A stretch of 64,000 nucleotides of DNA from an uncultured Gammaproteobacteria bacterium (GTDB lineage: Bacteria > Patescibacteriota > Microgenomatia > Levybacterales > UBA12049), in the NCBI GenBank assembly GCA_964503265.1, contig CAZCYO010000001.1, positions 162,064 through 226,063 on the forward strand. Direction: 5' to 3'. The stretch's first letter is position 1. Each line of letters starts with the position of its first letter. A model generated the notes under the pieces. The model had not been told where the DNA came from and ran no database searches. It worked only from the letters and a program-made list of their open reading frames with translations. Positions 1 through 64,000 of this stretch are shown here, in pieces. The translations under genes and the position numbers were made by a program.

Positions 1-1
1 T

Positions 2-274
2 ATTGGATCATTTGTGTTGATCACATTGTGCATGACAGTTATTTGGCGTGGATTCTATATTGCGGCTCATACGAAAGATCAGTTTGGGAAACTACTTGCG
101 GCTGGAATTATTTCATTTCTGGGAATTCAGATGGTAATTAATCTGGGTGCGATGACCGCACTTTTTCCATTAACTGGTGTTCCATTGCCATTCATTTCAT
201 ATGGAGGATCAGCGCTTGTCGTTGATTTAGCGTCAATTGGTATTCTTTTGAATATATCTAAACATATAAGTTGA
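2..274 (+). CDS. ftsW: SEDS-family FtsW/RodA-like peptidoglycan polymerase, C-terminal fragment (5' end outside window)
   Basis: C-terminal SEDS signature PLTGVPLPFISYGGSALVVDL; sits immediately upstream of murG-ftsQ-ftsA-ftsZ in canonical dcw order. Confidence 0.7.
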   Translation: MGSFVLITLCMTVIWRGFYIAAHTKDQFGKLLAAGIISFLGIQMVINLGAMTALFPLTGVPLPFISYGGSALVVDLASIGILLNISKHIS

Positions 275-355
275 AATATGACTGATACATTACATCATTG
301 TTAAATTGTTAGTGATTTTCAACAATATAACTCTGAAACCGCTATAATAGTAACT

Positions 356-1489
356 ATGAAGATTGCACTTGTAGGTGGCCACTTATCACCTGCGTTATCA
401 GTTATTGACGCTCTAGAAGGCAAGAGCGAAATTATTTTTATTGGGCGCAAGTTTGCGACAGAAGGTGAAGATAAAGAATCGTTTGAATATAAAACAATTA
501 CGGGAAAAGGAATCCCTTTTTTTAATTTAGTTACAGGGAGACTGCAACGTTCATTTTCTAAACATACAATTCGTTCGCTTGGAAAAATTCCGGGAGGATT
601 TAGTATGTCTTATGGTATTTTGAAAGAACAAAAACCAGACGTATTACTCGCTTTTGGCGGCTATCTCTCAGTTCCTATTTGTTTTGCAGCAAAAATTCTT
701 TCTATTCCTGTTGTTATCCACGAACAAACATTACATGCTGGACTAGCTAACAAAATTACTGCTCGTGTGGCTGCTAAAATCTGTCTATCATGGGAATCAA
801 GTATTAATGACTTTCCAAAACGAAAAAGTATACTGACAGGCAATCCTTTGCGAAAAGAGATCGTAGATATAATGAATGTACAGAAGGAAAAGAAGGAAGA
901 ACAAATTCTGTATATTACCGGAGGAAGTACAGGTTCTCATGTTATTAACGAAACAGTAAAGCAGATCTTGCCACAACTTCTTGAACAATTTACCGTGTAT
1001 CATCAAGCAGGAAACGTGAAAGGATATACGGGATATGAAGAATTATCGCTAATAAAAGCATCACTTCCGATAGCACTACAGAAGCGGTATTTTTTGTCAG
1101 ATCATTATTCCTCTCTAGAAAGCGCACAGCTACTCCATACAGCTGATTTAGTCATCTCTCGTGCGGGAATAAATACGATTACTGAGTTACTATTTTTGAA
1201 AAAACCAGCTATTCTCATCCCGCTTCTGTATGGCCAACATAACGAACAAGCAGCCAATGCGCTTTTTTTTAAGGAAGCAGGGCTCGGGAAGATTATCCAG
1301 CAACAAGAAGTCACTTCTCAACTTCTCCTTAGCCAAATTCGGGAAATGTTTGCTAGTATAAATACATATACTCTTAAACAGTTCGAGCATGAGAATGAAC
1401 GAAACATGCATGCTGCCGGAAAACTGATAGAGGTAATTTCACATGTCTCGTCTAACTCTATCTCGCAAAAAACACATTCGCCATCCTAA
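356..1489 (+). CDS. murG: UDP-GlcNAc:lipid I N-acetylglucosaminyltransferase MurG (GT28)
   Basis: N-terminal MKIALVGGHLSPALSV glycine-rich loop and C-terminal GT28 domain (ITGGSTGSHVINE...SRAGINTITELL); dcw context; TATAAT 7 nt before ATG, no SD. Confidence 0.85.
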   Translation: MKIALVGGHLSPALSVIDALEGKSEIIFIGRKFATEGEDKESFEYKTITGKGIPFFNLVTGRLQRSFSKHTIRSLGKIPGGFSMSYGILKEQKPDVLLAFGGYLSVPICFAAKILSIPVVIHEQTLHAGLANKITARVAAKICLSWESSINDFPKRKSILTGNPLRKEIVDIMNVQKEKKEEQILYITGGSTGSHVINETVKQILPQLLEQFTVYHQAGNVKGYTGYEELSLIKASLPIALQKRYFLSDHYSSLESAQLLHTADLVISRAGINTITELLFLKKPAILIPLLYGQHNEQAANALFFKEAGLGKIIQQQEVTSQLLLSQIREMFASINTYTLKQFEHENERNMHAAGKLIEVISHVSSNSISQKTHSPS

Positions 1490-1895
1490 TTTTCTTCAGA
1501 AAAACCAGAAAATGATTGGAGTTGGTCTTATTTTCGTTGGAATAGGTGAACTTATTTTGACATGTTATCTAATATTTTTTATTCCAGATGCGTTTATTAG
1601 TCCTATTCCTTTGTCATTTCAGGGAAAAGCTCCTGTGATGGACGATAGTACTATAACAGCACTGAAAAAATTACTTACCAAACATGAAATTTCTTATAAA
1701 CAAATTTACACCACAAAAGAGGGTGATTATTTGATAACACTTAATCCAGAAGGTGAGGTGCTAGTTGGGAAAAATGCGACATTGGAACAACATATCTCCT
1801 CTTTACAACTTGTCCTTGCACGCATTACAATGGAAGGTAAGCAGTTTTCACGGCTTGATTTTCGTTTTGAAAAACCTGTTATAGTGTTTAAATAA
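1443..1895 (+). CDS. short FtsQ/DivIB-like cell division protein (basic cytoplasmic tail, one TM, small periplasmic domain)
   Basis: Position between murG and ftsA; topology basic N-terminus + TM (IGVGLIFVGIGELILTCYLIFFI) + soluble domain; only 150 aa so assignment is by context; true start may be the internal M at ~1512. Confidence 0.4.
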   Translation: MSRLTLSRKKHIRHPNFLQKNQKMIGVGLIFVGIGELILTCYLIFFIPDAFISPIPLSFQGKAPVMDDSTITALKKLLTKHEISYKQIYTTKEGDYLITLNPEGEVLVGKNATLEQHISSLQLVLARITMEGKQFSRLDFRFEKPVIVFK

Positions 1896-1903
1896 TTCTT
1901 CAT

Positions 1904-3202
1904 ATGAGTGAATCAAAAATCGTTGTTGGAATAGACGTTGGAACATATAAAATTGTTACAGTTATCGCTAAAATAGATGAGTTTGTTAATGTTCTTGGTG
2001 TATCTGAAGTAAAATCAGGTGGAATTCGTAAAGGACAAATTGTTGATATTGAAGAAGCTACAGCTAGTGTTAATCAATCTCTTGAGGCTGCCGAGCGTAT
2101 GGCTGGATACTCAGCCTCTCATGTTATTGTCTCAATTGGTGGTTCTCAAATCGAAAGTCAGAACTCACGTGGTGTAGTCGCGATTTCAACTCCAAATGGT
2201 GAAATTTCATCGCAGGATTTAGAGCGTGTTATTGATGCTGCAAAAGCTATCTCCATGCCATCAACCCGTGAAATAGTTCATGTACTTCCTCGAAACTATG
2301 TCGTCGACGGTCAAGAAGGAATCAAAGATCCAATCGGTATGTCTGGAGTAAGGCTTGAGGTAGATACCCATATTATCTCAGCGAACTCTATTTCCATTAG
2401 AAATCTCGACAAAGCATTTTCACAGGTCGGCGTCGATATCGATAGTTTCGTGTATAACGGCTATTCTAGCTCTCTCTCGGTACTTTCAGATACAGAAAAA
2501 GAACTCGGCGTCATACTTGTTGATATTGGAGCTGGGACGACTGATATCGCGATTTATACAGAAGGTAGTATTTCGTATTCATCAGTTCTTGCTATTGGTG
2601 CACGACATATTACAAACGATTTAGCCATAGGGCTCCGAATTTCACTAGAAAGTGCTGAAAAAATAAAGCTTTTCTTATCGAGACATGCGAATAGTAAACG
2701 AGTGGTTCTCCCTGAAGAGGAAGAAGGAGAGATAAAAGCAAAGGAAGCAAAACTAGCTGATGAAATAGACTTGACCAGTCTTAACCTATCTGAGGAGCTT
2801 CGAAAGGTATCACATAAGACACTTGTCGAAGGAATAATTCGTCCACGATTAAATGAAATATTTACGATGGTTGGACTTGAAATTAAAAAAAGTGGATTTG
2901 GGGGACAAATTCCAGCTGGAATTGTCATAACAGGTGGAGGAGCGATGACTGTGGGAATTAAAGATGCGGCGAAACGGATGCTTGCTATGCCTGTACGTAT
3001 CGGATATCCGACAAATGTGAAGGGAATAATTGATGAAGTACAACACCCTGCCTTCTCAACTGTTATTGGACTTTGTATGTATGGGTCAAAAACTGAATCA
3101 AAAGAACGCAGTCTTCCATTTGGCATGTCTATGCCTAAAATGCCAGGCGGAAGTGGTGCTTTAAAGAAAATTCTATCCATCATTAAATCCTTTATTCCCT
3201 AG
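1904..3202 (+). CDS. ftsA: cell division protein FtsA (actin-like ATPase)
   Basis: N-terminal phosphate-1 motif VGIDVGTYKIV, DIGAGTTDIAIY, GGGA motif ITGGGAMTVGI; adjacent to ftsZ. Confidence 0.9.
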   Translation: MSESKIVVGIDVGTYKIVTVIAKIDEFVNVLGVSEVKSGGIRKGQIVDIEEATASVNQSLEAAERMAGYSASHVIVSIGGSQIESQNSRGVVAISTPNGEISSQDLERVIDAAKAISMPSTREIVHVLPRNYVVDGQEGIKDPIGMSGVRLEVDTHIISANSISIRNLDKAFSQVGVDIDSFVYNGYSSSLSVLSDTEKELGVILVDIGAGTTDIAIYTEGSISYSSVLAIGARHITNDLAIGLRISLESAEKIKLFLSRHANSKRVVLPEEEEGEIKAKEAKLADEIDLTSLNLSEELRKVSHKTLVEGIIRPRLNEIFTMVGLEIKKSGFGGQIPAGIVITGGGAMTVGIKDAAKRMLAMPVRIGYPTNVKGIIDEVQHPAFSTVIGLCMYGSKTESKERSLPFGMSMPKMPGGSGALKKILSIIKSFIP

Positions 3203-3262
3203 CTAATTTACCGCTCATTCACCTTGCAAATACCCCTTTTATCTGATAGGATGTGACGAGTT

Positions 3263-4441
3263 ATGCTTATAAAACCTCAAGCGAATAACTTCGCGAAAAT
3301 CCGCGTACTTGGTGTTGGTGGTGGTGGTGGAAATGCTGTTAATTCCATGGTAACCTCTGGCAATATTCAGGGTGTCGATTTTGTGGCAGTTAATACAGAT
3401 GCTCAGGCACTTCTCAGAAATAAAGCAGATATAAAGCTTCAAATTGGAGAGAATTATACCCGGGGACTTGGTAGTGGAGGAGATCCGGAAGTTGGCCGTC
3501 AAGCAGCAGAAGAATCAAGTGAGAAGATCAAACACATGTTAGAAGGATCTGATATGGTATTTTTAACAGCTGGAATGGGTGGGGGAACAGGAACTGGAGC
3601 TATCCCAGTCATCGCTCAGATTTCTAAAGAAGTAGGTGCGCTTACTGTTGCAGTCGTCACAAAACCATTTGCATTTGAAGGAACTCGTCGCATGGTATCT
3701 GCTGAAGAAGGTGTCGAAAGTGTTAAAGATCATGTCGATACATTAATCGTTATTCCAAATCAGAGAATTTTAGAAGTAGTCGATCGCAAACTCTCACTCG
3801 TCGATGCATTTAAAGTAGCTGATTCAGTACTCGAACAGGGTGTTCAGGGTATTTCTGAGATTATCACACTACCTGGACTTATCAATATCGACTTTGCCGA
3901 TGTACGAGCAATCATGCAAAATGCTGGTTCAGCACTCATGGGTATCGGAAAAGGAAAAGGAGAAGGTCGTGCACAAGCCGCAGCAAGGGGGGCAATCGCT
4001 TCCCCGTTACTCGAAGTATCGATGGATGGAGCACGGGGAGTATTATTTAATATCGTCGGTGGCCCTGATCTTACAATGACTGAGGTAGACGAAGCAGCGA
4101 AGATTATTAAATCAGCAGCAGATCCAGATGCGAACATTATTTTTGGAGCAGCAATTGAAGAATCTATGCGAGATGAACTGCGTATCACCGTCGTCGCGAC
4201 GGGATTTGACAGTAATCGTGTTACGATGCGAGACTTCATCCCAAATCGCTACAGCACACCATCAGTTCCATCCCAGCAAGAACCAGAAGAACGTCACGAG
4301 CGTCAAGATATACCAAATCAGCCATCTCAACCATCAAATGTACTTAACCAAGGCGGCATGCCACAGCAGCCACAAGAAAAGAAATCAGACAAAGAAGAAG
4401 ACGAATGGGACATCCCCGCATTCCTAAGGCAGAGAAACTAA
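3263..4441 (+). CDS. ftsZ: cell division GTPase FtsZ
   Basis: Tubulin signature [14 protein letters not shown]7 loop NIDFADV, acidic/Pro-Gln-rich C-terminal linker and conserved C-terminal DIPAFLR peptide. Confidence 0.95.
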
Positions 4442-4506
4442 CTTCATCAACCCTCTTCAAAGAAGCAAGATTGTGCGAAATGGATGAGCTTTTTAAGAAA
4501 AGAAAG

Positions 4507-5130
4507 TTATGTTAATCCTGGGGGTAAGAGGGCAGGTGGTTTTGCTACTGCTAGTACATTTTTTACACCGTCCTGAACGACTCGTGCATATCCTCTCTGA
4601 ACATCTTGATTACTTGGCTCTTTAGCAGGATAGTAACTCACTGTTTTTCCATCTCGCCAATCAACTGCATGTGCGATCATAGTGTTTTGAAAGGGATCAT
4701 CACTGACTAGAATTTCTTCATCAATTGGCACAGTCGCAGTGAAATTACTTAACTGGTTGTCTCCCTCCATTATATATTGCTGTAAATACGCTTTTCCTTT
4801 TTCAGCTGAGACAAAAATTTCCGCTCCACCCGCAACTGGTTTTCTAATAACATGAACTCTATCAATCGCTTTAACCTCTCCTCTTGCAGGATGCTCATAA
4901 TCAAATTTTGTTTCTTGGATTTCACCACTTGAGAGTACAACTGCCCGCAAGCCCTTACTCACAAAGCGCATCTGGAAAGCTAGCTCGTCTAACGATGTTA
5001 TCTCATTAACATCTTTCTCAGCAAAGCGTCTGAGATTTTCTAAAGCTCTCTCATAATCTTTCCCCGTTACATCCTCTTGTTGTGGAGGCCCAAATGATTG
5101 TTCTCGCTCACCGTCAGTTTGTTCAGACAT
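4507..5130 (-). CDS. hypothetical protein (207 aa, hydrophilic)
   Basis: Long ORF with host-like codon usage; no recognisable motif. Confidence 0.45.
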   Translation of the reverse strand: MSEQTDGEREQSFGPPQQEDVTGKDYERALENLRRFAEKDVNEITSLDELAFQMRFVSKGLRAVVLSSGEIQETKFDYEHPARGEVKAIDRVHVIRKPVAGGAEIFVSAEKGKAYLQQYIMEGDNQLSNFTATVPIDEEILVSDDPFQNTMIAHAVDWRDGKTVSYYPAKEPSNQDVQRGYARVVQDGVKNVLAVAKPPALLPPGLT

Positions 5131-5391
5131 AGCTATAACATACTATAGCGATAATCTAGTATCAATGATAGTGTCGTATTTGTTGACTTGGTTCATCTAA
5201 TTGTTACATTCAAGATGTCATAAGATGACACAGAAAAGCCAGGAATAAAATATGGGATTTCTGAAGTCTTGAAGCTAAAAAGCGGGTTCGCCTATGAAAT
5301 TCCCACATCCTTAGGCAACGGAATCTAATTCTTTCTAATACAATTCGATATAAAGTTTATTTAAACACGTTTTGATTGCAATGCTCATCTT

Positions 5392-6132
5392 TTGTCGGTA
5401 TACTCAGTAAGAAATCTTATCAATTTATTATTTCTTCTGGTAATGGTCACTTTACTCTTTATCCACTTCCATCCTTTCTACAAATTCCTTTATTTCATTT
5501 ACAAACATCTCACCGACCGGAAGCAGATCTCTTGGGTCAAATCAGTGGTAAAAGAAGGGATGACTGTCGTCGATATCGGGGCGAATATCGGGTTTTATTC
5601 TATCCTTTTATCTAGGCTTGTTGGGAAGTCTGGGAAAGTCTATGCATTTGAACCCGATCTTACGAACTTCGGACTACTTATGAAAAATACGAAGAGATAT
5701 AAAAATATTCATTTATGTAATGTGGCTGTTGGGGAAAAGGATGAGACGATTACTCTCTATCTTTCTAAACATATGAATGTCGACCATCATACCTATAAAA
5801 CTGATGAAGCACGTGATACGAAAAATATAACGTGTATTAGTCTAAATACGTTTTTTGCAAAGAAAGGAACGATTGATTTTATAAAGTCTGATATCCAGGG
5901 GTTTGATTATTTTGCTATGAAGGGTGCTCGTAAATTAATCACTCGGCAGAAACATATCGCGATTTTAAGCGAATTCTGGCCATATGGACTTATGAAAGCT
6001 GGAGTATCTGCCAAAGAGTATTTAAAGCTCCTTAACGAATTAAAACTGAAAGTAACACTGAGTGGTCCGACTTCCTATGCTACACTAGAAAAAGATAAGA
6101 CATATTATACAGATCTGAGAGCGATCAAATGA
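5392..6132 (+). CDS. FkbM-family SAM-dependent methyltransferase
   Basis: Motif VVDIGANIGFYS ... VYAFEP ... typical of FkbM family; ORF-track start is TTG, an ATG at ~5443 is an alternative start. Confidence 0.7.
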   Translation: MSVYSVRNLINLLFLLVMVTLLFIHFHPFYKFLYFIYKHLTDRKQISWVKSVVKEGMTVVDIGANIGFYSILLSRLVGKSGKVYAFEPDLTNFGLLMKNTKRYKNIHLCNVAVGEKDETITLYLSKHMNVDHHTYKTDEARDTKNITCISLNTFFAKKGTIDFIKSDIQGFDYFAMKGARKLITRQKHIAILSEFWPYGLMKAGVSAKEYLKLLNELKLKVTLSGPTSYATLEKDKTYYTDLRAIK

Positions 6133-7691
6133 TAAAAACGAATGTTGTATTAGATAAAAAAACGATACTTATCGGACTTTTGATTTTTATGTTTTCAATC
6201 ACGCTCCGTTTATGGAACCTGAATGCAGCGGGGAGAGTATGGGACGAAAACGCGATTTTAGAAAAAGGATATCGAATAGTAGAATTAGTGCGTACAGGAG
6301 ATTTTTCTAATCCTTTCTGGTATCGTGAAGCATCAGATCATCCTATTTTCGCATTTTACTTTATCGGGATAGGCGCATACGGTGATCTTATCAAATTTGA
6401 TCAAACTGCTCCAAGTGTTTTTTCTTCAACTCTCAAAGGTGCTCCAATATTTACTTACGATTTAACATATGGAAGACTTGTATCTGTTATCGTTTCTTCA
6501 CTAGCAGTCGTGTTACTGTTTTTCATGGGATCACGGTATTTCTCACGTTTTGTTGGAATTGTTTCTTCTATGATTCTCGCGATGCTTCCACATTTTTTGG
6601 CGTATTCTCAGGAAGTGGAACTTGAGAGTTTTATCATGCTCTTTTTTACTTTGTGTGCATTTGCATATTTTCTCTACTTAGAAACGCATAAAAAAAAGTG
6701 GCTACTTTTAACCGGCGTACTAACAGGGATCACTCTTCAAATAAAACAATCAAATCTTATTATTCTCGTGTTATATCTGGGGACATTTTATCTCTATAAA
6801 CGAATTACTAAGGATAAAAAACTTTCATATATGCATTTCGTGATTATGGGTATTGTTACCTTTATTTCAGCAATCATCGTCTACCCGATGCCGTTTTTAC
6901 ATTTACCAGAATACCTCACTCTTAACTATAATGGGTGGATAAAAGGTGGAGGAAGAATTCCAGAACTTCTTTTCGGTCATCACATGGGTGCACCGTTTGT
7001 CTATTATATCGTTGCACTTCTTGTGACGACTCCTGTAATCATATTAGTTCTCACAGCGATTGGAATGAAGGTGTCATTTGTAAATCGAAAAAAATGGATT
7101 TACCCCACCCTCATCGTATGGTTTTTTGTACCGTATCTCATGTCATTTTTTCATATGCGACAGCATATGGTCAGATATATTATTGAAATATATGCTCCAT
7201 TATCACTTCTATCTGCTATTGGGCTTGAATATGCTTTTCAATTTATTGCGAAAAAGAATTACCAGAAATATCTCTATACTGCTGGTGTTTTTGTTTATTT
7301 ATTGCTTATCTTATTTCGGATTACACCATATTATTTCGATTATTTTAATGAATTAGTCGGGGGAACGAGAAATGTATACGTTCATAAATTGTTTTTCCTT
7401 GGATGGTGGGGAGAAGGACTAAAAGATGCTGGAATGTATGTCGCAACAAATGCACCGGATACATCTCGAATTGGATTGGCTATTAATCCAAATCATAACA
7501 TTCTCTATAGAAAAAATACATTAGTGTATGAATCATTTACTCCAGAAAAGTCATACGATTATGTAATCGTAAATGAATTTAATGTAACACGACTTGGATT
7601 TGATGAATCAGTACTTAAAAAGAAATATAAAATTGTTCACAAAGTCATCGCAGACGGAGCTGAGTTAGTACGAGTATATAAACATCTCTAA
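6129..7691 (+). CDS. GT-C fold membrane glycosyltransferase (ArnT/PMT-like, GT39/GT83 family)
   Basis: ~12 predicted TM segments, N-terminal loop with DE motif (RVWDENAILEKGY), architecture of dolichyl/undecaprenyl-phosphate-sugar dependent transferases. Confidence 0.7.
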   Translation: MIKTNVVLDKKTILIGLLIFMFSITLRLWNLNAAGRVWDENAILEKGYRIVELVRTGDFSNPFWYREASDHPIFAFYFIGIGAYGDLIKFDQTAPSVFSSTLKGAPIFTYDLTYGRLVSVIVSSLAVVLLFFMGSRYFSRFVGIVSSMILAMLPHFLAYSQEVELESFIMLFFTLCAFAYFLYLETHKKKWLLLTGVLTGITLQIKQSNLIILVLYLGTFYLYKRITKDKKLSYMHFVIMGIVTFISAIIVYPMPFLHLPEYLTLNYNGWIKGGGRIPELLFGHHMGAPFVYYIVALLVTTPVIILVLTAIGMKVSFVNRKKWIYPTLIVWFFVPYLMSFFHMRQHMVRYIIEIYAPLSLLSAIGLEYAFQFIAKKNYQKYLYTAGVFVYLLLILFRITPYYFDYFNELVGGTRNVYVHKLFFLGWWGEGLKDAGMYVATNAPDTSRIGLAINPNHNILYRKNTLVYESFTPEKSYDYVIVNEFNVTRLGFDESVLKKKYKIVHKVIADGAELVRVYKHL

Positions 7692-8443
7692 CGATTTACT
7701 TTTTCGATTTCTATTACATAAAATAATCCTAGAAATCTGTGAAATGGTGTGAGTACCCATTCTGCAAATGTAACTAACGGATAACAAAAATCAGGAAGTA
7801 ACTGGCGAAATGAAAATCCGCCACTAAGTAAATAGAGTAAAGGATCCTGGGCATATAATTTGTTTATTCTAAATGTAGGATATTTGTTTTCAAATTTTTT
7901 TCGGTCTCGATAAAATAATATCCAAGGAAGTGCTGAATTCGCACCACTCAGAGGTCCTGTGCTTTTAAATTTCCATACACTATTTGGTTTATAGGGTTCA
8001 TGATGAAAATATTTATAAATACATATTCCAAATAAAGTCAGTGCTGGTTCTATCATGATAATTTGTCCCTGATTTTTTAAACACCTATCAGCTTCTTTAA
8101 AAAAAATATCTACGTTATCTATATGATGTAGTACATTAATCATTACAAGTGCATTGACTGTATTTTCTTTGTAAGGAATGTTAGTTGCTGAAAACGTCTT
8201 ATCAATGCCGGGGAGTTTTTGAATATCTGATGTCATTACACCTGGGATAATTTCCTTTATGAATCCACCACCACTACCTAGTTCAACTATTTTTTTATAT
8301 TTATTATGAGGTGAAAGAAGTGAGTTAATGAGTAAATAATATTTTTCGTATGATTTATAGAGAAAGTATTTTTTTTTAATAATTTCAGCTCGTTCAATTG
8401 TCGTAGTTGCTGAGTCGATATGGGTATTATTTTTTTTAGTCAT
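7688..8443 (-). CDS. class I SAM-dependent methyltransferase (type 11-like)
   Basis: Motif I VELGSGGGFIKEI and post-I/II motifs (ALVMINVLHHIDN). Confidence 0.7.
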   Translation of the reverse strand: MTKKNNTHIDSATTTIERAEIIKKKYFLYKSYEKYYLLINSLLSPHNKYKKIVELGSGGGFIKEIIPGVMTSDIQKLPGIDKTFSATNIPYKENTVNALVMINVLHHIDNVDIFFKEADRCLKNQGQIIMIEPALTLFGICIYKYFHHEPYKPNSVWKFKSTGPLSGANSALPWILFYRDRKKFENKYPTFRINKLYAQDPLLYLLSGGFSFRQLLPDFCYPLVTFAEWVLTPFHRFLGLFYVIEIEKVNR

Positions 8444-8445
8444 AA

Positions 8446-9945
8446 TTAAAAAAACTTTATCTTCTGAGCAGCAAAAAGAGTCATTTGCAGTAAAACCAAA
8501 CCGTTTCTAAAGCGTTTAATATTAGTAGTTCCGTATGTCCTGGCTTTATAGCGGATAGGTATTTCTGCAATTTTCAAATTAAGCTTAGCACTTCCGAAGA
8601 TTAAATCAAAATCACCAAATGGATCAAAATCTCCGAAATATGCTCTATGTTTATATATCTTCTCGTAATTTTTTCTAAATAATCCCTTTGTGCCACAGAG
8701 TGTATCTTTAATTTGTTGGTCAAGTAGAAAACTAAATGCGACGCTAAAAAACTTATTACCAATGATATTTAAAAATCTCATGGCTTCTTTTTCCATGGGA
8801 TATACAAGTCTACTTCCTTGAACAAATTCTGTTTTTTTTGAACGTAATGCTTCATAAAACTTCGGAAGATCTTTGGGCATTGTTGTTAAATCAGAATCGA
8901 AAACAAATACGATGTCTCCTCTGGCTTCTGAAAGTCCTTTGCGAACTGCCGCTGCTTTCCCTTTTTCTTTTGTCTGAATGAAAAAGCGGATCTTCTTTTT
9001 GCCGTTATATGTAGAGAGGACATTTTTTATAACTTCTTTTGTATTATCTGTTGAATGGTCTTCAACAAAAATTATTTCTGTTTTAGATCCTAAATCAGGA
9101 ATTTCATCGAGTGCTCTTTTTATATTTCCTGATTCATTTCTTGCAGGTAGGATGAGAGAGACTGAATATTCTTTTTTCTTATCAACTGGTGGCTTTTTAC
9201 GAGCGACTATATAATGCACAAAGCAGAGCTCTCTGATAAATGGAAGTCGAGCGATATAGGTATTGACGAAATAAGATAGAAAGGGAATATAAAAAGGTAG
9301 CAATAAGAATTTACTTTCTTTAATAATTTCTAGATTTGAGAGAAATAACAGGTTTTGAATATCGGTATATGAAAGCCAACTTTGCTGTGGTTGTGCAACT
9401 TTTAGTCCTAATTTTGCAGCAAGTTCTAAAAATGGTTCCCAAATATAATTATAAAAATTAATAATAATTCTTGTGTCTGTATCAGCAATTCTTTCGACAC
9501 GCATGAATGATTCTTGAATATCATCAAGTATTCCGACTAAGTCTGACATGATAATATAATCAAACTTTTCAGACAACAATACTTTTTCAGCAGATTTATT
9601 TTTAAACTGTAATGTGGGATGTTTCTTCTGTGCGATAGCAAGCATGGTCTCTGATATATCAATTCCTACTCCATGAATTGGCTGCATCGATGCAAGTAAG
9701 TCTCCTGTAGCACAGCCGATTTCTAATACACGCTGTTTTTTAGGAATTAAGAATGAATAGAGTCGTATTAGCTCATTATGGTAATAAAAGTTTTTCTTTT
9801 TTATGGAGTCATACCGAGGTGCAATCGTGTTATAAAAATCAGCTACAGGAGATGTATTTTTTCTCATCTTAGTATACGGGTAGTAAGTAAGGAAATCTTT
9901 AGGGGCAAGTATCGTAAGTATACCCAAAGAATATAGTAAATGCAA
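8446..9945 (-). CDS. bifunctional methyltransferase / GT2 polyprenyl-phosphate sugar synthase (DPM1/ArnC-like) fusion
   Basis: N-terminal MTase motif VLEIGCATGDLLAS; C-terminal GT2 core VSLILPARNESGNI...IFVEDHSTDNT...VFDSDL; TTG start in ORF track. Confidence 0.75.
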   Translation of the reverse strand: MHLLYSLGILTILAPKDFLTYYPYTKMRKNTSPVADFYNTIAPRYDSIKKKNFYYHNELIRLYSFLIPKKQRVLEIGCATGDLLASMQPIHGVGIDISETMLAIAQKKHPTLQFKNKSAEKVLLSEKFDYIIMSDLVGILDDIQESFMRVERIADTDTRIIINFYNYIWEPFLELAAKLGLKVAQPQQSWLSYTDIQNLLFLSNLEIIKESKFLLLPFYIPFLSYFVNTYIARLPFIRELCFVHYIVARKKPPVDKKKEYSVSLILPARNESGNIKRALDEIPDLGSKTEIIFVEDHSTDNTKEVIKNVLSTYNGKKKIRFFIQTKEKGKAAAVRKGLSEARGDIVFVFDSDLTTMPKDLPKFYEALRSKKTEFVQGSRLVYPMEKEAMRFLNIIGNKFFSVAFSFLLDQQIKDTLCGTKGLFRKNYEKIYKHRAYFGDFDPFGDFDLIFGSAKLNLKIAEIPIRYKARTYGTTNIKRFRNGLVLLQMTLFAAQKIKFF

Positions 9946-10007
9946 TTTGCGATTGTGTGATTTTTGTTAGTCTATACAGATAGGTTATCAAGCTATATAA
10001 TCACCTC

Positions 10008-11447
10008 ATGAAAGCAGTTTGGGATCTTAAGGCTCAGTTTGAACAGTACAATGGAGAAGAAGTATTTGATTGTCTGGTGGCGGATTTTTTGCTTTCTGAA
10101 GGACGATACATTCCAGACGAAGTAATCGCACTTGATAAATATAAGGTATTTACTCTTGAAGAATTGGCTGAAAAACAACAACAACTTCTTTCAGATCTTC
10201 CATCTCTTCAGAAATTATTTATTGATGTAGAAATGCCGCTGGTTTCTATTCTCTATAAAATGGAGAGGACAGGAATATTACTTGATACTAACCGTCTTAA
10301 AACGTTAGGTGAAGAAATACTCCTTGCGAGTGAGAACCTAGAGGAAGAAATGTTTAAGGAGATGGGAGAAGAAATGAATTTAAATTCTAGTCAACAGGTT
10401 GGGAATTATTTGGTTGAGAAAGCAGGCGTTCCACTTGGAAAAACGACGACGGGCAGATATGCGACGAATGAATTAGAGTTACAGAAATTTGCTGATCAGT
10501 TTCCGATAATCGAAAAATTGTTACTCATTCGAGAACTGAGAAAACTTTACTCAACGTATGTCGAAAGTCTCATCAGTAAAGTAGATGAAAAAGGACGAAT
10601 TCATACGACATATCATCAAACTGCAGTTAGTACGGGGCGTCTTGCTTCTTCAAATCCTAATCTTCAAAATATTCCTGTCAGCTCTGAATATGGAAGACAA
10701 ATAAAATCTTGTTTTATGGCAGAAGAGGGAAAAATACTTCTGTCTTTTGACTATTCACAGCAAGAACTTAGAATTCTTGCACATCTGACAGGTGAGGAAA
10801 AACTAATCTCTGCATTTAATGAACATCGTGATGTGCATAAAACGACTGCGAGTCAGTTGTTTTCAGTGAAGTATGAAGAAGTTACGAAAGAACAGCGACA
10901 GATAGGAAAAACAATTAACTTCGGTATTATTTATGGGATGGGTAGTTATGGAATGAGTGAAGGACTGAATATCACTGTCGATGTCGCACAGAAATTTATT
11001 AATACATTTTATGAAACCTATCCGAAAATTAGAACGTATTATGATACGTATCTAAGTGATGGAAAGAAAAATGATTTCGTCGAAACGATACTGGGTAGAC
11101 GCCGATATGTGCTGCAGTATCCCGGTCAGAAGTTTATAGATAACGGGACAAAACGCGTTCTCATGAATTATCCAATTCAAGGAAGTGCTGCAGACTTGAT
11201 GAAACTCGCGATGGTTGAAGTTAAAAAGCAAATTTTAGATAAATACCCAGAAGTACAACTTCTTCTCCAAATCCATGACGATCTCGTATTTGAAATTCCA
11301 GACGATGAAAAAATGATTACTGAATTAATTCCAAAAATTCGAGATGTTATGTGTACTGTGTATCCTCTATTAGTTCCTGTCGAAATTGATGTGAAGATGG
11401 GGAAACGATGGGGAGAAATGGAATTAGTAAAACCAATTCTTTCATAA
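10008..11447 (+). CDS. polA: DNA polymerase I, family A polymerase domain only (no 5'-nuclease or 3'-5' exonuclease domains)
   Basis: Motif A DYSQQELRILAHL, motif B RQIGKTINFGIIYG, motif C QIHDDLVFE; ORF begins at a position equivalent to the end of the 3'-5' exo domain; 62 bp upstream is a divergent gene. Confidence 0.85.
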   Translation: MKAVWDLKAQFEQYNGEEVFDCLVADFLLSEGRYIPDEVIALDKYKVFTLEELAEKQQQLLSDLPSLQKLFIDVEMPLVSILYKMERTGILLDTNRLKTLGEEILLASENLEEEMFKEMGEEMNLNSSQQVGNYLVEKAGVPLGKTTTGRYATNELELQKFADQFPIIEKLLLIRELRKLYSTYVESLISKVDEKGRIHTTYHQTAVSTGRLASSNPNLQNIPVSSEYGRQIKSCFMAEEGKILLSFDYSQQELRILAHLTGEEKLISAFNEHRDVHKTTASQLFSVKYEEVTKEQRQIGKTINFGIIYGMGSYGMSEGLNITVDVAQKFINTFYETYPKIRTYYDTYLSDGKKNDFVETILGRRRYVLQYPGQKFIDNGTKRVLMNYPIQGSAADLMKLAMVEVKKQILDKYPEVQLLLQIHDDLVFEIPDDEKMITELIPKIRDVMCTVYPLLVPVEIDVKMGKRWGEMELVKPILS

Positions 11448-11500
11448 TTTTCCGCTTCAGGAATTTCTCAAGGTGAAACACGTGATATAATCGTCACTCT

Positions 11501-12562
11501 ATGGAGTTTATCTTTCAAATTGGGTTAGTTTTTCTTCTTGTACTATTAAATGGATATTTCGTCGCTTCAGAATTCGCACTGGTGGCGGTCAGAAAAACTC
11601 GAATTGAAGAACTCGCTCGGAAAGGAAATAAAACAGCGAAAGTTCTAAAGAATGCTCTCAATGAACTAGATACCTATATTTCAGCAACTCAGCTGGGGAT
11701 AACACTTGCTAGTCTGGCACTTGGATGGATAGGTGAGCCAGCTATCGCGCATTTTATAGAACCATTCCTTTCATTTCTCCCGAAATCAACGATGATAATT
11801 AGTGCGCATACAATCTCTGTTATTCTGGCGTTTAGTAGCATTACATTTTTACACATAGTACTCGGAGAGTTGGCGCCAAAATCACTCGCACTACAGAGAT
11901 CAGAATTTGTTTCCCTTATCATCATCACACCGCTTGTTTTTTTTGCAAAAACATTTAGTCCTTTTATTTGGCTACTTAATGAAACAGGAAAATTAGTTCT
12001 AAAACTGTTCGGGCTTCACACTGACACAAAACATCAAACGATTTATTCAGAAGAAGAAGTTCGCATGATACTTCGTCAAAGTAGTGAAGGGGGAGCAATT
12101 CCTGTACGAGAAGTGGAGATGGTTTACAACATTTTCCAATTAGGTGATATTCCAGTCAAGAAAGTAATGGTCCCACGAAGTAAAACACTTGCACTACCAG
12201 TCAATACACCTCTGAAAGACGTCGTTAAAAAAATTGATAAATACCAACATAGTAGATTTCCTGTTTATAAAACGTCGATCGATGTTATCACTGGATTTAT
12301 TCATGTAAAAGATATTTATCGAGCACTTCTTAAATATGGAGGAGACGTAGTGATATCTGAATGTAAAATTACCAGGAAAGTAATTACAATTTCAGAAACA
12401 AAAAAAATAGGAACACTCTTACAAGAAATGAGAAAAAAAAGAGTACATTTAGCAGTTGTAAAAGATGAAAGAAAAAGGACCGTAGGAGTTGTAACATTTG
12501 AAGATATTATTGAAAGTGTCGTTGGAGAGATTGAAGATGAATTTGATGCTCCAGGTGAGTAA
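11501..12562 (+). CDS. CNNM/CorC/TlyC-family membrane protein (DUF21 + tandem CBS + CorC_HlyC)
   Basis: N-terminal DUF21 TM domain (VASEFALVAVRKTRIEEL), CBS pairs, C-terminal transporter-associated domain. Confidence 0.8.
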   Translation: MEFIFQIGLVFLLVLLNGYFVASEFALVAVRKTRIEELARKGNKTAKVLKNALNELDTYISATQLGITLASLALGWIGEPAIAHFIEPFLSFLPKSTMIISAHTISVILAFSSITFLHIVLGELAPKSLALQRSEFVSLIIITPLVFFAKTFSPFIWLLNETGKLVLKLFGLHTDTKHQTIYSEEEVRMILRQSSEGGAIPVREVEMVYNIFQLGDIPVKKVMVPRSKTLALPVNTPLKDVVKKIDKYQHSRFPVYKTSIDVITGFIHVKDIYRALLKYGGDVVISECKITRKVITISETKKIGTLLQEMRKKRVHLAVVKDERKRTVGVVTFEDIIESVVGEIEDEFDAPGE

Positions 12563-12589
12563 CATATATAAAATTGCTATAATAATGCT

Positions 12590-13081
12590 ATGAGTGAACA
12601 ACTAGATCCTAGAGTTCTAAGTATTTTAGAGAAATATAACCTCGAATATAAAGTTTTCGAATGTGATCCAGAACTGGCTGATACCTATGCGTTTTGTAAG
12701 ACTTATGGATTTTCACTTTCGCAATCTGCAAATACTATCATTGTCGCTTCAAGAACTGAACCGACTGTCTATGCATGCTGTGTGGTACTGGCTACAACGA
12801 AACTGGATGTAAATAAAAAAGTTGCAGAGCTTCTGGGAACGAAACGATTATCTTTCGCTACTGCTGAGCAGACGACAGAGATTACAGGAATGATGATAGG
12901 TGGAGTAGTCGCTATCGGTATTGAGAACATGCCGATTTATGTAGACGCAGCAGTATTCGATAATGAAGAAATTGTGATGGGTGGGGGAAACAGATCAACG
13001 AAATTACTTATCAATCCTGAGGAACTCAAGAAACTTCCAAATGTAAAAATAATCGAAGACCTCGCTAAGCTAAAAGAATAA
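12590..13081 (+). CDS. YbaK/ProX-family aminoacyl-tRNA trans-editing deacylase
   Basis: 163 aa, conserved GGxxAIG-like core (MMIGGVVAIGIEN) and K-containing editing pocket region. Confidence 0.7.
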   Translation: MSEQLDPRVLSILEKYNLEYKVFECDPELADTYAFCKTYGFSLSQSANTIIVASRTEPTVYACCVVLATTKLDVNKKVAELLGTKRLSFATAEQTTEITGMMIGGVVAIGIENMPIYVDAAVFDNEEIVMGGGNRSTKLLINPEELKKLPNVKIIEDLAKLKE

Positions 13082-13082
13082 T

Positions 13083-13631
13083 ATGCCTACTATTCCAAAA
13101 ACAGTCTCATCAAGATCTTTATATAAAAATAACTTTTTAGAAATAAAAGTTGATAAACTTGAAATGAATGGAAATGAGTGGGAATATGCATATTTCATTA
13201 AACCAAACAAAAATTCTGTCGGAGTATTGGCAGTTGACGATGCCGGGATCTATTTAGTACAACAATATCGATATCCTTGTCAGGATTTCTTTTGGCAGAT
13301 TCCAGGAGGAATGATAGATGACGGATTAACTGAACTCGATACCGCTAAGAAAGAGCTTATTGAAGAAACGGGGATTACTGCTGAAAAGTTAACGTTAATT
13401 GGCACTGTCGTCGCAGAACCGGGTATGAGTGGACAGAAAACTTTTATATATGTTGGAGAGGGATTAACACTTGGTGAGAAGCATTTAGATATTACTGAAA
13501 TAGGTATGCGGCTAAAACATTTTACCTTTGAAGAAGTTGATGAAAGTATTAAAAACGGAACGATAACCTGCGGATTTACCCTAAGTGCATTGTTGTTATT
13601 TAAAACGAATTATACGAATATAAGTATATGA
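13083..13631 (+). CDS. NUDIX hydrolase (ADP-ribose pyrophosphatase-like)
   Basis: Nudix box GGMIDDGLTELDTAKKELIEETGI (GX5EX7REUXEEXGU pattern). Confidence 0.75.
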   Translation: MPTIPKTVSSRSLYKNNFLEIKVDKLEMNGNEWEYAYFIKPNKNSVGVLAVDDAGIYLVQQYRYPCQDFFWQIPGGMIDDGLTELDTAKKELIEETGITAEKLTLIGTVVAEPGMSGQKTFIYVGEGLTLGEKHLDITEIGMRLKHFTFEEVDESIKNGTITCGFTLSALLLFKTNYTNISI

Positions 13632-14302
13632 CAGAAATTATCGGACAATATCCTCCACTTTCTCCAGACCTCGCAAGACAAGATCCTGAAACTTTTAAAG
13701 ATTCTCTTCTAAACTCACTAGAAATTGAACATCCTGTGGCAAGGACAGCATGGGAAAGATCAGTTGAACGAGGTGATGTTTCATTAAAGAGACTCCGAGT
13801 AGATCCAAATTCTTGGATAGGGATATATCGCCACTCAGAGCGTACAATCACATTAGGTGTTCAACCATTACCTGACAATATAAAAGAGCAGGTCTTATTT
13901 GATCATCAGACTTTTGACTATAAAAAACAGGTTATATATCGGCTTTCCCATGAAGCTGCCCACCCAGTAATATTTGCAATGGGAGACACTATTCCTGAAG
14001 TAAATCAAATTTATTCTGCTTTAACTGCTCAAAGAGCGGCTACGGGACGAGGGCTTTCTGGACTAGGCAGTTTGGCTATTTACAGGAATGAAGGTCCTGA
14101 GGTACAAGCTTTGGAAGATCTGACTGAATTAGTGAATATGTATATGTTAGATCCTAGAAAATTTACTCGATATCTTAATTTTCTCCAGAATCCTTTATTT
14201 GCAGCTGTAAGAGATAGATTAGATATATCCGAATTAGACAATGATACAAGAAAGGTATTAGCAGATACTGTTACAAGAATAGTTAGTGCTAGTATATTCT
14301 GA
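13628..14302 (+). CDS. hypothetical protein with HExxH-like motif (SHEAAH)
   Basis: 224-aa ORF translationally coupled to upstream gene; possible zinc metallohydrolase motif only. Confidence 0.45.
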   Translation: MTEIIGQYPPLSPDLARQDPETFKDSLLNSLEIEHPVARTAWERSVERGDVSLKRLRVDPNSWIGIYRHSERTITLGVQPLPDNIKEQVLFDHQTFDYKKQVIYRLSHEAAHPVIFAMGDTIPEVNQIYSALTAQRAATGRGLSGLGSLAIYRNEGPEVQALEDLTELVNMYMLDPRKFTRYLNFLQNPLFAAVRDRLDISELDNDTRKVLADTVTRIVSASIF

Positions 14303-14325
14303 ACAAGAGTATAATCTTTCTAAAA

Positions 14326-14799
14326 ATGGATGAACACAAAAAATATTTACAGCTGTCTGTTGAACTTGCTAAACTATCAATGGAAAGAGGGGGATTTCCG
14401 GCTGGAGCGGTTATCGTTAAAGATGGGGAAATAATCGGTGAGGGGATAAGTATCGGAAATATTCTTCATGATCCGACGAGTCATGCTGAAATTGATGCGA
14501 TTCGCAATGCGTGTCAGAAGCTTGGTACGACAGATCTTGCGGGTGCAACTCTTTATGAATCTCTTCAGTCATGTGTTATGTGTCTTTCAGCTGCTAATTG
14601 GGCAGGAGTTAGTAGGATAGTGTATGCAGCTTTGAAAACCACAGATCTGATCGAGAAAGGGTATTATGAGGGGATGACGGTAAATGATGTGGTGAATAAC
14701 GATAATAGTCGGAAGATGGAACTGCTCTATATCCCAGAATTTGAAGAACAAGCTCTCTCTACTGTAGCTATATGGGAACAAAAAATCGGCATTAAATAA
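14326..14799 (+). CDS. CMP/dCMP-type zinc deaminase (tRNA adenosine deaminase TadA / guanine deaminase-like)
   Basis: H(A)E zinc motif HAEIDAI and PCxxC motif SCVMCLSA. Confidence 0.8.
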   Translation: MDEHKKYLQLSVELAKLSMERGGFPAGAVIVKDGEIIGEGISIGNILHDPTSHAEIDAIRNACQKLGTTDLAGATLYESLQSCVMCLSAANWAGVSRIVYAALKTTDLIEKGYYEGMTVNDVVNNDNSRKMELLYIPEFEEQALSTVAIWEQKIGIK

Positions 14800-14836
14800 T
14801 ACCCCATAATAATTATTTTTGTGATACAATCTGTTC

Positions 14837-15139
14837 GTGGGAAAAAATGGTAAAGAATTAAATAATCAGCCTTATTCTTCTGAATCTGAAGGGCAAACAG
14901 AAAATAGAGGAAATGGCGCAAAGGGCCCGTCACGGTTTTTATATCAACGATGGGAAAATCCCGATGCACAATTTACGCCTATTGAACAGCAATCAGTGGC
15001 TGAGCGTCTTCAAAATGGAGCGAAAAATACTTCAGAGATTCCTCGAGTTTCTTCAGGCGATTCACAAAGGATGTTACAAGAACTTCTCAGAGAAAGAATT
15101 ACTCGTTTTGGGCAATCATACGATGATTCTGATGAATAA
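14837..15139 (+). CDS. small hydrophilic hypothetical protein (100 aa)
   Basis: ORF with TGtGATACAAT-like promoter ~20 nt upstream; low-complexity sequence, weak support. Confidence 0.25.
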   Translation: MGKNGKELNNQPYSSESEGQTENRGNGAKGPSRFLYQRWENPDAQFTPIEQQSVAERLQNGAKNTSEIPRVSSGDSQRMLQELLRERITRFGQSYDDSDE

Positions 15140-15193
15140 CGATAGATTCTGCTAGAAATCTTCATTTTTGCATGCTAAGATAGGTCACTACCT

Positions 15194-15853
15194 ATGCCCG
15201 ATACGATTATTACTCGTTCTCTTCGTAAAACTATTTCAATGCATGTTCTGCCGGATGGAACACTTGAAGTCAAAGCTCCAAAGCTCATGCCGATGTTGTT
15301 TATTAATCGATTTATTAATTCACATATGGACTGGGTAGAGAAGCAACGAGAAAAAGTACATGCTCGTCCTAAAATATCAAAACGAGAATATGTGCACGGA
15401 GAAGAGTTCTTATATTTAGGAAAATTATATAAACTTGATATTGGGAAATATTCTGAAATTGCTATTACTGGTGATACACTGCAGTTCCCCATAGGACTCA
15501 AATTTCGTACACAGAAAGAACTATCAGATTGGTATATCAAAAAAGCAAAAGAAGTAATCACAGATAGACTTGAAAAAAATGCTGAGGAGATGGAAGTTAC
15601 GTATACAGATATGTATGTATCTGACACGAGTTCAAAGTGGGGGTCATGTTCTCATGATAATCGATTACAGTTTAACTGGAGACTTATTATGGCTCCGATG
15701 CTGGTACTCAATTATGTCATTGTCCATGAACTATCCCACACAATTCATAAAAATCATTCGAGATCCTTCTGGAATAAAGTTCGCTCGATGAACCCATCAT
15801 ACAGTCAGCAAATAAAGTGGTTAAAGGAAAACGGACATACGCTGATTGTTTAG
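15194..15853 (+). CDS. YgjP-like M48-family metallohydrolase (DUF45, UTP pyrophosphatase-like)
   Basis: Signature WGSCSHDNRLQFNWRL...YVIVHELSHTIHKNHS. Confidence 0.8.
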   Translation: MPDTIITRSLRKTISMHVLPDGTLEVKAPKLMPMLFINRFINSHMDWVEKQREKVHARPKISKREYVHGEEFLYLGKLYKLDIGKYSEIAITGDTLQFPIGLKFRTQKELSDWYIKKAKEVITDRLEKNAEEMEVTYTDMYVSDTSSKWGSCSHDNRLQFNWRLIMAPMLVLNYVIVHELSHTIHKNHSRSFWNKVRSMNPSYSQQIKWLKENGHTLIV

Positions 15854-16612
15854 TTACTTATTATGCTTATAGTAGTGATACGTTACAATTGATGCAATTA
15901 TGAAAATAGCAATCAGTTCTAGTAGTGGTTTGAGATAGTAACCAACTTCTGAAAGATGACCTGTAAATAATGCACCAACCATATAAAAGCTCAGAAGAGC
16001 TGGAAAAATAAAAATAAATTGAATCGCAGTATCTTCATCAAGTCCAATGAGGCGTATCAGATATCCTATTTCATGGTTTGGTAATTGAATAGTTCGATAC
16101 ACCTCACAGTTAGATGCTGTTTGTGCTTCTTTATTAAAAATATGACAGTGACCAGTTAACATTCTCAGCCATAGAGGGACTGAAATCCATTTTTTATCAG
16201 TGGTTGATGAAATATCTACATATTTACCCTCCCAACCAATCATAGCGAGAGATGTAGGTGTTTCTTTAACAAAGAAGAGATCTGTAGGCCATCCATATTC
16301 TCCATATTCATCTTTCGACAAAAAATCTTCCTCTTTTACTGTGATGGCCATTCGATAAATGATTTCTTTTTCACATTGTTGTTTGACTGTCTGAGGAGTA
16401 GCGGATATACATCGTTTTGCATCGGTAAAAAGATGTTGGAAAATTTCAGTTGTAAGATCAGATCTATGCTTCGTGATATATTTTTCTGTTGGCTGAATAT
16501 AGAAATCGCGTTCCTGCTGTAGAGAATAAGACCATTCATGTAACGAGAGGAAAATATATCCAATAAGTACAACTAAAAAAAATATACCGATTGATTTAAG
16601 CTTATGCTTCAT
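15854..16612 (-). CDS. hypothetical membrane-anchored protein
   Basis: N-terminal TM (IGIFFLVVLIGYIFL) and C-terminal TM segments; no motif. Confidence 0.45.
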   Translation of the reverse strand: MKHKLKSIGIFFLVVLIGYIFLSLHEWSYSLQQERDFYIQPTEKYITKHRSDLTTEIFQHLFTDAKRCISATPQTVKQQCEKEIIYRMAITVKEEDFLSKDEYGEYGWPTDLFFVKETPTSLAMIGWEGKYVDISSTTDKKWISVPLWLRMLTGHCHIFNKEAQTASNCEVYRTIQLPNHEIGYLIRLIGLDEDTAIQFIFIFPALLSFYMVGALFTGHLSEVGYYLKPLLELIAIFIIASIVTYHYYKHNK

Positions 16613-16674
16613 GTGAATCTTAAGTATACTACATGACTATTAATTTGATTTCTGACACAGTATACTAAATAGAC

Positions 16675-18015
16675 ATGAAGCAAATTGCATTTTTAGGTGC
16701 CTCGGGTGAAGTGACTGGATCCTCATATATTTTGACAGGTGCTGATGACACAAAGATTATGATTGACTTTGGGATGTTTCAAGGATCTGAGGATGTGGTC
16801 GCACTTAATTATCAAAAACTCTCTTTTAAGTCATCTGAGTTAAAAGGAGTACTTTTGACTCATGCACATTTAGATCACTGTGGGAGGCTACCGCTTCTGG
16901 TATTTGGTGGATATTTCGGGAAAATCTATATGACTGCGCCTACTCGATCTCTCGTCGAAGTGATTCTCACTGATGCTGCAAAAGTAGCGAAGATGGATTT
17001 AGAACATACCCCACTATATACACAGGATGAAGTCGATAAAGTACTTGAAATGATTGAGGTTATTGAATACGATACAGTCTTTTCGATTGGAAACTTTCAG
17101 ATAACATATAGGGATGCTGGACATATTTTAGGATCAGCAAGCATTGAGATTCTTGATGCCACAGATGAAAAACGGATAGTTTTTAGTGGGGATCTCGGAA
17201 ACTTCCCAGAGGATATCGTGAAATCTACGAAATTTATCGAAGCAGCTGACTATGTGGTTATGGAGTCGACATATGGTGATTCGTCTCATCCTGGGGAGGA
17301 CGTATCAAAAACTATTCAGGAAGAAATAAATGAAATTGAAGCGCATGGGGGAGTGCTTCTCATTCCGGCATTTTCAATTGAACGAACGCAGGAAATCCTC
17401 CATAGAATGAATCATCTGAAAAAAGATGGAAAAATAAAAGCAGAGACACCTGTCTTTTTAGATAGTCCCATGGGAATTCATGCGACGATAATTTTTAAAG
17501 ATTTCAAACAGTTTTATAATGATGAGCTTCATACACATTCAGATGATCCGTTTGGATTTGAAGGTCTGGTTATCACTGAAGAGGCAAGAGATAGTAAGGA
17601 AATTATCAAAGCAATGGATCCGAAAGTGATCGTTGCAGGCTCTGGAATGCTTTCTGGTGGGCGAATTCTTCATCATGCTAGCAATTACCTTCCTCTTCCA
17701 AATACCAGAGTATTATTTGTCGGATATCAATCCGAGGAAACCAATGGTAGGCGTATAATAGAAGGTGCTAAAAGTGTGGTAATTAATGAAAAAACAGTAA
17801 GAGTGAAAGCGCATATAAGAGAAATAAAATCAATGAGTTCTCATGCTGATCAACCAAAACTATTAGAATGGCTGGGGCATATAAAGGGAGTAACAAAAGT
17901 GTTCTTAATTCATGGGGATTCAGATCAACGAAATACCCTACGTCAAGTTATTAAAGAAAAACTACAAATTACAGAAATCTTTATCCCCCAAAACGGACAA
18001 GAAATGTCTCTCTAG
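16675..18015 (+). CDS. MBL-fold beta-CASP family ribonuclease (CPSF/Ysh1-like, COG1236)
   Basis: HxHxDH motif HAHLDHCGRLP, beta-CASP region and C-terminal RNA-metabolising MBL motif (SSHADQ). Confidence 0.8.
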   Translation: MKQIAFLGASGEVTGSSYILTGADDTKIMIDFGMFQGSEDVVALNYQKLSFKSSELKGVLLTHAHLDHCGRLPLLVFGGYFGKIYMTAPTRSLVEVILTDAAKVAKMDLEHTPLYTQDEVDKVLEMIEVIEYDTVFSIGNFQITYRDAGHILGSASIEILDATDEKRIVFSGDLGNFPEDIVKSTKFIEAADYVVMESTYGDSSHPGEDVSKTIQEEINEIEAHGGVLLIPAFSIERTQEILHRMNHLKKDGKIKAETPVFLDSPMGIHATIIFKDFKQFYNDELHTHSDDPFGFEGLVITEEARDSKEIIKAMDPKVIVAGSGMLSGGRILHHASNYLPLPNTRVLFVGYQSEETNGRRIIEGAKSVVINEKTVRVKAHIREIKSMSSHADQPKLLEWLGHIKGVTKVFLIHGDSDQRNTLRQVIKEKLQITEIFIPQNGQEMSL

Positions 18016-18027
18016 AAATTACAAGCT

Positions 18028-18414
18028 ATGCGAACTGTTCATAAGCAAAAAATAACCCCTCGATATACAAAAGATAATGGAGCTTTTGTGTTAGATACTC
18101 AGTCACTTGCTTTTCCTGATTCATTTCACATGTTCGAACAATCAATCGTCTATATCCCATCTAATCAAACTGCGGGTAATCATAAACACCCGCGTTCAGA
18201 AGTGTTTATAGGAATAGGGACTGAGCTGTTTTTTTATTGGCAAGATGAATTTGGAACCGTTCATTCAGAAATCATGCAAGACGAATATCTTTATTTGATT
18301 TATGTTCCATCTCTTATCCCACATGCAATTGAAAATAAATCATCCTCATTTGCGATTCTCTATGAATATGCAGATGCAGCGCAAACTAATGTCGAAAAGA
18401 TTGCAATTATTTAA
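18028..18414 (+). CDS. hypothetical small protein (possible cupin-like)
   Basis: 128-aa ORF followed by a clear intrinsic terminator. Confidence 0.4.
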   Translation: MRTVHKQKITPRYTKDNGAFVLDTQSLAFPDSFHMFEQSIVYIPSNQTAGNHKHPRSEVFIGIGTELFFYWQDEFGTVHSEIMQDEYLYLIYVPSLIPHAIENKSSSFAILYEYADAAQTNVEKIAII

Positions 18415-18449
18415 TGCATATAATCACGTTTAAAATTCTTATATAAAAT

Positions 18450-18481
18450 AATACCTGCAGTGAGCAGGTATTATTTGGTTT
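18450..18481 (+). terminator. Rho-independent terminator (9-bp stem aatacctgc/gcaggtatt, loop agtga, then ATTTGGTTT)
   Basis: Perfect inverted repeat followed by T-rich tract directly after the 18028..18414 ORF. Confidence 0.6.
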
Positions 18482-18622
18482 AGTATGTATGACGTGTAAT
18501 GCTTACCAGCACCACCAAGACATCCAGGGTATAACCTGAACGACGTGCCATACATAATGGCAGCATGCATTTAACATACTATCAGTTAATCTAACTCAAC
18601 AATTTTTGTCAATATAGGATAA

Positions 18623-19204
18623 TTGCTGGGAATATGCATGGAAACTTTGTATAATCCTTTCATGGATAAAAAATCATTTTCTCAATACTACCAGAACGCA
18701 CTACGTCATCAAAAAGAACATGCATGTACTGGGGTGCCGTATGAGTATGGAGATGTTCTCTCTACACTTATTTCGGCTGTTAACGCGATGCAAATATTAG
18801 AGGTGGGGACGGGTACTGGCTATACTACTGCTTGTATTCTATCGGGAAACAGACTCGCTCATGTTGAAACCATTGACCATGATTTAGCCCATATAGAACT
18901 TGCTAGAAAAATGTGGCGAACACTTGGAATATCAGAGCACGTTACTGTTCATACTGGACTTGCTGAAGAGGTGCTCCCAGAGATAGATGATGTATTTGAT
19001 GTGATTTTCTTTGATGCGAATACACCACAGAAGAAATTTATTACTCATTTTGAGAGATTACTTAGAAGTGGCGGGCTTTTAATTACAACAAATCTATTTC
19101 TTAAAGATGTAAAAGGAGGAAAATATTTACTCGAAATACAACATGAAAAAAAATGGAAAACAGCTGTCTTTGCCGATACTGCGTTATCTGTTAAAGTAGG
19201 CTAG
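18623..19204 (+). CDS. class I SAM-dependent O-methyltransferase (caffeoyl-CoA OMT-like)
   Basis: Motif I ILEVGTGTGYTTACIL, acidic residue after beta-2 (ETIDHD), DVIFFDA. Confidence 0.7.
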   Translation: MLGICMETLYNPFMDKKSFSQYYQNALRHQKEHACTGVPYEYGDVLSTLISAVNAMQILEVGTGTGYTTACILSGNRLAHVETIDHDLAHIELARKMWRTLGISEHVTVHTGLAEEVLPEIDDVFDVIFFDANTPQKKFITHFERLLRSGGLLITTNLFLKDVKGGKYLLEIQHEKKWKTAVFADTALSVKVG

Positions 19205-19206
19205 CT

Positions 19207-19881
19207 ATGGAATTTACATCACTCACGGTTAATGAAGTGCGAAATGAGACACAGGAGTATCGTTCTATAATTTTTCAAAAGCCGAAAGATTTTAGTTTTA
19301 CTCTTGGAGAATGTTTTTCTCTTCGATTTCCAGGTGAAGATAGTTCTAAAGTTTTTTCATTTGCTTCCTCTCCCACAGAAGACCGAATAGTAATCTCATA
19401 TAAGAAGGGGATAAGTCGTTTTAAGAAACAACTTGATAATCTTCATACTGGCGATCAGATGGAAGTATCATTATATGGAAGTCAATTTCACTTTGATGAA
19501 AAGAAATCATCGGTTTTTATTGCAGGTGGAATAGGAATTACAGCTTTTAGAAGCATTATTTCCTACTGTGTTGATAAAAACATTCGTTCTCCGATTCACT
19601 TATTGTTTTGCAATAGAACAGATACGTTTCCTTTTCACGATGATCTTACTTATTTTTTAACAAAACTGCCTCATTTACGTATTACATTTATTTCGACTGA
19701 TAAAGAAGGAAGATTAACTACAGAAGAAATAAAAAAAGTTATTACTAGTTATAATGAGGAATTCTATTTAGCTGGCCCTCCACTTATGATTGATTCAACT
19801 GTCGAATTATTACAGTCGTGTGGTATTAATTCAAATCAAATACACACTGAAAGTTTTGACGGGTATTTTGAAGAAGTTTAA
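19207..19881 (+). CDS. FNR-family FAD/NAD(P)-binding oxidoreductase
   Basis: RxYS-like FAD motif (KVFSFASSP) and NAD-binding GGIGITAF. Confidence 0.55.
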   Translation: MEFTSLTVNEVRNETQEYRSIIFQKPKDFSFTLGECFSLRFPGEDSSKVFSFASSPTEDRIVISYKKGISRFKKQLDNLHTGDQMEVSLYGSQFHFDEKKSSVFIAGGIGITAFRSIISYCVDKNIRSPIHLLFCNRTDTFPFHDDLTYFLTKLPHLRITFISTDKEGRLTTEEIKKVITSYNEEFYLAGPPLMIDSTVELLQSCGINSNQIHTESFDGYFEEV

Positions 19882-21056
19882 ATAGCTTGAGGTTTGGTCT
19901 GAAGTGGCAATGTAACAGTAAATTCTGTACCAGATCCGAGTGTGCTTTCTACTTTTATTTTTCCACCGTGAGCTGTGATAATTTGATGTGTTATGTATAA
20001 TCCGACACCAAGCCCCTGGTAATTATGTGATGTTGTCGCTCTTTGGAAACGACCAAAAACCTTTCCTACTTTTTCAGGATGAATACCAATTCCTTCATCA
20101 CTTACAATAATCGTAGCGCTAGTATTATGTTTTAAAACCGTAATTGTGATTGGGTTATTGTCTCCATATTTAATCGCATTTGTAATAAGGTTCGTGATTA
20201 CCTGTTCTATTCGCACTTTATCCCATGTTCCTTTTATGGGATCTTTTGCGTTCAGTGTGAGTGTATAATTTTCTCGTTTCATTTTTTCACTAAATCTATC
20301 AACTACTTCCCGAACAAGTGCTGATAAATCAAATTCTTCAACCTCTAATTCTAATCTTCCTGTTGTGATAAGAGATACATTTAAGAGATCATTTATCATT
20401 TTTGACAGCCGGGTACTTTGTTGCTCGGTGCTTTCAATCATTTTTAATAGCTTCTCAACAGAAAAATTTGCAAGTGAAACATTTCGAATGTTATGAAGAA
20501 CTGTTTGTAGTTGAAGAAGCATTGATGTCAGTGGTGTTTTAAGTTCATGTGTTGCTATAGATAGGAATTCATCTCTTGCTCGAATTTCTTTTTCTGCATC
20601 TTTTAATTTCGTATCGAAATGTCTAATAAGCTTTTTGTATTCTTCGTTTTCGTCTTGTATTTTTTGTAGTTCAGCAGAATATGTAGACTTCTGCATGAGA
20701 ATACTTATAGCAATCCCTTCCAGGAACATAACGAGAACGGATGGAATAACCCAAAACGGCAGTGTCGGATGAGTAATACCTAAATGATAAAATGTAAATA
20801 GTAGACAGGAAATAGTTGTCGTTGTGATTCCACCATTTTTGCCAGTATACCATGCACTCAAAGCAGTTAGCGGAAAAAAGAATAAATAGAGACCAACATA
20901 ACCTATAAACGGAACAAAAAGTACAGAAAGGAAAACAATTACAATACCGATGAGGCTCGCAATTGCGTATACATGCATGATTGCACTTCTCTTGTTTTTT
21001 TTATCACCTATGAGTATCAACGCGCTTTGTTCGTGCTCAGAAGAATTTTTATCCAT
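19878..21056 (-). CDS. sensor histidine kinase (multi-TM sensor, HisKA + HATPase_c)
   Basis: H-box SIATHELKTPLTSM, N/G1/G2 boxes (NLITNAIKYG, DEGIGI, GLGVGLYITHQII); no response regulator adjacent. Confidence 0.85.
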   Translation of the reverse strand: MDKNSSEHEQSALILIGDKKNKRSAIMHVYAIASLIGIVIVFLSVLFVPFIGYVGLYLFFFPLTALSAWYTGKNGGITTTTISCLLFTFYHLGITHPTLPFWVIPSVLVMFLEGIAISILMQKSTYSAELQKIQDENEEYKKLIRHFDTKLKDAEKEIRARDEFLSIATHELKTPLTSMLLQLQTVLHNIRNVSLANFSVEKLLKMIESTEQQSTRLSKMINDLLNVSLITTGRLELEVEEFDLSALVREVVDRFSEKMKRENYTLTLNAKDPIKGTWDKVRIEQVITNLITNAIKYGDNNPITITVLKHNTSATIIVSDEGIGIHPEKVGKVFGRFQRATTSHNYQGLGVGLYITHQIITAHGGKIKVESTLGSGTEFTVTLPLQTKPQAI

Positions 21057-21252
21057 GAATATGATGTAACATATTCATTATATATTATTTATGATGATAG
21101 ATGAACCATGCTACTTGACGGGTTATATTTTTGTCATTATGATGGGTATATTCTTTCGGGGATTTGTGTAATTCAATATCGGTAGTAAACTCTACGACCA
21201 AGATTACTTGGATGAGTCTGTGTAATTCAGACAGCGACCGTACAGTCGGGAT

Positions 21253-21268
21253 GTCATCTCAGATGACA
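21253..21268. repeat. minimal palindromic TGTCAT-N5-ATGACA element (related to the TGTCATCC/GGATGACA repeat family)
   Basis: ggATGTCATctcagATGACActg; a near-identical palindrome occurs at ~5216-5230. Confidence 0.45.
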
Positions 21269-21322
21269 CTGAATGTGAAAATTCAGATAAGAAGGAATAA
21301 GACGAAAAAACTACTTTATAGA

Positions 21323-21386
21323 TGTCATCCGCCAGCTGGCGGAGCTATTTTTAATACTGGATCTCCGATCAGGTCGGGGATGACAA
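21323..21386. mobile_element. short (~64 bp) MITE/RPE-like repeat copy with TGTCATCC ... GGATGACA termini
   Basis: Left end TGTCATCCgccagctggcgg, right end gatctccgatcaggtcgggGATGACAa; homologous to 32892-33016 ends. Confidence 0.5.
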
Positions 21387-21442
21387 TTGGTGAGGTTTTG
21401 TTTTTTTATATTTCTTCTCTACTTCCCCGGGTGACTTTTTTT

Positions 21443-22351
21443 ATGAAAAAACTTCTTACATTTGGCCCACTTTTTGTGATTATTGCTGCACTTTTGTGGA
21501 GTTTTGATGGATTGCTTCGAATTAGTCTTTACTCTCTTCCCCCTGCAGTTATTGTATTTTATGAACATCTTTTAGGGGTAATAGTTCTTCTTCCACTTGG
21601 GGTTATTTGGATGAAAGATCTCAAGAAAATGACACGGAGAGAATGGATTGCGATTACACTCGTTGCACTTTTTTCAGGAGCGCTTGGTACCATTCTTTAT
21701 ACTGCAGCACTTGGAAAAATAAATTATTCTTCGTATTCTATTGTGGTACTACTTCAGCAACAGCTACAACCTATTTGGGCCATTGGTATGGCAGCGATTC
21801 TTCTTCGAGAAAAAGTTACAAAACAATTTATGCTTTGGGCGGCAGTTGCACTTATCGCGGCATATTTTATTACATTTAAAGATCTTCAGGTAAATTTTTC
21901 TACAGGATCAGGGACAGTACTTGCTGGGGCATTCGCCTTACTTGCAGGATTTATGTGGGGGACATCGACAGCAATTAGTAAATTTGTGTTAAATAAAGTA
22001 TCATTCATGACTGCAACTGCACTTAGGTTTATGATTGCCCCACTTTTCGCGCTTTTCTTTGTCATCGGCCAGAACCAAACGGCACAGTTATTTGTTCTTA
22101 CTCCTCAACAAATCGGTACATTACTACTGATCACGTTTTCAACCGGTATGGTGGCACTTGGGTTTTATTATTATGGCCTTAAAAAAACTCCTGCTCGAAT
22201 CACGACATTGTGTGAATTAGTCTGGCCTGCGTCTGCTATTTTTATTGATTATGTACACTTCCATAAAACGTTGAGTGCAACACAAGTGTTAGGAGTAATC
22301 GTATTATTAGTTGCAATTTATCAAGTTACTAAAAAGACAGCATCTCATTAA
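21443..22351 (+). CDS. EamA/DMT-superfamily transporter (10 TM)
   Basis: Two EamA-like repeats of 5 TM each; ORF-track N-terminal extension (from 21164) covers repeat elements, ATG at 21443 (MKKLLTF) is the probable start. Confidence 0.75.
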   Translation: MKKLLTFGPLFVIIAALLWSFDGLLRISLYSLPPAVIVFYEHLLGVIVLLPLGVIWMKDLKKMTRREWIAITLVALFSGALGTILYTAALGKINYSSYSIVVLLQQQLQPIWAIGMAAILLREKVTKQFMLWAAVALIAAYFITFKDLQVNFSTGSGTVLAGAFALLAGFMWGTSTAISKFVLNKVSFMTATALRFMIAPLFALFFVIGQNQTAQLFVLTPQQIGTLLLITFSTGMVALGFYYYGLKKTPARITTLCELVWPASAIFIDYVHFHKTLSATQVLGVIVLLVAIYQVTKKTASH

Positions 22352-23100
22352 GCTGCACCACGAAGTGACGCAAAGAGGTGATGCATGACTCCAATTTTTT
22401 CTCTCATAATTGCAATATCTCTCGTGCCAGCTGGAAGCATGTCAGAATAAGGAAAAATTTGTGGTTCTCTTACTGCTTCATGTGCATGTTCTAATGTTCG
22501 TTCAATTCTTCCCGTCACATATGCTCGTAAGCTAGGAAGATTTGGAATTTGTCCATTTTTATAAATTCCTTCTTTACTATGTTGCTTGAGCCACTTTTTT
22601 ACAGTAACTGGATGTTCATCTTGATGAGGTTCTGGTTCCCAATCACCAAGGGCCAGAAATATATGCGGGGCACGAATATGTTGACTCCATCCAAAACCAT
22701 CTCGTTTATATGCGATGTGTCCTTTTCGTAATTTAACATCAATTCCCAGATAAACTCTCTGTTGTGGATCAGTAATCAGGAGATCTACTCCTTTTTGTCC
22801 TTCGCCGTGTTCAAGGGATTGTGGAGCTAACTGTGATGAAAATCCCGCCCCGGCTATAAGGGGCCTAAGTGCGAGATTTATTATTTGTTCAGCAAAGTAT
22901 GATTGTATTAATTCAGCTTGTTTTGGACGTGAATAGAAAAAATTTTCAAGTAATTCAGCACGGGATTTTCTAAATTGTAATGCACTTGTTCCTATATGAG
23001 GTCGATTTTTTCGTCCCACGTTAAATGTCATTTCGGGTGGGTATGATTCTTGATAATGCTGTGTAAAGCGACGTGAGGGATGTTCTTCCGTTACACTCAT
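22348..23100 (-). CDS. hypothetical protein (250 aa), GC-richer than flanks
   Basis: Long ORF, His-rich, no motif recognised. Confidence 0.45.
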   Translation of the reverse strand: MSVTEEHPSRRFTQHYQESYPPEMTFNVGRKNRPHIGTSALQFRKSRAELLENFFYSRPKQAELIQSYFAEQIINLALRPLIAGAGFSSQLAPQSLEHGEGQKGVDLLITDPQQRVYLGIDVKLRKGHIAYKRDGFGWSQHIRAPHIFLALGDWEPEPHQDEHPVTVKKWLKQHSKEGIYKNGQIPNLPSLRAYVTGRIERTLEHAHEAVREPQIFPYSDMLPAGTRDIAIMREKIGVMHHLFASLRGAA

Positions 23101-23157
23101 CTGTATTTATAGTAAAAGATTATTAATTTTTTTATAGATGAAGACATAATTTATTTG

Positions 23158-23991
23158 TTATTTCTCTGCAGTTACAATACCCATGTCATATTGACTACTC
23201 CTTGCAAGGAAACTATCAACTACATTTAGTGAATTATATAAAGGATCGTATATTTTTGTCTGTTTCTCGTTAAACCCTATTTTTTCACAAAGATTCCGTA
23301 CTTCTTGGGTGGCGCTGTGCATAATCCCCTGGTCGTTGTGGGCATATACTAACCTCCCTTCGGGTTTTAGAGCGAGATATGCATTTACGAGCAATAATAT
23401 ATTACCATTTACTCCTTTCATTGGAAGGTTATCTGGAAATGCAGAAAGAGCACTTTGAGTTCTAAAATTTTTGAGAAAAGAAAGTACTTGTCGAGCCGAT
23501 ATATTGTCAGGGTCTTCTTCTACTTGATTATATAAATCGGCAATTACTGCATCACATTCAGTAGGCGATGCATTTGCTGCGACAGAGTTAATAATCACTA
23601 CATCAGCAGAACTGGTTTCAATCCCATATCTTGCAAGAGGTTGATTTGTATTTCCTTGTTTTACTATAATATTTTCTGCTCCAGGAATGCCTATTTTCTT
23701 ATACGCATGGATTCTTTTTTGTGCATCTTCTACAAATTCTGGATCTAAATCAACTCCCGTAAATCTCCCGTGATTTTCCACTATTTTTAATGCTCGTCTA
23801 GAAAATGAGGAGAATTGACCAGAACCAAATTCTACTACATCTAAATTGGGGCGATTCACACCTGCTAATTTTTCAATTTTAGAGCTATGAAGTTTTAGTA
23901 ACCGCTCATGCCATGGTTGATAGTTGCTCGTGTTTTCGTTATGTGCTTTAAGAGCACTGACTCTGGGATCTTCGGAACTTACAGCTTCCAT
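23158..23991 (-). CDS. putative class I SAM-dependent methyltransferase
   Basis: Motif I-like VVEFGSGQF followed by acidic post-I (VDLD). Confidence 0.5.
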   Translation of the reverse strand: MEAVSSEDPRVSALKAHNENTSNYQPWHERLLKLHSSKIEKLAGVNRPNLDVVEFGSGQFSSFSRRALKIVENHGRFTGVDLDPEFVEDAQKRIHAYKKIGIPGAENIIVKQGNTNQPLARYGIETSSADVVIINSVAANASPTECDAVIADLYNQVEEDPDNISARQVLSFLKNFRTQSALSAFPDNLPMKGVNGNILLLVNAYLALKPEGRLVYAHNDQGIMHSATQEVRNLCEKIGFNEKQTKIYDPLYNSLNVVDSFLARSSQYDMGIVTAEK

Positions 23992-24032
23992 ACAATATAG
24001 TATAGCAATAAAGCATACGAAATGAGGGATAT

Positions 24033-25068
24033 TTGTTATACTTAACAGTTATGAAATACATTTTATCAGTGAGCGCAAAGGTGATGTTCTTATTTATTTT
24101 CATTATGTCGGTTATAACGCTTCTTTTTATTGGTGTTACTAGTTATTACCATCCTTCGAGCGTTATAGAGTTTATCGAGCAACTTCAACCAAGACCGTCA
24201 GTTAGTCCTTTTACTCTTACTGGAGTAGCTGTAATAGGAGATAGCCAATCAGATGAATACCGTGCTGATGATAGTCGTGGAACTACATATGCTTCAACTA
24301 CACTAAATTGGGTGGAGCTTCTTGCAAAGTATCGAAAAGTAAACTTCGGTGAATGGGGGGGGGTGGAGTGAGACACGTCGTACAGGGTTTTCATATAATT
24401 ATGCGAGATCTGGTGCGACAGCTAATAGTATGATTGTAAGCGGCCAACATGTTGGAGTTGCACAAGAGATAAAAGATGGAAAAGTAAATCTCGTTATTAT
24501 TTATATTGGAGCAAACGATTTTGCTCCATATATCACTGATGATGGATATCAGGCTATCTATGATGGCAGTATTACTCGTCCACAAATACTGAGAAAAGAG
24601 AATCTGATAATCGCGAATATCAAAACAGCAGTTGATACTATTCGTGATGCTGGGAATGCAAAAATAGTGCTAGTAAAAATTCCTGATTGGGGAAATCATA
24701 TCGGGGTGCAAGTAGGCTTTCCGTTTCCAGATCAGCGTGCACGTGTAACAACAGTGATACAAGAAACAAATATGCAACTTCAGTCACTTGCTGATGATTA
24801 TCAATTACCAATAATCGATCCAAATGATTTTTATAAAACTGTTAATGAACGTAATACTAAGGATGGAATAAAAATAGAGGATCAAGTATTTACTCGACTT
24901 ATTCCAGGTGATAACCCCCGTTCGCTTGTGCTTGAAGATGGTGTGCATCCTGGGACTGTGATGAACGGATTATTTGCGAACTATATAATTAAACATCTTA
25001 ACAGTACTATTGGAACTTCAATTAAAGAATTTTCAATTAATGAAATTTTTACTGCAGCTGGGCTTTAA
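24033..25068 (+). pseudogene. SGNH/GDSL-family hydrolase split into two ORFs by a frameshift at a G9 tract
   Basis: ORF1 carries block I GDSQSDEY; ORF2 (+1 frame) carries GANDF (block III) and DGVHPG (block V); the two frames overlap exactly at the G9 run 24355-24363. Confidence 0.65.
24355..24363. repeat. homopolymeric G9 tract at the SGNH hydrolase frameshift site
   Basis: gaatGGGGGGGGGtgg; only long G run noticed in the window. Confidence 0.8.
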
Positions 25069-25072
25069 AATG

Positions 25073-26182
25073 TTACTCTTTTACCAATTGATAGCCAAGT
25101 TTTTTATGATTGATAATTTCGTACCCTTTTTCTTTAATGTACGGGTGATGGCGAAGTCTGTAAACGAGAGAGTCAAGCGCCCAGTCTGTTGAACCAGTTG
25201 TTATATTTTTCCACACTGTTTCAATAATTTTTTCTTTAGAAATAATTTTCCCATTGTTCTTTTTTAAAAATTGAAAAAGGAGTTGTTCTTTCACAGATAA
25301 GTGAAATGACTTCTTTTTACAGATATATTCTTTTAGAAGTGGACTAAATAATTGATATGTTTCTTTATCATGTTTTACAACACCTATTTGTAAGAGAAAA
25401 CTATCCATATCAACTGTTTTTTCCTGAGCAATTCGTTCAATAATGCGTACTTGAGGACGAGTCAAAAAGCTCAGAATATCTTTTAAAAGAAGTTTAATAT
25501 AAGGATCATGGTTGAGGTTATTTGGAGTAGACGAACGAAGAATAAGCTGGAGAAGTTGAATATGTCCACCGCTTAGAGTCAGTGCATCTAGTATATTTTC
25601 TTTATGAATAACTTCAGGGGAATGAATTTTTAGTAATGCTTTTAAATCTTCGTGAGAATAGGGTGTAAAGTACACATATCGAGAAAAGATATGCATATTA
25701 CTCCCAACGACTGCCGCAGGATTATATTCTATAAATGGCTTATTTACACTAAAAATGAGGCTTACTTTCCCTTCGTTTTCATAACAAAGCGTTCTAAAAT
25801 TTCCTAAAAAAGATTCAGAAAATTCATGAGAGAGAAGATCAATTTTATTAACCATAATGACAACTCGATTATGTAGTTTTGTTATCGCATGCAGGGCAAC
25901 TTTACATTCTTCAAAAGAAACATTCTCTTTTTTAATGCCAGACATTTTATAAAAGAGTACATCAAGAAATACACGTTTTGAAAATTCAGCCAATTCATAT
26001 GTATCAAGAAGTATGGTATATGCGTCAATTTTATTTTCAATAAAACGTAAGAATGGAGAAATACCAACAGAGGGCATGCCGATAAGAGAAAAAGACTGCC
26101 CGCTCATAATAAACGAGCGAACTTGCTCTAACATATTTCCAGCAAATGTATCTGGCAAAAGTGACTCTTTTTGTTTATTCAT
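25073..26182 (-). CDS. transcriptional regulator with N-terminal NTPase-like domain and C-terminal OmpR/PhoB-type winged helix
   Basis: C-terminus LSVKEQLLFQFLKKNNGKIISKEKIIETVW...DSLVYRLRHH...LGYQLV matches trans_reg_C; N-terminal region has degenerate P-loop-like GMPSVGIS. Confidence 0.5.
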   Translation of the reverse strand: MNKQKESLLPDTFAGNMLEQVRSFIMSGQSFSLIGMPSVGISPFLRFIENKIDAYTILLDTYELAEFSKRVFLDVLFYKMSGIKKENVSFEECKVALHAITKLHNRVVIMVNKIDLLSHEFSESFLGNFRTLCYENEGKVSLIFSVNKPFIEYNPAAVVGSNMHIFSRYVYFTPYSHEDLKALLKIHSPEVIHKENILDALTLSGGHIQLLQLILRSSTPNNLNHDPYIKLLLKDILSFLTRPQVRIIERIAQEKTVDMDSFLLQIGVVKHDKETYQLFSPLLKEYICKKKSFHLSVKEQLLFQFLKKNNGKIISKEKIIETVWKNITTGSTDWALDSLVYRLRHHPYIKEKGYEIINHKKLGYQLVKE

Positions 26183-26353
26183 TAATTTATGCCTAATTTC
26201 ATCAGTATTTTATCATTTTAGTATCAAGAAATACAGAGGAATTGGTTATATCATGAAGTTACTTTCCTCAGACACGTTAAACAGTAGCGTTTAGCATTTT
26301 TTTAGGAGAGGATCTTGAACAACTGATCGAATAGTATCTGAGAGGAGACGGTC

Positions 26354-26854
26354 ATGCACGATGCATTCACTTACTGCCCGAACTGTGGTGGTACGTTGGT
26401 GTGGCCAGTTATCACTCCTGGTCAGTCACATGGACGGCCAAAGTGTATTAACTGTGGTTTCACCGACTATCATAATCCAATCCCAGCTGTTTGTGCGATC
26501 GTCCCTTACGAAGGAGGAGTCGTACTAATACAGCGGAAGAAGGCCCCTTTCCCTGGGTCGTGGTGCTTGCCTTGTGGGTTTGTCGATTATCGCGAGCAGC
26601 CAGATGATGCTATCGTTCGCGAGGTACGCGAAGAGACTGGACTCATTGTTAGTCCGAGTTCTGTCGTTCTGGCATGTGTGCCAGAACAGACGAACGAGCT
26701 CGTACTTCACTACCATACTGAGGTCGTCGGTGGCGAGCTTATCGCTGGTGACGATGCTTATAGTGCAGCTGTCTACATGTCTGGCAATTTGCCAGAATAC
26801 ATGCCTTTTAAGACCCATCGAGACATTATCCAGAAATGGTTTTCTCAGAACTGA
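26354..26854 (+). CDS. NUDIX hydrolase with N-terminal C4 zinc ribbon (NudC-like)
   Basis: CPNCGG...CINCGF zinc ribbon; Nudix box GFVDYREQPDDAIVREVREETGL; GC ~50% and canonical GAGGAG SD, unlike neighbours. Confidence 0.75.
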   Translation: MHDAFTYCPNCGGTLVWPVITPGQSHGRPKCINCGFTDYHNPIPAVCAIVPYEGGVVLIQRKKAPFPGSWCLPCGFVDYREQPDDAIVREVREETGLIVSPSSVVLACVPEQTNELVLHYHTEVVGGELIAGDDAYSAAVYMSGNLPEYMPFKTHRDIIQKWFSQN

Positions 26855-26912
26855 TTTCTTACTAATTTAGTAACGAGTTCATCTCTCTGACTTTTCGATT
26901 AGTTTATTTTTC

Positions 26913-26946
26913 GCCCCCTGGTATCCACCGGGGGGCTTTCTTTTAC
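26913..26946 (+). terminator. Rho-independent terminator (gccccctgg / ccggggggc stem with one G-U, loop tatcca, then TTTCTTTTAC)
   Basis: GC-rich hairpin plus T-tract 60 nt after the NUDIX stop. Confidence 0.65.
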
Positions 26947-27001
26947 ACAAGAAGAATATGGTGAGATAACCAGGTAAAAGTATCATGTTACAATACCTGT
27001 A

Positions 27002-28165
27002 ATGAAGTACGTGATAACAAGTTTCTTAGGGCTGTTAGGTGGGTTGATAACTGGATATGTAATAATTTTTTATACTCCTCTTTATTCGTTTGAGAAACAG
27101 CAGCATTATATTTCACCGCTTATAGATTCCAAACCTGAAGTAATCGGATTTTTGCCTTACTGGCTGATGAGTAAAGCGAAAAATGACTATTCACAACAAA
27201 TCACGACACTGACATATTTTGGATTAACGATAGGAGCTGATGGGAAAATTGTGAAGTTAGTAAATGAACAAGAAGAAGAACCAGGATGGTCAGCACTTGA
27301 TTCGGATATACTTAAAACTCATCTTGAAATGGCGAAGAAAAAGAATATTAAACGGTCACTGCTTGTATTTAGCGGGGTTTATTCTGATATTGATGCTCTG
27401 ATAAGTGATCCTCTAATACATGCGAATAATCTGGTCTCTGATGTCGCACCGATTATGAAAGAACATGGATTTACTGATTTAAATTTAGATATTGAAAGTA
27501 CTATTGTTGCATCTGATGAAGCGAGAGATCGGTTTGTTCAATTTGTTAAAGCAGTGAGAAGTGGACTTGATAAGAATAATATTTCGTCTCTCACCATTGA
27601 GATAAGTGGAAACGATATAATTAAACCTTATCTTATTGATGCGAAACGAGTTGCTCAGTATGTCGATCATATGGTTTTTATGGCATATGATTTCCACTAT
27701 ATCGGATCGAGTGTAACAGGAGCAGTTGCGCCATTATTTGGAGCAGGAATTACGAGTGAATTTGATACACAGGCAGCTATAGAAAAACTTCTTGCAGTAA
27801 TGCCGTCTGAAAAACTTATCCTTGGTATTCCGCTTTATGGATATGAATGGGAAACTCTCGCTTCGACTCCACATGCAGCCATTATTCCAGGTACTGGATT
27901 AACTGCGAGTAACAGTCGAGTGCAGTCGTTTTTATCGAATTGTTCTACTTGCAGCGCCACATTTGATGATGAATCGAAAGAAAGCTATGTCATCTATAAT
28001 GATAAAGAAACTTCAACATTTCACCAACTGTTTTACCCAGATGAAAAAGCCACAAGTGAGAAAGTAAACTATGCACAGACAATGCATTTAGGGGGACTTG
28101 CACTCTGGGCACTCGGGTATGAAGAACGTACTATAATGACGCCTCTTGAAACATATATTCGTTAG
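27002..28165 (+). CDS. glycoside hydrolase family 18-like protein (chitinase/peptidoglycan hydrolase fold), N-terminal TM anchor
   Basis: GH18 motifs FTDLNLDIES (DxxDxDxE-like), MAYDFHY, YGYEW. Confidence 0.7.
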   Translation: MKYVITSFLGLLGGLITGYVIIFYTPLYSFEKQQHYISPLIDSKPEVIGFLPYWLMSKAKNDYSQQITTLTYFGLTIGADGKIVKLVNEQEEEPGWSALDSDILKTHLEMAKKKNIKRSLLVFSGVYSDIDALISDPLIHANNLVSDVAPIMKEHGFTDLNLDIESTIVASDEARDRFVQFVKAVRSGLDKNNISSLTIEISGNDIIKPYLIDAKRVAQYVDHMVFMAYDFHYIGSSVTGAVAPLFGAGITSEFDTQAAIEKLLAVMPSEKLILGIPLYGYEWETLASTPHAAIIPGTGLTASNSRVQSFLSNCSTCSATFDDESKESYVIYNDKETSTFHQLFYPDEKATSEKVNYAQTMHLGGLALWALGYEERTIMTPLETYIR

Positions 28166-28166
28166 A

Positions 28167-28823
28167 TTATTTTTTAATTGTATCGCGAGTCTCGTCATTA
28201 AAAATAAGCGTTTCACCTTTAGAAAGAGTTTGAACAGTACTGATATTATCGAGGTCGTTATATCCGACAGTTAGCTTTCCTGTGTGAACGATGATAGTTA
28301 TTTCTTTTTCTATTTCATCTACCGTTATAGTTACTCTTCCTGAATCGATAGTTGAGAGAAGATGGAGTGCTCTGATAGAAAATTCTCCCGTACTTGTCTT
28401 TTCATACTCAGCCGTTCCACTAGTTTGCGTTAGAATGAAACTAGAAGGAATCGTTTGTATAATTTTAACGTTTGTATTCTCAGATAGAGAGACTATTCCA
28501 AGAGAAGGGAATACTACTGATACGTTTCCTTTTTTACCAGTCTGTAATTCTTCACCTTGCTGAATTTTTGTGTTACTTACAAGTACTGCTGGTTCTGTGG
28601 CAATTCGAGAGATCCAATTTACGTCACCTGTTAGAGTCGTTATATCTCCTTTAATTGAATTTCTTGGTGCATTCTCAAATGAAAATGCAGATTTAGCAGC
28701 AATAACTTTTCTCTCAGCAGCTATTTTTTCTGAATTTTTAGAAAAGTAAAAAAACATTCCGACTATCCCTATCAGAAAAAAAATGAGAAAAAAAAGAGCT
28801 AATTTCGTGTCGCGTAAAAACAT
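28167..28823 (-). CDS. hypothetical membrane-anchored protein (N-terminal TM, beta-rich ectodomain)
   Basis: TM LALFFLIFFLIGIVGMFFYF; downstream of and translationally close to the 532-aa ORF. Confidence 0.45.
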   Translation of the reverse strand: MFLRDTKLALFFLIFFLIGIVGMFFYFSKNSEKIAAERKVIAAKSAFSFENAPRNSIKGDITTLTGDVNWISRIATEPAVLVSNTKIQQGEELQTGKKGNVSVVFPSLGIVSLSENTNVKIIQTIPSSFILTQTSGTAEYEKTSTGEFSIRALHLLSTIDSGRVTITVDEIEKEITIIVHTGKLTVGYNDLDNISTVQTLSKGETLIFNDETRDTIKK

Positions 28824-28849
28824 AAAAAGAGTATACCATGAAGGTTGAG

Positions 28850-30448
28850 CTATGAAGTTGATGGCTGTTTGCTTTTAATGAGCTTAATTACTTCACGAAT
28901 ATCGACTGCTTTTGACATAGTTTCAAGCCATCTGTGTTGGTAGAGAGTAAACTGATTTTTCTTAATTGCTTCGTCTAACTCTGTAATTCTTGAACTCCAC
29001 GCTGTCGAGGTGGTATCTAGTTCACCTGATGTGTTACGTGGTAATGCTCTATATCGTTCGTCGTTGCCGTTATTTGCAAACCAAACTGCATCCTCTGATT
29101 TATAATATCCGAGAGAATTCATTGATAAACGCCCTTTATCATGATCCTGGGTACGGAGCCATTCTGTATAAATACCTGGATACTGTCTAAAGGTTGTTAT
29201 CAGTATTTGAGCAATATCGTTATATACTTGTGCTTGTTTTTCTGGATCACTAGATGCGACAGCGCTGAGTGCGATAAGACTAGAATCATCATTCGTAAGT
29301 CTGTTTGCTGCTTCAGTAAATCGATTCACAGGAGGATTGGGATATTTTGTATCAACACCATCTTCTTTTTTTAATCTTTGAGGTACCATTAAATCCCACA
29401 CGTGAGGAATAGCTTCGTCATTTGTATGCCCATTTGGACCTATGAATCGCTGTTGTGTCGTTGGAATAAGACGTCGTATCTCATCGTCACGAATAGTGCT
29501 TAGATCTGTTGGAGGGTTTGGAATAAACCATGAGCCGATTCTTGCTGGATCTACATTCTTGTAGCGTAGATTTTTAAAGATTTCGACTAAGTCGTGATTA
29601 GGTTTTTTGATTTCAGGATCTATCTTTTTCTCATTCAGATACGCTTCATCTGCTACTTCAAGTTTAAGAGGAGAGTTATTTCCGTTAGTCTCTGTCGCAA
29701 CTGGTTTAGTAGTTGGAGTAGTGGCTGGTTTTGCAGAGGCAGTCACTCCTTTACCATCACCATACAAGAATTTGAGGGAGCGAGATTCATCGTTATCTGG
29801 GTTATTTATTTTACCGTCTTTATTTACTGTGTCACATAGTTCTTTCTTTCCCTCGTCTGTTTCTAAGCGTTTTTTGAGGTGAATTTTTTGAGCAAGGATT
29901 TGTCTCGTCTCGTCACCAAGTATCTTTCCAAACCATTCAAAAGCTCCCAGCACGTTTTCAAGTTCTGAAATGTCTTTATATGCATTGAGAATATCAGTGA
30001 CATATGTCGTGTTGCCATTTACCATATCTGCACAAAATCTCGTATAAATTTTCTCTGCATGAGCTTCAGTTAAGTTTGTTACATCAATTCCAAGCACTTT
30101 ATTTAATTCAGTTGCATATTTTTTTCCTTGGTCGGTATTCTTAAAGTAATCTGCGACGTCTTTTGTTTTAAAATGATCAACCATATCTTTTCTCCATGAT
30201 TCAGGAGTGCCTTTGGCAGTTCGTATGCGTTCTTCGTTTGATCTTTGCTGGATAAGGCTATCTGTCAAGGTGGGGTCGAGTGTATCTGGTGTGATGACTG
30301 CTATGTCTCTTTTCTGAGGATTTAAGTTCGAAAAATCTGGACCAGGGAATGCAATTCTTGCTTGAAGAGTGTCTTTTTTCCTAAACGCTGGAATTTCAGG
30401 ATTCTTTTCAACTTCTTTTGGGAGTTGTGTGGGAGTTTCTGCTGACAT
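28850..30448 (-). CDS. large hypothetical protein (532 aa)
   Basis: Long hydrophilic ORF with Thr/Pro-rich linker (PATTPTTKPVATETNGNNSP); no recognisable domain. Confidence 0.45.
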   Translation of the reverse strand: MSAETPTQLPKEVEKNPEIPAFRKKDTLQARIAFPGPDFSNLNPQKRDIAVITPDTLDPTLTDSLIQQRSNEERIRTAKGTPESWRKDMVDHFKTKDVADYFKNTDQGKKYATELNKVLGIDVTNLTEAHAEKIYTRFCADMVNGNTTYVTDILNAYKDISELENVLGAFEWFGKILGDETRQILAQKIHLKKRLETDEGKKELCDTVNKDGKINNPDNDESRSLKFLYGDGKGVTASAKPATTPTTKPVATETNGNNSPLKLEVADEAYLNEKKIDPEIKKPNHDLVEIFKNLRYKNVDPARIGSWFIPNPPTDLSTIRDDEIRRLIPTTQQRFIGPNGHTNDEAIPHVWDLMVPQRLKKEDGVDTKYPNPPVNRFTEAANRLTNDDSSLIALSAVASSDPEKQAQVYNDIAQILITTFRQYPGIYTEWLRTQDHDKGRLSMNSLGYYKSEDAVWFANNGNDERYRALPRNTSGELDTTSTAWSSRITELDEAIKKNQFTLYQHRWLETMSKAVDIREVIKLIKSKQPSTS

Positions 30449-30681
30449 AGATTAACTGTATAAAACTAATATGGGGAAGTCAACAGAACGTGATAGTATT
30501 AAGGGAATGTCACAAAGCGCGCAATTTACATTAGCAGCACTTATCGGGTCAATTATCGGCGGATTTATTCCTGCTTTGTGGGGAGCATCGTTTTTATCTA
30601 CCAGTTCAATTGTTGGAAATGTAATCGGTGGAATTATCGGGATAGGTATAGTGTACAGAATGACTACTGATTTGTAAGAGC

Positions 30682-31092
30682 TTATGTATTATAGATCGCA
30701 GCCGTTCTTTTTATAATTTCAATGAGAATTTTCTCATCTACATCAGAGAGTTTTTTAAATCGTATACAACTTTTTCCGACATTTGCTCCCGGTAGTTTAT
30801 CTTTATATAGCTCTGGCACATACGTACTTCCTTCTGTACCACATGCGTAAAGAGAAATGTAGTTTTTTTGCTTTGCTAAGGCAATAATACACCAGTCTCC
30901 CTCGCGACCACTGGCATACGTATAATGATATGTACCATATCCAATCATTCCTGAAATAATGTATGGTGTAAGATCAGGAACTGTTTTTTGTATGAGGATA
31001 TGTAACTTCTCTATATCTGATTTTGCGGGTTCTTCAAGTAATGCAATATATGCTTCAGGAGAAGCAGCAGTAGTCGATTTAAACATATTCAT
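30682..31092 (-). CDS. hypothetical protein, possibly DUF1801/YdhG-like
   Basis: 136-aa ORF; weak similarity in pattern only. Confidence 0.35.
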   Translation of the reverse strand: MNMFKSTTAASPEAYIALLEEPAKSDIEKLHILIQKTVPDLTPYIISGMIGYGTYHYTYASGREGDWCIIALAKQKNYISLYACGTEGSTYVPELYKDKLPGANVGKSCIRFKKLSDVDEKILIEIIKRTAAIYNT

Positions 31093-31105
31093 AATTATAG
31101 TATAG

Positions 31106-31828
31106 CTAATTCTCCAGCGATTTAAGCATTTTTATTTCAGATGGCGTTAATTTACGATATTTTCCAATAGGTAAATCTCCAAGTACTAGTGGTCCGAATT
31201 GAACGCGTTGCAAATCAAGGAGGACGACCTGTAAGGCTTCACACATTCGTCGGATTTGTCTTTTTTTCCCTTCATGAAGTGTGATTTGAATAATACTATA
31301 TTCTTTATATTTCTTGATAATTTTTACGTCAGCAGGCATTGTTAACCCGTCTTCAAGCATCACGCCTTTTCGTAAAGAATCGAGTTGATGAGGAAGTAAT
31401 ATATGTGCGATTTTCGCTTCGTAGATTTTCGGCACGTGGTATTTCGGATGAATTAGATGGTTTGTCAGCTCTCCGTCATTTGTGAGTAAGATTAGTCCGT
31501 GCGTGTCTTTATCCAGTCTTCCAATTGGAAAAATCCGTACTCGTGTGTTTATAAATGATATGACATTATCTCTCCCATACTCATCAGAGGCTGTAGTGAT
31601 AATACCTTTCGGCTTATTAAGCATGAAATAGTGTAGATCAGGTTTTTTAGGAGGAAGACCATTTATAAGAATTCTATCTTTTTCAGGTGAAATTCTGCTA
31701 CCTGCCTCATCTACCTTTTTACCATTTACAGTAACCGTATTTTGTTTCAGAAATTCATCGACGGCACGACGAGAGCAGGCTCCTGAAGAAGAAAGAAACT
31801 TATCAATTCGAATAGTTATGTCTTTCAA
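31106..31828 (-). CDS. rRNA pseudouridine synthase, RsuA/RluB family (S4 domain + catalytic domain)
   Basis: S4 motif RIDKFLSSSGACSRRAVDEFLKQNTVTVNGKKV; catalytic GRLDKDTHGLILLTNDG; TTG start. Confidence 0.85.
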   Translation of the reverse strand: MKDITIRIDKFLSSSGACSRRAVDEFLKQNTVTVNGKKVDEAGSRISPEKDRILINGLPPKKPDLHYFMLNKPKGIITTASDEYGRDNVISFINTRVRIFPIGRLDKDTHGLILLTNDGELTNHLIHPKYHVPKIYEAKIAHILLPHQLDSLRKGVMLEDGLTMPADVKIIKKYKEYSIIQITLHEGKKRQIRRMCEALQVVLLDLQRVQFGPLVLGDLPIGKYRKLTPSEIKMLKSLEN

Positions 31829-31943
31829 AGTAAGGGGAAATTATATCATGAGATTAATAAAAAATCGCTCATCAGTCAAGGGATATAGGATTTAGTTATT
31901 GCATTTCGATTTATACTCTGTTACATTTTTCATAACCTACTAT

Positions 31944-32888
31944 ATGGCAGATCAAAAGAAAATTATGGTGACCGGAGCATTCGGTCAAATCGGTTCAGAG
32001 CTTGTTCCAGCACTCCAAGCACAGTATGGAAAAGAAAATGTAATCGCTGTGGGACATAAAAATATTCCTGAAGAATTTGAAGGAATTGTTGAGACGCTTG
32101 AGATAAATGATCATGCTGCAGTCACCTCAGTCATTGAAAAACATCAAATAAATACAATGTATCATCTCGTTTCACTTCTCTCTGCTCGCGGTGAAGTCGA
32201 TCCATCACTCACTTGGAAAATTAATATGGATGGCCTGAAGTCTGTTCTGGATCTCGCAGTTGAAAAGAATATGCAGATGTTCTGGCCTTCATCAATCGCT
32301 GCATTCGGTCCTAGTACTCCGGCAGATAACACTCCACAGCGAACAGTACTTGAGCCAACTACCATGTATGGTGTCACGAAGGTCTCAGGAGAGCTGATGG
32401 CTCAATATTATCATTTAAAATACGGACTTGATATTAGAAGTGTTCGCTATCCTGGAATTATTAGTTGGAAGCAGGAACCTGCTGGTGGAACGACAGATTA
32501 TGCAGTTGCTGTATTCTATGAAGCACTTCGAAAAGGGTCATACGAATTCTTTGTTCGAGAAGATACTGTTCTGCCCATGATGTATATGGACGATGCTGTT
32601 CGTGCGACGATCGGGCTTATGGAGGCAGATCCGAGTAATTTAACTGTTCGAACAAGTTATAACATCGCTGCTATTAGTTTTAAAGCTTCAGAACTTGCTG
32701 CTGAGATTAAAAAAAGAATGCCACTTGAAGTCACCTATGCACCTGATCATAGACAGAAGATCGCTGATTCCTGGCCGAAATCACTTGATGATTCAACTGC
32801 GAGAAGTGACTGGGGATGGAAGCATGAATTTGATTTGGTTAAAATGACGGATGTGATGCTTGAAAACCTCACGAAGAAACTTAAGTAG
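31944..32888 (+). CDS. tdh: NAD-dependent epimerase/dehydratase-family L-threonine 3-dehydrogenase (SDR-type TDH)
   Basis: Rossmann MVTGAFGQIGSEL, YxxxK (YGVTK); adjacent kbl gene supports the tdh assignment; ATG at 31944 preferred over the ORF-track TTG at 31899. Confidence 0.55.
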   Translation: MADQKKIMVTGAFGQIGSELVPALQAQYGKENVIAVGHKNIPEEFEGIVETLEINDHAAVTSVIEKHQINTMYHLVSLLSARGEVDPSLTWKINMDGLKSVLDLAVEKNMQMFWPSSIAAFGPSTPADNTPQRTVLEPTTMYGVTKVSGELMAQYYHLKYGLDIRSVRYPGIISWKQEPAGGTTDYAVAVFYEALRKGSYEFFVREDTVLPMMYMDDAVRATIGLMEADPSNLTVRTSYNIAAISFKASELAAEIKKRMPLEVTYAPDHRQKIADSWPKSLDDSTARSDWGWKHEFDLVKMTDVMLENLTKKLK

Positions 32889-32891
32889 TAT

Positions 32892-33016
32892 TTGTCATCC
32901 TGGAATCCCGAAGATCATCGGGATGGATAGGATCTCATAAAGTGGGATTCTATCGCTTTGCTCCAGAATGACAGTAGGAATTATCTAATAGATTCCCGAT
33001 CAGGTCGGGAATGACA
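32892..33016. mobile_element. full-length (~125 bp) MITE/RPE-like element with TTGTCATCC ... GGAATGACAA termini and two tcccga-N-tcggga hairpins
   Basis: Left TTGTCATCCtggaATCCCGAagatcaTCGGGAT; internal segment homologous to the ileS-internal copy; right end agatTCCCGAtcaggTCGGGAATGACAA; lies in the tdh-kbl intergenic region. Confidence 0.55.
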
Positions 33017-33043
33017 AACTAGACCCAGTATTTTAAATAAAGT

Positions 33044-34300
33044 ATGGCGAAACAAACTTTTATTGACTCATTAATAGCTGAAGTGGCTCGAATTGACGGG
33101 GCTGGGGTAGCGAAACGTAATGAAGTTATTATTGAAGGGTTTACTTCGGATCATGCCCCTCAGGCGATTATAGATGGTAAAAATTACCGAATATTTAATT
33201 CAAATGATTATTTAGGGCTCCGACTTTCTCCTGAACTTGCTAAAGCAGAGGAAGAAGCGACAGAGAAATATGGTGTGGGTCCTGGTGCTGTTCGATTTAT
33301 TTCAGGGACATTACAAGTTTATAAAGATCTAGAAGCTGCTGTGGCGAAATTTCATGGGAGGGACGATGCGATGGTCTTTTCATCTGCATTTGCGGCAAAT
33401 ATCGCAGTTTTGTCATGTTTTTTAAATAAACAAAGCAGAGATTCTGTCATGTCAGATAGTGTGGCTGTTATTTCAGATGAATTAAATCACCGAAGTATTA
33501 TCGATGGTGTACGTACTGCGAGCATTGAGAAAACGCAGAAATTTATTTATCGACATCTCGATTTTACGCATTTGGCTGAAGTGCTTGAAGCAAATAAAGG
33601 TAATTTCAAACGTGCTGTTGTCGTAACCGACGGGATATTTAGTATGATCGGGGAATATACGGATCTTAAGAAATTAAAAGAAGTGACAGATCGGTATGAT
33701 AGTGAATATGAAGAGGGAGTAATGGTAGTTGTGGATGATAGTCATGGTGTTGGGGCATTTGGTCCAACCGGTCGTGGATGTGAGGATGTTACAAATACAA
33801 AAGTAGATATCGTGGTAGGGACATTTGGAAAAGCATTTGGGTGTGATGGAGGATATGTGGTTGGCGATCAAGCGTTTATGGATTATCTTCGCGAATCAGC
33901 TGCTACATATATTTACTCTAATTCTGTTTCACCTGGAGTTGCTGGGTCAGCACTCGCATCAGTCACGACTGTGGCTAGTGAAAAAGGGAAAGAATTACTT
34001 AGTACACTTCAGAAAAATATCGCTCTTTTTAAAGAAGAAATCGCGAAAACGAAATTTGAATTTGCTGCGCAGTCGATACATCCTATTCAACCAGTGCTAA
34101 TAGGTGATGCGATGAAAACGAAAGAACTTAAAAAAGCATTATTTGACCGTGGTATACTCGTTACAAATATTAATTATCCAGTAGTTGCAAAAGGGAGAGA
34201 TGAAATTCGAGTACAAATTAACGCTTCTCATTCAGAGGAAGATATACGATTTTTTGTACAGCAATTGACAGCCGCTGGACGTGAAATGGGCCTCATATAA
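33044..34300 (+). CDS. kbl: glycine C-acetyltransferase (2-amino-3-ketobutyrate CoA ligase), class II PLP aminotransferase
   Basis: NYLGL, VRFISGT, PLP-lysine region GTFGKAFGCDGGYV; synteny with tdh. Confidence 0.7.
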   Translation: MAKQTFIDSLIAEVARIDGAGVAKRNEVIIEGFTSDHAPQAIIDGKNYRIFNSNDYLGLRLSPELAKAEEEATEKYGVGPGAVRFISGTLQVYKDLEAAVAKFHGRDDAMVFSSAFAANIAVLSCFLNKQSRDSVMSDSVAVISDELNHRSIIDGVRTASIEKTQKFIYRHLDFTHLAEVLEANKGNFKRAVVVTDGIFSMIGEYTDLKKLKEVTDRYDSEYEEGVMVVVDDSHGVGAFGPTGRGCEDVTNTKVDIVVGTFGKAFGCDGGYVVGDQAFMDYLRESAATYIYSNSVSPGVAGSALASVTTVASEKGKELLSTLQKNIALFKEEIAKTKFEFAAQSIHPIQPVLIGDAMKTKELKKALFDRGILVTNINYPVVAKGRDEIRVQINASHSEEDIRFFVQQLTAAGREMGLI

Positions 34301-34413
34301 AGATTCCTTCATGTTGCATTTAGTTATATAAATCAGTAATATACAAAAGATTAATTTGTAGGATATTTTCCTCTTTTTCATGCCTTTCCTGTCCAATAGT
34401 ATGAGTTTTTTTT

Positions 34414-36009
34414 ATGGAACAGGAATCTTTGCAGCTTATTGTTAAAAAAAATCCCCTTTGGTTTGACCTGTTGCTTCCTTTTTACATCGTTGTTAGCTTA
34501 TGGTACTTAATATGGATTTATGCATTATCACTTGATTGGTATACATGGTTTGCTGTACCACTGTTTACGGCAGAGATTTATCGAATTTGGTTTTCAATTA
34601 CATCACTTATTACAGCGCGTGTTCTGGCATGCCCTAAAAAAATTGATGCACCCACAACCATTTCTGTGGATGTTCTTATTCCGACACTTAATGAACCATT
34701 TGAAGTACTGGGAAAAACCATTGATGGAGCGATGAATATACGAGGTATTAAGAAGGTACTTGTGTTAGATGATGGAAAAAGGGAATGGGTTGAAGCGTAC
34801 TGTCAAGATATTGGAGCTATCTACTTAGCACGAGGAACAAATGTTCACGCTAAAGCGGGTAATTTAAATTTTGGGTTAAAACATTCTACAGCTGATTTTT
34901 TAATTACCCTTGATGCTGATCATATTCCAGAACCAGATTTTATCGAAAAAACTGCGGGATATTTTCATGATCCAAAACTCGCATTTATTCAAACTCCTCA
35001 AACATTTTATAACCTGGATAGTTTTCAGCACAGATCTGTTAAATCGTATCCACTGTGGAATGAGCAATCGATGTTTTATGATTCGATTCAACCGGCAAAA
35101 AATATATTTAATGCTGCGTTCTTTTGTGGAAGTAGTGCAATTATCAGACGAAGTGCACTCGATAGTATCGGAGGATTTGCGACAGGTACTGCAACAGAAG
35201 ATATTCATACAGCAATTCGAATTCATAGTAAAGGATGGAAGTCACTATTCCTTTCAGATGTACTTGCTCGAGGACTTGCACCAGCTGATCTTAAGGAATA
35301 CCATAAACAGCGAGTGCGCTGGGGTGCTGGTTCACTGGGACTACTTCTCCGTACAAAAGACTCACCACTTTTAATCCGAGGGCTTTCTCCAATGCAGAGA
35401 ATTTGTTATGTAAATTCAACTCTCGCATATGCTCAGGGACACGTGAAGTTATTTTACTGGATTTTGCCGATCATTATTATTTTTGCCGGGCATAATCCAT
35501 TTCGAATACCATTTCTTATTTTCTTAAGTATTTATCTTCCATATTTTTGGTTTTCCATCTGGATGACGAAATTATATTCACGCAATTCTTATCATCCGAT
35601 GTATACAGAACAGTATAATATCGCGAATATTTTTTCTAATTTAGTGGCTCTTAAAGGCGTTATTCGAGTACAGAAAAAATTTGCTGTATCGATAAAACTT
35701 AAAAAGAAACAAGAAAATTCATTTATCATAAAAGCGATGACTGGAATTGCATTAACGATGATTGGGGCTGAAGGATATGGATTATATTATTGGTATGCGC
35801 AGTATCATTTTTCAATTGAGAAACTTCTAAGTGATACGATCGTTTCTGGTATGTTTTGGAATTTGTTCAATCTTTTTTTCTTGCTTTCATTCTTAAAATT
35901 TGTGTATCAATTTAATAAACAAAAACAATTTCTGCATGAGGAAAAAAGGGAATTACAAACTGAAAATGTTACTTCTTTTAATCATGCTTCTCTTCAAATA
36001 AACCCATAG
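34414..36009 (+). CDS. processive GT2 beta-glycan synthase (cellulose synthase catalytic subunit BcsA-like)
   Basis: D (VLDDGK), DxD (LDADH), TED (TATEDIHT) and QxxRW (QRVRWGAG) motifs, N- and C-terminal TM bundles. Confidence 0.8.
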   Translation: MEQESLQLIVKKNPLWFDLLLPFYIVVSLWYLIWIYALSLDWYTWFAVPLFTAEIYRIWFSITSLITARVLACPKKIDAPTTISVDVLIPTLNEPFEVLGKTIDGAMNIRGIKKVLVLDDGKREWVEAYCQDIGAIYLARGTNVHAKAGNLNFGLKHSTADFLITLDADHIPEPDFIEKTAGYFHDPKLAFIQTPQTFYNLDSFQHRSVKSYPLWNEQSMFYDSIQPAKNIFNAAFFCGSSAIIRRSALDSIGGFATGTATEDIHTAIRIHSKGWKSLFLSDVLARGLAPADLKEYHKQRVRWGAGSLGLLLRTKDSPLLIRGLSPMQRICYVNSTLAYAQGHVKLFYWILPIIIIFAGHNPFRIPFLIFLSIYLPYFWFSIWMTKLYSRNSYHPMYTEQYNIANIFSNLVALKGVIRVQKKFAVSIKLKKKQENSFIIKAMTGIALTMIGAEGYGLYYWYAQYHFSIEKLLSDTIVSGMFWNLFNLFFLLSFLKFVYQFNKQKQFLHEEKRELQTENVTSFNHASLQINP

Positions 36010-36027
36010 TTTAATTTCCTCTTCACA

Positions 36028-36038
36028 TTTGGTATACT
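36028..36038 (+). promoter_or_regulatory. module 0 promoter: extended -10 TTGGTATACT
   Basis: TGnTATACT directly after the GT2 stop; the same ttcctcacatttg-type context is seen at the module C promoter. Confidence 0.5.
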
Positions 36039-36069
36039 CTCGCCATGTCTTTCACATTCTCGTGGAAGA

Positions 36070-36080
36070 GCACTTTTACA
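36070..36080 (+). promoter_or_regulatory. module 0 leader box (GCACTTTTACA, variant of GCACGTTTACA)
   Basis: One-mismatch copy of the box conserved in all five tandem modules. Confidence 0.45.
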
Positions 36081-36115
36081 TTGTTACGATGCCTACAAGG
36101 CAGAAAGGATCTGTA

Positions 36116-36607
36116 ATGGACCTATCTCGTTTGTTCTGGGTAAACCTTTTCGGTATGATGATGAGTACGGTACTCGTGTTAGAGTACCATTTCCTTGTCC
36201 AAGACCGAGGTAGTCGGGGCGTGAAGTCCGTGGCGACAGCAGGAGTACTATTCATGCTTGTTCCACAAACAGTCATGGACTGCTTCTTCGTATATAACTC
36301 AGTACTTATTTATCCACTGAACTTTTTCTATAGCATAATGGGCATACTCGCCTTTTTTTTGGCAGCAATGCTAGTGAGTTCGCTCACACCAAAGCGGTTT
36401 CATGTATACCTTCTCCCACTCCATGCACTTCTCATAGTTGCAGGATGTGTAGAGATGGTAGCTATTCCTATCACCGCTTATGCAGTACAGCATGCTAGAG
36501 GAATAGAAATGTTCTTCTTTGTCGCGCTGGCAAGTATCGTCATACCTGTCGGTTCTATCATAGGGGTCACATCGCTCATGCTTCCGAAATACGGAGGCAC
36601 ACACTAA
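36116..36607 (+). CDS. island module 0: polytopic membrane protein (163 aa, ~4-5 TM)
   Basis: SD AAAGGA 6 nt before ATG at 36116 (ORF-track start 36029 is TTG inside the promoter); GC-rich codons. Confidence 0.55.
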   Translation: MDLSRLFWVNLFGMMMSTVLVLEYHFLVQDRGSRGVKSVATAGVLFMLVPQTVMDCFFVYNSVLIYPLNFFYSIMGILAFFLAAMLVSSLTPKRFHVYLLPLHALLIVAGCVEMVAIPITAYAVQHARGIEMFFFVALASIVIPVGSIIGVTSLMLPKYGGTH

Positions 36608-36622
36608 CATGCAGGAGGAGTC

Positions 36623-36883
36623 ATGCGAAAAGAACTCAGTGACATGAATCGACGGCAATTGGGTCGTCGAGTTCGGCGTTACAATCAGGTGTGCAAGGTG
36701 CTTATTCGAGCATTTGCGTACTTGGAAGTAACAGATGCCTACAAGCTCTTTCAGTGCGAAGTCGCTTCCTTTAGGAGGGACATTCGCAAGAAGAGGAAGT
36801 ACCCAACGGGTGTTCTGCGGACGCGAGTTATCAGGGTGCATGAGCGTTTGCAAGCGGTTGTGAAGCTCACGCACCGAGTATAA
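36623..36883 (+). CDS. island module 0: small highly basic protein (86 aa, Arg/Lys-rich, nucleic-acid-binding-like)
   Basis: SD AGGAGG before ATG; RRQLGRRVRRYNQ ... KKRKYPTGVLRTRVIRVHERL. Confidence 0.55.
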   Translation: MRKELSDMNRRQLGRRVRRYNQVCKVLIRAFAYLEVTDAYKLFQCEVASFRRDIRKKRKYPTGVLRTRVIRVHERLQAVVKLTHRV

Positions 36884-36892
36884 GGAGGTCTC

Positions 36893-37168
36893 ATGGCTGA
36901 TAGGCAGTTTCAAGGATTGACCCGAGTTCAACTCGCTGGGATCGCATGGAACATGCGTGGAATCATGGATATTCTCAACTCAGGACCGGATCTCGATGTG
37001 TCATTTCACCTCGTCTGGTTCTACCGTGAGCTTGAGAACTTCACAACTATGTTTAATTCACAAGAAGACGTTGAGACGCTTCGTCTTCAACTGTGCGTGG
37101 TGTATCAGGAGATGCACGGCTTCATATCTGTAGGAGGAGATGAAGTATCATCTACTGTTCAGTCGTAA
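36893..37168 (+). CDS. island module 0: small soluble protein (91 aa)
   Basis: SD AAGGAGG before ATG; followed by structured terminator. Confidence 0.55.
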   Translation: MADRQFQGLTRVQLAGIAWNMRGIMDILNSGPDLDVSFHLVWFYRELENFTTMFNSQEDVETLRLQLCVVYQEMHGFISVGGDEVSSTVQS

Positions 37169-37177
37169 CAATATCTA

Positions 37178-37290
37178 TAAGCACCGTCGCGGTGTAACCG
37201 AGCAGTGATCCTTACTTCTGGACAATGGCGTCCATGAGGCGAGAACTCAGCTTCGGTTGCATAAACCAAAGCGGTGCTTTCTCGTTTTAG
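37178..37290 (+). terminator. module 0 structured terminator: AAGCACCG ... CGGTGCTT closing stem enclosing ~85 nt, then TCTCGTTTTAG
   Basis: Same GCACC/GGTGC closing helix with covarying flanks is found after modules A-D. Confidence 0.55.
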
Positions 37291-37359
37291 AATGATATAT
37301 TTCGAAATATTCCACAATAATCTTCATTACATTATAATCCCATAGCTTGTAAATTTTAC

Positions 37360-37374
37360 TTTTTTTGTTATACT
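37360..37374 (+). promoter_or_regulatory. module A promoter: T-tract + extended -10 TGTTATACT
   Basis: ttttttTGtTATACT. Confidence 0.5.
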
Positions 37375-37437
37375 CCAGTTTATATCTAAACATATGTAGA
37401 CTAATACCTGTCTATAGTAGGTTTATTTATGCTCATA

Positions 37438-37448
37438 GCACGTTTACA
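37438..37448 (+). promoter_or_regulatory. module A leader box GCACGTTTACA
   Basis: Exact copy of conserved 11-mer, ~65 nt downstream of -10. Confidence 0.5.
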
Positions 37449-37546
37449 GTACGGAAAAGTGATTCAATTAGGAACTCTTTATTTCATATCTATAGAGATA
37501 TGAGGTATGGGGTTCCTATTTTGGAACCGAATCGAGGAGGGTCAGC

Positions 37547-38020
37547 ATGGCTATCCAGATTCCCGACCCAGCTTTGGGAGCCTGGTTTTTTCCAGAAAAC
37601 GCCCCGATTCCTATGGAGTTCGTCTCTGATAACTTCGCACTTCGCATCAGCAAAGGCGGCCGTAAGGTTGTCGTTGGCGAGGTTACGATCATCGATGCGA
37701 TCAAGATGTGTATGTATACCGTCCGGATGGAGAATGGCTTGCCAGTTGCTTATTGGCAAGCTGTGCAAAGTGATCCCGATGCGAAGTTGACCCTTGGCCT
37801 GGCGCCACTGGGTGAAAAGAGGGAGGTAACTCCGAAGGAGCGCAGGAGGATGAATTTCCTTCTGCATAACGCGGCAGGGTGCAATTGTGTGCCGTTTCCT
37901 GGCGATGTGACCATCTTCTGGCGCACGGCGCTGGACATGTGCGCGTCTCCCAATAGTCAGAGGCATACGCCTCGGCGCCAGATGACCAAGGTCAGTCCGC
38001 GAAAAGCTCACAAGCGCTAA
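37547..38020 (+). CDS. island module A: hypothetical protein (157 aa) with basic C-terminal tail
   Basis: SD GAGGAGG before ATG; ~165-nt leader containing a ggttcc/ggaacc hairpin. Confidence 0.55.
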   Translation: MAIQIPDPALGAWFFPENAPIPMEFVSDNFALRISKGGRKVVVGEVTIIDAIKMCMYTVRMENGLPVAYWQAVQSDPDAKLTLGLAPLGEKREVTPKERRRMNFLLHNAAGCNCVPFPGDVTIFWRTALDMCASPNSQRHTPRRQMTKVSPRKAHKR

Positions 38021-38060
38021 GCCTCTCACTTCTCACACCATTCCGTACTCTCGTGCCTAC

Positions 38061-38145
38061 GCACCCTCGAATCAGTGATGATTCATTCGCCATGTGGCGG
38101 ATTCTTAGTGACAACGATGTCACAACGAGAGGGTGCATTACCATT
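38061..38145 (+). terminator. module A structured terminator: GCACCCTC ... GAGGGTGC closing stem, weak U-tract
   Basis: Covariant version of the GCACC/GGTGC helix; encloses a gtgaca/tgtcac hairpin. Confidence 0.45.
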
Positions 38146-38174
38146 TAAATAACCCATAGTTCTACTTTAATTCC

Positions 38175-38188
38175 TTTTTTGCTATACT
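38175..38188 (+). promoter_or_regulatory. module B promoter: T-tract + extended -10 TGCTATACT
   Basis: ttttttGCTATACT. Confidence 0.5.
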
Positions 38189-38226
38189 TCGCTTACGTCA
38201 TACTAAGAAAAAATCTTAGTGTGCTC

Positions 38227-38237
38227 GCACGTTTACA
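38227..38237 (+). promoter_or_regulatory. module B leader box (TC)GCACGTTTACA
   Basis: Exact 13-mer TCGCACGTTTACA. Confidence 0.5.
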
Positions 38238-38268
38238 TCTTTCGTATTGTGTCAGAAGAAAGGAGTCT

Positions 38269-38619
38269 ATGATGCTACCACATCCTCATGACTATGGACG
38301 AATTCAACTGCGAGCAGTATTTTCCCTGCAACGTTCACCAACTGGTGAAACTCTCATTGAAGAGGGCGACTACCGGCTGGTCAAGCATTTGCCATGTGGC
38401 CATCCATTTAAGACGATGGCACTAGCAATTATGCTTAACCTCGGATCGTACAAGATCTGGGAACTACGTGCTCTCATAGAGCATATAGAGAGAAAGGAGA
38501 GCGTTGGCATCGAAAGTATCTTTGGCGAACTAATCACCTGTGTGAGATGCCGTGAGGCATTTCTTCACCTCGTGACTGGGTTCATGGATGCACTCATCGC
38601 AATGGGCGAAGAGAGCTAA
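38269..38619 (+). CDS. island module B: soluble protein (116 aa) with Cys/His cluster (CGHP ... CVRC)
   Basis: SD AAAGGAG before ATG at 38269 (ORF-track 38179 start lies in the promoter). Confidence 0.55.
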   Translation: MMLPHPHDYGRIQLRAVFSLQRSPTGETLIEEGDYRLVKHLPCGHPFKTMALAIMLNLGSYKIWELRALIEHIERKESVGIESIFGELITCVRCREAFLHLVTGFMDALIAMGEES

Positions 38620-38637
38620 AACAAAGGAGGCTGTGTC

Positions 38638-38949
38638 ATGCGCGAATACTGGTGGGTTGGCATTCTTGGGTGGATTCTGCTCGATATCACTGGTAGTAGG
38701 TTAAGTCCTCGTGCCATTAAAGGTACATGGCGGAGTGAAGAGACACCACTTGGAAAAGTCATCTCTTTTCTCGGATACTCCAGTGTTCTGGCATCGCACA
38801 TCGTGTTCGTGGTTACCTTTCTTCTCCTTCTGCGCTCAGATGGATTCTTCGCAGTCGTCGGCTGTAGTGGAGCAGTCGCAGTAGGCGATCGCTCAGCTGT
38901 GAGTATGGGATACTTCACGCACAAACGAGAAAGGAGGAATCCACAATAA
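38638..38949 (+). CDS. island module B: two-TM mini-membrane protein (103 aa), basic C-terminus ...RERRNPQ
   Basis: SD AAGGAGG; C-terminus similar to module C mini-protein (...NRHRPQN). Confidence 0.55.
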   Translation: MREYWWVGILGWILLDITGSRLSPRAIKGTWRSEETPLGKVISFLGYSSVLASHIVFVVTFLLLLRSDGFFAVVGCSGAVAVGDRSAVSMGYFTHKRERRNPQ

Positions 38950-38958
38950 CCAAACAAT

Positions 38959-39071
38959 AAGCACCGTGGAGGTGTAACCGAGCAAAGTAGCTCATCAACG
39001 GACAACGGCGTCCATGAGATTGGCACTTAGCTACGGTTACCTAAACCTAAGCGGTGCTTTCTCATTTTTAG
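38959..39071 (+). terminator. module B structured terminator: AAGCACCG ... CGGTGCTT + TCTCATTTTTAG
   Basis: Near-identical in organisation to the module 0 terminator (shared internal ggtgtaaccgagca and ggacaa-ggcgtccatgag). Confidence 0.55.
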
Positions 39072-39090
39072 CGCCCCAAAGTCTTATTGT

Positions 39091-39108
39091 CTTTTTTTTT
39101 GGTATAAT
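39091..39108 (+). promoter_or_regulatory. module C promoter: T9 tract + extended -10 TGGTATAAT
   Basis: ctttttttttGGTATAAT. Confidence 0.5.
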
Positions 39109-39178
39109 TTCCTCACATTTGAAAGGTACAGAGACTATTCAAGCTGTCTTTATTACTTTATCAATTGTCTAATCTATC

Positions 39179-39189
39179 GCACGTTTACA
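39179..39189 (+). promoter_or_regulatory. module C leader box (TC)GCACGTTTACA
   Basis: Exact 13-mer. Confidence 0.5.
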
Positions 39190-39285
39190 TTTTTTGCGGA
39201 AATTAACCCACTCACCGATGGCTTTTTGTTTGGTATCACTACCAGCTGAAAAGCTGTCGAATGAGTGTAATGTAGGAGAGGATCT

Positions 39286-39615
39286 ATGAAGTTCGTGGAG
39301 GTCTACACTCGGTTGGAAGGAGTTCCAGAAGGAACTATCATCAGCTTGACGTTTAAAAAAAAGGACATCAAGAAAATTCTCTATTTGGCTACGATGATCG
39401 GGAAGAAAATCCCTATCTTCACAGTCGAGAAAGGAACAAAGAAGAAAATAAAGCGGCTGTCTCGTAAGCAAGTCTGGTATAACAGACGAGATCGTACGAT
39501 CTCTGTCCGGACCACTTCGACCTTTGGAGAAGCTCTGAATATGGATTGGTTCGTCACAGTTATGTGTTATAGCCTCGAACATGTCGAGGTCTTATTCCAT
39601 CAGGAGCACCGCTGA
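39286..39615 (+). CDS. island module C: soluble Lys-rich protein (109 aa), LTF-motif family
   Basis: SD AGGAGAGG; N-terminus MKFVEVYTRLEGVPEGTIISLTF paralogous to 40816 ORF (MKLVDIYALSSAGIPTGAKLVLTF). Confidence 0.55.
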   Translation: MKFVEVYTRLEGVPEGTIISLTFKKKDIKKILYLATMIGKKIPIFTVEKGTKKKIKRLSRKQVWYNRRDRTISVRTTSTFGEALNMDWFVTVMCYSLEHVEVLFHQEHR

Positions 39616-39727
39616 AGCGGTAAAGGAGGTCACAAACCGTACAGCTGCTCGAGTTAGCGGCCACTGTTCACAATTCCTTCATCGATCTGATGAGGAACCT
39701 CGACTATATTCGCTGAGGAGGTGCACT

Positions 39728-39877
39728 ATGCCCCCGTTCAACGTAGTTATTGCTATCGTAATTGTAGCTCTCGTGGCTACATTCGCGATAAGCCGTGATC
39801 TATGGCCAGCTCTCGGAGTGTTCGTTGGAGGAATTCTCATTCTGTTGTGGTGCAATAGACACCGTCCACAGAATTAA
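39728..39877 (+). CDS. island module C: two-TM mini-membrane protein (49 aa)
   Basis: SD GAGGAGG before ATG at 39728; paralogous to 40630 ORF; ORF-track 39581 extension is unsupported. Confidence 0.5.
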   Translation: MPPFNVVIAIVIVALVATFAISRDLWPALGVFVGGILILLWCNRHRPQN

Positions 39878-39913
39878 ATTTCCTTACTTTTTCCGTAATG
39901 GTTATCGTGCCTT

Positions 39914-39978
39914 AAGCACCCCGATACGTTTCCAGTGATGGGAATTTCCGAAAGGATAGGGGTGCTTTCTCATTTTTA
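39914..39978 (+). terminator. module C structured terminator: AAGCACCCC ... GGGGTGCTT + TCTCATTTTTAT
   Basis: Compensatory change (CG to CC/GG) relative to modules 0 and B. Confidence 0.55.
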
Positions 39979-40020
39979 TATCCTCAATTCATTGAAACCT
40001 ATAGTTTGATTATTTCTCAT

Positions 40021-40033
40021 TTTTTTGCTATAC
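40021..40033 (+). promoter_or_regulatory. module D promoter: T-tract + extended -10 TGCTATACT
   Basis: tttttTGcTATACT. Confidence 0.5.
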
Positions 40034-40175
40034 TACACATGCATTTGAAGGCTATCTAGACTCATTTTTGCTGTCTCGATAATACTTCTTCTGCTTATTT
40101 ATTCGACCACTGTATCTTACTTTTCGACTTAGATCATTTGATCTGTGGCTTAAAGAGCGATAAGTAGTGGACTTC

Positions 40176-40186
40176 GCACGTTTACA
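40176..40186 (+). promoter_or_regulatory. module D leader box (TC)GCACGTTTACA
   Basis: Exact 13-mer; followed by tcccgat-atac-atcggga hairpin and CGATGGCTTT(T)TG motif shared with module C leader. Confidence 0.5.
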
Positions 40187-40303
40187 AATCATCCCGATAT
40201 ACATCGGGAATTGCGGAAATAGATAACTAATCGATGGCTTTGTGCCTCGACAGACAGTCGGGATAGAAAGTCGTCGGTTAGTTTTTCGTCGAAAGGATCA
40301 TAA

Positions 40304-40606
40304 ATGTCTCACGAAGCTGTTCTGAACATAGTCACAGACCTTCTGCCACTGACGCTGATCGAGATAACCTTCACACTAGAAGGATTTCAGGGTCTCTGCC
40401 TTCTACATCAAATGTGTCAACGCAAGGGTTTACCTCTGCTATTTGACGCGCGGACTCATCGTCGAATTGGACGTCTAGTGAGCATCGGAGAGTGGGGAGA
40501 CGATGGAAATCGTCATATCTTCGGATACATATCCGAGGCTTTTTCTCCCACTCACTTCACTGAAACACTTCAGCCATATCTCGAAAATGTTCGAGTAGTG
40601 GCCTAA
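40304..40606 (+). CDS. island module D: soluble protein (100 aa), LTF-motif family
   Basis: SD AAAGGA; LTLIEITFTLEG motif. Confidence 0.5.
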   Translation: MSHEAVLNIVTDLLPLTLIEITFTLEGFQGLCLLHQMCQRKGLPLLFDARTHRRIGRLVSIGEWGDDGNRHIFGYISEAFSPTHFTETLQPYLENVRVVA

Positions 40607-40629
40607 CCTACATAATGGAGGTGTCCAAC

Positions 40630-40791
40630 ATGCAAACATTCTGCGATCTGTTTGCCATCTTTCTGGTGGCGATCGGGTATACAGCCGCATTAAGCGGCGG
40701 ACTACTCGGTGGGGGAATTCTCATCACAGTTGCGCTCCTTCTCATCTTCGCGCCCACAGTCTATATGGACTGGGCAAAATTGCGTCGCTGA
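40630..40791 (+). CDS. island module D: two-TM mini-membrane protein (53 aa; below ORF-track size cutoff)
   Basis: SD GGAGG 8 nt before ATG; MQTFCDLFAIFLVAIGYTAALSGGLLGGGILITVALLLIF resembles module C mini-protein; coordinates hand-counted (+/-1). Confidence 0.45.
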   Translation: MQTFCDLFAIFLVAIGYTAALSGGLLGGGILITVALLLIFAPTVYMDWAKLRR

Positions 40792-40815
40792 TGCGACAAA
40801 TGTAATGGAGGCACC

Positions 40816-41013
40816 ATGAAGCTCGTCGACATCTATGCTCTGTCCAGTGCTGGTATCCCGACGGGAGCAAAACTCGTACTTACGTTCGAGCTCAATGCGC
40901 ACATGGGTCCTTTCCACCTGAAAGGACTTGTTCAGAATCACAGTTTGCCGACCGCGTCGGCCCCTTCTTGGAGAGCCTGGAGATTAAGCGCCCGTAAGGG
41001 CAATGAGCTATAA
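40816..41013 (+). CDS. island module D: small soluble protein (65 aa), paralog of module C 109-aa protein N-terminus
   Basis: SD GGAGG; MKLVDIYALSSAGIPTGAKLVLTFEL. Confidence 0.5.
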   Translation: MKLVDIYALSSAGIPTGAKLVLTFELNAHMGPFHLKGLVQNHSLPTASAPSWRAWRLSARKGNEL

Positions 41014-41035
41014 CGCAATCGTACACGTGCGAATC

Positions 41036-41112
41036 TCGCACCCTTGGGTCTTTTTAGACCCGCCTCTTTAGAGAGGTTTCTGTAAAAAGAAAGGGTGCGA
41101 TTTTTGCATTTT
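41036..41112 (+). terminator. module D / island-end structured terminator: TCGCACCCTT ... AAGGGTGCGA + TTTTTGCATTTT
   Basis: 10-bp closing helix around two internal hairpins (gggtc/gaccc, cctct/agagg) followed by U-tract, 40 nt before ileS. Confidence 0.55.
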
Positions 41113-41155
41113 ATGCCTAGTTGAATAGGCTCAACCTTTGCGCTACAATTAGCCC

Positions 41156-44032
41156 ATGGCTCACGAGATAACATTTGATGCAGTAACCCCGAAAGTAAAT
41201 TTTCCTGAAATGGAAGAAGAGACACTTTCTTACTGGAAAGAAAACCGTATTTTTGAAAAATCACTTGAAAAAGATTCCCCTAAAGGTGACTGGACATTTT
41301 TAGATGGTCCACCTTTTGTCACAGGACTTCCACACTATGGTCATATTTTAGGCAGTATCGCGAAAGATTTATTCCCTCGTTTTAAAACGATGCAGGGATA
41401 TCACGTCAGACGTGTATGGGGATGGGATGGGCACGGACTACCGATTGAAAATAAAGTCGAGAATAAGCTTGAAATAAAACGTAAAAAAGATATCGAAGAA
41501 ATCGTCGGAGTAGCGAAATTTATCGAAGAATGTAAAACATATGTGAATGAAGTATCAGGAGAGTGGGAATGGTACATCGATCATATCGCGCGTTGGGTAG
41601 ATTTTAAAAATGCATACAAAACCTGGGATACACCATACATGGAATCTGTCATGTGGGTGTTTAAACAGATGTATGAAAAAGGATATGTCTATAAAGGACT
41701 TCGCGTTTCTCTCTACTGTCCTCACTGTTCAACACCTATTTCTAACTTCGAAGTCGCGATGGATGCAGACAATTATAAAGAAATTATCGACGCAGCTACC
41801 ACATACAAGTATGAATTAGTAGGTGAAAATAATACCTATATTCTTGCTTGGTCGACAACTCCTTGGAATAAAATCGTTACTCCAGCCCTGGCCGTAAATC
41901 CAAAACTCACCTATGTAAAAGTGATACAGGGTGAAGAACTGTATATTTTAGCTGAATCCACTATCAAGACGATTCAAGGGGAATATGAAGTAATTGAAAA
42001 GATGCAGGGAGCTGACTTAGTAGGAAAGAAATTCGTGCCTCATTATGATTATTATAAAATTGCAGAGGGTGAGAAAGCCTTTGAAATTATCCCTGGAGAT
42101 TTCGTGACAGCAGAGGAGGGAACTGGCGTTGTCACAATCGCTGCCTACGGTGAAGAGGATTTGAAAGTAATGAACGAATATAATGTTCATATCGAACTTC
42201 ATGTCGATGAGGAAGGTACAATTAAATCCGACGTGCCGATGTTTGGTGGGATGTATTATTTAAAGGCAAACAAAGCAGTTAATGCAGATTTAGCAGAACG
42301 AGGGCTTGTCTATCGTGATGAAGATTTGCCACACAATGTTCCACTCTGCTGGAGATGTCACACCAGGCTCTACTATGCTCCACAAAATGCGTGGTATGTA
42401 AATGTACAGATACTTAAAGATCAACTGAAAAAAACAAATAAAGATATTAACTGGGTTCCATCTCACTTTAAAACTGGACGCTTTCAGAAAAGTATCGAAG
42501 CAGCACCAGACTGGTGTATATCACGAAATAGATACTGGGGTTCACCGGTTCCAGTGTGGGAATGTATGTGTGGAGAGCGATTCGTTCCAGGATCGATTGC
42601 TGAACTAGAAACGGCAAGTGGACGAAAAATAAAAGACTTACATAAGCCAGAAATAGACGAAGTAACAGTTCCGTGTAAAAAATGTGATCAAACCATGCAT
42701 AGAGTACCAGAAGTACTCGATAGTTGGATTGAGGCTGGGTCTGCAGCTTTTGCAGAACGTCACTTTCCATTTGAAGGAATCACTGATCCTAGCGAATTCT
42801 TCCCATCAGATTTTATCGTCGAATATACAGGACAGATTCGCGCATGGTTCTATGTATTACATGTTATTTCAAATGCAATTTACGGTGAAAAAGCATTTAA
42901 AAATGTCGCTGTTACTGGAGTAATACTTGGAACTGATGGACGAAAGATGAGTAAGAATCTGGGTAATTATCCAGATCCGAAGGAACTTATGAAAGAGTAT
43001 GGAGGAGACGCACTCAGACTCTATCTCATGAGTAGTCCTGTGATTCGTGGTGAGGATGCGATTATATCTGCTGAAGCATATCGACAGGAAGTACGAGGAC
43101 TCATGCTTATTTTATGGAATGTCTATAACTTCTTTATTAGTTATGCTCTTATTGATGGCTGGACTCCTGATCGTCATCCTGGAAAAGCAACGACTTTGAT
43201 AGGATCTCACAAGAATGGAGATTCTATCGCTGCGCTCCAGAATGACAATGTTTTAGATCAATGGATCATATCTCTTCAGAATACGTTGATTAAAGAAGTC
43301 ACTGAGTGTTTAGAAAAATATGATACGGTAACTTCAATCGCGAAATTGCATGAATTCGTTAATGACCTTTCGACATGGTATTTACGACGAAGTCGAGATC
43401 GTGTGGGACCAAGTGCGATGGATACACATGACAGAGAAGCGTTTTATGTAACCATGTATGAAGTACTGACCACACTATGTCGTGTGATGGCGCCGTTCAC
43501 ACCATTTTTAGCAGATGAAATGTATATGAATTTAACGAAAGAAGAGTCTGTGCATTTAGCATCATGGCCTGAGTATAAAGAAGAACTAATTAACAAACAG
43601 CTTAACGAAGAAATGAATGTGGTTCGTAAAATTGTCGAGATAGGACATGCGAAACGAAAAGAAACAGGTTTTAAAGTTAGACAGCCACTAAATAATTGTC
43701 AAATATCAAATGTCCAATATCCAATATCCAAAGAGATGATGCAGTTGCTTAAGGATGAACTAAACGTAAAAGAAATAGAATTTACTTTAGGAGAAGAAGA
43801 AATAGATGTTATTTTCGACATTGTGTTAACACCTGAGCTTAAAGCTGAGGGGGAGGCGCGGGATATCGTTAGAAAGATTCAAGAAGAAAGAAAGATGATC
43901 GGAACGACGCTTGATGCGAAAGTGAATGTGACGATTCCTGAGTATCCTGAAAGTTTTGTGGAGTATATTAAACAGAATGCACTAGTTGAAATAATTTCAA
44001 AAGGGGAGTTTAAGGTAGAGAAAGTTGGGTAG
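41156..44032 (+). CDS. ileS: isoleucyl-tRNA synthetase, eukaryote-like type 2
   Basis: HIGH variant PHYGH, GWDGHGLPIE, KMSKN motif GRKMSKNLGNYPDP; N-terminus typical of type 2 IleRS; TACAAT 7 nt before ATG, no SD. Confidence 0.85.
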   Translation: MAHEITFDAVTPKVNFPEMEEETLSYWKENRIFEKSLEKDSPKGDWTFLDGPPFVTGLPHYGHILGSIAKDLFPRFKTMQGYHVRRVWGWDGHGLPIENKVENKLEIKRKKDIEEIVGVAKFIEECKTYVNEVSGEWEWYIDHIARWVDFKNAYKTWDTPYMESVMWVFKQMYEKGYVYKGLRVSLYCPHCSTPISNFEVAMDADNYKEIIDAATTYKYELVGENNTYILAWSTTPWNKIVTPALAVNPKLTYVKVIQGEELYILAESTIKTIQGEYEVIEKMQGADLVGKKFVPHYDYYKIAEGEKAFEIIPGDFVTAEEGTGVVTIAAYGEEDLKVMNEYNVHIELHVDEEGTIKSDVPMFGGMYYLKANKAVNADLAERGLVYRDEDLPHNVPLCWRCHTRLYYAPQNAWYVNVQILKDQLKKTNKDINWVPSHFKTGRFQKSIEAAPDWCISRNRYWGSPVPVWECMCGERFVPGSIAELETASGRKIKDLHKPEIDEVTVPCKKCDQTMHRVPEVLDSWIEAGSAAFAERHFPFEGITDPSEFFPSDFIVEYTGQIRAWFYVLHVISNAIYGEKAFKNVAVTGVILGTDGRKMSKNLGNYPDPKELMKEYGGDALRLYLMSSPVIRGEDAIISAEAYRQEVRGLMLILWNVYNFFISYALIDGWTPDRHPGKATTLIGSHKNGDSIAALQNDNVLDQWIISLQNTLIKEVTECLEKYDTVTSIAKLHEFVNDLSTWYLRRSRDRVGPSAMDTHDREAFYVTMYEVLTTLCRVMAPFTPFLADEMYMNLTKEESVHLASWPEYKEELINKQLNEEMNVVRKIVEIGHAKRKETGFKVRQPLNNCQISNVQYPISKEMMQLLKDELNVKEIEFTLGEEEIDVIFDIVLTPELKAEGEARDIVRKIQEERKMIGTTLDAKVNVTIPEYPESFVEYIKQNALVEIISKGEFKVEKVG
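43172..43248 (+). mobile_element. ~77 bp copy of the TGTCATCC/GAATGACA repeat family inserted in-frame within ileS (encodes ~RHPGKATTLIGSHKNGDSIAALQNDN)
   Basis: cGTCATCCtggaa...ataggatctcacaagaatggagattctatcgctgcgctccaGAATGACAa is ~85% identical over ~50 nt to the internal part of the 32892-33016 element. Confidence 0.6.
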
Positions 44033-44040
44033 TTAGCGAC

Positions 44041-44097
44041 AAGCTTCATGACTCAAATTTCAATAAAACCCTCTGCATCTTGAAGCTTTTATTTGTG
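44041..44097 (+). terminator. ileS terminator: aagcttca/tgaagctt 8-bp closing stem around a 32-nt loop, then TTTTATTTGTG
   Basis: Inverted repeat plus T-tract immediately after the ileS stop. Confidence 0.45.
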
Positions 44098-44106
44098 AGA
44101 TTCTTA

Positions 44107-44132
44107 CGTCACTTCGTTCCTCAGAATGACAC
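44107..44132. repeat. degenerate short copy of the repeat family (CGTCAC ... cagaATGACAc)
   Basis: gtcacttcgttcctcagaatgacactag resembles ctccagaatgacagtagg of the full element. Confidence 0.3.
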
Positions 44133-44184
44133 TAGTAATCATGGCCTGACATTGGAGATTCAGAGTGGTATTATGGTTTGACTT

Positions 44185-45264
44185 ATGAAGAAAACGCTTA
44201 CATCGCTTGATTGGTGGTTACTTGGGCCGGTGGTGCTTCTGATTACACTCGGACTGGTTACTCTATTTTCACTTAATCCTATTTTTTTCAGGGGGCAGCT
44301 ATTTTATGTGGTTATTTCAGTTGCGGTGTTTTTATTTTGTGCGAATTTGGATTATACGTTTTTAAAATCTTTAATGGTGCCTATTTATATTCTGTCATTG
44401 GCGCTTCTGATCGTGGTGTTTATTATCGGGTTTGAAAGTCATGGGGCTGTTCGATGGGTAGATATTTTCGGGATAAGTTTTCAGTTTTCAGAACTGTGTA
44501 AGCCGTTACTTTCACTGAGTATGGTAGCATTTTTAAGTCTCCATGAAGATCGTACTATTCGATCGTTTTTAACAGTCGGTTTACTACTTTTCCCTATCAT
44601 GCTTCTTATTCTTCTCCAACCAGATCTAGGAAATGCGCTTATATATGGAGGCGTAGGGGTATTCGTGCTTCTTTTATATGGTTATCCGTATCGATGGTTT
44701 ATCATTGCTGCTACGCCTATTGTTCTGTCCATACCAGTTTTATGGGAGCGACTTCATGACTATCAGCGTAAGCGTCTTCTCACTTTTTTAAATCCTTCAA
44801 GTGATCCGACAGGGGCCTCATATAATGTTATTCAAGCAATTATTGCTGTTGGATCTGGTGGGTTTTTAGGTAGGGGACTCTCAAGTGGGACACAATCAGG
44901 ACTGAGGTTTCTTCCAGAACGCCAGACAGACTTTATTTTTGCTTCTCTCTCTGAAGCACTTGGATTTGTCGGATCATTTATCGTTATTGTAGCTTTTATC
45001 TTTCTTATCGTTCGACTGTATATCATTTTTAAACAAACAGATGAATTATTTGGTAAACTTTTTGTCGCGTGTGCATTTTCCTTTCTGATGATTCACTTTT
45101 TTGTCAACATCGGTATGAATGTGGGCATCGTCCCAGTAGTCGGTGTTACACTCCCATTTCTGTCATTTGGAGGAAGTTCGATGTTGACTAACTTTATATT
45201 CCTCGGCATTGTCATGTCGATAGAAAGAAAAAACAAACGAGAAAGTGTTCTCGAGATACGATAG
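44185..45264 (+). CDS. rodA: SEDS-family peptidoglycan polymerase RodA/FtsW paralog
   Basis: Motifs PERQTDFIFA and GVTLPFLSFGGSSML; second SEDS gene in window (first is in the dcw cluster). Confidence 0.75.
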   Translation: MKKTLTSLDWWLLGPVVLLITLGLVTLFSLNPIFFRGQLFYVVISVAVFLFCANLDYTFLKSLMVPIYILSLALLIVVFIIGFESHGAVRWVDIFGISFQFSELCKPLLSLSMVAFLSLHEDRTIRSFLTVGLLLFPIMLLILLQPDLGNALIYGGVGVFVLLLYGYPYRWFIIAATPIVLSIPVLWERLHDYQRKRLLTFLNPSSDPTGASYNVIQAIIAVGSGGFLGRGLSSGTQSGLRFLPERQTDFIFASLSEALGFVGSFIVIVAFIFLIVRLYIIFKQTDELFGKLFVACAFSFLMIHFFVNIGMNVGIVPVVGVTLPFLSFGGSSMLTNFIFLGIVMSIERKNKRESVLEIR

Positions 45265-45296
45265 TGTTATTGTGGCAAATAACGTAAGATAAAATT

Positions 45297-45875
45297 ATGT
45301 TGAATGAAAACTTTATTATCTTAGGAGCTGTTATTGGTGCTGTGGGGTCTTTAGCGTATTTAGTTGATACGGTAAAAGGTAAAGTAAAACCAAACCGTGT
45401 ATCGTTTTTACTGTGGTCGATAGCACCGATTATTGCTTTTGTGGCTCAGTTAAAACAAGGTGTTGGACTTGAATCGCTTATGACATTTAGTACGGGTTTT
45501 TTACCACTTACCATTTTTATCGCTTCTTTTGTTAATAAATCGGCTGAGTGGAAGTTAACTACATTTGATCTAATATGTGGATTACTTTCAGTAGTTGGGT
45601 TAATTTTATGGCTGATAACTAGGATTGGAAATGTTGCGATCCTCTTTAGTATTATTGCAGATGGGTTAGCCGCATTACCGACACTAGTTAAAGCATATAA
45701 ATATCCAGAATCTGAAATTGCATGGCCTTGGCTTGCTACTTCAATAGGCGTTATCCTTACCGTATTAACGATAAAAGAGCTGACATTTGCTAATAGCGGT
45801 TTTATTATTTATATTTTCATCGTTAACACTCTTATTTTCAGTTTTGCCCAGTTTAAAATAGGTAAAAAGGTCTAA
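45297..45875 (+). CDS. hypothetical polytopic membrane protein (192 aa)
   Basis: 5-6 hydrophobic segments; no motif. Confidence 0.45.
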   Translation: MLNENFIILGAVIGAVGSLAYLVDTVKGKVKPNRVSFLLWSIAPIIAFVAQLKQGVGLESLMTFSTGFLPLTIFIASFVNKSAEWKLTTFDLICGLLSVVGLILWLITRIGNVAILFSIIADGLAALPTLVKAYKYPESEIAWPWLATSIGVILTVLTIKELTFANSGFIIYIFIVNTLIFSFAQFKIGKKV

Positions 45876-45888
45876 TCTGCTAAACCTG

Positions 45889-45917
45889 TTTAAAAATTCA
45901 TTTGAATCTGGTATAAT
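45889..45917 (+). promoter_or_regulatory. rplU promoter: -35-like TTTAAA, extended -10 TGGTATAAT ending 10 nt before ATG (leaderless-type)
   Basis: ctgGTATAATctctttcagtATG; no SD. Confidence 0.5.
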
Positions 45918-45927
45918 CTCTTTCAGT

Positions 45928-46344
45928 ATGAAATTTGCAGTAATTAAAACAGGGGGAAAACAATATCGCGTGTCTGAGGGCGATGTTATAACCGTTGAAA
46001 GACTTGAAAATCCACAGAGTGAGCTTGTGACTTTTTCTGAAGTGCTTCTTATGGCTGATGGAGACGTAGTAACGATTGGTAAACCACTCGTTAGCGGCAT
46101 GACAGTGAGCGGAGTAGTCATAGAACATCCAAAAGGAGAGAAAATTCGTGTTTCACAATATAAAGCAAAAGCACGATTCCGACGGGTTAATGGACATCGA
46201 CAAGCTCTCACTACTGTTCGAATTGATATGATCGGAAATACAAAAGTATCAGGAGTATCAAAAGCTGAAGTAGTTAAAGAAGATACCGTAAGTACAATGA
46301 CACCACCTGTTAAGAAACCAGCTCGAGCTAAAAAAGCTGAGTAA
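45928..46344 (+). CDS. rplU: 50S ribosomal protein bL21 with Lys/Ala-rich C-terminal extension
   Basis: MKFAVIKTGGKQYRVSEGDVI...; 138 aa vs ~103 typical. Confidence 0.9.
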   Translation: MKFAVIKTGGKQYRVSEGDVITVERLENPQSELVTFSEVLLMADGDVVTIGKPLVSGMTVSGVVIEHPKGEKIRVSQYKAKARFRRVNGHRQALTTVRIDMIGNTKVSGVSKAEVVKEDTVSTMTPPVKKPARAKKAE

Positions 46345-46347
46345 GGG

Positions 46348-46386
46348 ACGATCTTATAGATCCTCGATCAGGTCGAGGATGACAGG
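46348..46386. repeat. right-hand sub-element of the repeat family (hairpin cctcga-tcagg-tcgagg + GATGACA), directly after rplU stop
   Basis: atagatCCTCGAtcaggTCGAGGATGACAgg vs atagatTCCCGAtcaggTCGGGAATGACAa at 32985-33016: stem changes are compensatory. Confidence 0.5.
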
Positions 46387-46406
46387 TTATTTACTAGAAA
46401 ATACTA

Positions 46407-46452
46407 TTGACTTTTGTGAAAAGTCGTTCTAGAATAAATTTAGTTTTCACAA
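46407..46452 (+). promoter_or_regulatory. rpmA promoter (TTGACT-17 nt-TAGAAT) bracketed by a 9-bp inverted repeat TTGTGAAAA / TTTTCACAA
   Basis: Near-consensus sigma-70 hexamers with exact 17-nt spacer; IR arms at ~46414-22 and ~46444-52 flank the -10. Confidence 0.5.
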
Positions 46453-46462
46453 GCATACAAAT

Positions 46463-46717
46463 ATGGCACATACAAAGGCACAAGGATCAGTACGAGGTAA
46501 CAGAGATTCAATCGCAAAGCGTTTAGGCGTGAAGGTTTATGGTGGAGCTCGAGTTATCAACGGAAACATCATCGTTCGACAAAAAGGAACCAAATTTCAC
46601 CCTGGAAACGGTACTTCAATGGGCAAAGATTATACAATCTATGCGCTCCAGGAAGGTACTGTCTTATTTAAAACTAACCGTGGAAAGAAAGTTATCGAAG
46701 TAATTTCACCAGTATGA
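46463..46717 (+). CDS. rpmA: 50S ribosomal protein bL27
   Basis: [16 protein letters not shown]...GTKFHPG. Confidence 0.95.
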
Positions 46718-47556
46718 ATGGAACTGCCGACAGAATTTTCGAACTAGAACCTAACCAACTTCAATCAAACCCTCTTCAACCACGTGGTGTAATCACCCAG
46801 GAATCCTTAGCTGATCTCGTCGAATCAATTCGTGAACAAGGAATAGTCGAACCAATCGTCGTCGCTGAAACTCCGGCTGGATATCAAATCATCGCAGGGG
46901 AAAGACGATGGAGAGCTGCTAAAATCCTTGGTCTCGCTCAGGTTCCAGTCGTCGTTAAAATCACAACTCCACAAGGAATGCTCGAAATGGCTATCGTTGA
47001 GAACGTTCAGCGTGAAGATTTAAACCCTATCGAGCGAGCACTTGCCTATAAAAGACTTATCGATGAATTCGGTCTTGGCACGAATGAAGTAGCACGTCGA
47101 GTGGGAAAATCAGCTCCTACAGTTTCAAATACCATTCGACTTCTTTCACTTCCTGATGCTATTAAAGATGCGCTTGTCGCTGGAGTAATTTCAGAAGGAC
47201 ATGTCCGACCTCTTATCTCACTTGGTGATTCTAAACTCATGCTTGAAGTGTTTAAGAAGATCCTTCGAGATAATGCGACAGTTCGACAGACTGAGGAGAT
47301 GGCACGACAAATTAAAAGTGAAGTCCAGCAAAAAGATCCGACAAAGAAAAAAGAAAAACTGTATGTTCCAGAGCAAGATGCGATGGCTGAACAGATCAGA
47401 GAGAGATTTTCACTTGAAAAAGTAGCGATCGAACAGACGAGTAAAGTAGCTAGACTAAGTATCATCATTAAGGGAGACCCAAATGATACGACAGAAAAAT
47501 TAAAGTATATTTACGAAGTGTTAACAGGGAATAAAGAACTACCAATTCAAGAATAA
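46714..47556 (+). CDS. parB: ParB/Spo0J-family chromosome partitioning protein
   Basis: ParB N-terminal box [13 protein letters not shown] and HTH region [21 protein letters not shown]. Confidence 0.85.
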
Positions 47557-47605
47557 GATCCTCACTTTTTCTCTCTGTTTAGTATCCATATGTTTAATAT
47601 TCTAA

Positions 47606-48172
47606 TTAGCTTTTGGTGGTAAAGGGGTTATGTATAACCCTCCATGCAGAGATAGGCCAGTAGACAAAGAGGGCTTTTCCGATAATCTCATCTCTGGTTA
47701 TAAATCCCCACTCTCTGGAATCTGAACTTCCGGTTCTATTATCACCCATGACAATATAGTGTTCTTTCGGAATTGTAACTGTTTTTCCTTCTTCTAAGTA
47801 TGCTCCAGGATTTGTCTTAACATCATGCAGATATACTGTCTCACCAAGTTCTTTTCCATTTATATATACGTGTGTATCGTGAACACTAATCGTTTCACCG
47901 GGAAGTCCAATAATTCTCTTTATATAATCTTTTTCTTTATCGACTGGCGCTTTAAATACGATCACGTCGCCTCTTTTAACTCCATTAATTCTCAGTCCAA
48001 TCAAATTCGTAAGCAAATATTCACGGTCTTTATATGTCGGGAACATAGAATATCCACTCACCTGAAAAGGTCTAAAAAGGAAGAAATAGATAACGAGAAA
48101 TAGCCCGAAGGCCATAAGGATGGTCTGGAGCATATCTGACATGAGAAGATAGGAATGTTTCCAAAAAGACAT
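47606..48172 (-). CDS. lepB: signal peptidase I (S26 family)
   Basis: Catalytic Ser box VSGYSMFPT, Lys box region YIKRIIGLPGE, GDNRTGSSDSREWG. Confidence 0.85.
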   Translation of the reverse strand: MSFWKHSYLLMSDMLQTILMAFGLFLVIYFFLFRPFQVSGYSMFPTYKDREYLLTNLIGLRINGVKRGDVIVFKAPVDKEKDYIKRIIGLPGETISVHDTHVYINGKELGETVYLHDVKTNPGAYLEEGKTVTIPKEHYIVMGDNRTGSSDSREWGFITRDEIIGKALFVYWPISAWRVIHNPFTTKS

Positions 48173-48280
48173 GTGTCTATTATCTGCGGACCACGCTTAA
48201 AAGTCAATTAACATGAGGATTTGTCCTCACTGTTTCGCATAGAAATGCAGCGGGGGGTCAGAGGTGTAATTTGGGATCCC

Positions 48281-48315
48281 TATCTCATGACGAGACGGGG
48301 ATCCCAGGGGTATGG
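48281..48315 (-). terminator. hairpin tgggatccc / gggatccca (9-bp stem) downstream of the minus-strand module E ORFs; a second hairpin tgagga/tcctca + T-rich run lies at ~48211-48230
   Basis: Perfect inverted repeats between module E stop and lepB start; U-tract weak for the first, better for the second. Confidence 0.35.
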
Positions 48316-48330
48316 GATGTAGGATGCGAA

Positions 48331-48534
48331 TTATTGCTTGTCGACCGAGACAGCGCGTTGTTCACTCGATTCGATGCGTAATAAAAGGACAATGCTACAA
48401 AAAACGAGCTCTACTAAAAATAATAGAAAAAGCACGCTGTAGCCCCAAGAAAAGATAATGGAGCAGTACATCCCAGCTAGGCAGGCGATAACAACTAAGA
48501 AGCAGATCCGAGTACTCAGAGGTATACGAGCCAT
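48331..48534 (-). CDS. module E: two-TM mini-membrane protein (67 aa)
   Basis: SD AAAAGGAGG 7 nt before ATG (MARIPL...); the longer ORF-track version (to 48666) overlaps the upstream gene; GC-rich. Confidence 0.5.
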   Translation of the reverse strand: MARIPLSTRICFLVVIACLAGMYCSIIFSWGYSVLFLLFLVELVFCSIVLLLRIESSEQRAVSVDKQ

Positions 48535-48577
48535 AGGAATGCCTCCTTTTTTACTCATCCGCCGTACATCGGCGAGA

Positions 48578-48928
48578 TTAGTTCTGTGAGATTTGTCGCT
48601 GCGTGTCCTCACTAAGGACGCGCATGAACGTCGTGATGACTTCGTCTGATCGGCGCTGTAGGTCATGATCGATGAGTATCTCTCTGATCTTGACGTACTC
48701 CCTTTGACCGAGAATACCAGAGTGCCAGTGATTTGGTGAAGGCCAGCAGAAGAGTTCTGTCGGAGTATTCGTGTCTGGCTGGTACTGGATCAGAAGGATC
48801 TGGACGAGCATGAGTCTGGGGTACCGACGCAGTTCTATCATCATCCCATTATCTAATTCAATGGGGTAGATGGAAGGCTGACCGAATGTCAACTGCATGT
48901 GTAGCTTCGATCCTTCGACGTCACTCAC
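48578..48928 (-). CDS. module E: soluble protein (116 aa), LTF-motif family (KLHMQLTFGQP)
   Basis: GTG start with SD AAAGGAG 6 nt upstream; GC-rich codons. Confidence 0.5.
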   Translation of the reverse strand: MSDVEGSKLHMQLTFGQPSIYPIELDNGMMIELRRYPRLMLVQILLIQYQPDTNTPTELFCWPSPNHWHSGILGQREYVKIREILIDHDLQRRSDEVITTFMRVLSEDTQRQISQN

Positions 48929-49086
48929 GAGCGACTCCTTTCATGTAATACGAATGAACGACGCTCTATGCAGAAATAGTTTCTGAACAGGGTATCGCTC
49001 ACTCATACCATCCTAACATCTCAATGTGCGAAAAATAAATAAATTAAAAAGCAGCAAAACAGCCTGTAATTTATATATTATGGGGT

Positions 49087-49102
49087 ATTATAGCAAAAAA
49101 AA
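49087..49102 (-). promoter_or_regulatory. module E promoter on minus strand: T8 tract + extended -10 TGCTATAAT
   Basis: Reverse complement of 49081-49102 reads cttttttttGCTATAATacccc; leader contains TCGCACATTGAG (cf. TCGCACGTTTACA) at ~49020-49031. Confidence 0.45.
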
Positions 49103-49107
49103 GAGAT

Positions 49108-49836
49108 TTATTCTGGATCTGAGAAGATGAAGTCGGAGATTCTTCGCATGGCTTTGGTGTCCATGGGGTCGACGTTCATGGTTTTGATCATTCTGATAGG
49201 GTATTCGATAAAAAATGAAGCTGGATTTTTCTTCATGCGACGGTTTGAGGTATAGACGAGTAGTTTCGGATCGAATTTAATTTTCCCATGTTTTGCGATG
49301 TGATTGGCGATATCTAAATCTTCGTGCACTTCTTCGTTATCATTATTTACTTCATTACGAACTTTTTCCCACACAGCTTTCGTGAGTCCCATATTCATAC
49401 CATAGAGAATTTCATGGTTTTGGAACGTTTTAAATGTCTTCGCATGAAGGTTAACTACTTTCGTGGACTGTCTTCGAAAGAAAGCAGAATCTCCGTAACA
49501 GACAGGCCCACCAATTGCGTCAAATTTTTTCTCAGAGAGTGTTTCTTTAATGCGTTTAATCCAGTCAGGTGGAACATGTGTATCGGCATCACAGCGGGCT
49601 ATAATATCGCCTGTAGCGGCATCGAACCCTGCGTTACGTGCATATGATATACCCTGCTTCTTTTCGGTCACTACACGGACTCCAAAACGTTTCGCGATAG
49701 GGATAGTTCGATCTGTACAATTATTATCTACGACGATCACTTCATCAGGCATCTCAGACTGATTCATAATACTGTCAAGACACAGTGCGATATATTTTTC
49801 TTCGTTATAAACAGGAATTACAACCGATAGTTTCAT
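49108..49836 (-). CDS. GT2-family glycosyltransferase
   Basis: MKLSVVIPVYNEEKYIALCLDSI ... VVDNNCTDRT ... CDADT. Confidence 0.8.
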   Translation of the reverse strand: MKLSVVIPVYNEEKYIALCLDSIMNQSEMPDEVIVVDNNCTDRTIPIAKRFGVRVVTEKKQGISYARNAGFDAATGDIIARCDADTHVPPDWIKRIKETLSEKKFDAIGGPVCYGDSAFFRRQSTKVVNLHAKTFKTFQNHEILYGMNMGLTKAVWEKVRNEVNNDNEEVHEDLDIANHIAKHGKIKFDPKLLVYTSNRRMKKNPASFFIEYPIRMIKTMNVDPMDTKAMRRISDFIFSDPE

Positions 49837-49931
49837 AACTATTTACATTATAGCAAATGAGAGGAAGGGAATGTAGAGTTTCAGAGAATTCAAGTGTCAC
49901 TGATGCGAAAAGCTGAAATGTGATAATAGGA

Positions 49932-51761
49932 TTAAAGAGAGGAAATAAGATAATTTATATCATCAAAAAGGATCTGATACGCATTTTGATCAATTCCTTT
50001 CCCTTTAAACGTAGTGAGAACTAGTTTAAATGAATTTAGTGCAGCGAGTGAGTATACTTTGTGATTTGTACTTTGAGGATTCTTCGCTTTATTTATAATT
50101 GTGACTAGTCCATCTGCAATTTGTGGAATAATGAGATTAGTTGATTGTAATTCTCTAATATCATCAATGACTGAATCGTACGTTATTATTCGCTGTAGTT
50201 TATTTTTCTTTAAATTTTCTTTATCAAATTTTAATGTGTAAGTGTCATTACCTTTTCCCACAGCACCTATAACGTTCTTAGTTACAACTTCACCGTTACT
50301 GTCATACATAAATCCATTAAGTGTATATGTATGATTCTTTGTGCTATTTATGGATACTGTATATACAGTAGACGATGGTTTATTGAGAAGGAACATTGTG
50401 AATGGTTGCCCGTTTACTTGTGAAGTATTATTTTCATTAGTGATGGGGTCTTGGATGAATGATTCTCCTACAGCATTTCCGTTTGGATCTTTTACTGAAA
50501 TAGTTGTATTTTTATCAGAGTAAAATAATATATACGATAAATCTGTATTAGATGGGGTAAATTTACCGAGATTCTTAAATGTATTAGTATAATCAGTTAA
50601 AAGAGTACGAGAAAAATACGGATCATTTATTAAAAAAGTTGAATCTTGAATTCCTTTTGCTACGATAAAGTGACCAGGTTCTTCTAAAATATCAGGAATA
50701 TTATTAATAAGATCTGTGGTAAGTTGTATTTTATTTGCTCCTGCATATCGTTTATATTCTAATGCGTCATATGCGAATGATGGGTTTTTATCCTTTGCTT
50801 TTTTTGATAATCTCGATAACGCAAGCCAATTAACCCAGCCAGTATTTACATATCCATCAGGTTCTTTTTTAAGCCATGCATTAAGGGTATCTGGATTAAG
50901 CGGTGAATTATCAGGCATTTTCGTAATAATATGATATTGAAAAACCATGGCAGCAGACGTAAGCGCACACCCCCAACTCCCAATCCCCGTATCCTTCGGC
51001 GACCAACTATTTGCAGAATCATAAACATTATTCTTCCAAAGAGGATCAGTTTGCTTAATTAGTGGAACGTTTAAAGAAATTGAATTAGAATCTAAGCTTG
51101 TAACTTTGATGTTATCAAAATATACTTCAGTAACAGTGCTTCCAGAAGCCATGTGGAGTCCGATTTTTCCCGATGGTGAAGGATCGACTAAATATGTATG
51201 GTCTATGATTGGATCTGCTTGAAAATCTCTGTAAATTTTTATATTCTTATTGTTAATTATAATTTTAAAATGAATGGTTTGTTCATTTGAATAGTTACCA
51301 TAAGATATTGCAGTTGTGTCACTGGAATCTTCAACTCTCTGCAAAACAATATCGTTAGGGGATTGGATATGTATACCATTTAAATTACTTTCGTCATTAT
51401 ATCTAAACAAAAATGCATAATCAGATCCTTGAACTAACTCTATATCAAAATCAACAGCATAATTTTTGTTATTAAAATTCCAAGCAGAATCATTTGGAAC
51501 TAAAATTGAAAAACATCCACCTCCATTACTTACCATACCAATCTTTTTATCTAATATGTTGTCTGATTTACTCTTAATTTCCCATTGTGCAGGTTGACCA
51601 TTAAATGTACAATTATTGCTTGCAAGTGTCCAATTGTTAGAGTTTCCTTCATCAAAATTATCTTGAAAAAGTATGTCTGAAGCAAACGAAGATTTTGTCA
51701 GTATAAAAGATATAATTACAGGAAGAATAATGAGCAATGAAATTCTTAATAATATTCTCAC
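49932..51761 (-). CDS. secreted protein with N-terminal jelly-roll/lectin-like region and C39-like papain-fold cysteine peptidase domain
   Basis: Signal peptide MRILLRISLLIILPVIISFILTKSSFA; Cys motif GSWGCALTSAAMVFQYH resembles peptidase C39/BtrH-like. Confidence 0.45.
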   Translation of the reverse strand: MRILLRISLLIILPVIISFILTKSSFASDILFQDNFDEGNSNNWTLASNNCTFNGQPAQWEIKSKSDNILDKKIGMVSNGGGCFSILVPNDSAWNFNNKNYAVDFDIELVQGSDYAFLFRYNDESNLNGIHIQSPNDIVLQRVEDSSDTTAISYGNYSNEQTIHFKIIINNKNIKIYRDFQADPIIDHTYLVDPSPSGKIGLHMASGSTVTEVYFDNIKVTSLDSNSISLNVPLIKQTDPLWKNNVYDSANSWSPKDTGIGSWGCALTSAAMVFQYHIITKMPDNSPLNPDTLNAWLKKEPDGYVNTGWVNWLALSRLSKKAKDKNPSFAYDALEYKRYAGANKIQLTTDLINNIPDILEEPGHFIVAKGIQDSTFLINDPYFSRTLLTDYTNTFKNLGKFTPSNTDLSYILFYSDKNTTISVKDPNGNAVGESFIQDPITNENNTSQVNGQPFTMFLLNKPSSTVYTVSINSTKNHTYTLNGFMYDSNGEVVTKNVIGAVGKGNDTYTLKFDKENLKKNKLQRIITYDSVIDDIRELQSTNLIIPQIADGLVTIINKAKNPQSTNHKVYSLAALNSFKLVLTTFKGKGIDQNAYQILFDDINYLISSL

Positions 51762-51826
51762 TCTATATTTAAATTAGTCTGAGTAATTTTATTTGTCAAT
51801 AAGTATTTTTTGTAGATTTTAGAACT

Positions 51827-52873
51827 ATGAACATTCTTTTTTTATCTCGGCTTTTTTATCCTCATATTGGGGGGGTCGAAAAGCATGTTTTCGAAATTTC
51901 TAAGCAGCTTGTGGCACAGGGACATAATGTGACTATTATTTCTGAGAAAACTGACGATCGACTTGATGTGCTTACTCGTGAACAACGAATGATACTGAAT
52001 TCCTTTTCGCTTTATTATATTCCAGTCAGTAGTGAATGGTCTAAGAAGTTTACTATTTGGTCATGGATGTGGAAACATCGATCACTTATTACATCTGCTG
52101 ATGTCATTCACTGTCATGATGTGTTCTTCTGGTATTTACCATTTCGATTTCGATATCCACTTAAAAAAGTATTTACGACATTTCATGGATATGAGAGGTA
52201 TCCACTGCAGCGAAAAGCGATTATGGTTCGAAAACTATCCGAGTTACTTTCTGCTGGAAATATCTGTATCGGGGATTTTATCTCGAAATGGTATGGGACC
52301 AGTCCAACAATTGTTTCGTATGGAGCAGTAGACATGGTGGATAATCCAAAATCGCCGAAAGAAAGTTCAGCAGTTTTTTTCGGACGACTTGATGAACAGA
52401 CTGGAGTACTTATGTATCGAGATGCGTTATTAAAAATTAGACAAGTGTATCCACATTTTTCTATGAGAATAGTGGGGGATGGAAAATACAGAAAAAATCT
52501 CAGTTTTGTAAAAGGAGTAACAGTTGAGCCGTTTACTGCTGATGTGATTCCCATGCTTCAGAAACATCGATTTATTTTCGTTTCACGATATTTATCTATT
52601 CTGGAGGCACTTATACAGAAGCGACTCGTTTTCGCGGTCTATGATAATCCGATTAAAGAAGATTATTTGCGAATGTCACCTTTTGCGAAATATATCTATA
52701 TCGCAGGAAATGCAGCCGAACTTGCTAAACAAGTAATTTCGTATATTGAAGATCCAGTCGTTGGAGATAAGAAAGTACTTGATGGGTATGCATTTGCATC
52801 CACGAAATCTTGGGAAAAACTTGTTAATGATTATCTTTTTTTATGGAGTGGAGCTAAAAGAAAATCCCGATAA
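51827..52873 (+). CDS. GT4-like (GT-B fold) glycosyltransferase
   Basis: N-terminal RLFYPHIGGVEKHVFEISKQLVAQGHNVTIIS typical of GT4 N-domain. Confidence 0.55.
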   Translation: MNILFLSRLFYPHIGGVEKHVFEISKQLVAQGHNVTIISEKTDDRLDVLTREQRMILNSFSLYYIPVSSEWSKKFTIWSWMWKHRSLITSADVIHCHDVFFWYLPFRFRYPLKKVFTTFHGYERYPLQRKAIMVRKLSELLSAGNICIGDFISKWYGTSPTIVSYGAVDMVDNPKSPKESSAVFFGRLDEQTGVLMYRDALLKIRQVYPHFSMRIVGDGKYRKNLSFVKGVTVEPFTADVIPMLQKHRFIFVSRYLSILEALIQKRLVFAVYDNPIKEDYLRMSPFAKYIYIAGNAAELAKQVISYIEDPVVGDKKVLDGYAFASTKSWEKLVNDYLFLWSGAKRKSR

Positions 52874-54588
52874 GAACATATCGTGAATAAGAATAGTGAA
52901 AAAAATGTTAACAAACTAATTATTTGAGATATCTTTGTAATCTGGGGATTATTGTATGTCACATCAATCTTATATATCCCTTTTGGTAGCCTGAATGTCA
53001 TTATTCCGGGAAAATGGGAATTAGTGTACTGAATGTCGTGAATTTTATTGTTAGCTTTTATCGTCCAGTCAGGAAAGTAGAGAGTATTTTCTTTAAATTC
53101 GCTTGGTTCTTCGACAATAATATTATAATGATGTTCATTCGTTTTTCTCATACCTACGGTTATTTTTGCTTTTCCAGACAGTACTTCAAGTGGTTGTTTC
53201 GGTGGGTCTTTCATCCATACGTTTTTAGGATCTACCCATTTCGGTGCAGCAGGTGATAAGCCCTCTCCAAAGTATGTACTGATAGGAATATCTCGAGCTA
53301 ATTGCTTATCGAGTATATCGGGAATAACACGACGATTTCCCCAGTTCAAAATAGTAGTTATAATGGTTAAGAAAAAAAGTAGATAAAACCATAATGGTTT
53401 TTTTATATACTCTGTCACGACTGCTCCTACAATCGCAAAGAAAAAAATAGTCACAGAAAGAATACGATATGAAAATTGAAAATTTTTGATAAGTGGAATA
53501 GTGAACCATAACGGTTCTGAAATTTTTAACAGGAAAAATATCATTAATCCGATTCCAAGTAGCGCGAATGAAAGTAATCTCTTATGTATCCCTAAAAGTT
53601 TTGGTTTTTTATACATATATATTCCAGTTACTAATACCATCAATTGTGTATATCCAAGTAAAAATGATAGCTCACCATTAGGTCCTTGAAAAAGTAGACC
53701 ATATCGATATGGAGAATAGAGCAAGTCAGTTAGTGTTGCAAATGACATTGAGACACCAAGCGATTGAATTGTAAATTCTTTAAGGACTAGAAGTGGAAAA
53801 ACATAAAATCCACAGAGAAGTAATCCCACAGAATATATCGATATAAATCTGACATAATTTTTTTTAAGACTTTCAAATGTATTTATAATGAAGATATAGA
53901 GTATCGTAAAAGGAAGTGCTGTCAGTGAGACGGCTTGGTGTGAGAGAATAATGAACGCAATGCTGAGACTGCCAATAGTTATCCAGATGGGTTTTAGTTT
54001 TTTCTTAGAAATATTTTCGATTGATAAAAAAATAAGTGGCACAAATGTAATCGCACACATTTCACCGATATCAACTCGAAAGTGCATATTTACTAAGTGA
54101 TAAGGTGCATAGAGATAGAGAATAGCGCCAAAAAAAGCTGCTTTTTCACTTACTTTTTCGCGAAGGAAATAATACATAAATATCCCTGAGAATATATATG
54201 ACAAAGCAAGTGTTAGTTTTACACTGCTAACAAAACTAAATCCGAGGATATGAAAAAAAACATTTAGAAAATATGGGAGTGGATAGGTAAATATAAAGAG
54301 TGGGTATCCGTACATCGCATTAAGATTTCCTGCCCAAGTGGGTATGATATTTCCTTCTTGTAATGATTTAAATAGTTCCATAGTTTTATACACGTTAAAT
54401 GATAAGTCACCACTTTCATATGTACCGATTCGAAGTAAACTTACGAGTGGTAGTAACGAAAAAAGTAGTATGAATGGGGCAGAATAGATATGTAGTTTTG
54501 GATATTTCTTATGCAATAACAGAAATATACTAAAAAAAGTGATGAAAGCTAAGACATTAAAACCTGCCATAAAGTACGAATTTATCAT
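52831..54588 (-). CDS. large polytopic membrane protein with C-terminal extracytoplasmic domain (GT-C/YfhO-like)
   Basis: ~13 TM segments then ~150-aa soluble beta-rich tail; in glycan locus. Confidence 0.45.
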   Translation of the reverse strand: MINSYFMAGFNVLAFITFFSIFLLLHKKYPKLHIYSAPFILLFSLLPLVSLLRIGTYESGDLSFNVYKTMELFKSLQEGNIIPTWAGNLNAMYGYPLFIFTYPLPYFLNVFFHILGFSFVSSVKLTLALSYIFSGIFMYYFLREKVSEKAAFFGAILYLYAPYHLVNMHFRVDIGEMCAITFVPLIFLSIENISKKKLKPIWITIGSLSIAFIILSHQAVSLTALPFTILYIFIINTFESLKKNYVRFISIYSVGLLLCGFYVFPLLVLKEFTIQSLGVSMSFATLTDLLYSPYRYGLLFQGPNGELSFLLGYTQLMVLVTGIYMYKKPKLLGIHKRLLSFALLGIGLMIFFLLKISEPLWFTIPLIKNFQFSYRILSVTIFFFAIVGAVVTEYIKKPLWFYLLFFLTIITTILNWGNRRVIPDILDKQLARDIPISTYFGEGLSPAAPKWVDPKNVWMKDPPKQPLEVLSGKAKITVGMRKTNEHHYNIIVEEPSEFKENTLYFPDWTIKANNKIHDIQYTNSHFPGIMTFRLPKGIYKIDVTYNNPQITKISQIISLLTFFSLFLFTICSYRDFLLAPLHKKR

Positions 54589-54632
54589 GACTATATGATA
54601 TAGTTATCGAAGTTTTATCACAAGTATTCTTT

Positions 54633-55067
54633 ATGGTTAAAAAAAATATATTTTTACTTCTCATGTTCGTGTGGATTGTTCTCGCATTTTTTTCGATTTC
54701 GTATAATTCTGTTAAATCAATTTCAGAATATAAAGAATGGGGAACGATAAGTGATACACAAAAACGACAAAAAATATTTGGTGATTTATATGATTTTTAT
54801 CTACTCATTGATTCCCATACAGAAAAAAATGCACATATCCTGCTTTATGCATCTGATATGATGCCGTATTTTGTAGAGCGTTATTATTTGTATCCTAAAA
54901 TAATAACATTTACCTCCGATACATCTGAACTAACAAAATTTATAGAATCGAGAAAGTTCAAATATATTGCTCTCTATGATGCTGATATTCAGACAACTGA
55001 CTATATAAAGATAGGAAGTCTTCCCTCTACTAATAAGCACAAAGGGATACTTTATAAAATAAAATGA
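54633..55067 (+). CDS. hypothetical protein with N-terminal TM anchor
   Basis: 144-aa ORF translationally coupled to the next membrane protein. Confidence 0.4.
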   Translation: MVKKNIFLLLMFVWIVLAFFSISYNSVKSISEYKEWGTISDTQKRQKIFGDLYDFYLLIDSHTEKNAHILLYASDMMPYFVERYYLYPKIITFTSDTSELTKFIESRKFKYIALYDADIQTTDYIKIGSLPSTNKHKGILYKIK

Positions 55068-56404
55068 ATATACTAATTGTTTTGCTTGGAATATGTTTTT
55101 TATCTTTACTTGGATATATTATTATCCGAGGCCTTGACTTGTTGCCACCTGGTAACACGTTGTTAAGTCTTGGGATATCTTATGGATTAGGGGTAGGACT
55201 TGTTGCTTTACAACTTTATTGTTATTCGAGAGTTAATATTGCTTGGAATAGAGAGTTTATTTTAGTTCCTTGGTTATTGATTTGTGGCTTTATCGTTGTT
55301 TTACATAAAAAAAGATTTACACTGTCTCGAATTCCACTCCCTAATTTATCGACTTTGGAAAAAGTATTATGTGTAGGTATTGTGTTAACTGTTTTGTATG
55401 TATTTTTTGAAGTACTCCTTCGTCCTGTTGGCGTATGGGACGCATGGGCGACGTGGATTTTTGAATCAAAAGTATTTTTTATCGATGGGAAAATAACAGA
55501 AATTGCACTTCATTCTTTGCCAGTATTTTACCCACTTATTTTTAACTTACTTAACACATATATATTTATTCTTCTTGGGAAAGTAGATGATACAGCGGTG
55601 CTTCTTGTATCATTCGCATTTTATGTATTTATTGGTGTAACATTTTTTGCTGTTCTTTATAAAAAATATGGAATACGATACGCATTATTTTTTACACTAT
55701 TATTTATTTCAACACAAAACCTTATCCGTCACGGTGGGAGAATTGAAGTGGGAATTGCAGATTTACCACTTGGATATTACTTTTTCATATCAGTTGTTTT
55801 ACTTTTTGAATATATACAAAAAAACACAGCAAAACTCTTTGGATTATTAGCTCTTTTCTTGGGATTTACTGGGTTAATTAAAAATGAAGGTCTTCCTTTT
55901 GTTATTGTTATTGGTTGTATTGTTTTCTATTTTATTCTTAAAACGAAAACATATTCACATATAACGTATTTACTAATTCCTTTTATCTTACTTATGGATT
56001 GGCAACTTTTTAAGAAAATACATGGATTGGATAAATTATATTTCGCAGGACATGTCTTAGAATTTTCAATTGAGAAAACGAAGAATTCTTTTTTGGGTGT
56101 ATTTCATGAATTATTAAATGTAAAAAGTTGGAACATGTTATGGATTATTTATTTTTATTCGTTGAGTCTATTGCGTATTAAAATCAAAGAATCGGTTATA
56201 CTTTTTATTATTATTTTTTTTCAATTAAGTTTATATCTTCTCTTGTACATTTTTACAGCCGATAACAATCCTGAAAGTTCGATTGAGCGTCTCCTTATTC
56301 ATATTGCCCCACTAGCATGTCTTTCTATCACGTATACATTTGTACAACTGTTTAACTCTTCATGGCTGAGTAGATTACTACATATTAAAAATAACAAAAA
56401 ATAG
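55064..56404 (+). CDS. polytopic membrane protein (GT-C-like / O-antigen-polymerase-like)
   Basis: ~12 TM segments; glycan locus context. Confidence 0.45.
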   Translation: MNILIVLLGICFLSLLGYIIIRGLDLLPPGNTLLSLGISYGLGVGLVALQLYCYSRVNIAWNREFILVPWLLICGFIVVLHKKRFTLSRIPLPNLSTLEKVLCVGIVLTVLYVFFEVLLRPVGVWDAWATWIFESKVFFIDGKITEIALHSLPVFYPLIFNLLNTYIFILLGKVDDTAVLLVSFAFYVFIGVTFFAVLYKKYGIRYALFFTLLFISTQNLIRHGGRIEVGIADLPLGYYFFISVVLLFEYIQKNTAKLFGLLALFLGFTGLIKNEGLPFVIVIGCIVFYFILKTKTYSHITYLLIPFILLMDWQLFKKIHGLDKLYFAGHVLEFSIEKTKNSFLGVFHELLNVKSWNMLWIIYFYSLSLLRIKIKESVILFIIIFFQLSLYLLLYIFTADNNPESSIERLLIHIAPLACLSITYTFVQLFNSSWLSRLLHIKNNKK

Positions 56405-56445
56405 AAGTAGAATTTGTATGGTATACTGTCTGAATTATTCGTATT

Positions 56446-57504
56446 ATGAAATCTGATTTCGCTAAAAGTATCAAAGGGAAAGTAATATTAATTACAGGTG
56501 GGACCGGATCATTCGGTAATACTGTTGTAGAAAAACTTCTTACATATAGTCCAAAAAAAATAATTGTGTTTAGTAGAGATGAAAAGAAACAATTTGATAT
56601 GCGCAATAAATTTGATAATCCTCTTATAAAATTTATTATTGGTGATGTGCGTGATTTTGAAAGTGTTAATAGTGTTATGGAGAATGTTGATTATGTTTTT
56701 CATGCCGCAGCGCTTAAACAAGTTCCTACCTGTGAATTTTTTCCGATGGAAGCAGTTAAAACCAATGTGCTTGGTGCACAAAACGTGCTTACCGCAGCAC
56801 GAAAACATAACGTAAAACGAGTTGTTGTACTTAGTACTGACAAAGCTGTATATCCGATTAACGTCATAGGACTTTCTAAAGCAATGATGGAAAAATTAAT
56901 GATTTCAGAAGCAAGGAATTGTGTCGAAGACGGAAAGAAAAAAACTGTTTTTTGTGGGGTACGGTACGGAAATGTTTTATATACTAGAGGATCTGTCCTG
57001 CCTTACTTTGTTACTTTAATGAAGCAATATAAAAAAATTTCTGTAACTCATCCAGATATGACTCGTTTTCTTCTTCCACTCCCTGAGGCGATTGATTTGG
57101 TGTTATATGCACTAGTTAATGGTGAAAGTGGTCATATTTATGTGAGAAAGTCTCCTGCTGCAACGCTTAGTATTTTGGCTGAAGCAATGTGTACTCTCTT
57201 TTCATACGACGTTGGGGTTACGACAGTAGGTATACGTGCTGGGGAAAAAATGCACGAAACCTTATTAACGCAAGAAGAATTTACTAGAGCAGAAAGTAAT
57301 GGGCTTTATTATAAAATCCCTCCTGAAAGCCAGGGGTTGGACTATAATAAATATTTCTTTAAAGATAAAAAGAATGTGAAAGAGAAGGTTGAATCTTATA
57401 CATCCGAAAATACAAAAAGATTAACATTGATTCAAACAATTACTCTATTAAAATCATTGCCAGAAATAAAAGAAGCCCTAAGTGAATTCAAGTCTTCTAA
57501 TTAA
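56446..57504 (+). CDS. UDP-GlcNAc 4,6-dehydratase / CapD-PseB-family NDP-sugar epimerase-dehydratase
   Basis: Rossmann ILITGGTGSFGNTVVEKLL and Polysacc_synt_2 motifs YGAALKQVP..., TDKAVYPINVIGLSKAMMEKL. Confidence 0.8.
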   Translation: MKSDFAKSIKGKVILITGGTGSFGNTVVEKLLTYSPKKIIVFSRDEKKQFDMRNKFDNPLIKFIIGDVRDFESVNSVMENVDYVFHAAALKQVPTCEFFPMEAVKTNVLGAQNVLTAARKHNVKRVVVLSTDKAVYPINVIGLSKAMMEKLMISEARNCVEDGKKKTVFCGVRYGNVLYTRGSVLPYFVTLMKQYKKISVTHPDMTRFLLPLPEAIDLVLYALVNGESGHIYVRKSPAATLSILAEAMCTLFSYDVGVTTVGIRAGEKMHETLLTQEEFTRAESNGLYYKIPPESQGLDYNKYFFKDKKNVKEKVESYTSENTKRLTLIQTITLLKSLPEIKEALSEFKSSN

Positions 57505-58249
57505 TGAAAAAAGATTTAAAAGCATATTTGAAATAATCATAAAAAATGCTTGGTTTATAAATGAAATGAGATTGAGAATTTTCCCTTGCAGTTAGGATAT
57601 ATGGAATTTCTTTAAATGTAGCTTTTCTTTTTTTCAAATAATACAATTCTTCAAGAATAATAGAAAAATTATTTTCTTCAAAAGTTATTCCTTTTAGTTT
57701 TTCAAGTTTCACCATTCTAAACCCATTGGTACAATCGTTTATTCCGACACGAAAAAGCGCTCTTGCTAAGTAATTTCCGATTATCGAGATAGTTTTTCGA
57801 TAAGGTGGTACTCCTATTACTTTAGAGCCTTTACAGTAACGAGATGCTTTAACACAATCAAATCCTTGTGGAATTATTTTTATAAATTTTGGTATATCTT
57901 TCGGATCATTTGTCAGATCAGAATCCATGTGAAGACAGTATGTAATCTTATTTTTTAATGCATAGTGTATGCCAGTTTGTAGTGCTCCTCCATATCCTTT
58001 ATTTTTTTTATGTGTAATTACTTCAAGGAGTGGATATTTCTTCTGCATTTTTTTGAGCATAAATCCAGTTCTATCAGTGCTCCCATCGTTTATTACAAGT
58101 AACATTATTCTTTGTGGTAATTTTTTGATCACACCCATAATCGTAGTAATGCATTTCTCAGCAACGGCTTCTTCGTTAAACATGGGAATAATAATGCAAA
58201 GGGGATAGTTATTCAATTTCGATACCATCTTCCATAAAAGAACGGGCAA
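57497..58249 (-). CDS. GT2 polyprenyl-phosphate sugar synthase-like glycosyltransferase (DPM1/ArnC-like)
   Basis: LCIIIPMFNEE...LLVINDGSTDRT...MDSDL. Confidence 0.8.
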   Translation of the reverse strand: MPVLLWKMVSKLNNYPLCIIIPMFNEEAVAEKCITTIMGVIKKLPQRIMLLVINDGSTDRTGFMLKKMQKKYPLLEVITHKKNKGYGGALQTGIHYALKNKITYCLHMDSDLTNDPKDIPKFIKIIPQGFDCVKASRYCKGSKVIGVPPYRKTISIIGNYLARALFRVGINDCTNGFRMVKLEKLKGITFEENNFSIILEELYYLKKRKATFKEIPYILTARENSQSHFIYKPSIFYDYFKYAFKSFFIN

Positions 58250-59402
58250 TAGGTAAATGATTATTTTCTGGTAAAAAGCCTCTAATGTTTCCTGATCGTA
58301 ATCTTTCGATCATGTCGTTGGCAATTCTTTCAGATGCTTTTCCATCACCAAGTGTTTGTGTCCATTTCGTGCCAGTGATTTTTGCTAGCTTTTTATATAC
58401 AATTTCTGGAGTGTATTTTTCTGGTTGATCAGGATCGAATTTTACACATGACTTTACATCATATACTTGTGGTCGTTCGGTTGCTTTTCTAATATTAATA
58501 CAAGGAATGTTAAGAACACATGCTTCTTCGTTAAGAGTTCCTGAATCTGTCAGCACTGCTTTTGCATGTGTCATAAGAATAAGTATTTCTTCATATCCTA
58601 CTGGATCAACAATAATAAGATTTTTAGGTACTACTATCTGCCAGTCTTTTAATGCTTTTTGCGTGCGATAACTTGCTGGAAAGTAAACAGGATGTTCAGC
58701 TTTTGAAACTAAATTCATAATTTCATATAATGCTTTTTTAATCATGACGTTTTCTCGTCTGTGGCAAGTCATCACATAATAATTTCCATCTTTAATTCCA
58801 CGAGAGGTAAAAAAATCGTCAGTAGCCATGCGTTCAAGTTTCTCTTTTTGTTTGAAGTAAAAGTTGTTTAGAATATCAACGACAGGATTTCCGACAACTA
58901 CGATATTTTTAGGATTTAATCCTTCTGCAACTCCACGTTCTTTATATTCATCTGCATATGTATAAATGACATCTGAAAGATGATCGGTAAGTGTTCGATA
59001 TTTTTCCTCTGGCATACGCCAATCGTATGAATGCCAGCATCCTTCTATATGGATGATTGGAATATTTAATTGAGCAGCTGCGATACATCCCATGCAGGTG
59101 TTTGTATCTCCGAGTACGACGACGGCATCAGGCTGCATTTCTTCAAGGACGGGATATATTTGAGAGATAAGTTTAGATGTAACTTCTGCATCTGTATTTC
59201 CTTTACAATCAAGAGTGATATCTGGTTCACGGACATTAAATTCTTTAAAAAAGATATCTTTTAAATTATATGAATAGTTTTGCCCAGACCAAATGAAAAC
59301 TACTTCAATATCTTCTGCTTTTTCTAAATATTGCATGATGAGAACTGCACGAATCAAATCTGGTCTAATACCTAAAATAAATGCTAATTTCTTCTTCTTC
59401 AT
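58209..59402 (-). CDS. UDP-N-acetylglucosamine 2-epimerase (WecB/NeuC family)
   Basis: N-terminal ILGIRPDLIR, central VLGDTNTCMGCIAAAQLNIPIIHIEG. Confidence 0.8.
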   Translation of the reverse strand: MKKKKLAFILGIRPDLIRAVLIMQYLEKAEDIEVVFIWSGQNYSYNLKDIFFKEFNVREPDITLDCKGNTDAEVTSKLISQIYPVLEEMQPDAVVVLGDTNTCMGCIAAAQLNIPIIHIEGCWHSYDWRMPEEKYRTLTDHLSDVIYTYADEYKERGVAEGLNPKNIVVVGNPVVDILNNFYFKQKEKLERMATDDFFTSRGIKDGNYYVMTCHRRENVMIKKALYEIMNLVSKAEHPVYFPASYRTQKALKDWQIVVPKNLIIVDPVGYEEILILMTHAKAVLTDSGTLNEEACVLNIPCINIRKATERPQVYDVKSCVKFDPDQPEKYTPEIVYKKLAKITGTKWTQTLGDGKASERIANDMIERLRSGNIRGFLPENNHLPIARSFMEDGIEIE

Positions 59403-59422
59403 GTGTGTATGATTATAGAGAA

Positions 59423-60289
59423 TTACTTTTCATTTTCAAATGCCAAAAGCCTAGAAAGCTCATGACTAAGTGAATTGCTCATCTTATCATAGGATAAAAC
59501 TGCAGGAAAATTAGTGTTAAGGATGCGTTTACTCGTCAGTGGTGAATGTGTCGCTTCAATTCTCTTATTAATTCCTTCAAGATCAATAAATGTTTTTAAA
59601 ATCTTATACTTTGTTATTTTTTTTAAAGGTTCGAAATGAAGAACAGGCGAGAGGGAGCGAATGTGTTGAAACGTAGTCTTATTTATAATAGATTCACATA
59701 ACATAGCAAATTGTAATGAGGTACATCCTGACCAATGATGGTTTATATAGCCTACAATGTGAGAATCAGAGATATTCCGTGCCCACTGGAGAAGCCCTCT
59801 GTTATGTATCGTATCAAGACCAAGAAATGAGCTGCGAATTGTTATAGCATTTTTTGTAGTAGTTTCTCCGAGTAGTTTACTAGCACCATAATATGAATCA
59901 GGTGAGGGGAGTGTGTCTTCATACACTTCTGATGTTTTTCTAGAAAAAACAGCATCAGTTGAAACATGAAATAAGTGAAATGAATATTCTTTTGCTAATT
60001 TTTCAAGCTGATGTGGGAAAAGAGCATTTACTTCGATTAATTCTATTCGATTTTCTTCTGTTACCTTTCCAATACAATTAATAACATAGTCGATATTTCC
60101 TTTATCAGCGATAATTTTTTTAAAATCTTCTGTAAGACTTGAAACTGAAAAAGATAAAAACGGAAAAATACCTTTTCTTGTAGTACCAAAGACTAGTGGA
60201 CCAAATTGTTTATGTAGGTATTTATATACAGTTTGTCCGAGCATTCCTTCAGCCCCAAGAACTAGGATCACAGGTGTTCTTTTTTTCAT
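59423..60289 (-). CDS. RmlD-like SDR-family NDP-sugar reductase/epimerase
   Basis: Rossmann ILVLGAEGMLGQTVYKYL; YxxxK (YGASK). Confidence 0.65.
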   Translation of the reverse strand: MKKRTPVILVLGAEGMLGQTVYKYLHKQFGPLVFGTTRKGIFPFLSFSVSSLTEDFKKIIADKGNIDYVINCIGKVTEENRIELIEVNALFPHQLEKLAKEYSFHLFHVSTDAVFSRKTSEVYEDTLPSPDSYYGASKLLGETTTKNAITIRSSFLGLDTIHNRGLLQWARNISDSHIVGYINHHWSGCTSLQFAMLCESIINKTTFQHIRSLSPVLHFEPLKKITKYKILKTFIDLEGINKRIEATHSPLTSKRILNTNFPAVLSYDKMSNSLSHELSRLLAFENEK

Positions 60290-61608
60290 GGTACTATTTG
60301 CACGGTTGGGAGAGGTGTTATAAATTTACCCCCTCCTTTGATATATTCTGCGTTTCTTTTGTTGATTTCATCGACAAATGACCAGGCAAAAAGAACTGCA
60401 AAATCAGTCATAGGATCTGTCATGAGTGAGGATGATGGTTTTATTTCTAAATGTGTTCCTGGAGTGAATGCACCTTGTTTCGCCGGTGCGTCGTCTACCA
60501 CATAATCAAGGAGAGTATTATCGAGTCCACAATAGTTCATAATAACTGTTCCTCTTCCTGACGCACCGTATCCAACTATTTTTTTATTGTGATATTTCAG
60601 TTCATGGAGAAGTGAAAGCAAATTTTCTTTCACAATTTGTAATTTATTATTAAAAGAGAGATATGTTTCAAGTTTATCAAGTTGTTGCTCTTTTTCTTGC
60701 TTTACTAGTTTTTCCACATTTTTTGAAATAGGATGTTTGCTGCTTTTTTTCCTCTTCACGTAGTATCTCATCGATCCTGCATGGATTGAAATTGGTTTTA
60801 CATCATATACTTCTAAATCAAATTTTTTAAAAAATAGTATTAGTGTCATCAGAGAATAATAATACTGATGCTCATGGTAGATCATATCGTACTGCATCTC
60901 TTTGAGGAGTGTTCCTAGGTAGTGCGTTTCCATGATAAGAATTCCATCATCACTTAGGAGTGTTGTTATTCCCTTAAAAACATCATGCATGTCTTCGATA
61001 TGTGCGAGTACATTAAAGCTACAAATAACATCAGCTTGTCCGTGTGTTTTTTTTATGTTTTTTGCCACATTCTCTGTAAAATAGTTGTTTATTATTGGCA
61101 ACCCTTTTTTAATGAGGGGTTTAACTATATTATCTGCTGGATCGACGCCTAAAGCCTGAACGTTATTATTAGATAGCTCCTCAATAAGTGTTCCATCATT
61201 ACAACCAATTTCTACTATAAAAGGAGAGCGAGAATCTTTTGTTTCTGTGAGTATTTCTTCAGTTACTTCGTGGAAATGGTTCGTTAACGTTTTTATGGAT
61301 GAAGAATGGTAGAAGTAATCTTTAAAAAGAACATCTTTATCAACCACGTTTACTGATTGTAATAAATAACAATTCTGACAAAAAGAAATTTCAAGTGGAT
61401 AAAATTTTTCACTGTCTATATTATTCAACGTAGTGAGAAACCCTCCTGCAAGTGGCATATCTCCCAGGTTGATACATGGTTTTATATTACTACTCAAACA
61501 AAATCTGCACGTTGTGTAGTGAGTAAATGTTCCAATTAATTTAGTAGGGTGAAGCTGTGACATTACTATTTTTGTACCTGGTATACTATATCGGATGACT
61601 CCTAACAA
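60286..61608 (-). CDS. NDP-hexose C-methyltransferase-type enzyme (zinc-ribbon + class I SAM MTase + C-methyltransferase domain)
   Basis: N-terminal CRFC...C Zn-binding (Methyltransf_13-like), motif I VEIGCNDGTLIEEL, C-terminal domain typical of sugar C3-MTases. Confidence 0.65.
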   Translation of the reverse strand: MLGVIRYSIPGTKIVMSQLHPTKLIGTFTHYTTCRFCLSSNIKPCINLGDMPLAGGFLTTLNNIDSEKFYPLEISFCQNCYLLQSVNVVDKDVLFKDYFYHSSSIKTLTNHFHEVTEEILTETKDSRSPFIVEIGCNDGTLIEELSNNNVQALGVDPADNIVKPLIKKGLPIINNYFTENVAKNIKKTHGQADVICSFNVLAHIEDMHDVFKGITTLLSDDGILIMETHYLGTLLKEMQYDMIYHEHQYYYSLMTLILFFKKFDLEVYDVKPISIHAGSMRYYVKRKKSSKHPISKNVEKLVKQEKEQQLDKLETYLSFNNKLQIVKENLLSLLHELKYHNKKIVGYGASGRGTVIMNYCGLDNTLLDYVVDDAPAKQGAFTPGTHLEIKPSSSLMTDPMTDFAVLFAWSFVDEINKRNAEYIKGGGKFITPLPTVQIVP

Positions 61609-62004
61609 ATCAACAAACGAGAAATTTAGTATATATTGTGGTGTTTTAAGCTTTTTTACTATTGCTGTGAGTATTTTTTCTCAAGGACGAACTAGTAATA
61701 TACTTTTACTTTTGTTGCTATTCTTTTCTATTTTTCCATTTCTTTATTATATTTATCAAACACAAAAAAGATTTTTATTTCTTTTCATGATTTATTACTT
61801 CCTGATAGGAAGTATATTTTTGTTGTCATTTAGATTATTGCGAGACATACTGATATTCCCGGAAATTGGTCAGCACAAAATCGTTGGATATGTTCAGTAT
61901 TTTGGATATCCACTTTATCTCGACCTTGGTGTTTTTCTGCTTTTTATTATTTCTCCGTTTGGTCTTTTATTACTTTCTAGAAGATATAACAAGAATCACG
62001 AGTC

Positions 62005-63984
62005 ATGAAATTATCTTATTTCAAAAAAAAACAGCTGAGTTTTATAGAATGTATCGCGTTGTTGGGTGTAGTACTTATCAGCACGTATGGGGCGATTATG
62101 ATGTTTTGCCCAAGTTACTCTAATTTTACTTTTGATACCCAAGCAATTCTTTTGTGGGATTATGCGGCGAGCATAAATCTAGTTCCGTTTCGAGATATTT
62201 TTTATCCTTACGGTTTATTATATTATTTCAAAAATCAACATTTCATTTTTTCAATTCTTTATATACTGCTTCCTTCTATTTTATTCACACTGATATTTTA
62301 TACAAATAAAAAAATATGGAATGATAAATGGTTACATATTCTCTCTTTTATTTTTTTCTTTCTTTTTATAGAGAGTGTAACAGGGATAGACTCTTTTTCT
62401 AGATATGGAGTACTGGTCGTCATTGCTTGTATATTTGCAAATATTCTCTTTTCTTATAAAAAAAATCTTTCACTAAAAAAACTTCTTTTCATCGGTATTT
62501 CTCTTGGATTGCTATTTCCTTTACTCATTGACCAAGCATTATATGCAATCTTACTTTTTGTATTGCTATCATTCTGCGATAAATTAATCAGAAAAACAAT
62601 TCGTGACTATATTCTTTTTACCAAAGAAATACTAATTTTTGTCATAGGAGTTTTCTTTGGAAGTATTCCGTTTCTTTTTTATCTGTGGGTGACTCAATCG
62701 TTGCAGTCATTTATTACCTATCTTCTTTACTTACCCCAGATATCACTTCTTGCGAAGACACCATTTATCCATTCTCTCAGAACTGCTGATAATATCTTCA
62801 CGCTTTTTATGTTACTTATAACGATTCTATATATATTTCATAAAATATTTTATATAAAGAAAAAACTAACGAGTATAAACTATATGCAAATTGCATTAAT
62901 AATGTCTTTGTGCCTCTTTGAGCTTAAAAATATTATTAGATCTATTGATACGTCCATTTCATTCGCCGCACTATTATTACTTTTTTGCTTACTTAGTGAA
63001 ATAAGAAGCTGTTTCATTGACTCTGCTATCTCTAAAAGAAATATAACTATCTATTATGGAAATATTTTTATTATTATATATGTACTCTTTACTCATTCGT
63101 CTATTTCTTCATTTCAATTATCCTCGCCAATTACCGTTATTAAAAACATCCAGGCTAATGCATGTATGACAAATAATGTTTCGTCATTTCTTGAGAAAAA
63201 TAGTGCATATGAACATGTGATTAAAAAACTTCCCGATGTGAAAGCAAAAATATTTAGTTATCCAGGTGATCCTATTTTTTATATTCTCATTCATCAAAAG
63301 CCTCCATACTTTCCTTCAATTTATGAAGCATCATCCTATGAATCTCAACAAAAGCAAATTGATTATATGAATGAGCAAAAAGTAAAATATGTTATTTACG
63401 ATCTCAAAGATGCTTCAATACAAGATGAAGTACCTGACCTTCTCAGAACACCACTACTTCATAAATTTATTATTTCTCATTTTTCTATTCGTACGAAAAT
63501 CGATAACTTTCTTCTTCTGGAAAGATCTACAGAAGATATATTTAATAGCTCGCAATTAAAAAATGCGCCAGAGTTAATACATATACTTACCAACCTTGAT
63601 TTTCAGAATATTCCAAGGAGCGAAGGATTTTATAAGGATACATCACTGTCGTTAATAGGTAACACACAACGTGTTGTCGTAAATACTCAACAAAAATTGA
63701 CCAATTATTTACAAGATCACCCGACAGACTCTGATAAAAAATTTCTCGTTATTTCATCAGATAATCAAAACAGTAAAGAACTAAAACTAACAGTAACGAC
63801 GACAGACGAATTGACTTCACAGCTTGTTTTTAAAAGCTGTACTAATGGAAGTGTATGTATCGTTGACCTTGCTCATATTCCTATCTTTTACAAAACAAGA
63901 AAAATAAAAAATATCATACTGGATCCATTTCCTGGGAATACCGTTTCTTTTTATCAAATGACAAATTTAGAGGCGCTTTGGTAA
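62005..63984 (+). CDS. large polytopic membrane protein with C-terminal soluble domain (putative GT-C / glycan polymerase-like)
   Basis: ~11 TM segments then ~280-aa hydrophilic tail; last gene of glycan locus. Confidence 0.45.
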   Translation: MKLSYFKKKQLSFIECIALLGVVLISTYGAIMMFCPSYSNFTFDTQAILLWDYAASINLVPFRDIFYPYGLLYYFKNQHFIFSILYILLPSILFTLIFYTNKKIWNDKWLHILSFIFFFLFIESVTGIDSFSRYGVLVVIACIFANILFSYKKNLSLKKLLFIGISLGLLFPLLIDQALYAILLFVLLSFCDKLIRKTIRDYILFTKEILIFVIGVFFGSIPFLFYLWVTQSLQSFITYLLYLPQISLLAKTPFIHSLRTADNIFTLFMLLITILYIFHKIFYIKKKLTSINYMQIALIMSLCLFELKNIIRSIDTSISFAALLLLFCLLSEIRSCFIDSAISKRNITIYYGNIFIIIYVLFTHSSISSFQLSSPITVIKNIQANACMTNNVSSFLEKNSAYEHVIKKLPDVKAKIFSYPGDPIFYILIHQKPPYFPSIYEASSYESQQKQIDYMNEQKVKYVIYDLKDASIQDEVPDLLRTPLLHKFIISHFSIRTKIDNFLLLERSTEDIFNSSQLKNAPELIHILTNLDFQNIPRSEGFYKDTSLSLIGNTQRVVVNTQQKLTNYLQDHPTDSDKKFLVISSDNQNSKELKLTVTTTDELTSQLVFKSCTNGSVCIVDLAHIPIFYKTRKIKNIILDPFPGNTVSFYQMTNLEALW

Positions 63985-64000
63985 TCTTATTTTTTTTCAG

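Follow-up and report, generated by a model that had tools for sequence, protein, structure and literature searches.

Tagged hairpin repeats in a 64-kb segment of a Levybacteria-like genome resemble CGTC-tagged REPs and Ssn-related motifs

What are the short palindromes that recur through a stretch of a small Levybacteria-like CPR/Patescibacteria genome, and to which enzyme, if any, do they answer? The stretch analysed here (64 kb, hereafter the window) was originally predicted to hold a family of MITE/RPE-like repeats. The repeats are real, and the related copies were recovered; the minimal palindromes counted with them were not upheld. The window contains three intact modules, each composed of (T/C)GTC, an 8-bp stem starting AT, a 5-nt loop, the return stem and C, and besides these four decayed modules. 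They are arranged either solo or as inverted doublets of 64-82 bp with the GTC tags facing outward, as follows.

21323..21346, plus strand: forward module of doublet 1; tGTC, palindrome TCCGCC-AGCT-GGCGGA, gC; outer A.G pair imperfect.
21357..21385, minus strand: intact reverse module of doublet 1; TGTC, ATCCCCGA cctga TCGGAGAT, CCAG; one C.A mismatch.
32893..32934, plus strand: forward arm of the subfamily-A doublet; TGTC ATCCT..AGGAT C.
32943..32973, minus strand: decayed reverse arm of the subfamily-A doublet; tGTC ATTCT-(13)-AGAAT CCC.
32988..33016, minus strand: intact solo reverse module; TGTC, ATTCCCGA cctga TCGGGAAT, CTAT.
41156..44032, plus strand: host gene ileS, 958 aa.
43172..43209, plus strand: forward arm of the ileS doublet (subfamily A); cGTC ATCCT-(20)-AGGAT C; translated RHPGKATTLIGS.
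43217..43247, minus strand: reverse arm of the ileS doublet; tGTC ATTCT-(13)-AGAAT C; the plus strand encodes ..GDSIAALQND.
44096..44131, minus strand: solo reverse module, decayed, between ileS and ftsW; tGTC ATTCT-(18)-AGAAT CTCA.
46356..46384, minus strand: intact solo reverse module; TGTC, ATCCTCGA cctga TCGAGGAT, CTAT.

Each unit consists of one tagged hairpin (GTC, stem-loop and C). On one strand it reads (T/C)GTC, an 8-bp stem beginning AT, a 4-5-nt loop, a return stem ending AT and C(C/T)A, and it folds as single-stranded DNA. Single modules alone are about as frequent as doublets. The 125-bp stretch 32892-33016, previously taken for the full form of the repeat, combines one decayed doublet with one intact solo module. 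By contrast, the reported covariation between tcccga/tcggga and cctcga/tcgagg hairpins holds, with three variable stem bases on each side that covary (TCCCGA/TCGGGA, CCTCGA/TCGAGG and, with one mismatch, CTCCGA/TCGGGG), and the reported inverted ends correspond to the doublets, which are MITE- or REPIN-like inverted pairs. The intergenic positions are likewise borne out by Pfam matches on their flanks: histidine kinase and EamA (21357..21385 lies upstream of the EamA gene), epimerase-type tdh and Aminotran_1_2 kbl (32988..33016, with the kbl start 28 nt downstream), and L21 and L27 (46356..46384 in the rplU-rpmA spacer, with a conserved promoter-like site just downstream).

Structure prediction, proposed earlier as a check, supports the hairpins. 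The intact copies 32988..33016 and 46356..46384 fold at -7.6 kcal/mol (z -3.8) and -7.4 kcal/mol (z -3.05), respectively, and the doublets fold as single-stranded DNA with z -3.7 to -5.0 (21323-21386, -13.6 kcal/mol, z -3.7; 32892-32973, -18.3 kcal/mol, z -4.65). The forward module of doublet 1 has a 6-bp stem at 21328-21343, and the 32893..32934 arm encloses a nested hairpin, ATCCCGA-agatca-TCGGGAT, at 32905-32924. The copy at 44096-44131 folds no better than shuffles (z -0.6).

The pattern CGATCAGGTCGNNNATGACA matches exactly at 21366-21385, 32997-33016 and 46365-46384, three occurrences against 0.08 expected, and GATTCTATCGCTNNGCTCCAGAATGACA matches at 32946-32973 and 43220-43247 (28 nt shared), two against 0.00 expected. 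A covariance model, R1, built solely from modules outside the window (n=69), gave three strong minus-strand matches, at 32988-33015 (E 3e-9), 46356-46383 (2e-8) and 21357-21384 (2e-6), and weak matches to the decayed arms at 32943-32972 (E 0.14), 44096-44130 (0.23), 43217-43246 (0.32) and 43173-43209 (0.41). Because R1 detects decayed arms only weakly, the degenerate copy formerly placed at 44107-44132, and better placed at 44096-44131, is weak when taken alone. A further alignment, A3, shows 100% pairing, a figure that is circular because its members were picked for perfect stems. The resemblance among the three intact copies and in the shared subfamily-A block exceeds chance, and similar hairpins occur outside the window in many phyla. 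The minimal palindromes placed at ~5216-5230 and ~21253-21268 do exist (5217-5229 and 21253-21267), but GTCAT-N0-9-ATGAC is matched twice in the window against 0.78 expected, and two matches were reached in 19 of 100 shuffles.

The hairpin class to which these repeats are assigned by their sequence, that of the CGTC-tagged REPs and Ssn-related motifs (SRM; NTS, dRS3, RPE-4/6), is already described and very widespread in bacteria; here it is found in a tiny-genome CPR bacterium. CGTC-tagged REPs are defined by a CGTC/TGTC tag, an 8-9 bp stem starting AT, a 4-5 nt loop and a CCA tail, are known as dimers and intragenic copies, and as a superfamily explicitly take in Neisseria dRS3 and Rickettsia conorii RPE-4 and RPE-6 (Di Nocera, De Gregorio and Rocco, BMC Genomics 2013, PMC3733652). 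The window modules share the tag, an 8-bp stem from AT, the loop length, a short tail, frequent dimers, copies within genes and the absence of an associated transposase; they differ in their tails, which are CCAG in 21357-21385 and CTAT, not CCA, in the other two of the three intact copies. The REP/RPE-type reading of the original prediction fits this definition, through which the likeness to RPE-4/-6 is drawn.

The resemblance extends to NTS, CGTCATTCCCGCGMAVGCGGGAATCYRG, in which GTC and the post-palindrome C are functionally critical (Chenal et al., Nat Commun 2025, PMC11893778). Both have GTC directly 5' of an AT...AT palindrome and C directly after it, and the window form, TGTCATTCCCGAcctgaTCGGGAATCyag, is nearly identical to NTS; both also occur in many copies and in inverted pairs, and elsewhere stand on both sides of ssn-like genes. 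The window modules have a loop of 5 nt, CCTGA, plus an inner A-T pair where NTS has a 4-nt loop; they also differ in their CPR host, a group unmentioned in PMC11893778, and in that no ssn gene lies within the 64-kb window. The published degenerate SRM regular expression is matched exactly by one of the three intact modules (21357-21385); the other two miss it at one return-stem position because of their 5-nt loop.

Outside the window, the 29-nt hairpin is nearly unchanged, loop included, across numerous phyla and also in contigs predicted to be viral; of 120 genome hits, about 85-90 have the extended motif, their variable bases being complementary. The fetched loci, 1.17 Mb in all, contain 163 perfect hairpins preceded by GTC, compared with 1-10 after permuted tags; in 159 of the 163 the palindrome is followed by C, and stem/loop lengths are 8/5 in 107 and 8/4 in 42. 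At loci L046, L113, L017 and L101, as well as in viral contig L191, one or more hairpins flank an ssn gene on each side with their tags outward. A CPR Uhrbacteria MAG carries a hairpin-bracketed ssn-like gene between dnaK and dnaJ, also with outward tags. This MAG is the same assembly as hairpin hit L005.

The hairpins of Neisseria and Wolbachia are single-stranded DNA targets of Ssn, a small GIY-YIG nuclease (family designation cd10448) that binds and cuts them; cleavage by SsnA is ssDNA-only and strand-specific, and control of natural transformation by NTS/Ssn is shown for Neisseria (PMC11893778). By analogy, the cognate enzyme of the window repeats likely belongs to the Ssn family, small GIY-YIG nucleases that act on single strands, and is not the IS200/IS605 TnpA once suggested: elsewhere the hairpins flank Ssn-family genes, and the window has no Y1 domain. 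An HMM search of the window returned no Ssn-like ORF at E<=10, and Pfam found no transposase, integrase, Y1 or GIY-YIG domain in about 59 window ORFs, in line with the earlier remark that no transposase is nearby.

We consider it probable (about 0.8) that the repeats are CGTC-REP/Ssn-motif copies, recognised by an Ssn-family enzyme and inherited vertically for a long time. Because the hairpin brackets Ssn-like genes as inverted ends elsewhere, the window doublets look like gene-less miniature derivatives. In other genomes the gene-bearing unit is IS-like and about 380 bp long, with two inverted modules, GTC outward, around ssn; doublets 21323-21386, 32893-32973 and 43172-43247 would be its miniatures, presumably descended from such a gene-bearing unit, and solo modules would be single ends or what remains of doublets. 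As in the characterised homologs, for which the literature documents ssDNA-specific binding and cleavage, the nuclease would recognise the hairpin on one strand only and cut a few nucleotides 5' of GTC. We infer that an Ssn homolog acts, or formerly acted, on the copies in the source genome; TTGTCATTCCCGACCTGATCGGGAATCTAT is a candidate ssDNA substrate for a CPR Ssn homolog. The suggestion that the repeats are recurrent protein/RNA binding sites would then be in a sense right in its protein part, because the hairpins would be protein-recognition sites in single-stranded DNA. Of the original interpretation, the non-autonomous, selfish REP/RPE-type palindromes with hairpins and inverted ends stand, while the unit and the suggested enzyme do not.

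Copies would have been gained at particular sites and then inherited vertically, with intergenic stems maintained through compensatory change. Between rplU and rpmA, both the window and L122 have a copy, that of L122 with two compensatory pair changes, but the site is empty in L177-L180. The tdh-kbl reverse module is present in all three close relatives while its left side varies: the ortholog of 32988..33016 is identical in L028 and reads ATTCTCGA/TCGAGAAT with a decayed tag in L121, and L028 has a simple GTCATCCTGAActtgaTTCAGGATC module at the 32893..32934 forward-arm site. Compensatory changes between orthologous copies convert TTCCCGA/TCGGGAA to or from TCCTCGA/TCGAGGA, and also TTCTCGA/TCGAGAA. 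The earlier proposal to look for target-site duplications yielded none visible at any copy or filled/empty pair, and no fresh insertion was seen among the copies. The copies in the window are old, vertically inherited and not recently mobile.

A host function at the RNA level would likewise predict long persistence at orthologous sites, with stems preserved by compensatory changes. The hairpins might be useful RNA elements kept by selection (mRNA stabilisers, processing sites or intercistronic punctuation) and transcribed in the sense direction downstream of tdh, ileS and rplU. All solo modules sit between co-directional plus-strand genes, so they would be in mRNA, and Di Nocera et al. (PMC3733652) remark that many REPs come after coding regions and that their transcription is plausible. 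Against this, orientation relative to neighbouring ORFs is unbiased across 90 hits in many genomes (31:25 upstream, 24:21 downstream), the recurrence of these 29 nt with their loop across phyla and viral contigs is unexpected for a lineage-specific regulatory RNA, the rplU-rpmA copy is wholly missing in more distant Levybacteria, an Rfam search gave no match, and SsnA shows no binding to the RNA form (PMC11893778). Nor are the reverse modules intrinsic terminators, since no T-run follows them. We regard such a role as unlikely, although it may coexist with Ssn-type recognition of the same hairpins.

Mobilisation as classical REP/REPINs by a RAYT, an IS200/IS605-type Y1 tyrosine transposase, is very improbable. 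The outline is shared: a tagged imperfect palindrome recognised as ssDNA, inverted doublets that can make one long hairpin, no transposase nearby, and non-autonomous repeats dependent on a single-copy enzyme gene between repeats. However, the tag is GTC(AT), not GTAG, the hairpin-bracketed gene in fetched loci encodes a GIY-YIG nuclease instead of an HUH/Y1 transposase, CGTC repeats never adjoin Y1 transposase genes (Di Nocera et al., PMC3733652), and Y1_Tnp is absent from the window.

Still harder to sustain is an origin as ordinary MITEs, whose parent insertion sequence would encode a DDE transposase and end in the inverted repeats TTGTCATCC/GGATGACAA. The doublets are short, without genes, inverted at their ends and variably present among relatives, as MITEs are; yet target-site duplications are missing, solo modules are as common as doublets, the conserved unit is a covarying-stem hairpin and not a linear terminal repeat, and no fetched locus holds a DDE transposase with these ends.

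Chance or low complexity, which accounts for the two minimal palindromes and would suffice for 44096-44131 alone, is refuted by the pattern counts and R1 E-values for the three intact modules and the shared subfamily-A doublet, and is practically negligible for the family.

The reported copy inside ileS, at 43172-43248, is in frame within the 958-aa IleS ORF. It contributes 25 residues, 673-697 (by translation and homolog alignment), in a length-variable loop just ahead of the first helix of the anticodon-binding domain, as compared with T. thermophilus IleRS (1ILE). The copy survives because it is readable in frame and falls in a variable loop at the protein surface; its stems would have decayed there, unlike those of intergenic copies. 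Ogata et al. are said to have described, in 2000, Rickettsia palindromic elements in frame in protein-coding genes. There too a palindrome sits in frame in an essential gene and gives it a short extra peptide, in a surface region that tolerates it, at positions that vary between homologs; the host phylum differs, and the inserts here are 66-90 bp doublets of two tagged hairpins. In ileS, the window and L122 have a filled site and L121 an empty one; perfect doublets are also in frame in other IleS homologs, at two further positions.

The repeats in the window are built from one small module. More specifically, the 17-base core CGATCAGGTCGNNNATGACA is found exactly at 21366-21385, 32997-33016 and 46365-46384 (+), three matches against 0.08 expected from shuffles. 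The original prediction had claimed a hairpin that covaries between copies; this covariation is real, because the three right-hand N of the core are complementary to the three bases to its left, in the pairs TCCCGA/TCGGGA, CCTCGA/TCGAGG and, with one mismatch, CTCCGA/TCGGGG. On the minus strand, the strong copies read TGTC-ATTCCCGA-cctga-TCGGGAAT-CTAT, TGTC-ATCCTCGA-cctga-TCGAGGAT-CTAT and TGTC-ATCCCCGA-cctga-TCGGAGAT-CCAG. The unit is therefore a GTC tag, an 8-bp stem starting with AT, a 5-nt loop (CCTGA), the return stem and a C; as a single-stranded DNA (ssDNA) oligonucleotide, 5' to 3', the module reads TTGTCATTCCCGACCTGATCGGGAATCTAT. The stem is perfect at 32992-33012 and 46360-46380 and has one mismatch at 21361-21381, and structure prediction bears out the hairpins, with ssDNA folds of -7.6 (z = -3.8) and -7.4 kcal/mol (z = -3.05) for the two perfect copies and -3.2 kcal/mol for the third. 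GTC lies directly 5' of the palindrome in 3/3 intact and 4/4 decayed modules, and C directly 3' of it in 7/7; the three intact modules carry a TGTC tag, the ileS copy CGTC. The modules occur alone or as doublets, that is, two inverted modules with their tags outward:

21323-21386, both strands: doublet; forward module tGTC-TCCGCCagctGGCGGA-gC, 11-nt spacer, reverse module; tags outward
32893-32973, both strands: doublet; one subfamily with the next, common sequence GTCATCCTGGA...ATAGGATCTCAyAA...GATTCTATCGCT..GCTCCAGAATGAC; tags outward
43172-43247, both strands: doublet of the same subfamily, inside ileS; tags outward
32988-33016, minus strand: solo reverse module
44096-44131, minus strand: solo reverse module, weak
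46356-46384, minus strand: solo reverse module

Because larger elements are combinations of these single modules, the 125-bp "full form" described previously is a composite and not an ancestral unit. The two subfamily doublets have the block GATTCTATCGCTNNGCTCCAGAATGACA in common (32946-32973 and 43220-43247; two matches against 0.00 expected); the second block lies within a 958-aa ORF that encodes IleS, which confirms that a copy (43172-43248) sits inside this gene. Their inner stems have decayed, leaving the outer 5 bp (ATCCT/AGGAT, ATTCT/AGAAT), and the first contains a nested hairpin at 32905-32924. Doublets can fold in two ways, as two small hairpins or as a single long one (z from -3.7 to -5.0). 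The minimal palindromes that had been counted with the family are present at 5217-5229 and 21253-21267, yet do not exceed chance: these two compare with 0.78 expected, and at least two occur in 19 of 100 shuffles. A permissive scan (GTCAT followed by any hairpin of at least 6 bp, mismatches allowed) was too noisy, with 36 matches against 23.5 in shuffles, and strict criteria and a covariance model were used instead. This model, R1, was trained on 69 distinct modules from other genomes only and recovers the intact window modules at E = 3e-9, 2e-8 and 2e-6; the four decayed arms score E = 0.14-0.41. Pairing in the training alignment is perfect by construction and is therefore no evidence by itself.

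The same module is widespread. A scan of 185,579 species genomes with the 17 specified bases of the core returned at least 120 stretches. Among the 120 matches listed, about 30-35 are chance matches in G+C-rich coding DNA, and 85-90 show the longer context (c)tGGAT(t/c)CC-CGATCAGGTCG-GG(a/g)ATGACA, in which the variable triplets are complementary (GGGA/TCCC, GGGG/CCCC, GGGC/GCCC, GGCG/CGCC, GGTG/CACC, GGCC/GGCC). An inverted partner module, GTCATTCCCGCGAAAGCGGGAATCCAG, often lies 0-25 nt upstream. Hosts among the matches listed include several Patescibacteria classes, Dehalococcoidia, Nitrospirales, Syntrophia/Smithella, Bacteroidales, Cloacimonadota, Kiritimatiellia, Verrucomicrobiota, Armatimonadota, Bdellovibrionales, Legionellaceae and Alphaproteobacteria. 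In the 1.17 Mb of DNA fetched, perfect AT-initiated hairpins of at least 7 bp follow GTC 163 times, compared to 1-10 times for eight permuted tags. The base after the palindrome is C in 159 of the 163, the base before GTC is T in 133 and C in 24, and the prevailing stem/loop sizes are 8/5 (n = 107) and 8/4 (n = 42). Predicted viral contigs (L181-L191, IMG/VR) gave 10 stretches with the hairpin (one contig five times), at 1-8 modules per locus, the densest (L190) having 8 modules in 9 kb. Phages or prophages may carry the module from one phylum to another.

Before or after a full module, five loci (L066, L081, L023, L102, L192) contain short tandem arrays whose repeat unit is just the 3' half of the hairpin plus a spacer; L066, for example, has two units of GTCGGGAATGACActtataca and L192 three of GCGGGAATCCAGtcgggggtaacctcca. 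Such arrays might be footprints of copy-making. A 'safe' orientation of modules relative to transcription or replication was considered and rejected as unsupported: the solo modules of the window are co-oriented, but 90 matches elsewhere show no bias. Counting G.T against A.C mismatches, as an indicator of whether the functional strand is DNA or RNA, gave 2 versus 4 by eye, too few cases.

A full-text literature search with GGGAATGAC returned no relevant paper, and one with GTCATTCCCGC led to the Neisseria Transformation Sequence (NTS), CGTCATTCCCGCGMAVGCGGGAATCYRG, which contains the dRS3 repeat ATTCCC-N8-GGGAAT and has been generalised to 'Ssn-related motifs' (SRM) across bacteria (Chenal et al., 2025; PMC11893778). 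Its partner SsnA is a 94-aa single-domain GIY-YIG protein (cd10448) that binds the hairpin only as ssDNA and in one orientation and cuts a few nucleotides upstream; the three bases 5' of the palindrome matter most for cleavage, and the C 3' of it is most critical for binding (PMC11893778). Strand-specific binding and cleavage of ssDNA were shown only for the Neisseria and Wolbachia homologs, and the NTS-ssnA-NTS arrangement was noted to resemble an insertion sequence (PMC11893778). A second description is that of the CGTC-tagged REPs, with a CGTC or TGTC tag, 8-9 bp stems beginning with AT, 4-5 nt loops and CCA tails, which are mostly inverted dimers, lie in some cases inside genes, have no associated transposase and were equated with Neisseria dRS3 and Rickettsia conorii RPE-4 and RPE-6 (Di Nocera et al., 2013; PMC3733652).

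Judged by their sequence, the window modules largely match both descriptions. The SRM pattern HGTCWYN(0-2)YYVSBRHN(0-5)WNVSBRGN(0-2)RNCYNB has one exact match in the window, at 21357-21385, against 0.02 expected, and the other two intact modules deviate from it at one return-stem position. With the CGTC-tagged REPs the window shares the CGTC/TGTC tag, the 8-bp AT stem, the 5-nt loop and the arrangement in outward-tagged inverted doublets, of which it has three. The unpaired tail, mostly CCA in those REPs, is CCAG in one intact window copy and CTAT in two; CCAG and CCAT dominate in the other loci.

Genes for Ssn-like GIY-YIG proteins directly adjoin the hairpin in five fetched loci. In three of them (L046, L113, L017) the gene has one or more forward modules upstream and one or more reverse modules downstream, the tags pointing outward; L101 stops within the gene, so that upstream forward modules alone can be seen, and in L018 an upstream GTCAT alone is seen. 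A predicted viral contig (L191) holds a complete hairpin-ssn-hairpin unit of about 380 bp, its modules the same on either side of the gene. The L113 protein has at least 3,776 homologs at E<=1e-5, with identities of 62-85% in organisms that are labelled Omnitrophota, Ignavibacteriaceae, Dadabacteria and Uhrbacteria. In a Candidatus Uhrbacteria genome of the candidate phyla radiation (CPR) (GCA_001791115; L192, 4001-4330), which is also the source of hairpin match L005, the gene for the Ssn-like protein P0138 lies between dnaK and dnaJ of an hrcA-grpE-dnaK-dnaJ operon, preceded by a module cluster and overlapped at its 3' end by a reverse module. The same dnaK/dnaJ arrangement was seen in two other samples (L193, L194). 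Many of the Ssn-like proteins collected (P0121-P0240) have 104-127 aa rather than about 95, and in some the ORF runs on into the downstream module, giving terminal peptides such as ..GSPLSRG. Most of these proteins are encoded on very short contigs, perhaps because assemblies broke at repeats.

Within the window, an HMM of 120 Ssn-like proteins found nothing at E<=10 in six-frame ORFs of at least 35 aa, and Pfam found no GIY-YIG domain in about 59 ORFs. Given that ssn lies beside the same hairpin elsewhere and none is found in the window, a cognate enzyme is plausible but unproven in the source organism. Three weak GIY-YIG matches (L135, L140, L132) were set aside; of these, L135 was inspected and proved to be in a G+C-rich region with no hairpin module beside it.

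The history of the modules can be read from relatives. The window (about 37% G+C) encodes an IleS whose best database relatives, P0001 and P0002, are 83% identical, followed by a large set at 65-69%; those that are named are labelled 'Candidatus Levybacteria' or 'Patescibacteria group', and the window therefore derives from a Levybacteria-like CPR member. Pfam identifies the flanking genes as histidine kinase/EamA, epimerase-type tdh/Aminotran_1_2 kbl, FtsW and L21/L27, in line with the labels of the original prediction, and also agrees with the statement there that no transposase is nearby, as the approximately 59 window ORFs contain no Y1, DDE or integrase domain. Three partial genomes with flanking proteins 83-90% identical are the close relatives: L121, and L122 and L028, the latter two from one metagenome-assembled genome (GCA_964443315; CAYUCP010000029 and CAYUCP010000063). 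This genome is titled 'uncultured Gammaproteobacteria bacterium', yet it is syntenic with the window over ileS-ftsW-rplU-rpmA-parB and tdh-kbl, and its IleS is P0002; the label looks wrong, or the bin mixed. A metagenome scan with FtsW gave distant relatives alone (<=58% identity) and no added filled/empty comparisons.

Three sites can be compared. In ileS, a decayed doublet lies at the same codon position in the window and L122, with common ends GTCATCCTG...CAGAATGACAAT, and the site is empty in L121. Between rplU and rpmA, a reverse module is present in the window and L122, and these orthologues differ by two compensatory pair changes (TTCCCGA/TCGGGAA versus TCCTCGA/TCGAGGA); a module is lacking here, and throughout the 45 kb examined, in four Levybacteria-like relatives that are more distant (IleS identity 67-69%). 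Between tdh and kbl, the reverse module is kept in all three close relatives; in L121 one C-G pair has become T-A by compensatory change, and the tag is mutated. To the left of the module, L121 has nothing, L028 one clean forward module and the window a decayed doublet. Module density is 3 intact and 4 decayed per 64 kb in the window, 2 per 10 kb in L122, 2 per 4 kb in L028 and 0 per 45 kb in the distant relatives. These filled/empty comparisons indicate that modules are gained at specific sites, tend to accumulate beside existing ones and then persist for long. Intergenic copies retain their stems; inside the gene, the stems decay.

The peptide contributed by the ileS doublet, RHPGKATTLIGSHKNGDSIAALQND (residues 673-697), follows the conserved NVYNFF..YA..D motif and precedes the LDxWI helix; by comparison with Thermus thermophilus IleRS (1ILE), this region is a short, length-variable loop ahead of the anticodon-binding domain. 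Other IleS homologs have inserts at the same place and at two further positions, and at the DNA level these are textbook doublets, as in L177: aGTC-ATCCTGAA-cttgg-TTCAGGAT-C...ATGCCGAA-acaag-TTCGGCAT-GACa. Altogether, 23 of 90 hairpin matches from other genomes lie inside long open frames. The forward end of the insert is read in the same frame (xGT CAT yCT) in 4/4 insert starts examined and ATGAC contains TGA in one frame, from which it seems that an insertion survives only if it is free of stops. In-frame doublets at three or more positions of CPR IleS proteins parallel the RPE phenomenon of Rickettsia.

The best-supported reading is that the modules are selfish or domesticated ssDNA hairpin sites of an Ssn system. 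The intergenic copies may have a role at the RNA level, such as mRNA stabilisation; against this, the module is missing in more distant relatives, recurs across phyla, shows no orientation bias in other genomes (90 matches) and lacks terminator features. As to the latter, none of the three intact modules gave a terminator-like site, and the sequence after them is ATGACA and not a T-run. The GTAG REPs or REPINs with their RAYT have a GTAG tag and a Y1 (IS200/IS605-type) transposase, whereas the window modules have GTC then AT and their hairpins elsewhere bracket a GIY-YIG gene. A classical MITE leaves a target-site duplication, and no direct duplication was found at any window copy or filled/empty pair, with resolution at intergenic sites limited by divergence.

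Reading the modules as Ssn-type sites, we consider a bolder extension possible but rather doubtful (at roughly one chance in three): the doublets would be gene-less miniatures of a mobile element of about 380 bp, made up of an Ssn-type GIY-YIG gene and inverted tagged hairpins, that relies on no known class of transposase, moves between distant phyla, including CPR bacteria and phages, and repeatedly lands in frame in essential genes such as ileS. If so, such landings would reshape proteins in otherwise extremely streamlined genomes. CGTC-tagged REPs have been known since 2013 and their probable enzyme, Ssn, since 2025, and the window therefore holds no new system. The additions to the known class are modest: a host in the CPR, inserts that keep the reading frame of IleS, and the occurrence of a single hairpin variant, around a conserved small nuclease gene, in many phyla and in predicted viral contigs. 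The same 29-nt hairpin with its loop recurs in very distant phyla and predicted viral contigs, as do Ssn-like proteins 65-70% identical, and the hairpins form inverted ends around the gene; this distribution strengthens the suggestion of the Ssn study that the unit is or was mobile. Genomes of CPR size are usually considered repeat-poor, and this CPR/Patescibacteria genome of about a megabase has long kept such hairpins; in the literature searched, no paper links REP/RPE-type repeats with CPR. CPR bacteria are also thought to depend on DNA uptake, so that modulation of transformation by a nuclease/hairpin pair of the Neisseria type is of interest in them.

The window contains a second, unrelated repeat at 37179-37291 and 38959-39071 (113 nt each, about 85% alike) and, as a 66-nt short form, at 39914-39979, all on the plus strand. 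Each copy directly follows a small ORF that has no Pfam match, in a stretch of 46% G+C (36-40.7 kb). The repeat is closed by a long-range stem, AAGCACCG...CGGTGCTT, with a compensatory change in the short form, AAGCACCCC...GGGGTGCTT, followed by TCTC(A/G)TTTT; the predicted consensus fold is -37 kcal/mol. It was found in none of the relatives fetched. Rfam gave no match at gathering threshold for the whole window and none at E<=1 for 36-41.2 kb, the repeat included, and a tRNA scan of the window found no tRNA genes. The repeat may be a small RNA or else a structured 3' element.

Upstream of rpmA, a promoter-like site at 46407-46435 (TTGACT, 17 nt, TAGAAT) lies within an inverted repeat, TGTGAAAA...TTTTCACA, that is kept in all six Levybacteria-like spacers, including L122 and L177-L180, while the rest of the spacer varies; it may be an operator or leader for L27. 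The ATGACA end of the module itself resembles a -35 hexamer and was scored as such in a promoter-like site at 46379-46407, 17 nt upstream of TACTAT, and also at 21108-21137 (-); a module might now and then provide half of a promoter. Of the modules, only the forward one at 21328-21343 (+), TCCGCCAGCTGGCGGA then GCTATTTTTA, has an intrinsic-terminator-like score; it lies between a promoter-like site at 21115-21143 and the EamA start codon at 21443. Lastly, at L121 position 4111 the gene caller placed the start of kbl at an ATG made by a decayed module tag (..GAGAATGAAG..), and the start conserved in the window and L028, ATGGCAAAAAAACAA, lies 15 nt downstream of it.

Follow-up and report, generated by a model that had tools for sequence, protein, structure and literature searches.

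Phage morons are independent promoter-gene-terminator units that reside in prophages (Cumby, Davidson and Maxwell 2012, PMC3594210), and putative mobile promoters are promoters that have been re-used before unrelated genes (Matus-Garcia, Nijveen and van Passel 2012, PMC3488235). Both resemble, in part, an array of small-gene cassettes that we analyzed in a 64-kb stretch of DNA (the window); the claim of a preliminary description that no known system has this architecture is therefore too strong. The array occupies positions 36010-41112 (the island), between a GT2 gene and ileS, and consists of five units on the plus strand (U1-U5). Single units fit the definition of a moron (PMC3594210): each is predicted to be autonomous, with a promoter and a factor-independent terminator of its own, has an atypical base composition, and carries small, often membrane-associated cargo of unknown function. 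Unlike morons, however, the island lies outside prophages and recognisable mobile elements, its units stand in tandem with one homologous regulatory chassis common to all, and the locus is inherited across species. As with mobile promoters, a homologous promoter and 5' UTR precede non-homologous genes within and across genomes; however, the similarity is confined to discrete blocks with variable spacers (64-76% over 37-98 nt), which is below the threshold of at least 80% over 50-100 nt used in PMC3488235, and the promoter is paired with a conserved terminator type.

Integron arrays offer another parallel, namely small genes, mostly orphans, that stand in tandem on one strand and in variable number at a fixed locus, with an imperfect palindromic element after each gene set. 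The island, in contrast, lacks intI, attI, and attC, has a promoter and a leader in every unit, and carries terminator-like 3' palindromes that end in U-tracts; it is thus not an integron, in agreement with the preliminary description. Tandem type I toxin-antitoxin loci are known from enterobacteria (e.g., ldr, ibs/sib, zor/orz) and likewise comprise tandem units with hydrophobic peptides of about 50 aa and long structured 5' UTRs, but the island has no evident antisense RNA gene and no sequence relationship to them, and most of its units also encode soluble proteins (65-157 aa). Finally, hypervariable or flexible genomic islands of streamlined genomes are a general concept: they occupy a fixed position between conserved genes, differ in gene content among close relatives, show atypical composition and enrichment in orphan genes, and break assemblies, all of which applies here. 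As a rule, however, they do not consist of repeated units with a common promoter, leader motif, and terminator, whereas the island in the window does.

The host chromosome is that of a Candidatus Levybacteria (Patescibacteria) member, and the relatives of the window's ileS are all from Levybacteria or Patescibacteria. Genes of the window include murG, ftsA, ftsZ, polA, glycosyltransferases, ileS, ftsW, parB, and lepB, and positions 27547-42738 match an independent Logan assembly of SRR12487046 without a single difference. The reported jump in GC content is evident: it rises from 0.29-0.34 at 35600-36199 to 0.43-0.56 across 36000-41199 (background, about 0.38), dips to 0.38-0.40 at the promoter of each unit, and falls back to about 0.39 within ileS. 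In general, the preliminary description was confirmed as an observation, but its interpretation is only partly supported. The five tandem promoter-leader-small ORF-terminator modules that it had proposed are supported. The count of five holds for the island, but a sixth cassette (C6), outside it on the minus strand, had been overlooked. The features are as follows (T1-T5, predicted terminators):

36003-36038, plus strand: U1 promoter; CCCATAG (overlapping the TAG stop of GT2), -35-like TTTAAT, 17 nt, TGGTATACT
36070-36080, plus strand: U1 leader box GCACTTTTACA, which differs from the other four at one position
36116-36607, plus strand: U1a, membrane protein of 163 aa with about four hydrophobic segments; called as a gene in the Logan contig
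36623-36883, plus strand: U1b, 86 aa, strongly basic (pI 11.4)
36893-37168, plus strand: U1c, 91 aa, acidic (pI 4.4)
37179-37290, plus strand: T1, extended hairpin of about 100 nt closed by AAGCACCG/CGGUGCUU, with a conserved apical hairpin GGACAAUGGCGUCC, then UUUCUCGUUUU
37339-37374, plus strand: U2 promoter; CCCATAG, TTGTAA, 17 nt with T-tract, TGTTATACT
37438-37448, plus strand: U2 leader box GCACGTTTACA
37547-38020, plus strand: U2a, 157 aa, soluble
38061-38150, plus strand: T2, four-way junction with an 8-bp closing helix GCACCCUC/GAGGGUGC, three hairpins, and a U-rich tail (z -5.7)
38153-38188, plus strand: U3 promoter; CCCATAGTTC...TTTTTTGCTATACT
38227-38237, plus strand: U3 leader box GCACGTTTACA
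38269-38619, plus strand: U3a, 116 aa, soluble
38638-38949, plus strand: U3b, 103 aa, hydrophobic segment(s)
38959-39070, plus strand: T3, paralogue of T1 (z -6.2)
39075-39108, plus strand: U4 promoter; CCCAAAG...TTTTTTTTTGGTATAAT
39179-39189, plus strand: U4 leader box GCACGTTTACA, then TTGCGGAAAT and a CGATGGCTTT hairpin common to U5
39286-39615, plus strand: U4a, 109 aa, basic, weakly similar to U5a
39728-39877, plus strand: U4b, 49-aa hydrophobic peptide resembling U5b
39914-39978, plus strand: T4, closing helix AAGCACCCC/GGGGUGCUU with two hairpins inside, then UUCUCAUUUUU (z -3.5)
39998-40034, plus strand: U5 promoter; CCTATAGTTTGATT, 17 nt, TGCTATACT
40176-40186, plus strand: U5 leader box GCACGTTTACA
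40304-40606, plus strand: U5a, 100 aa
40630-40791, plus strand: U5b, 53 aa, two hydrophobic segments
40816-41013, plus strand: U5c, 65 aa
41030-41112, plus strand: T5, closing helix GCACCCUU/AAGGGUGC with three hairpins inside, then a U-tract (z -7.0)
41121-41149, 3' of T5: ileS promoter
48200-49105, minus strand: sixth cassette, outside the island
49092-49087, minus strand: -10 of the C6 promoter TTTTTTTTGCTATAAT
49029-49019, minus strand: C6 box GCACATTGAGA
48578-48928, minus strand: C6a, 116 aa
about 48331-48534, minus strand: C6b, hydrophobic
48205-48330, minus strand: structured 3' hairpins of C6, with neither GCACC/GGTGC closure nor a clear U-tract

The promoter motif described for each unit is present throughout: TTTTTGNTATAMT occurs exactly at 37362, 38176, 39096, and 40022 (U2-U5), and the T-tract of U1 is weaker (cacatttggTATACT, 36033-36038). 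The T-tract/TGnTATAAT combination is the generic promoter type of Levybacteria, so the promoters are indeed host-type, and by a generic promoter scan the region was not enriched (9 found versus 10.5 expected). In addition, a CCYATAGTT element lies upstream of the -35 position in all five units. Among 29 YATAGTT promoter matches (CATAGTT or TATAGTT type) in 2.5 Mb of Levybacteria loci, 13 have the leader box no more than 200 nt downstream; all of these come from the lineages of the window and of three relatives (L087, L002, and L006), and 12 of them precede GC-rich sequence. The remaining 16 are background.

The leader of each unit carries a box with the consensus GCAC(G/T)TTTACA. As had been claimed, this box is shared: GCACGTTTACA occurs exactly four times (37438, 38227, 39179, and 40176) and GCACTTTTACA once (36070), all on the plus strand within the island, whereas 0.70 copies would be expected by chance in the whole window. 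A relaxed form, GCACNTTNA, has eight matches in the 64 kb, and six of them mark the six cassette leaders. The units have long, structured 5' UTRs, with 77, 172, 80, 177, and 269 nt between the -10 element and the ATG in U1-U5, respectively. The box is more accessible than the leaders as a whole (unpaired probability 0.55, compared with an average of 0.38), and this holds individually for 12 of 14 leaders; its spacing to both promoter and ORF varies, and no hairpin stands at a constant offset from it. The leaders of U4 and U5 match each other (E 9e-5), and a long hairpin in the U5 leader (40226-40295) is 73% identical, with compensatory changes, to the leader of cassette C in the related species L087, where the conserved block around the U2 box extends to ...AGTACGGAA. 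In the C6 leader hairpin, 3 of 12 pairs are compensatory across three sequences.

At the 3' end, all five units close with the previously described GCACC...GGUGC structure, followed by a U-rich tail. These elements have folding z-scores of -3.5 to -7.0, none of 200 shuffled sequences folded equally well, and a simple terminator scanner overlooked them because the structures are branched. T1 (-43.6 kcal/mol, z -4.3) is homologous to T3 (76% identity over 123 nt, E 9e-22) and to the L087 element TA; compensatory changes affect seven pairs in T1/T3/TA. T2 and the L087 element TB are 80% identical, with three compensatory pairs and a replaced middle hairpin, and TC of L087 has the architecture of T5 with different hairpin sequences.

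Eleven ORFs of the island have a GGAGG or AAGGA Shine-Dalgarno sequence 5-9 nt before the start, in agreement with the strong sites described earlier. An automatic gene caller did not call the U4 and U5 ORFs; since it chose an antisense ORF in place of U4a, the coding status of U4a is less certain. The U2a orthologue in L087 (134 aa) is 36-42% identical, with a dN/dS of 0.25 compared with 0.06-0.07 for GT2 and ileS. For C6a, comparison with strain L083 gave a dN/dS of 0.31 at dS 0.22, while the adjoining GT2 gave 0.01 at dS 0.25. Both U2a and C6a are conserved at the protein level without nucleotide-level similarity, and a three-sequence alignment of C6a yielded a confident predicted fold (pLDDT 81). 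U1b has a weak homologue in L087 (A79, E 0.001). The cassette ORFs are thus real, near-orphan genes that evolve fast (dN/dS 0.25-0.31 compared with 0.01-0.07 in neighbours). In AT-rich genomes, a GC-rich stretch is often a sign of structured RNA, and the region might accordingly be read as mainly an array of structured non-coding RNAs with incidental ORFs; its composition, the strong, significant structure of leaders and 3' elements, and long shadow ORFs on both strands would fit. However, this reading is largely refuted and retains hardly any credibility, given the correctly spaced GGAGG-type sites of the eleven ORFs, the U2a and C6a dN/dS well below 1 and conservation at the protein level, the C6a fold, and the absence of any Rfam match even at E of 5 or less.

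The encoded proteins had been assigned to paralogous families, but only U4a~U5a (E 0.015) and U4b~U5b (E 0.007) register in inter-unit comparisons, and most are not detectably paralogous. Inter-unit similarity is real in T1/T3, the U4/U5 leaders, and promoter blocks but is confined to non-coding parts. Origin by duplication is supported for some units, given the relatedness of T1/T3, of the U4/U5 leaders, and of the hydrophobic peptides U4b and U5b. The cargo gave no family, defence-system, or confident fold match. In five of the six cassettes a small hydrophobic protein is encoded beside a soluble one. It has been considered that these are arrays of toxin-antitoxin or toxin-immunity pairs, in which U4b, U5b, C6b, U3b, and U1a would act as membrane toxins or as immunity proteins, under the control of their soluble partners or of the structured 5' UTRs, as in tandem type I loci. 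The adjoining hydrophobic peptides of 49-67 aa, the long structured 5' UTRs, and the tandem duplication and fast evolution of the units are consistent with this idea, but comparison of the cargo with Pfam, PADLOC, NCBIfam, and PHROGs gave no toxin, antitoxin, or defence match, neither an antisense promoter nor an antisense RNA gene could be made out convincingly, and U2 has no hydrophobic partner. We regard it as unlikely, though as a statement about cargo it is compatible with the explanation favoured below.

Relatives were sampled over only about 20 kb around ileS each. In L087, three cassettes occupy the same GT2-ileS locus, which bears out the suggested variability in copy number; their content includes the U2 orthologue, a gene resembling U1b, and a leader of the U5 type that precedes other cargo, and the equivalent promoter likewise overlaps the GT2 stop. 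The window and L087 align at the nucleotide level only in T1 (71%), across the promoter and leader of U2 (64%), from T2 into the promoter that follows it (80%), and in the leader of U5 (73%). Promoters, leader hairpin/box, and terminators are thus more conserved than the proteins and show compensatory changes. The chassis also occurs at other sites in other Levybacteria, L002 (6600-9000) and L006 (18150-19500 and 22300-22895). Assemblies of close relatives (L002, L088, and L089) break at the island edges, as expected from repeats or population variants. Conserved leaders with different cargo, as for U5 in the window and L087, a cassette number that differs at a fixed locus, and the large imperfect 3' palindromes could also point to a recombinase-driven, integron-like or IS200/IS605-like system, with box and 3' hairpin as insertion/excision sites; one box copy resembles GTTRRRY, and others contain TTAC or TTGAT, which are IS608/ISDra2-type target words. 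Nevertheless, such a system is very unlikely: tyrosine recombinase and HUH transposase are both absent from the window, the RYYYAAC/GTTRRRY pair is missing, the 3' structures end in terminator-like U-tracts, every unit has its own promoter, the box lacks a constant position relative to promoter, ORF, or hairpin, and homologous recombination between repeated chassis elements would be enough to change copy number.

The array had been thought to be acquired horizontally. GC3 is 0.42-0.66 in cassette genes and 0.17-0.38 in host genes, and orthologous cassette genes keep a high GC3 in both the window and L087 although synonymous sites are saturated (pS 0.67-0.72), which indicates that the composition is maintained and argues against a simple recent import. 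Moreover, an ordinary SemiSWEET/PQ-loop gene of L006 is under the control of this promoter and box, suggesting a common regulatory signal and not import with foreign cargo. Alternatively, the cassettes might be morons left after decay of an integrated mobile element or prophage, with their GC content derived from the donor. A cassette GC3 of 0.42-0.63, outside the 0.21-0.33 spanned by 25 host genes, the near-orphan genes, the moron-like layout of each unit (PMC3594210), and the position of the L006 island directly behind a tRNA-Val gene would agree with this. On the other hand, the 64 kb contain no integrase, transposase, recombinase, capsid, terminase, or phage genes, in line with the preliminary description, which had seen no phage or transposon hallmark genes in the island, and comparison of the island with 50,697 phage records, 72,556 plasmids, and IMG/VR contigs revealed no similarity at either the nucleotide or the protein level. 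Synteny with L087 over saturated divergence without drift to host composition, host-type promoters, and the SemiSWEET gene likewise make a mobile remnant rather improbable.

We therefore favour, with a probability of roughly 0.55, the explanation that the island is a lineage-specific, copy-number-variable array of self-contained, moron-like expression cassettes on a shared chassis, which leaves the persistently high GC3 of orthologues unaccounted for. The chassis comprises a predicted sigma-70-type promoter, in which the cassette-specific CCYATAGTT abuts the -35 element and is combined with the host's usual T-tract and extended -10; a 5' UTR with a hairpin and the strand-specific box GCACNUUNA, mostly in an unpaired stretch; one to three Shine-Dalgarno-led small genes, usually for a small soluble and a small membrane protein; and a large, often branched predicted intrinsic terminator with a GCACC/GGUGC base and a U-tract. 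Judging from the shared promoter element and box, the cassettes most likely form a co-regulated set under one putative trans-acting factor; recognition of the box at the RNA level is favoured, though action at the DNA level is possible. The terminators would insulate the units and protect 3' ends, and each unit would be transcribed independently. The repetition of the chassis may allow unequal recombination, at promoters or at terminators, to add or remove units (five in the island, three in L087), while the cargo genes would diverge very fast or be replaced. As a low-confidence guess, the cargo may serve in conflict or interaction, such as toxin/immunity functions, phage exclusion, or host contact.

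The GC-rich island lies between a GT2 gene and ileS, and a further cassette of the same kind stands elsewhere in the window:

34414-36009, cellulose-synthase-like GT2 gene, left flank of the island
36010-41112, plus strand, the island, with five cassettes (U1-U5; ORFs U1a, U2a, and so on; 3' elements T1-T5)
41156-44032, ileS, right flank of the island
48200-49105, minus strand, a sixth cassette (C6; ORFs C6a and C6b) between lepB and a 242-aa GT2 gene

The GC content of the island is 0.43-0.56, compared with about 0.30-0.38 outside it, and its profile shows five dips to 0.38-0.40. From the ORF list and inspection of the sequence, five units were resolved, all on the same strand. Each starts with CCYATAGTT beside a weak -35 element, followed by approx. 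17 nt that include a T-tract and by TGnTATA(C/A)T. A leader of 77-269 nt carrying the box GCAC(G/T)TTTACA precedes one to three ORFs of 49-163 codons, each with a correctly spaced GGAGG or AAGGA upstream, and the unit closes with a structure of 55-105 nt whose base helix (GCACC.../...GGUGC) is followed by a U-rich tail. The box is present in four exact copies and one with a single mismatch, the expectation for the whole window being 0.7, and six of the eight matches to its relaxed form, GCACNTTNA, in 64 kb are cassette leaders in the sense orientation. C6 is composed of the promoter TTTTTTTTGCTATAAT, a leader hairpin, the box GCACATTGAGA, a 116-aa soluble protein with a GTG start, and a hydrophobic protein. 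Motifs, Shine-Dalgarno sites and fold z-scores agree on the five tandem promoter-leader-small ORF-3' element modules of the preliminary description, the observational part of which is confirmed, while its interpretation is partly supported.

A small hydrophobic protein (U1a, U3b, U4b, U5b, C6b) is accompanied by one or two small soluble ones in five of the six cassettes in the window; U4b (49 aa), U5b (53 aa) and C6b (about 67 aa) have one or two hydrophobic segments each. The ORFs of U4 and U5 are absent from the automatic gene calls and were assigned solely from Shine-Dalgarno sites and weak paralogy. It had also been proposed that the units arose by duplication and encode paralogous protein families. 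Duplication of some units is upheld by the non-coding parts, to which nucleotide similarity between units is confined (T1 and T3, 76% over 123 nt; the U4 and U5 leaders; promoter blocks), but the protein families are weak: only U4a with U5a and U4b with U5b score, at an E value of about 0.01.

The surroundings are those of an ordinary chromosome. The nearest ileS sequences all come from Candidatus Levybacteria/Patescibacteria MAGs (best 83% identical, the others at most 69%), and the window encodes murG, ftsA, ftsZ, methyl- and glycosyltransferases, polA, CNNM, a histidine kinase, an OmpR-type protein, GH18, a rluA-like gene, ileS, ftsW, rplU, rpmA, parB, lepB, and an envelope-polysaccharide cluster. 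The reported absence of phage and transposon hallmark genes was borne out: no integrase, transposase, recombinase or phage gene was found in 64 kb by Pfam searches of most ORFs of at least 150 aa, and nucleotide searches of the island against phage and plasmid collections gave no match. ARAGORN found no tRNA gene in the window. An assembly chimera is ruled out by an independent Logan assembly of SRR12487046, which is base-for-base identical over 27547-42738, and by synteny with the relative L087 (see below). Two proteins encoded 10-16 kb upstream of the island stand out as the sole obvious regulators in the window and are candidates for the factor that recognizes the cassette chassis, i.e., the promoter element, the leader hairpin with its box, and the GCACC/GGUGC-closed terminator:

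19881-21056, minus strand, histidine kinase
25076-26182, minus strand, OmpR-type winged-helix protein with an unassigned N-terminal part of 290 aa

Between ftsW and rplU, a 192-aa hydrophobic ORF (45297-45875) has no Pfam match, and two gaps of 607 nt (18016-18622) and 657 nt (30449-31105) contain no ORF of at least 150 aa.

Among 160 Levybacteria loci retrieved via ileS, no island-like array adjoins ileS outside the clade, and no in-clade relative was found in JGI metagenomes. A search with the GT2 gene identified L087 (SRR15237805), in which GT2 and ileS share 77% and 83-86% amino-acid identity with the window. L087 shows the same GT2-island-ileS order, with three cassettes in 2.3 kb, and in both sequences the GT2 stop codon and the CCCATAG of the first promoter overlap. 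In cassette A, a U1b-like gene is found together with a terminator of the T1 type; cassette B is orthologous to U2, with proteins 36-42% identical; cassette C combines a U5-type leader and a T5-type terminator with ORFs that differ from those of U5. Since the U3 promoter, which follows T2, corresponds to the promoter of cassette C, and the leader of cassette C to that of U5, the surplus in the window extends from the U3 leader through the 5' part of the U5 leader, so that two cassettes (the cargo of U3 and U4) lie between conserved promoter and leader elements. Moreover, T3 is a copy of T1, and U4 a diverged copy of U5. These three features fit unequal homologous recombination at the repeated promoters and terminators, which would readily explain the change in copy number. 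The variation in copy number among relatives raised in the preliminary description is thus seen at one and the same locus, with five cassettes in the window and three in L087.

In the closest relatives, contigs break at the island edges: L088 ends 33 nt past the GT2 stop codon, and L002, representing the L002 species, starts 104 nt before ileS. The GT2-ileS island of that species is therefore unassembled; breaks of this type commonly arise at repeats or from population variants. The contig of a 98%-identical strain (L089) ends within GT2. C6 has syntenic orthologues in the strain-level relative L083 (protein 89% identical) and in L002, where the protein is 39% identical, compared with 79-83% for neighbouring genes. 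In L006, whose ileS is 65% identical, cassettes with the same promoter element and the box variants GCACATTAAGA, GCACGTTAAGT and GCACCTTGATT follow lepB and tRNA-Val. Here the cassette promoter CCCATAGTTT...TTTTTTGTTATAAT also precedes a PQ-loop/SemiSWEET gene of 88 aa (19137-19470), the leader of which totals 33 nt, with the box GCACGTTAAGT only 10 nt past the -10 element; the chassis is therefore not confined to orphan cargo. Directly after lepB and the tRNA-Val(CAC) gene of L006 lie two paralogous GC-rich genes on the minus strand (16357-18100; 238 and 217 aa, 37% identical, no Pfam match), and an orphan GCACC...GGTGC element (17951-18015) stands just upstream of the first cassette. This segment resembles an island at a tRNA site; the 22.9 kb of the locus showed no integrase. 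In 2.5 Mb of loci, 29 promoters of the cassette type were matched, 13 of them with a box within 200 nt. All 13 belong to the window, L087, L002 and L006 lineages, and the other 16 are not associated with a rise in GC. The motif search suggested earlier thus succeeded for promoter and box in four lineages, but in IMG/VR the patterns used (T1 core; promoter and box; promoter, box and CCATAG element) gave only chance matches in unrelated GC-rich or coding sequence.

The cassette proteins evolve rapidly. Between the window and L083, C6a shows a dS of 0.22, a dN of 0.07 and a dN/dS of 0.31, compared with a dN/dS of 0.01 for the neighbouring GT2 gene at the same dS; for U2a and its L087 orthologue the dN/dS is 0.25, compared with 0.06-0.07 for GT2 and ileS. 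By this measure, the two genes outpace their neighbours several-fold to about 30-fold. U2a and its orthologue nevertheless retain a common C-terminal motif, TPxERRRxNxLLHxAAG...PFP...W.T.L.MCASP, though their DNA can no longer be aligned, and a confident AlphaFold model of C6a from a three-sequence alignment (pLDDT 81, pTM 0.73) consists of a helix, four strands and two helices. The dN/dS values, protein-level conservation beyond DNA alignment, and the predicted C6a fold together indicate that the ORFs that could be compared are genes under purifying selection.

The cassette proteins are also nearly orphan. Pfam, PHROGs, PADLOC and NCBIfam returned nothing significant, including the PADLOC anti-phage defence profiles for 10 cassette proteins. 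In a full HMMER search of 1.84 billion cluster representatives, the U2a family has three members, with two real relatives of U2a, the 134-aa L087 orthologue, which shares 38% identity with it and also emerged from comparing the loci, and a more distant protein; two further matches were rejected as low-complexity or repeat-rich proteins, one of them KNL1-like with MELT repeats. A word-indexed search of 5.8 billion clustered sequences yielded three members of the C6a family, both relatives lying within the clade. With U2a, a search of this type retrieved only the query itself and missed the true L087 orthologue later found by HMMER; orphan calls made in this way are therefore lower bounds and unreliable for fast-evolving small proteins. 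Comparison of the U2a alignment with metagenome and viral contigs gave no match, the peptide patterns used being poorly conserved.

In contrast to the cargo, the chassis is retained. Although the flanking genes of the window and L087 have reached saturation at synonymous sites (pS 0.67-0.72), four segments of the island still align, all of them non-coding: T1 (71%), the U2 promoter and leader (64%), T2 with the following U3 promoter, matching the terminator of cassette B and the promoter after it (80%), and the 3' half of the U5 leader (73%). Likewise, the first approx. 90 nt of C6 past the -10 element are far better conserved than its protein. The predicted RNA structures are supported by compensatory changes, which affect 7 of 35 pairs in T1, T3 and their L087 counterpart TA, and, in the C6 family, 3 of the 12 pairs of the leader hairpin (three sequences only); between T2 and TB, one whole hairpin is swapped and three pairs are compensatory. 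T1-T5 have fold z-scores of -3.5 to -7.0, none of 200 shuffles being as good, and each combines a G+C-rich stem with a U-tract, as expected of a putative intrinsic terminator. They are atypical in this role, since they are 55-105 nt long and either branched around two to three inner hairpins or much extended. In particular, T2, T5 and the L087 element TC are predicted to fold into four-way junctions, in which three hairpins join the closing helix, and T4 contains two inner hairpins. T5 and TC share their architecture but differ in hairpin sequences; the closing GCACC/GGUGC is kept in all of these elements. A tRNA-like nature of these junctions was rejected, since tetraloops are present and ARAGORN finds nothing. 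Rfam gave no match in the window at the gathering score, and only two chance-level matches in 35900-41200 at an E value of at most 5.

The box lies 10-141 nt past the -10 element, always on the sense strand and usually behind a hairpin and a U-rich stretch, and its predicted accessibility is 0.55, compared with 0.38 for the rest of the leader. Several identities were considered and rejected. As a -35 element, the box lacks a -10 at the right spacing; as a string of leader-peptide codons, it would read Ala-Arg-Leu in the U units, but a stop codon ends all other variants (the C6 family, the L002 cassette L002a and three L006 cassettes); as an operator of the LacI/cre type, it offers a half-site match only, and this in the TTTACA variant only; an antisense -10 was dismissed on inspection. 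The T-tract with TGnTATAAT is a generic Levybacteria promoter, found, e.g., upstream of rplU in many loci, and CCYATAGTT is specific to the cassettes. After the box, the C6 leader of the window contains an extra, strongly self-complementary insert of approx. 58 nt (48935-48995, minus strand), which is absent from the 89%-identical L083 (1430-1457), and leaders of U2, U4, U5, L002 and L006 likewise carry long, nearly perfect hairpins immediately upstream of the Shine-Dalgarno site. This suggests that palindromic elements may be inserted into leaders and lost from them.

Codon usage also sets the cassettes apart. The ORFs compared were as follows:

The window, 13 cassette ORFs
L087, 10533-12597, cassette ORFs
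L002, 6841-8832, cassette ORFs
L006, 16530-22707, cassette ORFs

GC3 is 0.42-0.63 in the 13 cassette ORFs of the window and 0.27 +/- 0.03 (0.21-0.33) in 25 host genes; across the four lineages, cassette genes range from 0.42 to 0.66 and host genes from 0.17 to 0.38, with one exception, the small hydrophobic L087 ORF C51 (0.27). The SemiSWEET gene on the cassette chassis has a GC3 of 0.55. Ordinary translational selection does not account for these values, since ribosomal protein genes have a GC3 of only 0.17-0.31. Orthologues keep the property, at 0.63 and 0.55 for U2a across saturated divergence and 0.62, 0.61 and 0.48 for C6a, which argues against a single recent transfer that is not yet host-like; the horizontal acquisition originally proposed is not supported in that form. 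Either GC-rich mRNA is selected in the cassettes, or their cargo is repeatedly renewed from a GC-richer pool.

The array resembles several known systems in part. Like an integron cassette array, it has a fixed locus at which orphan genes form a variable tandem series. In integrons, however, an intI tyrosine recombinase adjoins the array, and none was found among most ORFs of at least 150 aa in 64 kb (Pfam); no inverse-core/core pair of an attC site (the imperfect palindrome RYYYAAC...GTTRRRY) was seen on inspection, the cassette 3' elements having instead GCACC/GGTGC closure and U-tracts; and integron cassettes are mostly promoterless and served by a common Pc, whereas each unit here has its own predicted extended -10 site. 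The view that this is not an integron therefore stands. Morons, the independent promoter-gene-terminator units of prophages, are transcription units of atypical composition (PMC3594210). Similarly, all six cassettes have their own predicted promoter and factor-independent terminator, and a GC3 of 0.42-0.63 unlike that of their neighbours, but they lie among GT2, ileS, lepB and other chromosomal genes rather than in a prophage, and no phage genes or similarity accompany them. Homologous promoters re-used upstream of unrelated genes have been described as putative mobile promoters, the threshold being a nucleotide identity of 80% or more across 50-100 nt in front of non-homologous genes (PMC3488235). 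The best promoter/leader matches here fall below it (64-76% over 37-98 nt), the homology resides in motif blocks, and a conserved terminator accompanies the promoter. Type I toxin-antitoxin loci arranged in tandem encode hydrophobic peptides behind long 5' UTRs. Long 5' UTRs and small hydrophobic ORFs are found here too (criterion, under about 60 aa; U4b, U5b, C6b), but a consensus promoter scan and inspection of the sequence gave no convincing candidate for an antisense promoter or antisense RNA. On the basis of these comparisons, the array is filed as a moron-like cassette array or flexible island, in which the conserved regulatory chassis and the maintained GC enrichment are unusual.

Each unit would act as an autonomous, insulated transcription unit, with a strong host-type promoter, a structured 5' UTR and a robust terminator, and its short cargo genes would be well translated from their Shine-Dalgarno signals. 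Since promoter element and box precede unrelated cargo in four lineages with variable spacers, they bear what is probably the signature of shared regulation rather than of mere recent duplication. Recognition of the box at the RNA level would be favoured over a DNA operator because the box is specific to one strand and accessible, always lies in the transcript and varies in position. The pairing of membrane and soluble proteins, their fast evolution and their turnover suggest that the cargo may have a role in conflict or interaction. In the fullest reading, to which we assign a probability of only about 15%, the cassettes would constitute a previously undescribed, dedicated and co-regulated 'expression slot' system of Patescibacteria, made up of the promoter element, the leader hairpin with the GCACNUUNA box as a new cis-regulatory RNA element, and the branched terminator closed by GCACC/GGUGC. 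Fast-turnover small-protein genes held at high GC would be exchanged between slots without a recombinase, and a specific factor that binds or processes RNA would recognize the box and closing helix.

In the tiny genomes of Patescibacteria, few regulators are known and unknown small proteins make up a very large share. The locus is a compact natural experiment, in which fast-evolving orphan genes with a GC3 about twice the genomic value are combined with promoters, a leader motif and terminators that stay constant between species. The branched terminators with their invariant base helix may aid the annotation of transcript ends in Patescibacteria genomes. If the box in the leaders acts as a regulatory RNA element, it would offer a first access point to a regulon of an uncultivated phylum, and if the cargo serves toxin/immunity or phage-exclusion functions, the array would show how episymbionts keep and renew conflict genes without mobile-element machinery.

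Follow-up and report, generated by a model that had tools for sequence, protein, structure and literature searches.

What function is served by the long-range GCACC...GGTGC helices that close the 3' ends of five tandem gene modules in an uncultivated bacterium? The window, the whole 64,000-nucleotide stretch that we analysed, belongs to a bacterial chromosome and includes ftsA, ftsZ, ileS, ftsW and the L21 gene. The modules (0, A, B, C and D) lie in a variable island. The sequence of a strain that is 99% identical departs from that of the window at 35927, immediately 5' of the island, and GC content is higher inside it (0.49 in coding sequence, compared with 0.36 in the rest of the window). 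The most likely answer is that each helix is the basal stem of a transcription terminator of unusual size, and that these terminators, together with the promoters that follow them, separate small orphan-gene units.

The five helices are real and exist as described; each pair of arms named by the first-pass annotation after modules 0, A, B, C and D is present at its site as written (Table 1). The pattern GCACC-N(20-110)-GGTGC occurs seven times in the 64 kb, against about 0.8 expected, and five of the seven matches are the 3' ends of the modules. Of perfect, GC-rich inverted repeats with arms of 8 bp or more and loops of 25-110 nt, the window contains only 11; nine lie inside the 5-kb island, and five are the helices in question. 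All elements sit on the coding strand directly past the last stop codon (10-45 nt downstream), element C shows no differences in a 99%-related strain, and a search of Rfam gave no family matching the elements.

Table 1. Coordinates of the stem-closed elements and associated features (window positions; pairings are predicted).
Feature	Position	Strand	Sequence	Basis or remark
Element 0 (3' end of module 0)	37179..37279	+		fold, z-score, inverted-repeat count
Element 0 closing helix	37179-37187 / 37271-37279	+	AAGCACCGT / GCGGTGCTT	
Element A (3' end of module A)	38061..38136	+		fold, z-score
Element A closing helix	38061-38068 / 38129-38136	+	GCACCCTC / GAGGGTGC	
Element B (3' end of module B)	38959..39059	+		fold, z-score
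Element B closing helix	38959-38967 / 39051-39059	+		
Element C (3' end of module C)	39914..39967	+		fold, z-score
Element C closing helix	39914-39922 / 39959-39967	+	AAGCACCCC / GGGGTGCTT	
Element D (3' end of module D)	41036..41100	+		fold, z -8.5
Element D closing helix	41036-41045 / 41091-41100	+	TCGCACCCTT / AAGGGTGCGA	
U-rich tail of 0	37280..37288	+	TCTCGTTTT	extends TT of arm; T-tract score 3.27
Tail of A		+	ATTACCATTT	weak U-tract; T-tract score 1.19
U-rich tail of B	39060..39069	+	TCTCATTTTT	T-tract score
U-rich tail of C	39968..39977	+	TCTCATTTTT	T-tract score
U-rich tail of D	41101..41114	+	TTTTTGCATTTTAT	T-tract score
Module A promoter-like T-tract and extended -10	37362..37374	+	TTTTTGTTATACT	after element 0; consensus match only
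Module B promoter-like	38176..38188	+	TTTTTGCTATACT	consensus match only
Module C promoter-like	39096..39108	+	TTTTTGGTATAAT	consensus match only
Module D promoter-like	40022..40034	+	TTTTTGCTATACT	consensus match only
5'UTR box, module 0	36070..36080	+	GCACTTTTACA	one mismatch; adjoining 36080-36089 pairs with 37163-37172
5'UTR box, module A	37438..37448	+	GCACGTTTACA	37438-42:38052-56 and 37448-56:38041-49
5'UTR box, module B	38227..38237	+		long-range partner ambiguous; full-length MFE pairs 38240-38252 (just 3' of box) with 38919-38930, probability ~0.2; more probable alternative, box region 38222-38229 pairs locally with 38309-38316
5'UTR box, module C	39179..39189	+		39179-83:39906-10 and 39194-202:39890-98
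5'UTR box, module D	40176..40186	+		40173-85:41021-33 and 40210-15:41014-19
X box, module A	38052..38056	+	CGTGC	4 nt 5' of the 5' arm
X box, module C	39906..39910	+	CGTGC	
X region, module D	41021..41033	+	GTACACGTGCGAA	complementary to 5'UTR box at 40173-40185

As the annotation had expected, the arms are more stable than shuffled controls, with folding z-scores of -3.7, -4.4, -6.2, -2.8 and -8.5 for the five elements. The closing pairs have probabilities of 0.9-1.0, except for the outermost pair of elements 0, B, C and D (~0.55-0.65), and the first eight pairs of each helix (those checked) are all kept in folds of the full-length transcripts. The fold of the + strand exceeds that of the - strand in stability in every element, by 1.5-5.7 kcal/mol (element 0, MFE -43.1 versus -37.4 kcal/mol). 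The helices enclose 36-85 nt, rather than the 50-90 nt first reported, and in the predicted folds these interiors differ in form. Element 0 forms a single rod, long and irregular, that has a GGAC-AAUGGC-GUCC hairpin at its apex, a shape shared by element B, which is 83% identical to it and follows unrelated ORFs. Three hairpins lie inside the closing helix in A, two in C and three in D, the first of A (38069-38084) and of C (39928-39945) bearing a GUGA loop. Modules C and D have 5'UTR and protein families in common and different elements.

Compensatory change around a constant GCACC/GGUGC core, as originally proposed, is upheld across the family and fails for its closest pair. Ten pairs can be aligned in the five copies, five invariant and five changed on both sides, with 93.9% of cells paired compared with 37-53% in slid registers. 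Adding a copy from another metagenome, L094, gives 11 pairs, six of them changed on both sides, and a covariation score that none of 500 shuffles reached, at a copy number too low for R-scape-type significance. The six copies represent two lineages, with 0 and B near duplicates, and between these two there are no compensatory changes at all.

A homologue of ORF e with 28% identity led to the L094 copy, which is independent of the other five. Its layout, CGTGC-TGA-GCGCACCTC-loop-GAGGTGCGC-TTTTTGTATTTT, retains the X box and places the GCACC/GGUGC core in a plain 14-bp hairpin with a 3-nt loop, followed by UUUUUGUAUUUU, which is the canonical form of a terminator. Downstream of this hairpin come a promoter and 5'UTR frame near-identical to those of the window, and the -35 to -10 region of module D is almost identical to its L094 counterpart. 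Between the two organisms the non-coding frame is conserved and the proteins are not. The L094 homologue, a canonical hairpin with a U-tract, favours the terminator reading, and the closing helix is therefore best read as a terminator stem.

The elements are probably Rho-independent-type terminators of one family, formed in + strand RNA, with the helices as their base stems and with transcription expected to stop there. Like such terminators, they have a GC-rich stem immediately before U-rich sequence and lie on the coding strand just past the stop codon, and they share the stem core with a relative that is fully canonical. The helix is followed by a U-tract, as had been claimed, in four of the five (0, B, C and D), with T-tract scores of 3.3-4.1, comparable to the 3.8 of the one canonical host terminator, at 26913-26936; the tail does not merge into the T-tract of the next promoter, from which it is separated by at least 21 nt. 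Several observations count against termination. Canonical intrinsic terminators have short loops (3-8 nt), whereas the window stems close 36-85 nt of extra structure, and closure therefore waits for a distant 3' arm. The U-tract of element A is poor, canonical terminators are few in this host overall, and on a classical hairpin/T-tract score only D is positive (9.8), 0, B and C scoring -10 to -17 and A -48.6. Moreover, ordinary terminators need no conserved core sequence, and the invariance of the exact GCACC/GGUGC core is unexplained by termination.

Under the terminator reading, each stem would close one autonomous transcription unit, in which a sigma-70-type promoter (T-rich spacer, extended -10) would be followed by a 5'UTR that bears the GCACGTTTACA box. 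Next would come small ORFan genes, between one and three in number and with strong Shine-Dalgarno sites, and finally the stem-closed element and its U-rich tail. The part kept would be the 8-10 bp GC-rich stem adjoining the U-tract, leaving the apical part free to vary from a 3-nt loop (L094) to a long rod (0, B) or two or three extra hairpins (A, C, D); in the window it would have grown into inserts of 36-85 nt. Stem and following promoter would together form a repeated terminator-promoter junction that insulates adjacent modules and may offer homology for their shuffling. The sequence, fold stability, strand bias, compensating changes and position of the elements are observed, as is the two-organism conservation of the non-coding frame; that transcription would stop at the elements and that recombination may use the junctions is our inference.

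The closest known analogue of these stem/U-tract/promoter junctions is the PeSL (promoter-early stem-loop) cassettes of T4-type phages, repeated units of a stem-loop terminator, with a simple poly-G/poly-C hairpin, and a strong sigma-70-like promoter, which border the small ORFan genes of a hypervariable region, insulate units and supply linker homology for modular shuffling (PMC2839356, PMC4122927). The window junctions are likewise repeated composites of a stem and a sigma-70-type promoter around small ORFan genes, would likewise provide insulation and shuffling homology, and use one element type after unrelated ORFs (0 and B). They differ in lying on a bacterial chromosome rather than in a phage (the phage and viral collections searched gave no match to the locus), in adding a conserved 5'UTR box and X box, and in being known from sequence alone, without observed mini-circles or recombination events. 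Phage 'morons', reportedly described by Juhala and Hendrix in about 2000 as promoter-gene-terminator units inserted between older genes, resemble the modules in being autonomous, with their own promoter and terminator and a base composition unlike that of their neighbours; the window differs in having no prophage context and in its five tandem units with a homologous non-coding frame.

An unlikely alternative, which overlaps the terminator explanation rather than excluding it, is that the elements serve mainly RNA stability, with termination secondary. Pairing of the 5'UTR box region with the 3'UTR, just 5' of the closing helix, would fold the message into a panhandle, and the stem-closed element would cap its 3' end. 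This would guard against 5'-end-dependent and 3' exonucleases or keep the message inactive until processed. Such 5'-3' UTR pairing has precedents in bacterial mRNAs, namely hok tac/fbi (PMC9841398) and icaR (PMC3868564), and the window modules resemble these in a predicted long-range helix that adjoins the 3' terminal structure and in the small hydrophobic proteins (49 and 53 aa) that some of them encode. The conserved GCACGTTTACA box is predicted to pair just 5' of each stem, ambiguously in B: in full-length folds the 45 nt that precede the 5' arm pair with the 5'UTR at a probability of ~1.0 in every module except B, where the pairing is weak, and D has an extra 6-bp segment. When the 41-nt 5' region was dinucleotide-shuffled and refolded, the observed number of pairs was reached in 3.6%, 3.3%, 5.8%, 0.8% and 1.8% of shuffles for the five modules. 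At one stalk position, read from the sequence, module A has A-U, C has G.U and D has G-C. A and C are homologous and therefore not independent. Furthermore, folded RNAs often have ends that pair in any case, at least 10 nt of pairing into the same interval persist in 30% of trials when the 5' region of A is shuffled, and plain complementarity is marginal against other intervals of the island (per-module p 0.05-0.42, Fisher 0.045), the intervals having been picked post hoc. The L and X boxes are family-generic and thus give no module-specific co-evolution. In contrast to hok and icaR, the pairing is predicted only, the ribosome-binding sites lie outside the stalk, no antisense RNA was identified at the modules, and these carry up to three ORFs, a soluble 157-aa protein being the sole product of module A. 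On the supporting side, the window contains a gene for an RNase J-like beta-CASP protein.

It is considerably less probable that the elements are regulated attenuators, in which the 5' arm (Y, GCACC) would have two possible partners, the 3' arm (Z), which gives the terminator, and a GUGC copy close by. In A, C and D that copy would be X, on the upstream side, and in 0 and B it would be CGGUG, on the downstream side. The choice would gate read-through into the next module, possibly depending on capture of X by the 5'UTR box. GCAC/GUGC is indeed common to all four boxes (L, X, Y and Z), X recurs in L094, and in A, C and D a fold that ends before the 3' arm pairs X with the GCAC of the 5' arm; in module A this local pairing is predicted to last until the 3' arm is made, the X box pairing with the 5'UTR box instead in full-length folds. 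However, X:Y amounts to just 4 bp in two of these modules (A, C) and 6 bp in the third, and folds in which the 3' arm is blocked lose 12-18 kcal/mol of stability, or ~7 in the case of C. The local caccg-tcg-cggtg alternative that had been suggested for 0 and B, a 4-bp hairpin in B, is thermodynamically negligible against the closing-helix probabilities given above. Neither a sensing element nor a leader peptide nor a binding factor was identified, and read-through is not needed for expression because each module has its own promoter.

The least credible reading, that these are DNA-level inverted repeats, either cassette recombination sites (attC-like folded or Xer-type) or terminal repeats of miniature transposable elements, can draw on the GC-richer island, the strain divergence at its edge and a cassette-like layout in which the ORFs vary and each has behind it an imperfect palindrome, variable in length but conserved at its inverted ends. 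The ends, AAGCACC/GGTGCTT, do not match the attC cores RYYYAAC/GTTRRRY, however, and target-site duplications are absent beside the elements. The scanned ORFs of the 64-kb window (Pfam, ORFs of at least 120 aa, E<=1e-6) yielded no domain of an integrase, a transposase or an Xer-type recombinase, and precomputed Pfam matches for the genes at 27.5-36 kb included no recombinase or transposase domain. Unlike integron cassettes, moreover, the modules each carry a promoter, the one-strand U-tract, the strand bias and the G.U pairs of the + strand suit RNA, and the L094 element is an ordinary terminator hairpin.

The first-pass annotation described covarying GCACC...GGTGC closing helices at the 3' ends of five tandem small-ORF units (modules 0, A, B, C and D), and all five arm pairs were located exactly where it had placed them. 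The spaced motif GCACC-N(20-110)-GGTGC occurs seven times in the 64 kb against an expectation of about 0.8, with five of the seven at module ends, and the closing helices account for five of only 11 perfect GC-rich inverted repeats in the window (at least 8 bp, loops of 25-110 nt). Every element, that is, the structure closed by one such helix, folds better than its dinucleotide-shuffled controls (z = -3.7 for 0, -4.4 for A, -6.2 for B, -2.8 for C and -8.5 for D). Closing-pair probabilities are 0.9-1.0 (about 0.55-0.65 for the outermost pair in 0, B, C and D), and the first eight closing pairs of every helix persist when whole transcripts (770-1250 nt) are folded.

The proposed pattern of a constant core with compensating flanks was borne out by the alignment of the five copies, in which ten pairs comprise five invariant core pairs and five pairs changed on both sides. 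Paired cells make up 93.9% of this alignment versus 37-53% in a slid register, a paired fraction reached by 1 of 500 shuffles. Addition of a sixth copy, from a contig of another metagenome (L094), gives 11 pairs, five invariant and six changed on both sides; the covariation score was then reached by none of 500 shuffles and the number of doubly changed pairs by two of 500. Elements 0 and B, which are near-duplicates, keep their paired columns; they differ in the inner region, and none of the differences is compensatory. The enclosed length measures 36-85 nt rather than the 50-90 nt first given, and A, C and D form three- or four-way junctions, whereas 0 and B each fold as one long, irregular, unbranched rod. 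The first internal hairpins of A and C, compared by eye from the folds, share a GNRA-type tetraloop and its closing pair (CA-GUGA-UG), while at four stem pairs both bases have changed (GAAUCA/UGAUUC versus UUUCCA/UGGGAA). Rfam returned no match at gathering score in the window, with two chance-level hits (E about 1) in the island, and nothing on L094 or on two further metagenome contigs (L091 and L078).

The main line of the reading, a selected RNA helix within a structured terminator, is supported: judged from sequence, the elements are predicted to behave functionally like intrinsic terminators with an enlarged apical structure. The strongest single argument for the closing helix as a terminator stem is the L094 copy: its stem, built on the GCACC/GGUGC core, folds into a simple hairpin of 14 bp, capped by a 3-nt loop and trailed by a U-tract, the canonical form of an intrinsic terminator. 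This copy also indicates that the apical loop has been expanded to give the interiors seen in the window; at 36-85 nt these depart from the compact, short-loop hairpin that the L094 homologue has. A U-rich tract directly follows the GC-rich stem on the transcribed strand in 0, B, C, D and L094 and is weak in A (T-tract scores of 3.3-4.1 for 0, B, C and D, 1.19 for A and 3.8 for a canonical host terminator). The tails of 0, B, C and D come after positions 37279, 39059, 39967 and 41100; for A, read-through at 38136 is to be expected. This U-rich tail, which had been thought to merge into the T-tract of the next promoter, is a separate feature and is found on a single strand only. The 5' arms begin 10-45 nt past the last stop codons of their units, and in each of the five elements the + strand is the more stable one, by a margin of 1.5-5.7 kcal/mol over the - strand. 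A classical hairpin/T-tract d score, calibrated on simple hairpins, is positive for D alone (9.8), with values of -10 to -17 for 0, B and C, -48.6 for A and 33.7 for the host terminator. Consensus terminator-like sites in the rest of the window barely exceed shuffle expectation. If they are natural terminators in which one stem carries varied apices (plain loop, rod, three-way and four-way junction), the elements would provide a test of how much interior structure is tolerated in intrinsic termination.

Competing readings place the function of the inverted repeats in DNA, or make the 3' end switchable. Inverse core sites of integron attC elements have the consensus RYYYAAC ... GTTRRRY; the elements here end in (A)AGCACC ... 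GGTGCT(T), unlike attC cores, and no recombinase domain was found among the ORFs scanned. A MITE origin was rejected on the absence of target-site duplications, and REP/BIME-type palindromes on the restriction of the helices to the island within the 64 kb, the two other matches being chance occurrences in coding sequence. Such DNA-level readings are unlikely because the ends do not resemble attC, target-site duplications and a recombinase are lacking, the U-tail is confined to one strand, the + strand is favored and the elements are positioned after stop codons. The terminator/antiterminator-like switch suggested for modules 0 and B, by local pairing of the 5' arm, is not supported, as the hairpin concerned (5 bp in 0, 4 bp in B) does not compete; forcing the 3' arm to be unpaired costs 12-18 kcal/mol in both, as it does in A and D (about 7 kcal/mol in C).

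The terminator-like elements belong to a 5.1-kb island of five tandem units, every one on the + strand, between a GT2 glycosyltransferase gene and ileS. The GC content of the island is 0.43-0.47 versus roughly 0.30-0.43 for the rest of the window (0.49 in island coding sequence, 0.40 in island intergenic sequence and 0.36 in the remaining window). The flanking genes are those of an ordinary bacterial chromosome (murG, ftsA, ftsZ, a polA-like family A DNA polymerase gene, ileS, ftsW and the L21 gene), and the window also encodes parB, a signal peptidase and many glycosyltransferases. No integrase, transposase or other recombinase was found by a Pfam scan (E<=1e-6) of non-overlapping ORFs of at least 120 aa outside about 30.7-41.1 kb, or among the precomputed Pfam hits used instead for genes at 27.5-36 kb; no tRNA genes were found in the window.

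Coordinates of the island, its modules and the compared contigs (window positions unless a contig is named)
Feature	Module or contig	Position	Detail
RNase J-like protein		16675-18015	beta-CASP/RMMBL metallo-beta-lactamase
Canonical host terminator		26913-26936	
GT2 glycosyltransferase gene		34414-36009	
GT2 stop codon and first module's promoter	0	36005-36040	adjoining
Island	0, A, B, C, D	about 36010-41150	
ileS promoter		41115-41150	CCTAGTTGAAT-N17-TACAAT
ileS		41156-44032	
Stop codons ahead of 5' arms	0, A, B, C, D	37166, 38018, 38947, 39875, 41011	
5'UTR box	0, A, B, C, D	36070-36080, 37438-37448, 38227-38237, 39179-39189, 40176-40186	
5'UTR box, variant	L094	1012-1022	GCACGTTAATA
Long 5'UTR hairpin	C, D, L094	39209-39267, 40225-40285, about 1037-1098	ACTnAnCGATGGCTTT...GAAAGnnGTCG...AGT
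X box	A, C, D, L094	38052-38056, 39906-39910, 41026-41030, 846-850	CGTGC
First internal hairpin	A, C	38069-38084, 39928-39945	
Predicted 5'-3' pairing	0	36080-36089 : 37163-37172	10 perfect pairs
Predicted 5'-3' pairing	A	37438-37442 : 38052-38056; 37448-37456 : 38041-38049	
Predicted 5'-3' pairing	C	39179-39183 : 39906-39910; 39194-39202 : 39890-39898	
Predicted 5'-3' pairing	D	40173-40185 : 41021-41033; 40210-40215 : 41014-41019	
12-mer in terminator tails	B, C	39058-39069, 39966-39977	TTTCTCATTTTT
12-mer in promoter spacer	D	40013-40024	TTTCTCATTTTT, 47 nt past the tail of C
ORF b		36623-36883	
ORF e		38272-38619	
Strain alignment	L056	32981-35927	
Strain alignment	L093	39228-40948	
152-nt tandem units	L091, L078	1-790 (- strand), about 6060-6150	
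Downstream of the two ORFs, first	L094		...GTACTCGTGC-TGA-GCGCACCTC-gggattcct-GAGGTGCGC-TTTTTGTATTTT
Next	L094		AAACCTATAGTTTGAATAATTCTTTCATTTTTGCTATACT, near-identical to module D promoter
Next	L094		AGACT hairpin
Next	L094		CGCACGTTAATA, variant of 5'UTR box
Next	L094		ATTGCGGAA
Last	L094		long 5'UTR hairpin resembling those of C and D

Alignment of six intergenic regions yielded a frame common to the modules: a promoter-like block (CCYATAGTT, which overlaps a -35-like hexamer, a T-rich spacer and TGnTATAMT), a 5'UTR that carries the box GCACGTTTACA, one to three small ORFs with strong Shine-Dalgarno sites, the stem-closed element and the U-rich tail. The non-coding pieces of this frame are the X box, the stem, the U-tract, the CCTATAGTTTGA...TGCTATACT promoter and the CGCACGTT box. 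Four junctions within the island join a 3' element to a promoter (CCYATAGTT, then a T-tract and TGnTATAMT); the region upstream of ileS has the same layout, and the terminator-promoter junction is kept in L094. The T-tract with an extended -10 is also found ahead of host genes, and the ileS promoter is laid out likewise; therefore, the modules use host-type promoters. The GT2 stop codon directly adjoins the first module's promoter, and repeated insertion beside copies of the ileS promoter may be how the island grew. A 12-mer shared by the terminator tails of B and C recurs in the spacer of the module D promoter, which may be a trace of the joining or duplication of terminator and promoter halves. 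A long hairpin lies just 5' of the ribosome-binding site in C, D and L094, and its sequence changes appear to preserve pairing.

In T4-type phages, promoter-early stem-loop (PeSL) cassettes, which combine stem-loop terminators with strong sigma-70-like promoters, border ORFans in hyperplastic regions and mediate modular shuffling (PMC2839356, PMC4122927). The island likewise combines a stem-loop and a sigma-70-like promoter in one repeated intergenic motif, and its junctions flank ORFan genes in a hypervariable region, whereas it resides in a bacterial chromosome and not in a T4-type phage genome. By analogy, the repeated terminator-promoter junction around ORFans is closest in architecture to the T4-type PeSL cassettes. 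It is not a PeSL member in the strict sense, because it is chromosomal, has no phage or viral match and is accompanied by no visible recombination products. Several features can be taken as signs of shuffling: the homologous elements 0 and B follow unrelated ORFs, C and D have a common 5'UTR and common protein families with different elements, the homologue of ORF e in L094 precedes an element of another type, and at 35927 the window parts from a 99%-related strain. If this reading is right, what has been described until now in T4-type phages, conserved terminator-promoter junctions serving as a portable frame for fast-changing orphan genes, also occurs on the chromosome of a low-GC bacterium that has not been cultivated. 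Between organisms this non-coding frame is conserved better than the enclosed proteins; hence it is by the frame, and not by the genes, that such islands can be traced in metagenomes.

The island proteins had no match below each library's reporting E-value in Pfam, PHROG, NCBIfam or PADLOC, and a 5.8-billion-protein collection, queried with ORF d, with ORF a and with a profile built from the weak paralogues ORFs g and i, yielded no homologue beyond the species itself. ORF e has one distant homologue in a full HMMER search (equal length, 28% identical, pairwise E-value 8e-16), encoded on the two-ORF, 1134-nt contig L094 from a separate metagenome, and the two proteins have LPCGHP and CxRC motifs in common. 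The AlphaFold model of ORF e is all-helical (pLDDT 74) and has no significant match among PDB folds. ORF b is arginine-rich (86 aa) and modeled as three helices (pLDDT 66); from these features, binding to nucleic acid is possible. Both models are of moderate confidence. Modules C and D are also present in a 99%-identical strain (ENA ERZ4216102). Leaving aside an N-run where ORF h starts, the strain differs there in ORFs only (three non-synonymous substitutions and one in-frame 6-nt deletion), all non-coding bases being identical. The GT2 gene of this strain departs from that of the window just ahead of the island, at a contig end, and its short contigs add no variation in element C.

The 5'UTR box is exact in four modules, has one mismatch in module 0 and was matched by none of 100 shuffles; it lies 31-141 nt past the -10 and 31-117 nt ahead of the start codon. 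In whole-transcript folds the box region pairs with the 45 nt before the 5' arm, with a probability of about 1.0 in four of the five modules, and the predicted helices enclose the ORFs of 0, A, C and D immediately 5' of the closing helices; the folds of module B are ambiguous. When the 41-nt 5' region was dinucleotide-shuffled and refolded, the observed pair count was reached in 3.6 (0), 3.3 (A), 5.8 (B), 0.8 (C) and 1.8% (D) of shuffles, the windows having been chosen after the pattern was seen. Fisher combination of the five fractions gives about 1e-4, with A and C being homologous, and a plain complementarity score relative to other island windows is marginal (Fisher 0.045). RNA ends tend to pair in any fold, and RNAduplex on the 5' and 3' segments was uninformative, as all scores were inflated by large loops. 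We regard the modeled 5'-3' UTR pairing as a lead rather than a result. Precedents are the tac/fbi stem of hok (PMC9841398) and the 5'-3' UTR interaction of icaR (PMC3868564), and the modules, if the pairing is real, would be further bacterial examples of closed-loop messages. An RNase J-like protein is also encoded in the window; as a candidate 5'-end-dependent ribonuclease it would matter should the pairing protect messages. The box is conserved beyond the needs of the predicted pairing and so may serve for protein binding or for processing. Three other readings of the box, as a sigma-54 promoter, as a second sigma-70 promoter or as a dif/Xer-like site, were rejected by eye, because the partner half-sites that they require are not conserved.

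The X box lies 2-4 nt 5' of the arm in A, C, D and L094, where it forms with the arm a small palindrome, CGTGC-N-GCAC, and in folds that end ahead of the 3' arm it pairs with the GCAC of the 5' arm. This pairing spans only 4-6 bp; therefore, the X box alone is at most a weak kinetic competitor of the closing helix. In our estimate it is quite improbable that each module mRNA carries a four-box relay, through which the 5'UTR, lying 600-900 nt upstream, would control 3'-end termination, read-through or stability according to its state. Its boxes would be L (the 5'UTR box, GCACG...), X (CGUGC), Y (the 5' arm, GCACC) and Z (the 3' arm, GGUGC), of which L and X are generic to the family. In one state, L would capture X and leave Y free for Z, so that the terminator or 3' clamp forms; in the other, with the 5'UTR occupied or removed, X would pair with Y and closure would be weakened. 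If true, the relay would be a long-range attenuator built into the portable non-coding frame around hypervariable orphan genes.

Scans with the exact terminator pattern gave 41 matches in a viral collection, all unrelated, and 11 in GTDB genomes, all due to chance or to an unrelated Lachnospiraceae motif. The promoter and 5'UTR box together gave 35 chance matches in metagenomes and one in the viral collection, on a contig already among the metagenome matches. In viral sequences the shared promoter had zero matches and the X-Y-Z-T pattern chance matches only, and the island had no blastn match in phage or plasmid collections. Two of the metagenome matches, L091 and L078, were rejected as an unrelated tandem 152-nt repeat that has the same 11-mer by chance. 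In every unit of this repeat, of which an unrelated metagenome contig with a GC content of 0.53 carries at least five, a TATAAT-type promoter is combined with a structured region and a GC-rich hairpin plus T-tract; the whole looks like an array of small RNA genes.
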